From assembly GCA_022843095.1 (NCBI GenBank), contig JALHOH010000001.1:630001-662000 (forward strand): a stretch of DNA of 32,000 bases, in the 5' to 3' direction. Within the stretch, counting starts at the first letter, position 1. Every line of letters begins with the position of its first letter. The translations under genes were made by a program, and so were the position numbers. Source of the DNA: Candidatus Saccharimonadota bacterium. Lineage in GTDB: Bacteria; Patescibacteriota; Patescibacteriia; 2-12-FULL-60-25. Shown here one piece after another: positions 1 through 32,000 of this stretch. Under the pieces are notes generated by a model. It worked only from the letters and a program-made list of their open reading frames with translations, did no database searches and was not told the origin of the DNA.

Positions 1-213
1 GCAGCGACTTGGGGAGATCGAGCAGCAACCGCGACAGATGATCAACCGAGACGAAGGCAATCGATCGCGGCGTGTGCCATCGGTCCCCGGCGCGCCCGCG
101 CCGTCATCGAGAGTGCGGGAGAGCCAGTTTCGCGTGGCCAGCGACAGGAGGCTTTCGTCAACCTCGTCCTCGGCCGTTGCGAAGACGCCCCGAGCGACAA
201 AGAGGAGCGGTAC

Positions 214-1593
214 ATGCAAGAGCAAGCCGAACGCATCCGAGCGTGGATCGCGAGCTACCTCACCGCTTGGCGCGCGGCGTGGGACGCCGCGAGCGAATCA
301 ACCCGCGCCCACGTCCACACGTTTCGAGCAGAGGACCTGCGCGCTCCGGTGCAGTTTCGAGTCACGCTCTGCACGGACCCCAAGTATCCCTTCTGCACCA
401 CGGCTCTCACGCTCGCGCGCGACCCCAACACCCCCGACGGCGAGGTGACGATCGAGATCGAAGCCCCCGACACGCTCGCGCAGCGAAACGAGTATCGCGC
501 CAACATGCTCGTCCAATACTTCGAGAGCATGCGCCAGAACTATGCTCCTGGTCGTGAGTTCGAGCCGCCGCTTCTGAATGCCGGCGTGAGATATCGCGCC
601 GCCAATGGTTCGTTTTGGGTTCTCCCCGACGACGTGAGCCGCCTCCCAATCGAGGAACTGATCGCACATCACTTCCGCGAACAGACGCCGCACGTCATCC
701 AACCACAACCCACGTTCAAGCCCCGCCATCTCTTCGATCTCCGCCAAACACGCGAAGAAGTGACCTTCGCGACGTGGCTCGAGTCGCCTACGAACGTACG
801 CGAGTTGCTGTGGGAACTCGGCATCCGCGCGCCCTGCTGGTACGCGATCAGCTTGCCGCGCTCGATGGTTCTGCCGGGCGCAAGCGGCGACTTCGACTTC
901 GTCGCAGGCGAGCTCGAGTTCCTCATGACGAACGATGAGTGGCGCGCTCGCCGAACTCGTATCGCTGCGACGTACCCCCTCGCAGCCCACCCCTCACGGA
1001 TCGATCAGGATACCGTCGACGAAGCGGCTCGTGACGGCTGCGTCGGGTGGCCGCCCGATCCCTCGGCCACCCTCGTTGGCGTCGAGGTCAAGGTCTCGAA
1101 GTATGACGGTACAAGCGATCATCTCGGAGCGACCCACGAGAACGAGGGCGAACGCATCGTCGGTCAGCTCAAGCGACTCCGGCAGATCGGCTCCGTGCGT
1201 GCGGCCCTTCTGCACCTGATCGTGACGAACCCGCGTGGAGGGTGGGGAACAGCCGATCAAGATCTCGCTCGCGCATACAGGAAGCTCGAGTCCCTGATGC
1301 CGCTCATCAAGCACGACCACTTCGGCTACTTCTCAGCCGTACTCGCGTCCGTCGCGCACCAAGACGAGCGATTCGCGGGCTCCCAGACAAGGCTCCTCGC
1401 CGACCCCAGCCCCCCAACCCTTGAACGGACCACGGACTCCGACGAGCCACGCAAGCGCCTTGCTGAAGCCCTCGGGAAACTCCCTCGTCCACGTGACGTG
1501 ATCCAACCCATCCGCGTCTGCGCCGACTGCAAGACGCTCTTTCGCGCCTTCGCCCCCAGCGCCGACCAGTGCGGCTGCACGCGTCGCGGATAG
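214..1593 (+). CDS. hypothetical protein (459 aa) with a possible PD-(D/E)xK nuclease-like motif and a C-terminal Cys cluster
   Basis: ATG at 214 is preceded by AAAGAGGAG about 6 nt upstream. Third-codon positions are strongly G/C in this frame. The motif pair GDFDFVAGE ... LVGVEVKVSK fits a D...ExK arrangement. The C-terminus RVCADCKTLF...DQCGCTRRG has CxxC plus CxC. The frame is open back to nt 1, so the true start could lie upstream of the window. Confidence 0.6.
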   Translation: MQEQAERIRAWIASYLTAWRAAWDAASESTRAHVHTFRAEDLRAPVQFRVTLCTDPKYPFCTTALTLARDPNTPDGEVTIEIEAPDTLAQRNEYRANMLVQYFESMRQNYAPGREFEPPLLNAGVRYRAANGSFWVLPDDVSRLPIEELIAHHFREQTPHVIQPQPTFKPRHLFDLRQTREEVTFATWLESPTNVRELLWELGIRAPCWYAISLPRSMVLPGASGDFDFVAGELEFLMTNDEWRARRTRIAATYPLAAHPSRIDQDTVDEAARDGCVGWPPDPSATLVGVEVKVSKYDGTSDHLGATHENEGERIVGQLKRLRQIGSVRAALLHLIVTNPRGGWGTADQDLARAYRKLESLMPLIKHDHFGYFSAVLASVAHQDERFAGSQTRLLADPSPPTLERTTDSDEPRKRLAEALGKLPRPRDVIQPIRVCADCKTLFRAFAPSADQCGCTRRG

Positions 1594-2019
1594 GTCACGA
1601 CACGCGCCAACCGTATCCCGACGCCGTCGTGCAAGTCGGTGTCGAAGCAAGTGACACTGCGCGAGAGACTGTGGCAGCGTCATGCCAGGCGGCCGCAAGC
1701 GTGTCGCCGCGTTGCGGGGCGTTGGAATTGAGCGGCACCACGGGAGCTGCTTGGCAGCAGCACGCAGCGAACGGATCCACGCCAATCGTACCTCACTTGC
1801 TGTGCGAGCAGTGACGTCGAGCAACTCGCCAAGTTCGCTTGCGGTCAGGTGGAAGTGCGAGGCGTATGCGAGCAAAAACTCGAGCTGCATGCGTCGTCGG
1901 TTCCTTGCGATCGCCACGCGCATCGCACACAGAGCTTCCTCGAGCTGCCGCCTCTCGAGCGGTGAGAGTGCGCTCGCTTCGTCGAGTTCCCGGAGCCCCC
2001 GTGCTGCGGGAAACGATGA

Positions 2020-4185
2020 TCATATCGAGAAGGAGAACCCTCGCGGGTTCCTTCCTAGCCAACTCGCAAGGAAAACCTGGCGTTCCATGACGATAGACGC
2101 AAACGAGGTGCCTCCAAAGAAACTGTTGGTGTTCATGTTGGAAAGAGACGCTCCTGCTGTGGCGCTCGCGCCTCCCATGCCGACTGATGGATGATAGTTC
2201 ACTGCGGAGTAGGTCATTCCACCAGGCATGATGTATCCGAACGCCAGTACATCGTTGAAGCCGTCTCGGTTGATATCGCCGGCGGCCACCGGCCGACTGA
2301 CAGGAAAGCTATAGGATCGTCCTGTGCTGCCGATAGCGATGCCGGGACCTGCTGCGGATCCGTCGAACAATCTCGCGGAGCTCGTCGCAGTCGTCGACTC
2401 AGCCACCCAGAGGTCCGCAAAACCATCACCGTTGACGTCGCCCAAGATTTGGAGGTTTCCTCCAGGCCTCATGGCGGTCGTGGTTGGCGACATTCCGATA
2501 CCAGTGGAGGAACCATAGAACAACGCCACGGCGCCGAACGTTCCAGACCTCGTGCCCGCTGCGAGGTCTGCGAAGCCATCCCCGTTCAGATCTCCACCGG
2601 CCGACGCCGATTCGTAGCTTTCGATGAGGATCCTGCTTCCGGTCATCCCGACGCCCCCCATCGCACCGAAATACGCATTGCAACCGTTTCTGGTGGTCAG
2701 GACAAAGTCGCCGAAACCGTCGCCGTTGATGTCGCCCGCAGACAAAAGTCGATTCGGGGTAGCACCCGTAACGCCCCCAGAAGTACCACTCAGAGTAACC
2801 GCTGGAGATCCTGCGGTGCCGCTTGGACTTCCGTAGTAAACATGAACTCGCGTGGGTGAGCCTCCGAACACTCCGTCTTCGAGCACGGCGAGGTCGCCGT
2901 AGCCGTCGCCGTTCGCGTCGCCGATTGCCGTGACGACGAGACCGAACGCCGTGCCTGCGGTCCCGACCAGCGTCACCGAAGGCGCCATCGCTGCGCCCGC
3001 CGCACTTCCAAAGTAGATGTACGCCCCGCCGACCATCGCGCCCGTGCCAGGAGCGCTCACGATGAGGTCGCCGTAGCCGTCGCCGTTCACGTCTCCGGCG
3101 CTCGCAACGGACGCTCCGAATCGATCGCCCGTCATGGACGGAGTGCCGGCGTATGTTCGATGCGGGGTTGGTATTGGGCCCGCAGAACTGCCCAGGTAGA
3201 CGTACGCTTGCCCTGGTACTCCGCTCGCGCTTCCGTTTCCGGGCGCGCCCACTACGACGTCCGCGTGGCCGTCGCCGTTCACGTCCGGGTAAGTGCCCCA
3301 GGAGGTGTCGATGATACGACCGAGCGATCCCGAGTCCCGTGGCGGTGCATGAAACTGCCACACGGGGCTCGTCGCGGTGCCGGTCGTCGAGCCAGATCGA
3401 CCACGGAGACGCCAGTACCAGAGTCCTGCGGCGAGGTTCTCCGCGGGGGCGCCGCTCGTTCCGGACGCGACGAACGTCGAACACATCGACGTCATCGCGC
3501 GGTCGCGGCACAGCTCGACGGAGGCACCGTCGGTTCCAGCTGCGAGCGACCACCGAAACGTGGGTCGACGCGAGGTCGTGGTTGCGGTTGAGAGTGGTGC
3601 AATCGGTCGCGGTGGGGCCGCCGACCCCGTGATCGGCACGCAAGTGCTCCCAGACCGCATGAATCCACTGGCGCACACAAAGTCGCAACTCCCGCTGGTG
3701 CAGAGCGCTGTTCCGTTGGCGGGGCTCGGGCAAGCGTTGGAGCAACGACCGCAGTGCGCGGCACTACTGCTCGTGTCCACGCAGACCCCACCGCACGCGG
3801 TTGTCCCCGCAGGACACCCACCGTCAGTTCCGACCTCGACACTCGGGACGTCCATCGCGTTCGGGGCGTCCACAGAACTCGAGTCGGGAACACCACTCCC
3901 GTCGATGTCGGCGCTATCGGGCGGCGGGGTCGATGCGTCCGGGGCGCTGCTGTCCCCGCCGTCCATCGGCGTAGACGCCGGCACGCAGCGCATGTCCGCC
4001 GTGCAGGTCTCATTCGGCGCACACGCCGGGTTGCACGCGGAGACACAGCTCCCTGCGACACAGAGAAAGCCGCTGCGACAAGAAGGAACGCATACGCCGG
4101 AGTCCGTCGGGACCATCGGCGCGCTACACGCTGAAAGAGCGACGATGGCGAGAAGCGCCAATCGGGTGCACCAAAAGTTCTTCAT
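2020..4185 (-). CDS. secreted FG-GAP repeat lipoprotein (721 aa) with N-terminal Cys-rich repeat modules
   Basis: The N-terminus MKNFWCTRLALLAIVALSAC is a signal peptide with an LSAC lipobox. Two Cys-rich stretches follow (CVPSCRSGFLCVAGSCVSACNPACAPNETC... and CPAGTTACGGVCVDTSSSAAHCGRCSNACPS...C), typical of myxobacterial Cys-rich repeats. Seven DxNGDG(F/Y/H)xD loops (for example DVNGDGYGDLIVSAP) are diagnostic of FG-GAP/integrin-alpha beta-propeller blades. Confidence 0.9.
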   Translation of the reverse strand: MKNFWCTRLALLAIVALSACSAPMVPTDSGVCVPSCRSGFLCVAGSCVSACNPACAPNETCTADMRCVPASTPMDGGDSSAPDASTPPPDSADIDGSGVPDSSSVDAPNAMDVPSVEVGTDGGCPAGTTACGGVCVDTSSSAAHCGRCSNACPSPANGTALCTSGSCDFVCASGFMRSGSTCVPITGSAAPPRPIAPLSTATTTSRRPTFRWSLAAGTDGASVELCRDRAMTSMCSTFVASGTSGAPAENLAAGLWYWRLRGRSGSTTGTATSPVWQFHAPPRDSGSLGRIIDTSWGTYPDVNGDGHADVVVGAPGNGSASGVPGQAYVYLGSSAGPIPTPHRTYAGTPSMTGDRFGASVASAGDVNGDGYGDLIVSAPGTGAMVGGAYIYFGSAAGAAMAPSVTLVGTAGTAFGLVVTAIGDANGDGYGDLAVLEDGVFGGSPTRVHVYYGSPSGTAGSPAVTLSGTSGGVTGATPNRLLSAGDINGDGFGDFVLTTRNGCNAYFGAMGGVGMTGSRILIESYESASAGGDLNGDGFADLAAGTRSGTFGAVALFYGSSTGIGMSPTTTAMRPGGNLQILGDVNGDGFADLWVAESTTATSSARLFDGSAAGPGIAIGSTGRSYSFPVSRPVAAGDINRDGFNDVLAFGYIMPGGMTYSAVNYHPSVGMGGASATAGASLSNMNTNSFFGGTSFASIVMERQVFLASWLGRNPRGFSFSI
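2251..3285 (-). repeat. seven tandem FG-GAP blade repeats (coding repeats inside the lipoprotein gene)
   Basis: The repeated loops are DVNGDGHAD, DVNGDGYGD, DANGDGYGD, DINGDGFGD, DLNGDGFAD, DVNGDGFAD and DINRDGFND. An exact 25-nt DNA repeat, gaggtcgccgtagccgtcgccgttc, occurs at 2890-2914 and 3064-3088. Confidence 0.85.
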
Positions 4186-4789
4186 CGCGCGATGCTACCG
4201 CGCGCAACGAACCGAGGACAACCTGCGAGCCACTGCTTCGCGCCGCGCTGACATGTCGTGCACTCGGAGGCTTCGGCCGTAGATTGGCGCCGACGCGGAC
4301 CGATTGCCAATCGAAGTCATCGTTTCGGAAAACCCGCGGCACTCCGCATTGAAAGAGCGAGGTTTTTCTGCTAGCCGAGACCGCGCTGCGCACGCCGCGA
4401 TGTGCGGTCGTGCGAGTTGCACTGTCATCGAATGTTTCTCGAGCGGTGCCGAAATCGTTGGCGGCCGACGTTCCCAGCGAAGCACCCCGTACCGACGTAA
4501 CCTGCTACTGAGTGCCGAGGAGGCTGCACCGCGTTCGTTTCCAGATAGGCGGACGAGGCGCATCGTCGTTTTTCTTTGGGATCACTCGATGACCTCGCTT
4601 CTGAACCATGGCTCTGGAAGACAGCAAACGGTTGGCCGAGCGTTGTTCAACTGTGGCACCCATGACTTCGTCGCTCCGTGCGCGTCGACGCCGATGGGCT
4701 TTGGGGGGCCCTCACTTGGGGGCGGAGTGGAGCAGGCGCGCCTCGATTGCGGAGCGCTCATCCCAGCAAGAACGCTGCTGAAATCACTG

Positions 4790-5536
4790 CTACGCGCCTA
4801 CCCGCACGAGGAGCAACCTCACTTCGTGCCCCGCGCCCGGGCTGTCCAACAGCACCTCGAGCCGCGGCAACGATGACGTTCGGAAGGTTCCCCATAGGCC
4901 GAACGAACCGTCGTAGGACTGAGTGAACGAGCGCGCTGATGGCGACTGGATCGCGAGGACGCCGGGCTTCCAGTACTGGTGGTCGAAGGTCAACCGCGCT
5001 GCGACGCCGCTGCCGCTCAAGTACTGCATCCCGATCACCGCATACGTTCCTGCGGCGAGTTCATCGACAGACGAGAGCTGCATCGACCACCACATGTCCT
5101 TCACGCTGACGAACGCCGAGGCAGTCATCCGCACCCAGAAGCGATCTCCTGCGGGCAGAGGCTCGAACTTTTCCTCGAGCCAGAGCAAGCCACGCGCAGC
5201 GTTCTGTCCAACCCCTGACGCCTCGAACGCAATCGGTTCGTCGCGCTGCAAGTGGATCACATCGTGCCCGAAGTACGCGACGTTGGGCGTTGATGGAATG
5301 GTGGTCCCGGTCACGATTGGATTCACGTTGATCGGATTCACGCCTCGCAAGATCGGCGACGTGACCTTGGCTATTTCAAGCGAACCGCCCATGCCAAACG
5401 CGCACACGAGGTCCATCGGGCAGGGGAGCACGATGCGATCATCGACCGAGTAGAGCTGAGTGTCCGTCGTCGGAGCCAAGCGCGCGAGCGCGCCGGGTCC
5501 CTGCGGGCCTACGAACGATGCGAGATGAAACGTCAC
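4790..5536 (-). CDS. beta-rich hypothetical protein (248 aa); last gene of the large operon and paralog of 21771-22583
   Basis: The GTG start at 5536 overlaps the upstream stop (GTGA at 5533-5536). It shares blocks with the first operon gene: M(P/T)FH, PMDL(I/V)xAF, (D/T)PNVAxF, RxWVR, LAAGTYAVIG, ARLTFD, YDGSxGxWGxF and PRLE. Confidence 0.8.
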   Translation of the reverse strand: MTFHLASFVGPQGPGALARLAPTTDTQLYSVDDRIVLPCPMDLVCAFGMGGSLEIAKVTSPILRGVNPINVNPIVTGTTIPSTPNVAYFGHDVIHLQRDEPIAFEASGVGQNAARGLLWLEEKFEPLPAGDRFWVRMTASAFVSVKDMWWSMQLSSVDELAAGTYAVIGMQYLSGSGVAARLTFDHQYWKPGVLAIQSPSARSFTQSYDGSFGLWGTFRTSSLPRLEVLLDSPGAGHEVRLLLVRVGA

Positions 5537-7281
5537 GGCGATTCCTCCGTTGCTGCTGGGACCAATTCGTCGGACGCGCTCGCTTGTGGAGCGCGAATGA
5601 ACTCGACGCTGTCGAACTTCAACCCTGAAGACCCTTCACCGGCACCAGGGCGCCGACGCCATTCGACCCACACCCGAGTCGCTCCGCTCAGCGTTCGTGT
5701 ACGCACGGGCACGCGCTGAACCGTCACGCCGACGCGAGGCAGTTCTTCCTCGCGAATGTGGAGCCGCTCACCGCTGGGCGCGCGAAGGATGCAACCGTCC
5801 GGGGCGAGCGCTCGCCGAGCGCCTGTCGCGCTGTCGAGCATCGCGCCGAGCGCGTACTCCACCTGCCCCTCGCCTCCCTCGATTCGTACCGGGATGAGGG
5901 GGAACCAATACGCTGGAACGTCCGTTTGGAGCACGTACTTGATTTGTGGGCCGGTTGCTGGTGGTGCGGGCGGCGGTGGAACACCCGCAGGAAGACGCGC
6001 GGTCGCTCGTTCGTGAGAGAGCCACGGCTCGCCGAGGCCATTCGGCATCGTGTGCTCGATCGCCCACGACATGTTGGCCATCTCGTCTCGAAGAAACCGC
6101 ACCTCTTCGATCGCCGCGCCGGACATTCGGCTCGGGTAGCCCGTGGGCAGCAAGAGAGTGGGCTCGACTCCACCGCTCTCCTGGTCGGTGAGCGACCACA
6201 TCGTCCAACGTTCGGCTCTGCGGGCGGGGTCGACCTGATCGCCGCGTTCGACGATCGTCGTGCCTCCGAATACGTCACGAACGCGGACCTGCTCGACACG
6301 AAGCGCTGTGCCCGCTCGTTGAACGCACGGCACCATGAACCAATCGTTCGACGCGGTGAGCGCGAAGTCGATGACCACGAGCCGCGCGACGTCGCGACTA
6401 TCGGCGACCACCGCGCCGAAGTCTGCTCCACCGTGCTCGAAGTCCCAGAAGCGAGGCTCGGGCATGCCGCGGAATCGGACGTGCGCTGGCATGACGATGC
6501 GCTTGGTTGTCTGCGCACCAGATCCCTCTGCGATCCGAGCGCTGACGTCGCACGAGTACCAGTCCACGTCTCCTTCGCGCGATGGCTGCACGCGCAGCGA
6601 CAGCCGGCTCTCGGCCGTGCGTACGGAGAGGGTTCCTTCCGCGCGAAGTCGCTCAGGCTGCCATGCCGCGGGGCGGTCCTTTGGCAGGTGTCCGAACACT
6701 TCCCTCGCGAAGCGTTCGAGCGCCTCGAAGGCTCGCTGTAGCGGCATCTCGGTGTCGGAAGTTGCGCCGATCGCCTCCGCGATCGCCTTCCATCCGCGAT
6801 CGAGCGCGAGCAACTCGAGACCGTCCGTGATCTTCTCTGCGCAAACGTGCTCGAAACGCACGGACGCTGTGTCTTCGCTTGGTGCGAGCGCCGCGATCGC
6901 AAACCGTTGCCGGACGCTCTCGACGAGCGCACGAGAGCCGCCCGCAGCGACGAGTTCGTCCTCGAAGATGCCGCCGAGCTCTGCGCGCGTTTCGAGGCTC
7001 TCGTCGAGCGCTGAGGCGCCCGCGAACAACGCTTCGAGCGGAGCATCGGCGTCGAGTCCATGCAGTGGACCACCGCGCGCGGACCATTCGCCGATGGGAG
7101 TCTCGCTCGTGTGCACCTCGATCCACGCAGGGCTCGCCGCGTCTTCGCCTTGGAACTCTCCCAGCTGCCACTGCCGCGTGAGGAGCCAAAGTGGATCGCG
7201 AATCTCTGCACGCAGCGAACGTACGATCGCGTCGGAGCGCACGATGGGTTCGAGTCGATTCCAATACGTGATGGAAGCCAT
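5533..7281 (-). CDS. large hypothetical protein (582 aa)
   Basis: I chose ATG at 7281 (MASITYWNRLEP...), 7 nt after the upstream stop at 7289. The 24-codon extension in the ORF track would overlap the preceding gene. G/C third-position bias is strong. Notable motifs are DPLWLLTRQWQLGEFQGEDAASP, RFWDFE and YWFPLIPVR. No known domain recognised. Confidence 0.8.
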   Translation of the reverse strand: MASITYWNRLEPIVRSDAIVRSLRAEIRDPLWLLTRQWQLGEFQGEDAASPAWIEVHTSETPIGEWSARGGPLHGLDADAPLEALFAGASALDESLETRAELGGIFEDELVAAGGSRALVESVRQRFAIAALAPSEDTASVRFEHVCAEKITDGLELLALDRGWKAIAEAIGATSDTEMPLQRAFEALERFAREVFGHLPKDRPAAWQPERLRAEGTLSVRTAESRLSLRVQPSREGDVDWYSCDVSARIAEGSGAQTTKRIVMPAHVRFRGMPEPRFWDFEHGGADFGAVVADSRDVARLVVIDFALTASNDWFMVPCVQRAGTALRVEQVRVRDVFGGTTIVERGDQVDPARRAERWTMWSLTDQESGGVEPTLLLPTGYPSRMSGAAIEEVRFLRDEMANMSWAIEHTMPNGLGEPWLSHERATARLPAGVPPPPAPPATGPQIKYVLQTDVPAYWFPLIPVRIEGGEGQVEYALGAMLDSATGARRALAPDGCILRAPSGERLHIREEELPRVGVTVQRVPVRTRTLSGATRVWVEWRRRPGAGEGSSGLKFDSVEFIRAPQASASDELVPAATEESP

Positions 7282-7288
7282 GGCCAGC

Positions 7289-10200
7289 TCAGCTCGGTTG
7301 TTCGACGGTGATCGCGTTGGTGAGCAAGGTCGAGACGACGTCTCCTGCGACATTGGCTGTCACGTACGCGGCAGGTAGGAACTGCGCGAAATGCACGAGC
7401 GTCTCTGGCTCGGTCGCTCGGATGCGAGCGTTGTCGAGCGTCTCGTGCAGCGTCGCGACGAGGTCATCGAAGCGCCAGCCGTCGAGCCTCGTTGGCACCG
7501 CGAGTAGAACCGTTTGCGGAGCCTCGGCCCCAGGATCGTCGTAGTGCGCGGCGATGCCTGTCGTCTCGTCAGGCAGAGGGATGGTTTCGACCCATTCGTC
7601 GAGGAGCAATCCGCTCCACTCGGTCGCTCCAGTTGCGCGCGCTCCGCACCCAACGAGCGCGACAGACACTCGCCCCGAGAGCAGGAGCGTTCGCTGGCGC
7701 TCGGGGTCCGTCGCAACACGGTTCGGAAGCGCTGCCCAGTAGTCGCCGGGCTCCGTTGGGAGTTGCACGATGGAGACAGGTGCGACCGCAACACTTGTGG
7801 CGCGTGCGTAGGTCGTCACCATGCGCAGCGCACGGAGCGGTTCCCGTACGCGCGTCGCCTGTGCTTGCCACACGCGGACCTGATCGGCGGTTGCTCCAAG
7901 GGACGGGGCGTGTTCGAGCGCTGTCTCGAGCGCCGCCTTTACGGCGCCTTCTGGGCTTATGCTCGAGACGAACAAAAAGTCCGCTCCGAAGATGGCACGG
8001 GCTTTTTCGCGCGCATTCGAAGCGCTTTCCGCCTTTTCGAGGCGCGATTGCAGCTCGGTAAGCGTGCTGCGCGCGCTCGTGATCAACGACGCATAGGGCG
8101 CATCGAGGTTTGCCGCTGGGAGATCGGGCAAAGCTCCAACAACGCCGTACCTCGATGCAAGTTGCAGCTGACGATGGAGGTCTTCGGCGTGCTCGATCGA
8201 CGCGGGAGGGACTCGAAGCGCGCGAACGAGGTTGCGAACGAGCGCGCCGAGCGCACGCTGCGCGTTCTCGGCGCGCTCTTTGTCACGCTCGGAGAATGTC
8301 ACCGCCGCAGGCGTTGGGTTGGCGAGCGCGCTCGGCGAGAGGTCTTCGACGCGAAGCGGACGGCTTCGCCCCAGCAACGCGCTCATCGCCCGCGCGGCCT
8401 CGAGTGTTTGTCCAAACGTTCGCGCGCTCGACGATGCGCCGGCGTCGTACCGCACGCTCTCGATTGAAACTCCTGGGTAGCGAGACAGCACGAACAGCCG
8501 CACCCGGCGATCGATCTCGCTTCCTTGCTTGGGATCAGGCTGCGTCGCTGCGAGCGCGACGACATCCAGCGCTCCGAGCGCGAGGTCCGACAATCGCACG
8601 TGCAGAGACGTCGCCTCGGCATCGCCTTTCGCAAACCGCACGACGCAGCTCGTGTGGTCGGGGTCGCCGAGCTGACGACGAGCCCACGCCTCGAGAAGCG
8701 GGTCACATACGGCGCGCGGTGTCGGCGCGACTGCGCCCCACGGTCCGACTTCATCTGGCGCTTGGTCGCCGAGCACGAGCACGACGCGATGGGTGAGCGT
8801 CCTGCCAGTACGGGGGTAACGCGCGACCTCGAGCTCGGGCGGCCTCGTCGCGCGCGCGAGCGCATCGAGGCTTGCCACCGAACGTCCGGCGTTGCCTCGG
8901 ATCAGCTGAAACACGGACTCGGCTGTGAGCGCGTCCGCCAGGGCGTCGGCGGTATCGTCTGCTTCGCGAGTGACCCTGAGCAACGCATCGGATTGCTCGG
9001 GCGAGAGCGGCAGCCGGAGCGAGCGCAGGAAGCTCTCCTTCGATACAGACTCATCCGCGCGGTACGCCCGAAGGAGCGCGAGGCCATCGACGACGTTTCG
9101 TGCCGCGATCTTCTCGGCGTCGAGGTCGGGGCGCGCGCGGGGATCTTTCTTGCGCGCCACCGGTGCGAATCGTTGCCTCAGCGCGGCGAATATCCTGTCG
9201 TTGGTTGGATCGATGTCGTGCAGTCCGCGCTCTACCTGGTAGCCGAGGAGCGCACCGAGGGGAATACCCGCGCGCATGTGGTCGAGGATCCACTCCGCCG
9301 TTCGTACGCGCGCGGAGGACAGATCGATCGTGTAGCGGCGCTGGGGTTCGCCTTCCCGCGTGACCCAAGCGTTCTTGAGGATGGCTCCCGCAGCCGCGTG
9401 GTCGAGCGAGGGGCCATGCACGAAACCGGCAGACCGACTTTGAATGTGCGCCGTCGTTCCGTCTGCGAGCACGCGCGTCCCGCCTGGGGGGCGACGTCGC
9501 AAGCGCTCGACCCAACCGAACGCTCCGACGTGCAAGCCCGTCGGGCGCGCGGCGCGCATCGCATCGAGCTTCGCCGTCGCAAGCGCTGTCATCCACGGAT
9601 CGAGCCGGTGCGACACCGCATCGAGCGTCTCTGTGAAGAGTCGTTCGAGCTCTGCCGCCGGCAGCGCCGCGAGGCGGCCCAGCGCGTGCGCGAATCCAAC
9701 GAGGTCTGCGCCGAGCGGATCGCGATCGATGAGGGTCTTCATCGTCGCTCCCTCGCCCCACATCGCGAGGTGGTCCCACACCGGCGGTCGCATCCGGCGG
9801 CCATACATGCTCGTTTGGATTAGCTCGTGCTCTTGGCGGTCCGCAGGGCTGACGCGACCCTCGCGCAGATTCACCTCGAACGTGATGCGCGCGATTTCCG
9901 AGAGTGTGCTGTGTCGAACGAGTCGCGCGAGCAGCGGCGCGTCGGTCCCGCGCAGGCTGCTCAGCGACGAGCGACGAAGCGCATCGATCGATGCATCGAT
10001 CGACTGCGAAAGGTAGTTGTCCTGCGTGCTGAGCGATGCCGTTTCGTTGTGACCCGCGCGCGCGACGAGACCGTGCGAGAAGCGATAGAGGCGCGGGTCG
10101 AACATCGAACGAAGCAGGCGCGGCTCCCAGCCAGCTCGATCGATCGTGGCGAGCCCTGCCCGTTGTGCGCCGTGTGGGTCGGAGATCCAGTGCGAGTAGG

Positions 10201-11863
10201 GGAGCCCCGAGTAGCGCAGCAGTTGTACGACGAACTCTGGACCAACGAGCGTTCGCGCTCCGACGGCCACGCTGCTCGCTTGCAGTCCGAGCACGCGCAT
10301 GAGGTCTGCGTCGGGATCCGAGCGCCCAGGTTGAATCGCTGGCGCGAGTGCGGACGCTGTTCGCCAGATCGGTCGTGCGCGTCGAACGGCATCTGCGAGC
10401 GAGCGAACGACCCACGGTGCGTCCGCGGGCACTTCGAGGGACTGCGTGCAGACAACTGGAAGCACGCCATACGGTGTGTTTCCGACGCGAAACGCGGAGA
10501 AGGGACCCCGCGCGCGCACCGTGGTCTCGAAGAGCGAACGAACGTCGAGGACCTCACTGGGGGTGAAGTACGGTGGTGTGCTTGCGTTCGATGGGTTCAC
10601 GAGCTGCTCGAGGAAGTGGCCGAGCGTGATCGGAAATAGAACGCGCGCCATGGCGCCAGCCGCAGCGTGCTCTTGCCGTTCGGCGCCCGAGACGCGGTCG
10701 AGCGCACCCGCCGGCAGTCCGAGCGCACGAGCGAGCCTCGCTCCGTCACCGTTTTCAGCATGGCGTGGCGCGACTTCAACCTCGAAGCTTTGCTCTCCCG
10801 AGGGATCGTCGGGCGGGAACGCTGTGCTCTTTCCTCCGGCATTCGTTGTTGCAGTGCCTTGCGCTACGAACGAGACGCCCCGCGTGAAGCGCTGGGCCAT
10901 GAGCAGTTCGTGCACTTCGCGTGCGACCGCCTCCGGGTCTCGACCCGTACGCACTCCAACGACCAGGATTCGGTCGAAGCCGATCGCGGGATCCCAGTCC
11001 TCTTCGCTCAGGTGCGGGATCGTCACTGCCATCCCGACCTGCTCGGCGCGCTCGAAGTCGATGGTCCAGAGCACGTCGCGCGACATCTCGATCGGCGCGA
11101 CGCCTCGGGCTTCAGCGTCGGCGGGAACGAGCTCTCGCGCAGCGTGTTGGCTTGGGGTTTCGGTCAGGGCGAGCGGTTGAAGGACTTGCGACGAGACGGC
11201 CCTGTGCACGAGGCGAGGCTCGTATTCATCTAGGCGCACCATCTCGGTGCCGCGGTACGCGAGAACGATCCAGCGATCCGGAAGCATCGACGCGGTGACC
11301 GCGCGTGTCCACGAGGCAGACTTCACGGTTCCGATGGGAGGAAAGATGGGCTCGTCAGGTTCCGTAGCGGCGGGCGGAGGGAGTGGCGCGCTCGAGCGCA
11401 GTCGACTCAGGTCCGTCATGCGTGTGCTCGACAGCACGTCTGCGATGCCGTGAGCGCGATCGCGAAAGTTGCTCGGCTTCGTCGCTCGAATCACAAAGGC
11501 CGCGCGCGGCATCGGGACGAGCCTCAGCAGTTCCGTCCATGCTCTTCGCTGCACCTCAGCGCTTTCGTTCCAACTCGCGCGCCAGAACGTGCACCCTGCG
11601 TCGTATTCGTCTCGGGTGAGCTCGGGTTCGTGCGAGTTCGCGAAGATCTCGTCCGGGTAGATGCGGACGCGGAGAACTCTCTCGGTGGAAAACCGACCGT
11701 TAGAGCGCTCCCCGAAGCGCGTCTCGATGCGAACAGGAAGTAGAAGGAGTGGAACGTCTGGCGCAAGATCGTTGACGTCGAACTCTGGCTTCGGGTTGAG
11801 GTCTGGACGAACGGTGGTGCTCGCGTCGATGTGCAGATTCGAGAGGTCTGTGGGGAGCGTCAC
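7289..11863 (-). CDS. giant hypothetical protein (1524 aa)
   Basis: The GTG start at 11863 overlaps the upstream TGA (GTGA at 11860-11863) and has GGAGGTG 7 nt upstream. The 73-codon N-terminal extension in the ORF track is Arg/Trp-rich out-of-frame shadow of the upstream gene. Motifs are PLLLLPVRIETRFG, LRVRIYPDEIF, LPDRWIVLAY, FRVGNTPYGVLPVV and HRLDPWMTALA. No NTPase, signal peptide or TM segment seen. Confidence 0.85.
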   Translation of the reverse strand: MTLPTDLSNLHIDASTTVRPDLNPKPEFDVNDLAPDVPLLLLPVRIETRFGERSNGRFSTERVLRVRIYPDEIFANSHEPELTRDEYDAGCTFWRASWNESAEVQRRAWTELLRLVPMPRAAFVIRATKPSNFRDRAHGIADVLSSTRMTDLSRLRSSAPLPPPAATEPDEPIFPPIGTVKSASWTRAVTASMLPDRWIVLAYRGTEMVRLDEYEPRLVHRAVSSQVLQPLALTETPSQHAARELVPADAEARGVAPIEMSRDVLWTIDFERAEQVGMAVTIPHLSEEDWDPAIGFDRILVVGVRTGRDPEAVAREVHELLMAQRFTRGVSFVAQGTATTNAGGKSTAFPPDDPSGEQSFEVEVAPRHAENGDGARLARALGLPAGALDRVSGAERQEHAAAGAMARVLFPITLGHFLEQLVNPSNASTPPYFTPSEVLDVRSLFETTVRARGPFSAFRVGNTPYGVLPVVCTQSLEVPADAPWVVRSLADAVRRARPIWRTASALAPAIQPGRSDPDADLMRVLGLQASSVAVGARTLVGPEFVVQLLRYSGLPYSHWISDPHGAQRAGLATIDRAGWEPRLLRSMFDPRLYRFSHGLVARAGHNETASLSTQDNYLSQSIDASIDALRRSSLSSLRGTDAPLLARLVRHSTLSEIARITFEVNLREGRVSPADRQEHELIQTSMYGRRMRPPVWDHLAMWGEGATMKTLIDRDPLGADLVGFAHALGRLAALPAAELERLFTETLDAVSHRLDPWMTALATAKLDAMRAARPTGLHVGAFGWVERLRRRPPGGTRVLADGTTAHIQSRSAGFVHGPSLDHAAAGAILKNAWVTREGEPQRRYTIDLSSARVRTAEWILDHMRAGIPLGALLGYQVERGLHDIDPTNDRIFAALRQRFAPVARKKDPRARPDLDAEKIAARNVVDGLALLRAYRADESVSKESFLRSLRLPLSPEQSDALLRVTREADDTADALADALTAESVFQLIRGNAGRSVASLDALARATRPPELEVARYPRTGRTLTHRVVLVLGDQAPDEVGPWGAVAPTPRAVCDPLLEAWARRQLGDPDHTSCVVRFAKGDAEATSLHVRLSDLALGALDVVALAATQPDPKQGSEIDRRVRLFVLSRYPGVSIESVRYDAGASSSARTFGQTLEAARAMSALLGRSRPLRVEDLSPSALANPTPAAVTFSERDKERAENAQRALGALVRNLVRALRVPPASIEHAEDLHRQLQLASRYGVVGALPDLPAANLDAPYASLITSARSTLTELQSRLEKAESASNAREKARAIFGADFLFVSSISPEGAVKAALETALEHAPSLGATADQVRVWQAQATRVREPLRALRMVTTYARATSVAVAPVSIVQLPTEPGDYWAALPNRVATDPERQRTLLLSGRVSVALVGCGARATGATEWSGLLLDEWVETIPLPDETTGIAAHYDDPGAEAPQTVLLAVPTRLDGWRFDDLVATLHETLDNARIRATEPETLVHFAQFLPAAYVTANVAGDVVSTLLTNAITVEQPS

Positions 11864-14800
11864 GATCGCACCTCCGCAAGCAATTGCTCTGCTGGGATCA
11901 GGATTCGAACGGGCTTCTGGTGGGTGATGTTCGCGAAGGCCGCGGAGGTCGCCTGTCCAGCGGGCCACGCTGGCGTGCGATCTTCGAGAACGAGCTCCGA
12001 ACGAGCGCCATCGCGCTCGATGGAGCCACGGAAGTAGCTGCCCACCGCGACGCCAACCGCGGGCCAAGACAGATCGCCCCACGATCGCAGGGGAGCGGCG
12101 CTCTCATCGAGACCAAAGCGGGCTTCGATCGCAGGTTCCTCGAAGACGAAGTACCAGCCGCCAGAGAAGAGCGTGTCGACGGTGAGGTCGAAGCCGACGA
12201 ACACGACGTCGGGAGGAAGCTCTCCACGAAAGAGCGGATAGTGGGGCTCTTCGCGTGTTGCTCGCTCGCGCGTGGCGTAGATGGTCGCGTTGGGGTATCG
12301 GCGCAAGATCTCGCCGCGCACGAGCAAAACGAGCCTCGTCTCTCCGACGGAGCTCGACGCGCCGCGCGGGCTGTGGCCACCAAGCGCGCTGTCTTTCTCC
12401 CAGCGATCGATCGCCGTGATGTCCTTCAACAGCTCCTTTGCGTCGGCGTCGCTCCAGCCTGGCGGCGGATCGATCTTCGCGAACGACGCGGGGTTCCAGA
12501 ACTGACGAAAGTAGGTCGATCGCTGATCCGTCGGAAACTCGTGCCACAAGAGCTCTCGCGCCATCTCGTGCGAGAGCCCGACCATGTACGCCTCGACGAA
12601 TGCTCGGTTGGTCTGCAGCAAGGCGACGCTGTTATTCGGGACGTGCTCCAAGCCCGGCAGGATCCAGTCTTGCGAGAGGTCACGGAGGGGGACCCACATC
12701 GGTTGCTCGAACGCCGGTGCCACGAAGAGGGGATCGAGGAGGTCCTCTGGGCTCCACTCGACGTCGGCCGAGAGCCTCAGCCGAAACCGTACGGCGCGCG
12801 TGATGGTCTCCTCGGGGTTGAGCTCGCGGCTCAATAGGCCGGCGATCTCGCCAGCGGTCGGGGCTGCAGGCAGCGACGGCGATGCGTCGAGCTGAAGCTG
12901 TACTTCGCGAAAGAAGTCACCGACGGCCTCACGAAACTCTGCGGCACCTGCCGCAGTCGCGTCTGCATCGGTTGGCACGCGACCTGCGGCGAGGTCTTCG
13001 AGCGACACGGGCACGAAGGCGCGATTGCCCGGCATCTCATCGAGTACACGGTCGACCAGCTCATCTCTCACGGTCGCGCCGCTCTTCTGCTCTTCGATGA
13101 GCCTCGACCACGCGCGCTTGCGCGGGAGCGTTGCGCTCTGCTCCCCCTCGAAAGCCGTGATGCCCACGAGAAGCGCGGTTCCGAACGCGGTCGTCGCAGC
13201 CTTCTTCTCACCGTCTTCGATGAGCGCGCGCTCGGCCGGCGTGTTCGCTGCGCGTGCTCCGCTCGTCCATGGAGTGTTGGCGTTTACGAGCAGCGGTCGA
13301 CCTCCGCCTGCGCGAATCTCTCGACGATTCACGCGATCGAAGAGGTTGGGGACGCGAGGTCCCATGCGTCGATCGAGCGCTCCTCGCGCGCGTGTCAGCC
13401 TCCGCCATGCGGGGTCGATGATTCCTTCGATCCGTGTGCCAGCAGTCACCGCGGTCAACGTGCGTGTGGGCGACGCGCTCCAGAGCAGATGCCCGAACGC
13501 GGGAGCAGCGAGCTGCACGAAGAGGTCGTTCGGCGCGGGAAGAAGGTGGCGTACAAAGATCGACTTCGCCCCGTGCCTCGCGAGCTGCGCAAAGCGCATG
13601 GTGTTGTTGATGGCGGTCATTCCCTCGAACTGCCGCCAAGCTCCCGCCAGCAATTCGGTCTGATTCTTCTGTACGACCTCTGTCGCGAGTCCGGCGGCGA
13701 TTCTCAGCAGAGGGTTGCGATTCAGCTCACGAAACCATCCGTCGCTTCGCGGAAGCTCGTTGGCGGCCGCGAGCCATTGGCCATACAGCGGAGGAACGAC
13801 GAGGCGAGGTTCGCTCGTGCTGTGCTCGAGCTCGCGTGCCGGCAACGAGAGCAGCTCGGAGAGGACGTCATCGAACGCGGGGATGTGCTCGATGCTCGCC
13901 CACAACGGGTTGGTGCTCCCGAGCGGCTGAAGTGCGCCTGCCACGCGGAGGTCGGGCTGCTCTCCGCTGACTGCTCCAGGAACTCCGAGACCAGGAGTGC
14001 GTGCATCGACGGAGCGAGAGCCAACCTCGGGAGGAAGTGGGCGTGGTTCGATCCTGCGCACGAGCTCCTCGAAGTCGCCGGTGACGCCGGTCCCGAATCG
14101 CCATTCGAAGTACACCGGGAGCCACACGAGCGCGGCGTCGCCTCCGCCAGTTCCTCGCTGCCACGCGAATCGAAGCGCATCCACGGCGCTGTCGAGCGCT
14201 TCGCCCGTTCCCGCTCGGCGACCGCGCTCGAACGTCGGAACGAGAAACGCGGTGTAGCTCGTCTTGGGCTTGAGACGACGCGGGCACAACAACCTCGACA
14301 CGAACGCATCAGGTGTCGTGCGCAGCCGCTCGCGCACCTGTGCGTCGTTCGAGGACGCGAGGTCGACCTTCCCGTGAACGTGCGCCCAGAGATACGCGTC
14401 GGTGAGTTCAGGCAGATCGCTAACCGCTGCCTGAATCGCAGCCAATGGAGCATTGCTTCCGCTCGTGCGCCTCGACTTGATTTCTTCGTCCGAGAGCACA
14501 ACGAGGCACAGCCACGGAGTGAGCTGAAGATCCTGTGTGGATCCTTCGCGGCGCTTGGGCGACGCGGGGGTGTAGCGCCAAGGCAGGTCTGCGTCCTCGA
14601 ACTCGATGAGCGGAAAGAAGTTCGGCTCGGCGTCGAAGACGTCGCGTGCGGGCCAATGGCGGACGATCGCATCGCTGTTGATCCCGCGGACATCTTCGGG
14701 ACCGAACAGTCGGAGCGTGCTCGTGACTTCGGTCTCGTTCACCGTGAGCCCAACGGTAACCTCCGCGCGTTCTGCTGGCGCGCCCGACACAGCCTCGCCC

Positions 14801-14871
14801 TCGCGACGAATGATCTGCGTAGCGAGCCCCTGGCGAATCCAAGACATGAAGGTGAACGCGTCGCGGCTCAT
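11860..14871 (-). CDS. giant hypothetical protein (1003 aa)
   Basis: The ATG at 14871 overlaps the upstream stop (ATGA at 14868-14871). Motifs are FFPLIEFEDADLPWRYTP, AYLWAHVH, YTAFLVPTFERGRRAG and NRAFVEAYMVGLSHEMARELLWHEFPTDQRSTYFRQFW. No known domain recognised. Confidence 0.85.
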   Translation of the reverse strand: MSRDAFTFMSWIRQGLATQIIRREGEAVSGAPAERAEVTVGLTVNETEVTSTLRLFGPEDVRGINSDAIVRHWPARDVFDAEPNFFPLIEFEDADLPWRYTPASPKRREGSTQDLQLTPWLCLVVLSDEEIKSRRTSGSNAPLAAIQAAVSDLPELTDAYLWAHVHGKVDLASSNDAQVRERLRTTPDAFVSRLLCPRRLKPKTSYTAFLVPTFERGRRAGTGEALDSAVDALRFAWQRGTGGGDAALVWLPVYFEWRFGTGVTGDFEELVRRIEPRPLPPEVGSRSVDARTPGLGVPGAVSGEQPDLRVAGALQPLGSTNPLWASIEHIPAFDDVLSELLSLPARELEHSTSEPRLVVPPLYGQWLAAANELPRSDGWFRELNRNPLLRIAAGLATEVVQKNQTELLAGAWRQFEGMTAINNTMRFAQLARHGAKSIFVRHLLPAPNDLFVQLAAPAFGHLLWSASPTRTLTAVTAGTRIEGIIDPAWRRLTRARGALDRRMGPRVPNLFDRVNRREIRAGGGRPLLVNANTPWTSGARAANTPAERALIEDGEKKAATTAFGTALLVGITAFEGEQSATLPRKRAWSRLIEEQKSGATVRDELVDRVLDEMPGNRAFVPVSLEDLAAGRVPTDADATAAGAAEFREAVGDFFREVQLQLDASPSLPAAPTAGEIAGLLSRELNPEETITRAVRFRLRLSADVEWSPEDLLDPLFVAPAFEQPMWVPLRDLSQDWILPGLEHVPNNSVALLQTNRAFVEAYMVGLSHEMARELLWHEFPTDQRSTYFRQFWNPASFAKIDPPPGWSDADAKELLKDITAIDRWEKDSALGGHSPRGASSSVGETRLVLLVRGEILRRYPNATIYATRERATREEPHYPLFRGELPPDVVFVGFDLTVDTLFSGGWYFVFEEPAIEARFGLDESAAPLRSWGDLSWPAVGVAVGSYFRGSIERDGARSELVLEDRTPAWPAGQATSAAFANITHQKPVRILIPAEQLLAEVRS

Positions 14872-17800
14872 CGTCCCTCTCCTCCGGTCGCCTCGAACGC
14901 GGGTGCCACTTGAAACAGCGAGGCTCCGCCAGACTCTTCCGCGAGCAACTGCACGAGCGCGCTCGCAGCGCCCGCGGTCTCGGGGGTGGCTCGACTGGCT
15001 GGTCGAAGTGAATCGCGGCTCGTTGCCACGAAGAACTCGTCCGCGAGCACGACGCGCGGAGGGGTGCCGAGCGCGGGGGTGAATCGATCCGATCCCTGGA
15101 TCCGCAATCCGCGGAGCGATGAAGCAGCGTTGCGCGATCCTGCGACAAGCTGCTCGCTCGGGAGAGACGTTGTGGTGGGCGTTTCGTCTCCACCGAGCTT
15201 GATCTGCTCATAGAGGCCAGCTCCTTGTGTCTTGGGACCGACCGAGATGGCGTCGCTCGCGACGAGCGCTCCAGCATCCATCTTTTCGAAGGAGGGGCGG
15301 CTCAGTTTTTCGGCGTCCGACATCTGCTCGAACTGCGCTGCGGCGAACATCTCGTGCATAGGGCGATGGGTCGCGGGTGCGCTACCCACGCGAGCCGCGC
15401 GAACGTCGTAGCGGCCAGGGCCACCAATTCGCCCTTCGGCGAAGCGGTCAAGCTTGCGATTGAGCGGCACGATCGTTTGCCGAACTGCAGGCACACCGAC
15501 TGGGTCGAAGAGCGGGTTCTCCGAGCTCGAGGCGTCAGACAGCGATACTGGGCGGGCGACGCCGGCCACGAGTTCGCCCTTCCAGCTCGGTGCAGCACGC
15601 AAGGCTTCGAGAAGGCGATCCGTCGGGTCGACCGAGGGGAGCTCTTCGAGCGAAGGCTCGCCGCCGAACTTCACGTCGACGTCGACTGCGGCCTCGATGA
15701 AGAGCACCGACAGTCGAGCTTTGCCCGTGACGTGCCAAGGCTTCGGTCCCTTGATCGTGCCCTCGAGGTGGATCGCGAGGAGCTTTGCGCCGAAGACTGT
15801 GACGGACAGGCTTGCGAGAAAGTCGATGCGAAACGAGAACGGCGAGAAGATGACGAGTGCGTCGAACGCGAGCATCCCGTCGATCGCCGCGACCTCGACG
15901 CGGACCTGCACCTCGACCCGTGCCCCGAGCTGCAGGGTGTTCGACGTGATCGCGAAGTACGACTCGATGCGCAGGCGCACGAGGCCACCCGGAGCCGTGT
16001 ACCCGAGGGTTAGCCGACGAAGGGTAGGGAAGTTGGAGGGCGCCTGAAAGTGTGGATTGAAGCCGCCAATGGAGAGCAGAAAGTACGGCTGTTCGCCCCA
16101 GCCGAGGCGGAAGGCAAGATCGCCGAAGAGTTCGAGTGGGCCGATGCGGGAGTCGTTAAGAGAGGCGTCGACTGAGACTTCCTTTTGTCCTGGGTCTACG
16201 ATTCCCAAGAGCCGCATATGTAGTTCGACAACAGCCGTACTGCGGTTAGGAAGGAGCATCTCCGCTGCGCCCGCAAGAACGAACCGGAGTGGAAGAGGCA
16301 ACTCAAGTACCAGCGCGACCACGATCTCAGCGATAGGAATTGCTGGCGGTCCGAAGCTGATCTGAACTATCGGTCCGACTACGTATCGTTCGTCTGATGG
16401 AGCAAACACCTGTTGGAGCGAAGCGCTCGACGACGTACTTGATGGTAGAAGGGGTGATGAGTTCGCTGCCATGAGCAGTGCGCGAAGCCTGGGCAGAACG
16501 AATGTGCGATGAATTCCCACCAACCCGCCGACGCCACTCAACGAGAATCCCATGCCGATTGGAATTCCAGGAAAGGATGCGAACAAAGACGCAACTATAG
16601 AGTAGCTGCCATTGGAGCGAACAAGCATTGACGCAGATGCCGCGATGCCAAGCTGACGGATGGTCAGCGACATTGAACCGGAGTAGCTTCCGCCGGAACC
16701 GACAGACAATTCGCCACCACCTGTTGCGATCGGCGAGTTTAACTGCAAGCCAACACTAGAGATACTCGCGAACTCGGCACTTAGATCCGAACTCCCGAGT
16801 GAGCCCCGTGAATCCATCCACTCAAGAGATGCACCAAACCCGCGAGCGGTTAAACGTGCAAATCCGACGGCGACCGACGCGTCGACACGAGCAGCGAGAC
16901 TGAGTGCAGCAGGATTGCTCGCTGCGCGAGCGCTGAGCGCAATTCCGTCAATTGCCACGCCGCCGAAACGTGCACGAACTTGCAGGAAGACCTCGAGGGA
17001 GGCTGCGGCGTTCACAAGGAGTCCCGTGGTTCGGGAGTAACTCATGTTGAGGGAAGTGTTGAACGAAACCCTGCGACCAAGAAGTGCTCTTAGGAGCGGA
17101 CTGCCAGATTCAGGATCGAGACTAAGTTCGACGGATGTCGCCAATTCGGCAAACGGAGAGAATGGCTGCGTGCTCAACGCCTCAAAGCCCCCTCCAACGG
17201 TTACGGACTGAACGCGGAAGTCGACACCCGGAGCCAAACGAAGGACCGGCTGTTCGCTGAGTGGCCCTTCAATGAAAATGCCGCAACGTACGCGTGACTC
17301 GAGCCCGCTGAATCGAACCTCCGGCAACAAGTGAACTACGCCAGTGGTCGACTGAGCACCGCAGCGCAGTTGGTAGTTACCAAACGGAATTACAAACTCT
17401 CCTCCACCCGCAATCTCAACAGAAGCGAAGAGCTCCGTGCCAAGGACTCGGACTCGGAATAGAGTTGATAGAGCCGCTTCCGAATTGACTGCGATACGAA
17501 TGGCAGACGACAGATCGCTCGCGTCATCGTCGTACTGTACAAATGTGCTGAGGCGAGCTGATGGGAATAGAGTCGGCAGTGCCGTGCACACTCGATATAG
17601 CCACGACGCCAGCATTCGCGCCTCTGAACGGCGGTCTAGTGACATTGCGTCTGCGAGCGTGCGCCAATCCCAGTGCTGGAACTGACTGAGTGGAATTAGT
17701 CGAAAACGGAACCGAGCGGTCGATCCTGCAGCACTTTCGGGGGTACCCGCGATTGTCTCGCGACGAACAAGAGCAACTGCCCCAAGCAACCAGAGTAGGG

Positions 17801-18152
17801 TCCAAAGCCGTGGACTACGTGACGCAAGAGCCGTGATCAAAAGTTGTTCCAGCAACTCAAGTAGAGTGATTCGAACATACGGCAAGTCGCGCGGGTTCGC
17901 AAACAACCTCGAGACCGCTGCCAACATTGAGATTATGTTGTATAGTGTTGCTGGTTGAGTTCCCTCTTCACCTCGCCGAATGCTACTCACGACAACCTGA
18001 AGAGTTTGAATGCAGACGGTCTGTTGCTCCGATGTCAGTACTCCAAACGTCAACGAACGCTGCAGTTGAACGCGGCAACGATCGACGTTCAACTCCGTGG
18101 AGAGTAGCGGTGACAACAACGATTCGATAAAATCTTGCGCTGTGTCAGACAT
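14868..18152 (-). CDS. giant hypothetical protein (1094 aa), beta-rich; possible DUF6603-like region (unverified recollection)
   Basis: ATG at 18152 has GAGGA 6 nt upstream. Motifs are GFSLSGVGGLVGIHRTF and LLSIGGFNPHFQAP, followed by long alternating-polarity beta-like segments (RVEVQVRVEVAAIDGMLAFDALVIFSPFSFRIDFLASLSVTVFG). The N-terminal two-thirds or so is encoded by about 50-55% GC DNA and the C-terminal third by about 70% GC DNA. Confidence 0.85.
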   Translation of the reverse strand: MSDTAQDFIESLLSPLLSTELNVDRCRVQLQRSLTFGVLTSEQQTVCIQTLQVVVSSIRRGEEGTQPATLYNIISMLAAVSRLFANPRDLPYVRITLLELLEQLLITALASRSPRLWTLLWLLGAVALVRRETIAGTPESAAGSTARFRFRLIPLSQFQHWDWRTLADAMSLDRRSEARMLASWLYRVCTALPTLFPSARLSTFVQYDDDASDLSSAIRIAVNSEAALSTLFRVRVLGTELFASVEIAGGGEFVIPFGNYQLRCGAQSTTGVVHLLPEVRFSGLESRVRCGIFIEGPLSEQPVLRLAPGVDFRVQSVTVGGGFEALSTQPFSPFAELATSVELSLDPESGSPLLRALLGRRVSFNTSLNMSYSRTTGLLVNAAASLEVFLQVRARFGGVAIDGIALSARAASNPAALSLAARVDASVAVGFARLTARGFGASLEWMDSRGSLGSSDLSAEFASISSVGLQLNSPIATGGGELSVGSGGSYSGSMSLTIRQLGIAASASMLVRSNGSYSIVASLFASFPGIPIGMGFSLSGVGGLVGIHRTFVLPRLRALLMAANSSPLLPSSTSSSASLQQVFAPSDERYVVGPIVQISFGPPAIPIAEIVVALVLELPLPLRFVLAGAAEMLLPNRSTAVVELHMRLLGIVDPGQKEVSVDASLNDSRIGPLELFGDLAFRLGWGEQPYFLLSIGGFNPHFQAPSNFPTLRRLTLGYTAPGGLVRLRIESYFAITSNTLQLGARVEVQVRVEVAAIDGMLAFDALVIFSPFSFRIDFLASLSVTVFGAKLLAIHLEGTIKGPKPWHVTGKARLSVLFIEAAVDVDVKFGGEPSLEELPSVDPTDRLLEALRAAPSWKGELVAGVARPVSLSDASSSENPLFDPVGVPAVRQTIVPLNRKLDRFAEGRIGGPGRYDVRAARVGSAPATHRPMHEMFAAAQFEQMSDAEKLSRPSFEKMDAGALVASDAISVGPKTQGAGLYEQIKLGGDETPTTTSLPSEQLVAGSRNAASSLRGLRIQGSDRFTPALGTPPRVVLADEFFVATSRDSLRPASRATPETAGAASALVQLLAEESGGASLFQVAPAFEATGGEGR

Positions 18153-18188
18153 CTGTGGTCCTCGAGATTGTAAGGGTGGTTCACTGAG

Positions 18189-20621
18189 CTATCGGTGTCT
18201 GCTAGGTAGTCGTTGCATTGGGAAAATTGGATCTGCTGTGTTGAGCGCTACTTCAAACAGCGTTCGGAACTGAGCAGGCTCATTTCGACCATCTCGAATC
18301 CAGAATAGCTCATGTCGGACGACAGAGTTGCCGTTTCGCTGACTGAACGAGAGTCGTCCGACATTGTTTAGTCCAACGATGATCGTCCCATCAGTTGCAC
18401 TGCGTTGGTCCTGTCGGGCGCCCCGAATCATGTCTGAACGCCACCACCAGTCATAGTAACCTTGGATTGCGTCGTCACCGGGCAGCGAAGTGCCCGGAAC
18501 AAACGTCTCATCAAACACCACACACCCAGGTGAGTCGGCAGTCGGAAGTAGGAGCCGAGTATACCCTACGAAATTTTCGAGTGCGTAGACACCTAGAGTT
18601 AGTTGTAGTTGATGCAAGATACGAGACATTGCTGAGTTGATCCCAACCGTCAGGCGCGGGTGAGGGATACTCACTCGAGATTCAATCGTTGGAAACTGTG
18701 ATGGCGTGTGTGTGTTTAGGAGGCCTCGACGAAAGAAGCCAAAGGGAATGTGATTGTTGTGGAGGCTGATTGTGTTGGCATCTTGCTTTAGAGCACCACT
18801 CGACACGCACTGCACAAAGAGGCACGAGTTTAGCGTTGTGGATGACGGTTCGCCTCCAACTCGGTAGTACTGAAAGAGCGCTCGGGCGGTGTAGGCAAAG
18901 TGAATATCTCCGCTCAGCAAAACCACAGGAGCATTGTCTGATCGCTGAGCAAGTCCGAGAAATAACCTATAAATACCGACATCGTCTAGTTCCCAGCCTT
19001 CCGACAAGTCATTGACGTGAATTTCCGATGGGGAAAGCAATCGCAGCCCAGTACGCTTTATCTCTACCATTGCCGGATGCGTGAGCACAGGCTGTGAGAC
19101 TGCGACGATCGTTAGCGCGGTACGACCCCCGTCTCGTCGTCTCGATACTTGGGATCGCGCTGAATCAGGATCAAGAAGAGCTAGGTCAATCTCTCGTGAG
19201 GGCGTGGGCGCGCCGTCAACTCGAGCGTCGCGAAAAGTTCTTCGCGTACGACAATCCAGTCCGAGAAGTTCGTAGTTCCATTCTGGTTCGGTCACCGAAA
19301 AATGCCACTGCGAAGCAACGTCTTCACGTGCGGGCACCAGCTTCCCAGATGATGCGTAGATCGAATGGTTTGGCATACCAAGCCTTGACACCCACGCGGA
19401 ACGTCCCGCAATCGGGTAACCTGCGGCTGCCCATGTTTGCACTACTTGGAGTAGCGAGCCGGCTGGGCCAGAACCAGCAAAAAGCGAGGGAACATTGCCG
19501 ATGTGCTGACAGAGGAGATACGCAAGCAATGCGTTCTCGGTATAGCGTTGAGCTAGCTCACGCCGACGCGAATCTGATGACATCATCCCCCCGGCTAGCC
19601 AGGCAGAATCGATGTTCCAGTCGTCAGTCACTTCGTGGTCGTCAAACAGCATTAGTGTGGAAACGTTGGCAAGAACTCGACGTACGCGCGTCGTGGACGT
19701 CGCAAAATTCATTGCTCTGTCAATCTCGCCTTGGAACTCAGCTCGACGACGCGCTTCCCTCTCAGGACCTCCCCAAACTGGGCTCCCGTGGGCAGGCCAG
19801 GGAAATTCGTCGCGCTCAGGCCACAAGACGGGCGACCACGCCAGAATATACAGGACCAGATACTCTGTAAAGCGAAGTGCGTGTCCGCTAAGCGAGTCTG
19901 ACGTGATACCACAATCACGTGCGAACTGAGCACGGCGATCGAAGCGAAAATCCTCGAAAACTACCCCGTCACGAGCGTCCCCAATGAATGGTTCGTTTGA
20001 GCCAGCAAGAATCCGTGCAACATGGTAAGCGTAGCTGCCGACTACAGGGCTGACGCTGTCGGCATAGATCTGATCGCCAGTTAGCCAGAGCAAGTGTGGT
20101 CGTTCAGACAGTAGCGAATCCCCTCTTGAGGACATCCATGAATCGAATTCTCCGAGCGCGTCAGCACCGACACCAGTCGTCGCGCGACACGAAGCGTGAA
20201 TAAGGCGAAGATTGCGATAGTCTGATGGAGGAACCAAAAACGACGGCAGGGTCGAACCATTGTATCCGAGTGTTGGTAACGACGCTCCATGTGCCGCGAG
20301 GACGCCTGGTGAATTGAGTCGATGAACTACTGTATCCTCCGTGCGTAGAACAACATCGTAGTACACAAGTCCGTTTGTCGCTGCCAAGCTTGAGATATCT
20401 GTTACCGTGACCAAGCAGAGGTGTAGGTGGCGAGCAATGGCGATTGAAGCGCGCGTTCCGGTAACGGACCGACCGCTTTGACTTGCTTCGACAGTGCACT
20501 CAACAGATCGGGAAGTAATGAGCCAAATCGACGCGCTGCGGGGAGTGACCCGCCGCACGATCGGGCCAACAAGGATGAGCGGAAGCTGTGAAATTCGCGA
20601 TGAGAAATCTCGAAACGTCAT
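18189..20621 (-). CDS. PhoD-like metallophosphatase family protein (810 aa), no signal peptide, long C-terminal extension
   Basis: The ATG overlaps the upstream stop (ATGA at 20618-20621). PhoD-type motifs occur in order: LRLIHASCRAT (SC motif), LLWLTGDQIYAD, LFDDHEVTDDW and VVLLSGDIHFAY. The N-terminus MTFRDFSSRISQLPLILVGPIVRRVTP has no Tat or Sec signal. Confidence 0.7.
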   Translation of the reverse strand: MTFRDFSSRISQLPLILVGPIVRRVTPRSASIWLITSRSVECTVEASQSGRSVTGTRASIAIARHLHLCLVTVTDISSLAATNGLVYYDVVLRTEDTVVHRLNSPGVLAAHGASLPTLGYNGSTLPSFLVPPSDYRNLRLIHASCRATTGVGADALGEFDSWMSSRGDSLLSERPHLLWLTGDQIYADSVSPVVGSYAYHVARILAGSNEPFIGDARDGVVFEDFRFDRRAQFARDCGITSDSLSGHALRFTEYLVLYILAWSPVLWPERDEFPWPAHGSPVWGGPEREARRRAEFQGEIDRAMNFATSTTRVRRVLANVSTLMLFDDHEVTDDWNIDSAWLAGGMMSSDSRRRELAQRYTENALLAYLLCQHIGNVPSLFAGSGPAGSLLQVVQTWAAAGYPIAGRSAWVSRLGMPNHSIYASSGKLVPAREDVASQWHFSVTEPEWNYELLGLDCRTRRTFRDARVDGAPTPSREIDLALLDPDSARSQVSRRRDGGRTALTIVAVSQPVLTHPAMVEIKRTGLRLLSPSEIHVNDLSEGWELDDVGIYRLFLGLAQRSDNAPVVLLSGDIHFAYTARALFQYYRVGGEPSSTTLNSCLFVQCVSSGALKQDANTISLHNNHIPFGFFRRGLLNTHTPSQFPTIESRVSIPHPRLTVGINSAMSRILHQLQLTLGVYALENFVGYTRLLLPTADSPGCVVFDETFVPGTSLPGDDAIQGYYDWWWRSDMIRGARQDQRSATDGTIIVGLNNVGRLSFSQRNGNSVVRHELFWIRDGRNEPAQFRTLFEVALNTADPIFPMQRLPSRHR

Positions 20622-21163
20622 GTGTGGTGCTCGGATGTTGAGGAGTCGCTAAGCCATCGGAATTTTTCACGAGCTGTGACCAAGATCGTCGAACCTACAA
20701 CCAACCACGCGACGAACCCGAGTACGACATTTTCGACATAGATCCACTCGATCGAATCTCCGACGATCGTTGCCGGGTGACGCGAATACGACGACGAGAG
20801 CACTAGCAGCCATTCCGCCAATGGTAGTACGATCGCAACTATTGTGGCAATCGCAATGGCGGAGCTAAGTTTGAGTTGGGTCTTGGGTTGATTCTTGCTT
20901 TTCGTGGCGCAAGCTAACCTAGAAACAAGCAGGTACACCAACGCAGCAATCTGTAGGCACAATGACCATTCTTGTGAGTAGCCATAGATTGGGCCAGTGC
21001 CGATTGTTGCTCCGCTAGGGTGCCAGTGGCTCGCCGCCTTTCTCCATTGGTATACTCCCAACATGAGCGAAGTAGCAGCAACGGAGACATCGAGCGTCAT
21101 GGAGACGAGACGAAGATTTCGGCGTTGAGTGGCAACAAGATGTTCGGATGGTTTCAATGTCAT
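20618..21163 (-). CDS. small integral membrane protein (181 aa, about 4 TM segments)
   Basis: ATG at 21163 has GGAGG 5 nt upstream. The hydrophobic segments are VSVAATSLMLGVY, LCLQIAALVYLLVSRLA, SSAIAIATIVAIVLPLAEWLLVL and VVLGFVAWLVVGSTILV. Confidence 0.75.
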   Translation of the reverse strand: MTLKPSEHLVATQRRNLRLVSMTLDVSVAATSLMLGVYQWRKAASHWHPSGATIGTGPIYGYSQEWSLCLQIAALVYLLVSRLACATKSKNQPKTQLKLSSAIAIATIVAIVLPLAEWLLVLSSSYSRHPATIVGDSIEWIYVENVVLGFVAWLVVGSTILVTAREKFRWLSDSSTSEHHT

Positions 21164-21202
21164 CCAGACCTCCGTTTAGGCGTCTCGATATTGCTTGATT
21201 GA

Positions 21203-21463
21203 TCAACTTAATCTTGCCCATCGCGCTTCGGTGTTGCTTCGCTGCTCACGATCCTCTATAGAGGCGAGATCGAGCCGATGCGGGCGACGCACCGTTGTTG
21301 GGTTGCGTTCGAGATCGAATTCGGCGTGGAAGTTTCGATCGAATGGAGCCGGCCGAAACTCGCGCGGAGGATATGTTCGAACAAAGGATTTGCGCACAGT
21401 AGTTTCTCGTCTAGGCAAGATCACTTTCTCGGCATACTCGTACGCTGATCTCTTCGTCGTCAT
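21203..21463 (-). CDS. small basic hypothetical protein (86 aa)
   Basis: ATG at 21463 is preceded by GGAGTAACAAGG, 5 nt after the upstream TAA. The product is Arg/Glu-rich (MTTKRSAYEYAEKVILPRRETTVRKSF...). The upstream 21 codons of the ORF-track entry overlap the previous gene. The call rests mainly on position and the SD site. Confidence 0.5.
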   Translation of the reverse strand: MTTKRSAYEYAEKVILPRRETTVRKSFVRTYPPREFRPAPFDRNFHAEFDLERNPTTVRRPHRLDLASIEDREQRSNTEARWARLS

Positions 21464-21468
21464 CCTTG

Positions 21469-21774
21469 TTACTCCATCACCTCGACAACGCCGGCTGTCA
21501 GCGGTCCCGCGGCGATCGCGCTCCACGGCTTCTCCACGGCATCGCCGTGCAACTCTCGCGTGATCGTGAGGAACGCTCCTCCGGCCACGAGCACCATGCC
21601 ACCGCTGATACCGACCGAGGATTCCGTGCTGACCGTGTAGGCCCCGGCAACAGGTGGGGAGAAGACAAGCGCGACGCGCTGCGTGCTGGCTCCGACCACT
21701 TGTGAGGCGGAGGTGTCAACGGCAATTGGCCTGACTCGGCTGCTTCGTTTTGGGGCGCCGCGCTCGCTCATCAT
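21469..21774 (-). CDS. small hypothetical protein (101 aa)
   Basis: The ATGATG start at 21774 overlaps the stop of the first operon gene (ATGA at 21771-21774). Third positions are strongly G/C. The product is MMSERGAPKRSS...VSTESSVGISGGMVLVAGGAFLTITRELHGDAVEKPW. The longer ORF-track version (to 22107) overlaps the upstream gene out of frame. Confidence 0.65.
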   Translation of the reverse strand: MMSERGAPKRSSRVRPIAVDTSASQVVGASTQRVALVFSPPVAGAYTVSTESSVGISGGMVLVAGGAFLTITRELHGDAVEKPWSAIAAGPLTAGVVEVME

Positions 21775-22583
21775 CCCACCTGCGCCTTTCCGTTGTCCTT
21801 CGATCCGAGGTAGACGACCTGCAGCGCGCCTGTGAAGTTGATGATGGTCGCCGAGGTCACCGCGAACATCTCGAGTCGAGGGGGCGAATACGATTCGAAT
21901 CGCCCCCACTCCCCCAACGACCCGTCGTAGAACACATCGGCGGTACGTTGTCCGGCTGCTTCTGTGCCGATTGTTCCGGGCCGCAGCACTTGATTGTCGA
22001 ACGTCAGGCGGGCGGAGAGCACGCCTGCTCCTTGCAGTTCCAGCCCAATGACGGCGTATGTGCCGGCTGCCAGGGTATCCTCGAACGTAAAGGTCGCGCT
22101 CTGCCACTGGAACGGATTGGTGGCGACGCTCGCTTGGGTGCCGGAGAACCGCACCCAGTACCGCGGCCCAGTGGGGGCAGCGACGTACTTGTCCTGCAAC
22201 ATCAGGAACGCGTACGTGGTGAGGCCTGGTCCGGTCCCTGCGGCCTCGACCTGGATCTCTTCCTGACGTCCGAGAGTGATGTTGGAAAACACAGCGACGT
22301 TCGGGTCTGTGGGCACAACAAACGCTGGCGCAGTACCCAGGCTCAGTGCGGTCGGTACGACCTGAATGTTTGCGATCTTGCGTACCTGTGGTGTGCTGAT
22401 CCGGGCCGCAACAATGGGAGTCTCCCCGATCACGAACGCACCGATGAGATCCATCGGCATCGTCGTGAGCAGGCGATTGTTCGTGATCTGCATCTGGTTC
22501 TCGTTCAGCCCAGCGGCAGAGAGATTGGCGTATGCGTTGGGGGCTCCTGCCGAGCCAGAGTATGCGCCGACGTGAAATGGCAT
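21771..22583 (-). CDS. beta-rich hypothetical protein (270 aa); first gene of the large operon and paralog of 4790-5536
   Basis: ATG at 22583 (MPFHVGAYSG...) has GGGAGG 7 nt upstream. This N-terminus aligns with MTFHLASFVG of the paralog, so I reject the TTG start at 22637 given in the ORF track. Confidence 0.8.
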   Translation of the reverse strand: MPFHVGAYSGSAGAPNAYANLSAAGLNENQMQITNNRLLTTMPMDLIGAFVIGETPIVAARISTPQVRKIANIQVVPTALSLGTAPAFVVPTDPNVAVFSNITLGRQEEIQVEAAGTGPGLTTYAFLMLQDKYVAAPTGPRYWVRFSGTQASVATNPFQWQSATFTFEDTLAAGTYAVIGLELQGAGVLSARLTFDNQVLRPGTIGTEAAGQRTADVFYDGSLGEWGRFESYSPPRLEMFAVTSATIINFTGALQVVYLGSKDNGKAQVG

Positions 22584-22956
22584 TCGTGACCTCCCGTGAG
22601 TTTCATCAATCGTCCGCGACGGCACGACGCAAGTCAACGCACTCGGGTAGCAAACCGGCCGCGAGTCATGCCGAGTAACGTCTCGGTGTTTGGTATGATT
22701 GCCTGCAGGATCAAAGCAAAGCAGTCCGAGTTATTCCGGGGGTTGCTGCATAAGCATGGACAATGCGGATGCTGGATTGGGCACCGGAGAGCGACCGCTC
22801 ATTCGTGAAAAATCGACCCGTCTCAGCGCGAAACACGAAGATTGAAGTCATGCTCGCCGCGTTGACGTGATTCGTGAATCAATTCTCGCGGCTTATCACA
22901 ACGATGATGATGCTCGACACATTGTCAGGAACCTACTCGTGTGCTAGGGCCAGCCA
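22584..22956. promoter_or_regulatory. divergent intergenic region, presumably holding promoters for the large operon (minus) and the lipoprotein gene (plus)
   Basis: This 373-nt non-coding gap at about 50% GC lies between divergently oriented genes. A TTGACT hexamer sits on the minus strand at 22637-22632, about 50 nt upstream of the ATG, but I found no convincing -10 partner. No sigma-54 TGGCAC-N5-TTGC match was found by eye. Confidence 0.35.
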
Positions 22957-23451
22957 ATGATTGTTACGCTGCGGCGTTTGGCTCCGTTAGTTTGCGTGTT
23001 TGTCGGCTGCGCCTCTCCGACCCCGGTCGGCGATTCCTCTGTTGATTCCGCAGCGGTTGACGCTGCACCAGAGGATGTGAGCGCGCAGCTTCAGTTTCAG
23101 CGGAACCTGGAGCGGGGAACCTGGTCGCGCATGCACCCAACGCTCAACATCGTCTACCGCTACGAGTTTCGCGGTGGGCGCGTGAGCCGCGTGCGTGACT
23201 GGATGATGTCGGCCTGCCTCGAGCGCACCACGTTCGAGGGTCTGTATACGCTCCTCGCTAACTTGCTCACCGTGCGGTTCGAAACTGGAACGATCGAGCG
23301 TACAGGCTGCAGCATGGCCCAAGAGAACCAACCGCTCACGCCGCTGCCGGCCGAAGCGATCACGATGGCGAACCATACCGCGACCCTGCGAATCACGGGT
23401 GACACGCTCACGCTCACCCGCGACGGTATGGACGAAGTCTACACGCGCTGA
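22957..23451 (+). CDS. probable lipoprotein (164 aa), function unknown
   Basis: The N-terminus MIVTLRRLAPLVCVFVGCASPTP is a signal peptide with a lipobox-like FVGC. Codon bias is good. Confidence 0.7.
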   Translation: MIVTLRRLAPLVCVFVGCASPTPVGDSSVDSAAVDAAPEDVSAQLQFQRNLERGTWSRMHPTLNIVYRYEFRGGRVSRVRDWMMSACLERTTFEGLYTLLANLLTVRFETGTIERTGCSMAQENQPLTPLPAEAITMANHTATLRITGDTLTLTRDGMDEVYTR

Positions 23452-23734
23452 GGTCTGGGCGGCCGCCGACTTCGCCGACGCTACACGATGAGTGAGCGAC
23501 CTCGTCGCCCGAAGTTCTGGGACTGTTGGATCCACGACAATCTTCCCCCTGGTGCCACTGCGTTGTTGGCGGAACGAACCACGCGACGAATTTGTGTGCG
23601 CGGCATAGGATCGCGCGACGCAGCGCGTGTCGATCGATCCATGCTTTCGCTCTATTGCTCGAGCAGCACTCACCACCCTTTCCTCAACGTCTCCTCATGG
23701 GATCTGACGCTCCCGCTCGCGCCCTTCAACAACC

Positions 23735-24181
23735 ATGACGAACGCAGAACTGAAACGCGCCATCGGCGCGCTCGCGCAGGATCTCGCAGACAAAGTGATC
23801 GCCGCCTTGATCACGCTGCCGCTTCGATCTCTCGCAAGCAACGCTGATCGCGCCACGGTCACGCCGCGGGATGCGGCAGCACCCGGCCGTCCCTCAGCCC
23901 GGCGCCGGGAAACGCGCCGCCCGACCCGCGCGACTCGCTCGAAGTCCACGAAGCGATCGGCGACACGCCCGCTCGACAAAGAAGTGCTCGCAGTGCTCCA
24001 ACACAGCAAAGAGTGGATGACAGGGGAACTGATCAAGCGAGAACTCCGCGAAGCGCCCGACCGTCAGGTGCTCTCCCTCACGCTCCGAGCGATGCACAAC
24101 GACGGCCTCGTCGTGAAGCGGGGAGCGACGCGCGCCACTGAATACCAAGTCACGAGGAAGGGGCTCGAAACCAGCGTGTAG
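23735..24181 (+). CDS. small DNA-binding-like protein (148 aa) with a basic linker and a C-terminal winged-helix-like domain
   Basis: A basic stretch, RRRETRRPTRATRSKSTKRSATRP, is followed by EVLAVLQHSKEWMTGELIKRELREAPDRQVLSLTLRAMHNDGLVVKRGATRATEYQVT, which has a MarR/wHTH-like pattern. No clear SD site. Confidence 0.6.
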   Translation: MTNAELKRAIGALAQDLADKVIAALITLPLRSLASNADRATVTPRDAAAPGRPSARRRETRRPTRATRSKSTKRSATRPLDKEVLAVLQHSKEWMTGELIKRELREAPDRQVLSLTLRAMHNDGLVVKRGATRATEYQVTRKGLETSV

Positions 24182-24340
24182 CGACGGAACGACGTCTCTC
24201 GCCCGACCCAAGAGCCGAGCGCTTGGCGATCCCCGAGACGGCTGAACAGGGCGACGCGCCTTCCCACGCTCAAGTGCGACTCGAGTAACGAGCTGAGTGT
24301 CTAGCCGCAGCGCTCGCTTCTGTCGTTGCCGCAAAGGGGG

Positions 24341-25303
24341 TCACTCGATCACGTCGAGCGCCTCTGCCGGAATCGACGTGAACAGCGCGCTGCGCAACCG
24401 CCTCGCCCTGTCGTGCTGGTAGTCGAGTTCGTGTGCCCGAAGCTCCGCGATGATCCGAGCGAGTGCGCGCGCTGTGGGGTACGCCATCTCTTCCGGCATC
24501 GCGCGCAAGAACGACTCGACGGACTCCAAGAGATTGTAGTCGTCCCAGATATGCAGCTCGAGCATATCGACGAACACGGCGTCCCATGCGGATGCCGCGG
24601 TGAGGTCGAGGTAGGAGCGTTCGATCGAGGCGCACACCATCGCCATGTCCGAGCCCGAGTCGTCGACGTGTTCCATACACTCGAAGATCGCGGTGAGCGC
24701 GCACCGATGAAGCGCCAGGAGCTTGTAGGTGCACCGTGCGCGGCGACTTTCGCGCTCGACGACTCCTTCGATTGTGTGTGCGAGGAACGAGACCCCCGAC
24801 CATTCGCACGTCTGCGCGTCGCGTATGAGCGGAGCGAAAAGCGCTTCATACCTCGCCGGGTTGACTGGAAACTGCGCCCAGTGACCACGCAGCGCTCGTT
24901 GCGCGAGCATACGCTTCGGAGGGTTCATCATCGCCTTCGTCTTGGTGTGGGGCCCATCGCGCCACACCCGCTTCATCGCCTTCCTCTTCAGCCATTCGCT
25001 CGCACGTTCTTCGCCATCGAGGACCTCCGCGGGCGTCATCGCGAGCGCGGAGAGGCGTGCCTGCAGGTCATCGATCTGCGCGATCAGCGCCTCGGCGGCG
25101 ACACTCTCGTTGCGCTTCTTCGAGCGAGCGCGAAACTCTGCGCGCATGCCGGCAAGTCCGTTGTGCGTGTCTAGCGCAAGGCGCAACAGCCAGCGATCCC
25201 AGTGACAGAAGGCGACGCCGTTCATCTCGCACCACGGCTCTGCGCCCGAGCGCGGAGCGTCGTCGAGGGGCCGTTCGGTCTCGCGCGTCGCGGGGCGAGT
25301 CAC
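24341..25303 (-). CDS. hypothetical protein (320 aa), apparently all-alpha, downstream of the SbcC/YhaN-like gene
   Basis: Long ORF with G/C third-position bias on the same strand, 148 nt after the ATPase gene. The start is uncertain: GTG at 25303 has no SD site, and ATG at 25225 is an alternative. No recognisable motif. Confidence 0.6.
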   Translation of the reverse strand: MTRPATRETERPLDDAPRSGAEPWCEMNGVAFCHWDRWLLRLALDTHNGLAGMRAEFRARSKKRNESVAAEALIAQIDDLQARLSALAMTPAEVLDGEERASEWLKRKAMKRVWRDGPHTKTKAMMNPPKRMLAQRALRGHWAQFPVNPARYEALFAPLIRDAQTCEWSGVSFLAHTIEGVVERESRRARCTYKLLALHRCALTAIFECMEHVDDSGSDMAMVCASIERSYLDLTAASAWDAVFVDMLELHIWDDYNLLESVESFLRAMPEEMAYPTARALARIIAELRAHELDYQHDRARRLRSALFTSIPAEALDVIE

Positions 25304-25451
25304 GAAGGCGAACGTTATCGCACTTCGGCGCTGGATTCGCGCTCGCTCGCCACGTCGCTACTTCTGGCAAAGATGAGGGTGAGTCTTCGCTTTTCGCAAC
25401 GCCACACTCCAACCATCGAACGGCGATGGCTGCGCTGCTCCCGTGGATTCG

Positions 25452-28400
25452 TCACGTTGGTGTCCCGGTGTGGTTGTTGGAGAGCGCGAACCGATGTTCG
25501 GTCCACGATCCCGGAGCGAGAGAGCTGCGCGCGAGATCGAGATTTCGTTCGTGGTGCGTAAGCAGCAGAATTTGGGTCGTCCGGGCGAACTCTGCGAGCA
25601 CTTCGAGGCCTGCGCGTGCGCGTTCATCGTCGAAGTGGATGAAGATGTCGTCGAGCACCAACGGCATCGGTTCTTGCGCGCCGAGGTGCTGCTCGAGGCT
25701 CGCGAGGCGCAGCGAAAGGTAGAGCTGATCGAGCGTACCGTCGCTCAGGCCATGCTTGACGTCGATCATTTCACTGCCGCGCGCGCAAATCAGCTTCGCC
25801 CGATCTCCTTCGTACTCGACGTGTAGGCCTTGGTAGCGCCCGAGCGTTAGCCGCTCGAACAGCGCGCCCGCCCGGCGAAGAATCGCGCCTTCGTTCTTCT
25901 GGCGGTAGTTCTCGATCGCTTTGCGAAGCAGTGCGCTGCCGAGTCGGAGCCGTGCGTATCGCTCCGCATCCGCTCGTGCGTGCGCGAGCAACTGATGCGC
26001 CTCGCCGAGCACGACCGCCGCGTCGTCGGACCCGGAGAATCTCTTCTTTCGCTCTTCGAGTGCGCCCTGCGCCTTGTGGTGCTCGTCATGCTCGGATTCG
26101 AGCGCCTTCAAGCCTTCGTCGAGCGCGGCCATCGACGCAGAAAGCTGGTCGCTGTCTGTATCTCTCGCTGCTTCTTCGAGAGCTTCCAGCGACCAGCCTT
26201 CGCCAACGTCGGCGAGGTGCTTCTCTGCATCGACCTTGCGCGCCTCGATTTGTCTCGCTTGGTTCGTGCGACTGATCTCGACGTCGAGTTCGGCAAGGTC
26301 GCGACACCCAACGCTCTGCAGCAGCGCGTCGAGTCGCTGCCGGGCGGTATTCAACGCAAGCGCCGCGTCTTCGTGTTCTCGTGCGAGATTCACGATTTGT
26401 TCGTCGATCGTCCGTCGACGCTCGGCGTTCTTCGTGGCAGTCGTGTGAAGTCGATCGAGCGCGTCTGCGCGTTCGATCGAAGTGCCGGTAAGTGCGGGCG
26501 CGAGTTCATCTACGAGCGCCTTCACGGCAGCATCGAATTTCGCCATTTCCTTCTCGATCGCTCGGAGCCGCGCCTCCTGGCGCTCGCAGCTCGCCTCCAA
26601 GCGAAAGATCTCTGCGAGTCCGTCCATCACAACGTGCGCTTGCTCAATGAGGGCATCCTCTGGGAGCCGGAGCTTCGCCACGGCTTCGCGCCACAAGTTG
26701 CGCCACGCCGCCTGCTCGTTTTGGTACTGCACGAGCTGCTCCTCGATCTCCTCGAGCTGTCTCTGGTCGTTGCTGAGGTTGTGTTGGAGGAGCTTGCGGG
26801 ACTCGTCACGCGCACTGGCCGTCTTCAGCGTCTGCTCTGCATGCACGAGTAGCGCGAGCCACGACATCGTGCCCGGTGACGCATCAGCGATGTTCAGTGC
26901 GTGCTCGATCGTGTGCGTTTGTTCTTGCATCGTCGCGCGCAGGGCCTCGAGCTTCGCGGCGCGTTCGTTGCGGCGATGCGCTTGCTCGACGATCGCCGAG
27001 TGCTCTGCGCGCCAACGGAGCATGTCGCGTGGACGCAACGGTTCGAAGCCGCACGCGAGCCAAAGTCGCCGCCACTCATCGTTGCGCTGCTGAATGCGCT
27101 CGTCGATCTCGTGCAACTCGCGCTGGCACGCGACGAGCTCCGAGGCGAGCGCTTCCTCGGTTCGTCGAAACCCGAGTAGCTCTGCAGCCCGCCGCGCATC
27201 GCGGTTGAGCTCGTCGGCGAGTTCGTCGGCGGAGCGCACGCTCGCGACGTACTCCATCTCCAGTGACTCGCCGGGATGTGTCTCGGGGTCTGGGAGCGAG
27301 GGGGCGACTCCCGACCTCCAGGCAATCAGAACGCGTCGCCATACGCGCTCGCGGAGGGATCGTGCGTTCGCAACCCGTTCTACGGACGATGGCTCGCCCG
27401 CTGCGACGACGGACGAGATGCTGGAACGAATGTCAGTCAGCTTCAGCTCGCACGCGCCGATGCGCTTGGTGATCTCGTTCCGTGAGCGTTCCTCGTGCTC
27501 GAAGGTCCGGTCGAAGTCGCGGATGACATCTTCTGGAAGGACAGGTAGCGCGAGCGCTTCGGTCAGCGCGCCACGCCACGGGGCGAGCTTGGGGAGGGCG
27601 GCGCCACAACCAGCATCGAGCTCCGCGAGCTGAGTCTCTGCCTCCCGCACGTTGTCCGCGAGCCTCTTGTCTGGTCGCAAGTACTCCCAGATCGCGCGGA
27701 GCGCTGTCGTGTCTTGGGGCTTTGCTTGCGCAGTGAGGTCATCGAGCTGCCGCGCGACAAGCGAGCGTTTCTTTCTGCCGCTCTCGAGCAACAACTGCAG
27801 ACTCGACTGCCGCTTGAGTTCCTCTTGCGCGAGGGAGCGAACGCGGGCGAGCGACGCGTCGTCGATTCTCTCGTTGCCCAGGTTGCGAGTGTCGACGTCC
27901 CCCCAGCCGATTCTACGTAGGTGCTCCCGCTGCTCGTTGCGATAGGTGATGATTTCCTTCTGAACGCCGGGATAGTCCCGTTGCTCCGTCTTGTGCTTGC
28001 CGAGGTGTTCGACCAACGAACGGATGCGAATGCTCGCACCGACGATCGCTTCGTTAACCTCCAGTTCATCGCGATCTCGTGACGCTCGTTCGAGCGCTCT
28101 GCTCGTGCGGAGACAGGTCTCTTCGGCGTGTTCGACGGCGAGCTCGAGCTGGTTGCGTTGGTGCTCGATGTCTCGTGGCAGTCGTGCTTGTTCCCCCACG
28201 GCCAAGAGTTCGCGTTGTGCCGCCTCGCGGAGCCGAAGCCACGGCAACGCTCGCAGCAATCGCTCGAGACGGTGGCGTTCGGCACGGCAACGCGCCTTCT
28301 CGTCGATCAGTTGTTGCTGCTTCACGGTTGCCGCGTCGATCTCGCTCGAGATCGAGAGCCAGTCCTTCGGCGGGGCCGCGAGTGCCTTCATGCGGGCAAG

Positions 28401-28976
28401 CCGTTCGCGGTAGGCGACGAGCGACTTGGTGATCGACCCTGCGTTTCCGCCGGACGAAAGGAGCTTCTCTGCGTCTGCGTCGAGGCGCTGAAGCGTTCGG
28501 TGGAGCGTCGTGCCGTCGAGCGATGCGCCGAAGAGCATCTTGCCGAGGTCTGTCTTCGGATCGGCGAGCGCTGCGCCAGCGTGACGGAGTTGCTCGTGGC
28601 TGAGGCCAAACATCTGCTCGAAGTGTTTGCGATCACTGATGCTGAGCCAGGCCCTGAGTACGGCCTCGTCGACGTTTGCCTCCTTCGAGTCAAGCAACGT
28701 GGCGCGGTTGCCTTTCTTGCGGACGAACGTGCGTGTGTCCCCATTGGAGTGGAGGAGTGTTGCGCCGATACGAAGCTCGCTCATTGCGTGCAGGTGCGCG
28801 TCGCTGGTCTGCGTCTCGATTCCGTAGAAAAAGCCGGTGATCGCTCGGAGCGTTGTGCTCTTGCCGGCCTCGTTGGGGCCGTACACGATGTGAAAGTTCG
28901 GGCCGGCGGCGAGGAACTCTAGCGACCGACGCGTGAACGGGCCGTACGCGAGCAGATCAAGACGGAGAAGCTTCAC
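25452..28976 (-). CDS. SbcC/YhaN-like AAA ATPase with a long coiled coil (1174 aa)
   Basis: The GTG start overlaps the upstream stop (GTGA at 28973-28976). Walker A is YGPNEAGKST. A heptad-like Glu/Arg/Leu-rich middle region of about 900 aa follows. The ABC signature is LSDGTLDQLYLSLRLA, Walker B is PLVLDDIFIHFD, and the H-loop is ILLLTHHE. Confidence 0.9.
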   Translation of the reverse strand: MKLLRLDLLAYGPFTRRSLEFLAAGPNFHIVYGPNEAGKSTTLRAITGFFYGIETQTSDAHLHAMSELRIGATLLHSNGDTRTFVRKKGNRATLLDSKEANVDEAVLRAWLSISDRKHFEQMFGLSHEQLRHAGAALADPKTDLGKMLFGASLDGTTLHRTLQRLDADAEKLLSSGGNAGSITKSLVAYRERLARMKALAAPPKDWLSISSEIDAATVKQQQLIDEKARCRAERHRLERLLRALPWLRLREAAQRELLAVGEQARLPRDIEHQRNQLELAVEHAEETCLRTSRALERASRDRDELEVNEAIVGASIRIRSLVEHLGKHKTEQRDYPGVQKEIITYRNEQREHLRRIGWGDVDTRNLGNERIDDASLARVRSLAQEELKRQSSLQLLLESGRKKRSLVARQLDDLTAQAKPQDTTALRAIWEYLRPDKRLADNVREAETQLAELDAGCGAALPKLAPWRGALTEALALPVLPEDVIRDFDRTFEHEERSRNEITKRIGACELKLTDIRSSISSVVAAGEPSSVERVANARSLRERVWRRVLIAWRSGVAPSLPDPETHPGESLEMEYVASVRSADELADELNRDARRAAELLGFRRTEEALASELVACQRELHEIDERIQQRNDEWRRLWLACGFEPLRPRDMLRWRAEHSAIVEQAHRRNERAAKLEALRATMQEQTHTIEHALNIADASPGTMSWLALLVHAEQTLKTASARDESRKLLQHNLSNDQRQLEEIEEQLVQYQNEQAAWRNLWREAVAKLRLPEDALIEQAHVVMDGLAEIFRLEASCERQEARLRAIEKEMAKFDAAVKALVDELAPALTGTSIERADALDRLHTTATKNAERRRTIDEQIVNLAREHEDAALALNTARQRLDALLQSVGCRDLAELDVEISRTNQARQIEARKVDAEKHLADVGEGWSLEALEEAARDTDSDQLSASMAALDEGLKALESEHDEHHKAQGALEERKKRFSGSDDAAVVLGEAHQLLAHARADAERYARLRLGSALLRKAIENYRQKNEGAILRRAGALFERLTLGRYQGLHVEYEGDRAKLICARGSEMIDVKHGLSDGTLDQLYLSLRLASLEQHLGAQEPMPLVLDDIFIHFDDERARAGLEVLAEFARTTQILLLTHHERNLDLARSSLAPGSWTEHRFALSNNHTGTPT

Positions 28977-30229
28977 GGCGTTTCTCCGCTGTCGAGCAGC
29001 ATCGGGACGAGAAGTTGTTCGACCTCTGCGAGCGCATCTCGCACGGCGCTCGCCGTATCGAATGCGGGGCGATCGTCGGCGGGCACCGCAGCGAACTTCT
29101 GCTGCATGGGGGAGAGCTCGGCCACGAGCGCGTCGAGCGCCGCAGGGTCTTCACGCTGCGCAGCGATCGTACGAAGCAACTCGCCGAGTGGGGTCGGCTG
29201 TCGTCGTAGCTCCTCGATGTCGATCGGCGCTCGCGTGTCGAAGATCACTTTCTCGACCCACAGCGCTTCGAGTTCCGCCGCCCTCGCGCGGATCTCGGTT
29301 GCGTAGTGCTCGGAGCTCGCGATCAGTTCGCGGTGCGCTGGCGTTGCACCAAAGAGTCGTACGCGAACTGCGAGGGGCGTCGCCGCCTCGGTTCGGCGAA
29401 GCGCCTCGAGGCTCGCGAAGACGAGGTCGACCGCGTGCTGTGCGTTCTGCGCGTGATCGAGAGCAACCTCACGCAAGTACCACCGCATCACGTCGAGCGA
29501 GCGAGCGTCGAGGGTTGCCTGGCGATCAGCGACCGTGACGAGTGTCGCTCCTTTGGGACCGGTTTCGCGAATGTGTCTGCCCTGAAGATTGCCAGGAAAA
29601 ACGACGAATGGGTCGCTTCGGAGCACTTGACGCCGGTGCACGTGTCCGAGCGCCCAGTAGTCGTAGCCTCGATCGACGAGGCCTTGGATGGCGCATGGTG
29701 CGTAGACCGCGTGTTCCTTCGCGCTTCCGTCGGCGCTCGTGTGGAGCAGGCCGATATTGAACATGCCGTTGGCTGGCGGCGGGTACTTCGACGAGAGATC
29801 GTGCTGGACGTCGGCGTTTGCGTAGCTCTGTCCGTGCAGCGCGACGCCATGCTCCGCCAAGATGATCGTCTCGGGCTTCGAAGCGGAGAACTCGCGGACG
29901 TTCGACGGTAGTTGAAGTGACTTTGTCATCGAGTTCACCGCATCGTGGTTGCCGCGCACGATGAAGACTCGAATCTCGCGCTCCTTGAGTCGAAGCATCT
30001 GCTGGTTGAAGAAGAGCCCCGTGTTGAAGTCCTTCCAGTCTCCGTCGAAGAGGTCTCCGACAATCAGCAAGAAGGCGACCTTCTCATCAATGCAGCAGTC
30101 GACGAGACGGACGAACGCCTGCCGAGTCGCGCTGCGGATCTCTGCCGATGGTGCGCCGTCGTATCGCTCGAGGCCTTTCAGCGGGCTGTCGAGGTGAATG
30201 TCGGCGGAGTGCATGAACTTGAAGGTCAC
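28973..30229 (-). CDS. SbcD/Mre11/YhaO-like metallophosphoesterase (DNA repair exonuclease family, 418 aa)
   Basis: Calcineurin-like motifs occur in order: FMHSADIHLD, LLIVGDLFD, FIVRGNHD and WALGHVHRRQ. I chose GTG at 30229 (VTFKFMHSADIHL); ATG at 30214 is an alternative. The ORF-track N-terminal 56 aa look non-coding. Confidence 0.88.
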   Translation of the reverse strand: MTFKFMHSADIHLDSPLKGLERYDGAPSAEIRSATRQAFVRLVDCCIDEKVAFLLIVGDLFDGDWKDFNTGLFFNQQMLRLKEREIRVFIVRGNHDAVNSMTKSLQLPSNVREFSASKPETIILAEHGVALHGQSYANADVQHDLSSKYPPPANGMFNIGLLHTSADGSAKEHAVYAPCAIQGLVDRGYDYWALGHVHRRQVLRSDPFVVFPGNLQGRHIRETGPKGATLVTVADRQATLDARSLDVMRWYLREVALDHAQNAQHAVDLVFASLEALRRTEAATPLAVRVRLFGATPAHRELIASSEHYATEIRARAAELEALWVEKVIFDTRAPIDIEELRRQPTPLGELLRTIAAQREDPAALDALVAELSPMQQKFAAVPADDRPAFDTASAVRDALAEVEQLLVPMLLDSGETP

Positions 30230-30467
30230 GTGCTTCTCTTGCCTTTCCACTACACGAAGCGTTGCAGCGACCCTCGCGAGACGCAGGAGGAAGTCGGAAG
30301 TTGCGCACCGAATCCCCCCATGATGTCGTTGCGATCGAGCGCTGTCGGGAGCGAATAGTGTCACGAAAGCGTCCGCAGATACATCCATCCAGCGCAATCT
30401 CGTGCGCGTGGTCTGCCGCGAGGCGTCTCTTGAAATGAGCCCGTATTCCGCTCAAAGTCACATGGAT

Positions 30468-30869
30468 TCAAGGCGCGATCTCGCACTCGATCACGATGTC
30501 GTGCACTGATCTGGCAAGCAGTGCGAACGTAGCATCTATCTGTTCGTTTTGCGCTGACGGAGCCGAGTAGCGCAGCTGCGGCAGCACGAGGCACACACAG
30601 CCAGCAGCGCGCGCGGCGCAGAGAAGCGCATCGAGGTCTCGGGTGGTCATCGGCGCGTCTCCGACCAGGAGAATCGTGGGCGGGTCGGTCTGGAGAACTG
30701 CGAGTGCTGCCGCGATCGTCGCGTAGACGTTGACTACCTTCACCCACGACTCACGCTCGAACACGGAGCAAAGCGACGTGCGCGCAACATCGCGCTGATC
30801 GAGAACTCCAATTGTATGTCGTCTGCTCTCTGGCATCACTCGTCTGTTATCGTTTCGCTGGGAGATCAT
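30468..30869 (-). CDS. receiver (REC)-like single-domain protein, probably atypical
   Basis: The beta-alpha pattern is IGVLDQRD ... VKVVNVYAT ... PPTILLVGDAPM ... CVCLVLP, with an Asp at the expected phospho-acceptor position. The usual Thr/Ser and Lys are not evident. The start is ambiguous (30869 or 30836). Confidence 0.4.
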   Translation of the reverse strand: MISQRNDNRRVMPESRRHTIGVLDQRDVARTSLCSVFERESWVKVVNVYATIAAALAVLQTDPPTILLVGDAPMTTRDLDALLCAARAAGCVCLVLPQLRYSAPSAQNEQIDATFALLARSVHDIVIECEIAP

Positions 30870-30979
30870 ACTCCTTGGTCTTGCGTCTCGTTGCGCAGCG
30901 CGCTCACACGTTCACGCAGGGGTGACCATCACAGGAGCCCCACGCGAATGCTTCATGCTCAGCGCGGGGTCGCGTTGAG

Positions 30980-31210
30980 TCACGCTGAACAGCCGCCGTG
31001 AAGATGGCGCCCGCACCGACCGCAGCCAGAGCAGCAGAGCACATCCTCGAGTTTGCACGATGAGCAACGCGCCGCCTTCGGCAACAACATTGGCGCGAAC
31101 GCCCCCTTGCACCCCGTGTGCAGGTGTTCGCCGCACCGGCCGCATGAAGAGCAGCAGAGCACTCCGGATCGAAGATCCTCGCAGCACACGGCCTTGATCG
31201 CGTTGATCAT
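30980..31210 (-). CDS. small Cys/His-rich protein (76 aa) with an internal duplication
   Basis: By my manual translation about three quarters of third positions are G/C. There are 14 Cys in 76 aa. The duplicated motif is VLCCSSCGRCGEHLHTGC and VLCCSGCGRCGRHLHGGC. There is no obvious SD site. The competing 199-aa ORF in another frame looks like Arg-rich shadow. Confidence 0.45.
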   Translation of the reverse strand: MINAIKAVCCEDLRSGVLCCSSCGRCGEHLHTGCKGAFAPMLLPKAARCSSCKLEDVLCCSGCGRCGRHLHGGCSA

Positions 31211-31410
31211 GATTCAAACGGTATCGCGCCCTCGTGTCGGTGGGGGAGGGGCTAGCCTCGCAAACCAACGCCGGGCGACGGCGCGAGGCGGGATCGCAGT
31301 CGAAGGCGATCGCTGTCGCGGCGTCAATAGCGACCCCAGCTCTTGGCGTTGTTGCTTCCCGTGGGCTGGTTTCGCGCAGTGGTCCAGAGATTGGCAAACG
31401 AGCAACGCGC

Positions 31411-31989
31411 TTACGGTTCCAGGCCCCATGTCGTGGTTCCAAAGAGCCGTCCGCCGGTGTCCGTCGGTCCTCGACCGACGAACGAACGATCGGAAAGCCG
31501 CGCGACAACAACGTCGATGTGTGGCTTTTCGCTCACGAGCAGTTCAACCGTTGGTCGATAGCCGACGAGCGCGACGATCACGATCTGTTTTACGCCCAGC
31601 TTTTCAAGAGGATCGAGCAATGCGCGCAGCGACTTGCCCGTGTTGATGACTGCATCGACCACCACGACCACCCGATTGGACGCGGGCAGCACAGGCGGCG
31701 TGTCCGCGCGGCTGTCGTGGAGGACAAGTGAGCTTCGAGCGAATCGCTCCCACACTCCTTCGGCGAGAAAGAGTCCGGCGCGCAGCATGGCGAGAACGAT
31801 CGGCTCTTCCCCTTCGCGAATGCGAACCCCGACCGACGTGCCGGTGACGTGTTCGATGGTGGCTTCCTCGAGCGTCACGTGCCTCGCGACGCATGACGCG
31901 AGCGCGCGACCGACCTCACGGTGAGCGTGAGCAAGCGCGGCTCCATGCGTCTCTGCGCGGCGAGTCACATCAACCAGCAGTCGGATCAT
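31411..31989 (-). CDS. uracil phosphoribosyltransferase (Upp) family protein (192 aa)
   Basis: VLAMLRAGL corresponds to PILRAGL in Upp. The PRPP-binding loop VVVVDAVINTGKS corresponds to IVDPMLATGGS. The C-terminal GPTDTGGRLFGTT corresponds to GLGDAGDKIFGT. Substrate specificity cannot be confirmed. Confidence 0.75.
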   Translation of the reverse strand: MIRLLVDVTRRAETHGAALAHAHREVGRALASCVARHVTLEEATIEHVTGTSVGVRIREGEEPIVLAMLRAGLFLAEGVWERFARSSLVLHDSRADTPPVLPASNRVVVVVDAVINTGKSLRALLDPLEKLGVKQIVIVALVGYRPTVELLVSEKPHIDVVVARLSDRSFVGRGPTDTGGRLFGTTTWGLEP

Positions 31990-32000
31990 TGGGTCAGCGG

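Follow-up and report, generated by a model that had tools for sequence, protein, structure and literature searches.

The window analysed here, a stretch of 32,000 nucleotides, carries between positions 4790 and 22583 ten co-directional open reading frames (g1 to g10) on the minus strand. The question raised by this locus is whether its products, several of them very large, belong to one system and what such a system might do. The original prediction saw in them an undescribed multi-protein system, possibly a delivery-type complex with one enzymatic and one membrane component.

Organization of the operon

The products of g1 to g10 have 270, 101, 86, 181, 810, 1094, 1003, 1524, 582 and 248 amino acids, respectively. 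Their summed length of 5,899 amino acids agrees with the first estimate of about 5,900, with the reservation that g3 is doubtful. Five junctions are 4-nt stop-start overlaps (GTGA at 5533 and 11860; ATGA at 14868, 20618 and 21771) and the other four are gaps of 5, 39, 36 and 7 nt, exactly as initially located. Ribosome-binding sites of the GGAG type precede g1, g4, g7, g8 and g10, and GAGGA precedes g6. The reading frame of g1 can be extended to a TTG at 22637 and that of g9 to position 7353. Walker A motifs, whose absence had been noted before, and HExxH motifs are found in none of the ten genes. A Kyte-Doolittle scan of the ten products identified four hydrophobic segments in g4, in keeping with the predicted 4-TM protein, one segment above threshold in g2 (residues 53-72), three stretches resembling buried strands in g6, and none in the other products.

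The operon is composed of three layers: a conserved core (g6 to g9), a swappable cassette, and the clade-specific accessories g1, g2 and g10.

The conserved core

The core comprises g6 (14868..18152), g7 (11860..14871), g8 (7289..11863), whose GTG start lies inside the GTGA overlap with g7, and g9 (5533..7281), all on the minus strand. In 66 of 67 related loci g6 immediately precedes g7, and g7 is followed by g8 and then g9 in all 64 (64/64). Such an order in 64-66 independent loci from more than 10 phyla is far beyond chance. The core is carried by at least 579 species, haloarchaea included. Bacterial loci are found in Myxococcota, Acidobacteriota, Gemmatimonadota, Chloroflexota, Bacteroidota, Planctomycetota, Verrucomicrobiota, Actinomycetota, Bacillota, Cyanobacteria and Pseudomonadota, and the archaeal ones on haloarchaeal megaplasmids. 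The 4-nt overlap between g6 and g7 is annotated also in Salinigranum and Streptomyces; the tight coupling of the two genes is conserved. Some copies lie on plasmids, including those of Streptomyces, and some adjoin integrases or recombinases. The flanks vary (TIR_2 in two proteins, CHAT-TPR in one) and hold no conserved secretion system or ATPase. A search of 2.9 million viral contigs returned no related locus. The operon represents a single copy of a module that is self-contained, horizontally mobile and widespread.

Among the core proteins only g6 has a Pfam family, DUF6603 (aa 393-947, E = 5e-94), and its family is therefore not wholly uncharacterised; the description of the giant proteins as uncharacterised holds for g7, g8 and g9, which match no Pfam family. 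None of the four core families has sequence relatives in the PDB, no papers on them were found in the literature, and none of the ten operon proteins matches the Tc toxin, eCIS/T6SS, phage-tail, RHS or PADLOC defence models. The core is an undescribed multi-protein system, as had been proposed. It is most likely that the carboxyl-terminal half of g6 assembles with g7, g8 and g9 into one large complex.

The g7 protein lacks a Pfam model, and its family has 4,947 cluster representatives (50% identity) at E <= 1e-3. Its AF2 model (pLDDT 75.8) features a beta-rich amino-terminal, a helical central and an alpha/beta carboxyl-terminal region. Foldseek gave no match to it in the PDB (best E = 0.46) or BFVD (best E = 0.14), and a PDB profile search returned nothing. 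The g7 of Streptomyces carries a VCBS-repeat annotation, by annotator name only. The g8 protein has no Pfam match and only noise-level matches in the PDB (best E = 0.08); a helical module at its residues 866-972 is common to g9 (hhalign probability 71%, E = 4e-5). Conservation within the core is highest in g9, with a mean column identity of 48%, and the 823 homologues returned for it are all named hypothetical. Its AF2 model has a pLDDT of 62.8, the low-confidence stretches (1-48, 266-313 and 399-445) include its most conserved motifs, and no fold match was found in the PDB by Foldseek (best E = 0.4). Profile searches with the core families and structure searches with g7 and g9, of the kind that the prediction had called for, led to no known system. 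Additional domains occur in some lineages: a halo_surf_dom (BGTF) surface domain inserted in haloarchaeal g8 homologues and two carboxyl-terminal lamin-tail domains in the Salinigranum g9 homologue are HMM-confirmed, and an FG-GAP_3 match in the Neobacillus g8 homologue (25.8 bits) is below the Pfam cut-off of 26.9.

A swappable cassette

The cassette (~16234..21469) spans g3, g4, g5 and the 5' part of g6. Nucleotide identity to MAG-91 is 95% for 21469-24751 and 85% for 14239-16234, with no similarity in the intervening stretch. The same breakpoints are observed with locus L087, to which similarity extends over 12466-16178 and 21470-22614. The closest relatives have no DNA similarity within the cassette and 95-97% identity on both sides, and the similarity breaks off precisely where g2 ends (21469-21470). 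In relatives with a g7 of 87-93% identity, unrelated genes stand in place of g4 and g5. The GC content of the cassette is 0.51-0.57 versus ~0.64-0.67 elsewhere, and its GC3 is 0.51-0.56 versus 0.73-0.79. The 5' third of the operon has a foreign base composition; this and the modularity of g6 had escaped the original prediction. Recent recombination has exchanged the cassette, from the end of g2 to the middle of g6.

The 86-aa open reading frame g3 (21203..21463, minus strand) is probably not a gene, since it has no homologue in any related locus, a flat codon-position GC (GC1 0.57, GC2 0.52, GC3 0.52) and a position inside the swapped cassette; no family in Pfam, NCBIfam, PADLOC or PHROG matches it. 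The hydrophobic segments of g4 (20618..21163, minus strand), which overlaps the start of g5 by 4 nt, are at residues 19-37, 66-87, 95-126 and 138-165. No homologue of g4 was found in other related loci; in MAG-91, whose PhoD cassette is diverged, the gene immediately preceding that of the enzyme likewise encodes a TM protein, of 174 aa. It may be that g4 is an immunity protein, a holin-like protein or a membrane partner of the enzyme.

The enzyme is g5 (18189..20621, minus strand), a PhoD-like metallophosphoesterase without signal peptide. The predicted phosphatase is borne out by a Pfam PhoD match of 29.1 bits (cut-off 27) and by the motifs GDQIYAD, DDHEVTDDW and SGDxH, which are invariant in the g5 family; a DUF7800 match scores 30.4 bits, and 2yeq, a PhoD structure, is matched weakly (E = 0.05). 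At 9 loci, including Salinigranum (E = 5e-59), this slot is filled by a homologue of g5, and the MAG-91 allele is only 43% identical.

Across genomes a variable enzyme slot adjoins g6, usually in tight coupling. It holds proteases (Peptidase_M64 in 7 cases, trypsin-like/Nal1 in 7, S8 subtilase in 3, M10 in 2 and M14 in 1), PhoD (6), PLD (4), tyrosinase (2) and beta-lactamase-like (2) enzymes, and galactose/glyoxal-oxidase-like proteins. One slot protein is annotated as peptidoglycan-binding, by annotator name only. A signal-peptide-like amino terminus is missing in 46 of 47 of these putative payloads. No consistent immunity gene lies beside them, small TM proteins being present in only 9 of 48 loci and belonging to different families.

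A constant and a variable half in g6

The cassette boundary divides g6 into a variable amino-terminal part (16203..18152; aa 1 to ~650) and a constant carboxyl-terminal part (14868..16202; aa ~651-1094), which are 28% and 88% identical to MAG-91 and have a GC3 of 0.54 and 0.74, respectively. Over aa 1-400, pairs of loci sharing an enzyme family exceed other pairs in identity by ~9 points, a difference reached in 0 of 2000 permutations, the statistic being computed on pairs of loci that are not independent; the effect is limited to this region and absent from the carboxyl-terminal part. Locus L052 has two tandem copies of g6 with a PLD gene between them; their first 500 aa are 20-32% identical and the remainder 90-100%. 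The g6 amino termini of loci with S8 or trypsin-like enzymes have a mutual likeness of 27.6% versus 20.1% to other loci. The sole part common to these two payload types is a carboxyl-terminal domain of ~100 aa, a tag that the g6 amino-terminal region also tracks. The co-variation of this region with enzyme type indicates that the g6 amino terminus is probably a payload-specific adaptor, as judged from sequence. The co-variation could instead come from co-transfer of adjoining DNA.

Accessory genes

The first and last genes of the operon, g1 (21771..22583) and g10 (4790..5536), both on the minus strand, code for paralogs (38% identical, E = 1e-44), as had been recognised; g1 is beta-rich. Their family has only 11 protein clusters in a small myxobacterial clade. 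L057, L087 and JGI 3300059473 each have a g1-like gene with a ~100-aa gene after it, the second gene coding for 100-101 aa in the last two, and L033 Haliangium has a g1-like gene; the other ~75 loci have none. No match to g1 was obtained in Pfam, NCBIfam, PHROG, PADLOC or PDB. The ATGA overlap couples translation of g2 (21469..21774, minus strand), the upstream edge of the cassette, to g1, and g2 is 94% identical in MAG-91. In L004, L086 and JGI 3300059473, too, g10 closes the operon, and similarity to MAG-91 ends at 4736, just beyond the g10 stop codon. The three genes g1, g2 and g10 are accessory and specific to a single myxobacterial clade.

Comparison to known systems

The Tc (ABC) toxin complexes of Photorhabdus, Yersinia and Serratia also combine adjoining very large genes, lack of signal peptides and of an ATPase, and a conserved machine with a variable enzymatic payload; the present operon includes a gene for a small membrane protein. 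No classical secretion system takes part in the release of Tc complexes. In contrast to them, no VRP1/TcA, SpvB, TcdB_mid or RHS-repeat family is represented among the ten operon proteins, and no Tc structure in the PDB matches g7 or g9 by fold. The payload here has a gene of its own and an adaptor, while that of Tc is the carboxyl-terminal tip of a TcC-like protein. The sole weak TcdB_toxin_midN match is in an unrelated FG-GAP neighbour gene outside the ten.

In polymorphic toxin systems (Rhs, CDI, LXG and similar), too, recombination swaps payload cassettes among near-identical strains, identity drops sharply within a large conserved protein, and extra tandem modules occur, here in L052. They differ in that the present system varies at the amino terminus of its large protein, a part which is not itself the toxin, the enzyme is encoded separately as a full-size protein of exoenzyme type without a regular immunity gene, and no Rhs, filamentous-haemagglutinin or LXG domain is found in the operon proteins. 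With eCIS, T6SS and tailocins, whose release is independent of envelope type, the system has in common mobile multi-gene modules in environmental bacteria and haloarchaea, with variable payload genes at one end. It differs from them by having no sheath, tube, baseplate, spike or AAA+ ATPase family (Pfam, PHROGs), no fold match of g7 to BFVD phage proteins and no locus in the viral contigs.

As in encapsulins, the cargo gene is directly upstream of a structural gene and its type varies between systems, and the carboxyl-terminal tag of one payload family may act as a docking signal. Differences are that no HK97-fold shell protein was found, that the core is made of four proteins (~4,200 aa) versus one shell protein of ~280 aa, and that the payloads are degradative enzymes versus ferritin-like or peroxidase cargo. 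The umbrella (Umb) toxins of Streptomyces are multi-protein, cytoplasmically made particles with polymorphic toxic parts and lectin/adhesion-type decorations. The present system, carried by Streptomyces plasmids, would share those traits. The two are set apart by description: the Umb architecture of UmbA, UmbB and UmbC type, with trypsin-lectin spokes, ALF repeats and a coiled-coil stalk with carboxyl-terminal toxin, was not seen here, and gene sizes and families are unlike.

A putative payload-carrying complex

The operon may well encode a new payload-carrying complex, most likely extracellular in action, a reading that we put forward tentatively. The core would be its constant part and the cassette, with the enzyme gene and the g6 amino-terminal half, its variable part. 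That half would recognise its own enzyme, in some families via the common carboxyl-terminal tag. The payload of the present copy would be the PhoD-like phosphoesterase, accompanied by the small 4-TM protein. The payload families (proteases, phospholipase-D-like proteins, phosphatases and copper oxidases) are ones that usually act extracellularly, and since the payloads lack signal peptides we infer that the complex carries the enzyme out of the cytoplasm. It would package the enzyme and then release or present it outside the producer cytoplasm, against prey, competitors or host, by a logic resembling that of a toxin complex with exchangeable payloads. The delivery-type complex first envisaged, with its single enzymatic component, comes near to this comparative picture; its enzymatic and 4-TM components are swappable and not fixed. 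Surface/adhesion-type domains grafted onto g7, g8 and g9, in only three lineages, are sequence-level hints of an extracellular site. The core proteins have no recognisable pore, membrane-insertion or receptor-binding fold, with fold models covering g7 and g9. Occurrence in monoderms, diderms and archaea without an envelope-spanning part fits an intracellular role equally well.

Such a role, rather unlikely by our estimate, would be that of an anti-phage or abortive-infection system whose large proteins act as sensor and scaffold, holding a destructive enzyme (protease, PLD or phosphoesterase) inactive until infection, with arms-race selection swapping enzyme and adaptor. The sporadic distribution across many phyla and archaea, the plasmid-borne and integrase- or recombinase-associated copies, the defence-island types in the varied flanks and the lack of both a secretion component and signal peptides are consistent with it, as is the exchange of effectors beside conserved partners, which is typical of defence systems. 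However, no PADLOC model matches the ten proteins, the domain searches revealed neither an NTPase, nuclease or helicase nor a known sensor among them, and the surface-type grafts speak against it. Tyrosinase, glyoxal-oxidase-like, M64, M10, M14 and (as annotated) peptidoglycan-binding proteins are unusual as defence effectors, and well-sampled enteric and pseudomonad genomes show no carriage among the matches listed.

It is improbable that the core is a shell or cage for cytoplasmic sequestration or storage which, like encapsulins or microcompartments with upstream cargo genes, confines a hazardous enzyme in the service of the producer's metabolism or stress response. The cargo position immediately upstream of a conserved structural gene, the tag of one payload family, the lack of signal peptides and the reactive products of some payloads (oxidases) would suit it, but HK97-fold, encapsulin and BMC shell families were not detected (Pfam), it is not obvious what metabolic role proteases, PLD and phosphoesterases would play in confinement, the surface-type grafts are at odds with a closed cytoplasmic shell, and rapid payload swapping between near-identical strains points to conflict and not housekeeping.

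Slightly more improbable still is one fixed-stoichiometry assembly of all ten products, with the PhoD-like enzyme and 4-TM protein integral and the paralogs at its ends: although overlaps and short gaps link all ten genes and three or four related myxobacterial contigs are built on the same frame (g1, g2, cassette, g6-g10), this part of the original prediction is largely refuted, because across genomes the four giants g6 to g9 co-occur and the paralog pair (11 clusters) and the swapped PhoD-like enzyme do not, unrelated genes replace g4 and g5 in close relatives, and g3 is probably not a gene.

If the operon does encode a payload-carrying complex, it would represent an undescribed way to package or deliver enzymes.

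Gene organization of the operon

Ten minus-strand genes, numbered g1 to g10 in the order of transcription, occupy positions 22583 to 4790 of the window: g1 (21771-22583, 270 aa), g2 (21469-21774, 101 aa), g3 (21203-21463, 86 aa), g4 (20618-21163, 181 aa), g5 (18189-20621, 810 aa), g6 (14868-18152, 1094 aa), g7 (11860-14871, 1003 aa), g8 (7289-11863, 1524 aa), g9 (5533-7281, 582 aa) and g10 (4790-5536, 248 aa), with a summed product length of 5,899 aa. The ORF coordinates bear out the co-directional arrangement of the original prediction, and the GTGA and ATGA stop-start overlaps that it described coincide exactly with the ORF ends. From g1 to g10 the successive junctions measure -4, 5, 39, -4, 36, -4, -4, 7 and -4 nt. 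Gene g3 is doubtful, with no codon-position GC signal and no homologue in any locus compared.

The proposed paralogy of g1 and g10 is confirmed (38% identity, E = 1e-44), and these two genes, like g2, belong to a small myxobacterial clade. A function of g1/g10 as capsid or shell protein was considered and dropped, being without support and the family too narrow. Walker A motifs, said to be missing, were indeed not found in any of the ten products, and neither was HExxH. Hydrophobic segments are present in g4 (four) and in g2 (one above threshold). The promoter and terminator scan gave background level only and is uninformative about transcription. No tRNAs or Rfam matches were found, nor notable repeats bounding the operon or the exchanged segment described below.

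The conserved core and its distribution

Genes g6, g7, g8 and g9 form a core that keeps its order among the 80 loci fetched for comparison. In 66 of the 67 loci that extend far enough, g7 is immediately preceded by g6, and in all 64 loci where this could be followed g8 and then g9 come after g7. The g7 sequence gave 641 matches at E <= 0.001 among 8,000 candidates scored in a 90%-identity database, every one of the matches listed being named 'hypothetical protein'. Its family comprises 4,947 cluster representatives at 50% identity, and a scan of one genome per species placed relatives in at least 579 species. The hosts include Myxococcota, Acidobacteriota, Gemmatimonadota, Chloroflexota, Bacteroidota, Planctomycetota and Verrucomicrobiota, as well as Streptomyces, Nocardia, Neobacillus, Leptolyngbya, Nitrosomonas, Ruegeria, Bradyrhizobium and Rhizobium. 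Among archaea, the module is found on four haloarchaeal megaplasmids; the Salinigranum marinum copy consists of PhoD-like, DUF6603, g7-like, g8-like and g9-like genes in this order, with the same 4-nt g6/g7 overlap as in the window.

The flanks of the loci are unrelated to each other: 142 neighbour proteins matched 184 Pfam families, none of which is recurrent. No neighbour is conserved in this survey, and neither a secretion system nor a lysis cassette was met. Integrases or recombinases adjoin some copies. A phage origin was rejected: no relative of the system was found in 2.9 million viral contigs, and the sole g7 record labelled as phage is probably bacterial. That record (MT835531.1, 'UNVERIFIED: Bacteriophage sp.', human faeces; 40 kb, 75% GC) carries g7-g8-g9 relatives at one end (30109-39162) and is probably a misclassified high-GC bacterial contig. 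The copy on Rhizobium lusitanum plasmid p_3 (6939-19532) has g7 seemingly split into 358 + 731 aa and g8 into 946 + 597 aa, with pentapeptide-repeat and nucleotidyltransferase genes upstream and a CVNH lectin gene downstream; it may be decayed or rearranged.

Families and folds of the core proteins

Scans of the ten products against Pfam, NCBIfam, PADLOC and PHROGs recognized only DUF6603 in g6 and PhoD with DUF7800 in g5. Of the giant proteins described as uncharacterised, g7, g8 and g9 have no Pfam model, and g6 is a member of the DUF6603 family (PF20248). The g6 match scores 316.2 bits, above the gathering cut-off of 27 (E = 4.7e-94), and aligns aa 393-947 to profile positions 2-501 of 502. 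Plasmid homologues of g6 are likewise named DUF6603 by PGAP. Alignments of g6, g7, g8, g9 and g1/g10, searched as profiles against PDB sequences, gave nothing or noise (E >= 0.03). Comparison by hhalign of the four core families and g1/g10 uncovered a short helical module common to g8 and g9 and otherwise no relationship. Literature searches on DUF6603, PF20248, DUF7800 and keyword sets found no papers.

In the AF2 model of g7 (pLDDT 75.8) the N-terminal third is beta-rich, the middle helical and the carboxyl terminus alpha/beta. No fold could be assigned to this model by Foldseek, the best E values being 0.46 against PDB and 0.14 against the viral set BFVD. The g9 model (pLDDT 62.8) has no fold neighbour in PDB. 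Its residues 1-48, 266-313 and 399-445 fall below pLDDT 50, although the motifs best conserved in the family lie among them, which is unusual. Such stretches of the model would fit interface segments that fold in a complex only.

A variable enzyme slot and exchange of the cassette

The gene just upstream of g6, usually spaced -46 to about +100 nt from it, is variable and codes for what is termed here the payload. Among 76 upstream ORFs, Pfam matches are to Peptidase_M64 (7), trypsin-like/Nal1 (7), PhoD (6), PLD (4), S8 subtilase (3), tyrosinase (2), beta-lactamase-like proteins (2) and the metallopeptidases M10 (2) and M14 (1). A galactose/glyoxal-oxidase-like protein, a protein that its annotator named as peptidoglycan-binding, or an S8 peptidase located after g9 is present in other loci. 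PDB sequence searches for three further payload families gave no usable matches. Enzymes of these families commonly work extracellularly, yet 46 of 47 payloads have no signal-peptide-like N-terminus according to a crude hydropathy test.

A variant organization is seen in actinobacteria (Nocardia plasmid, L094, 7594-21441; Streptomyces plasmid, L085, 7647-20878; L077, 20866-22761). The DUF6603 protein is short (767-782 aa), apparently without the N-terminal part, and the extra gene, coding for an S8 peptidase (1236 aa) or a WD40 protein, follows g9 rather than preceding g6. In L077 a PhoD-like gene is also found after g9.

The segment at about 16234-21469, containing g3, g4, g5 and the 5' part of g6, is a recently exchanged cassette; one breakpoint coincides with the end of g2 and the other falls within g6. 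Comparison with the nearest relative, the Myxococcales genome MAG-91 (contigs L004 and L057), yields nucleotide identities of 97% over 4736-14353, 85% over 14239-16234 and 95% over 21469-24751, with no nucleotide similarity over 16234-21469. Protein identities are 94% for g2 and 88% for the C-terminal part of g6, versus 28% for the N-terminal part of g6 and 43% for g5. Another relative with a 93% identical g7 (L087) has the same two breakpoints, and its g4/g5 position is occupied by a pair of unrelated genes coding for 591 and 657 aa; in a third relative the products encoded at this position measure 290 and 501 aa. GC3 is 0.51-0.56 in the exchanged segment versus 0.73-0.79 in the remaining operon and its neighbours.

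The payload of the window, g5, is a divergent PhoD-like member. It scores above the gathering cut-off of 27 both for PhoD (PF09423; 29.1 bits, aa 309-362 only) and for DUF7800 (30.4 bits), and its metallophosphoesterase motifs GDQIYAD, DDHEVTDDW and SGDxH are invariant in 8 homologues. The match to the PhoD structure 2yeq reaches E = 0.05 only. Bacillus subtilis PhoD has a twin-arginine export signal. In g5 and its homologues no such signal and no signal-like hydrophobic stretch were found, the proteins starting straight with the DUF7800 beta-sandwich (..LPLILxGPIxRRV..).

In both PhoD cassettes of this clade a small transmembrane protein is encoded just upstream of the enzyme, and g4 could be an immunity protein. 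Of 48 loci, 9 contain small co-oriented transmembrane ORFs, which belong to different families, so that a universal holin or immunity partner is unsupported.

Modularity of g6

The N-terminal part of g6, the proposed adaptor, varies together with the payload. In pairwise comparisons of 40 loci, which are not phylogenetically independent, aa 1-400 are about 9 identity points higher when the upstream enzyme is of the same family, g7 identity being controlled, and none of 2000 label permutations reaches the observed value. The effect is zero by about aa 550 and absent in the remaining g6. Co-transfer of adjacent DNA, instead of physical binding, is an alternative explanation for this co-variation.

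S8 subtilase and trypsin-like payloads have unrelated catalytic folds, and their similarity is confined to a C-terminal domain of about 100 aa, here called the tag, with the motif [RE][FYH]GS..L..D[IL]..[YFH]. The g6 N-termini of S8 loci are 27.6% identical to those of trypsin loci versus 20.1% to those of other loci; the N-terminus of g6 therefore tracks the common tag and not the catalytic domain. A tag common to all payload families was not seen.

One locus (L052, 624-9935) has a tandem of two full-length DUF6603 genes, separated by a PLD gene and followed downstream by one g7-g8-g9 set. The two g6 copies are 20-32% identical over their first 500 aa and 90-100% afterwards (C-terminal 700 aa). 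This sequence arrangement suggests that one core can serve several adaptor-enzyme pairs. A similar DUF6603 duplication is present in L027.

Genes surrounding the operon

Upstream of the operon, with its nearest end at about 2.9 kb, is a minus-strand pair coding for an SbcC-like protein (25452-28976, AAA_27 / SMC_N, 1174 aa) and an SbcD-like calcineurin-type phosphoesterase (28973-30397, 474 aa). The two genes overlap by 4 nt and probably represent an ordinary SbcCD/YhaNO-type repair pair. On the downstream side, 605 nt from g10 and on the same strand, a gene at 2020-4185 (minus) codes for a 721-aa FG-GAP/VCBS-repeat protein with weak matches to Stig1 and TcdB_toxin_midN, both below cut-offs. 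This gene is placed outside the common unit because synteny with MAG-91 stops at 4736. Within the core, VCBS/FG-GAP repeats are met in a Streptomyces g7 (annotation) and a Neobacillus g8 (sub-threshold match). The ORFs at 214-1593 (plus, 459 aa), 22957-23451 (plus, 164 aa) and 24341-25303 (minus, 320 aa) have no Pfam match and may be ordinary myxobacterial orphan genes; the 164-aa ORF starts with a lipoprotein-like signal (..LVCVFVGCAS..).

Comparison with described systems

In its logic the module is reminiscent of Tc toxins and polymorphic toxin loci, of contractile injection systems that carry payload genes, and of encapsulins, whose cargo gene lies upstream. Tc complexes are defined by TcA (VRP1/TcA) and the RHS-repeat cocoon of TcB/TcC (SpvB, TcdB_toxin_midN/midC, RHS_repeat). 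None of these Pfam families is found in the ten products at E <= 0.1, and the g7 and g9 models have no Foldseek match to Tc chains in PDB. The Tc payload is the hypervariable TcC carboxyl terminus, released inside the cocoon, whereas here it is a separate gene that precedes g6 or, in occasional loci, follows g9. For contractile injection systems (eCIS, T6SS, tailocin), searches of Pfam, NCBIfam and PHROGs matched no sheath, inner tube, baseplate, spike or AAA+ ATPase. Like polymorphic toxins, the module exchanges a variable part between close relatives, similarity breaking off sharply inside a conserved carrier (g6), but in those the toxin is fused to the carrier and followed by a cognate immunity gene, while here the enzyme is a separate gene and no recurrent small partner gene is found among 48 loci.

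The membership tests were all negative on the defining components, which on this evidence sets the system outside all known kinds (the folds modelled being those of g7 and g9). There is no detectable link to any described system. The original prediction of an undescribed system is upheld to this extent: neither profile scans of all ten products nor the folds of g7 and g9 match a characterised one.

Site of action and proposed function

The core proteins g6-g9 lack signal peptides and transmembrane segments, and the locus has no linked secretion system. Exposure outside the cell is hinted at by the surface domain halo_surf_dom inserted in archaeal g8, two lamin-tail domains in archaeal g9, the Streptomyces g7 that its annotator named VCBS-repeat-containing, and the payload annotated as peptidoglycan-binding. 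The products of g6-g9 would form one complex, the N-terminus of g6 would dock the payload enzyme, and the enzyme would be deployed outside the cytoplasm of the producer. We hold it to be slightly less than an even call that the module is a payload carrier with extracellular action. That g6-g9 constitute a new class of bacterial and archaeal machine, loading signal-less exoenzymes through the exchangeable g6 adaptor and delivering them extracellularly or into other cells, is a tentative proposal.

An uncatalogued defence system with swappable effectors and a role in intracellular conflict is rather unlikely. Such a role would agree with a module that works across envelope types, sits on mobile DNA and has a few TIR or CHAT neighbours, but PADLOC-DB v2, which covers catalogued defence systems only, has no family among the ten products at E <= 0.1. 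A cytoplasmic storage shell is improbable: the HK97 fold of encapsulins (encapsulin/Linocin_M18) was matched neither by the ten products in Pfam nor by g7 and g9 in Foldseek. Encapsulin cargo carries a short conserved terminal targeting sequence; in the present module trypsin-like and S8 payloads share the C-terminal tag of about 100 aa, which the N-terminus of g6 tracks. The literal model of all ten products in one assembly is very improbable, the predicted ten-gene unit persisting across genomes as the ordered g6-g9 but with g4/g5 exchanged and g1, g2 and g10 limited to a clade.

If the carrier reading is true, about 17 kb of 'hypothetical proteins' would become a recognisable and widespread module, in which an interchangeable enzyme, bringing its adaptor with it, plugs into a constant set of four giant proteins. 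DUF6603 and three large families without Pfam model would acquire names and a testable role. The pairing of adaptor and tag leads to specific and cheap predictions on binding, cargo swapping and co-purification, and many carriers are cultured and open to experiment. If transferable, the pairing might allow the system to carry chosen enzymes, which is speculative; the payload might likewise be reprogrammed by swapping the adaptor-enzyme cassette. On the carrier reading the module would represent a new route of export or toxin delivery, unrelated to Tc toxins, contractile injection systems and the numbered secretion systems, and would give microbes a new means of turning proteases, lipases, phosphatases and oxidases on neighbours, prey, hosts or phage.
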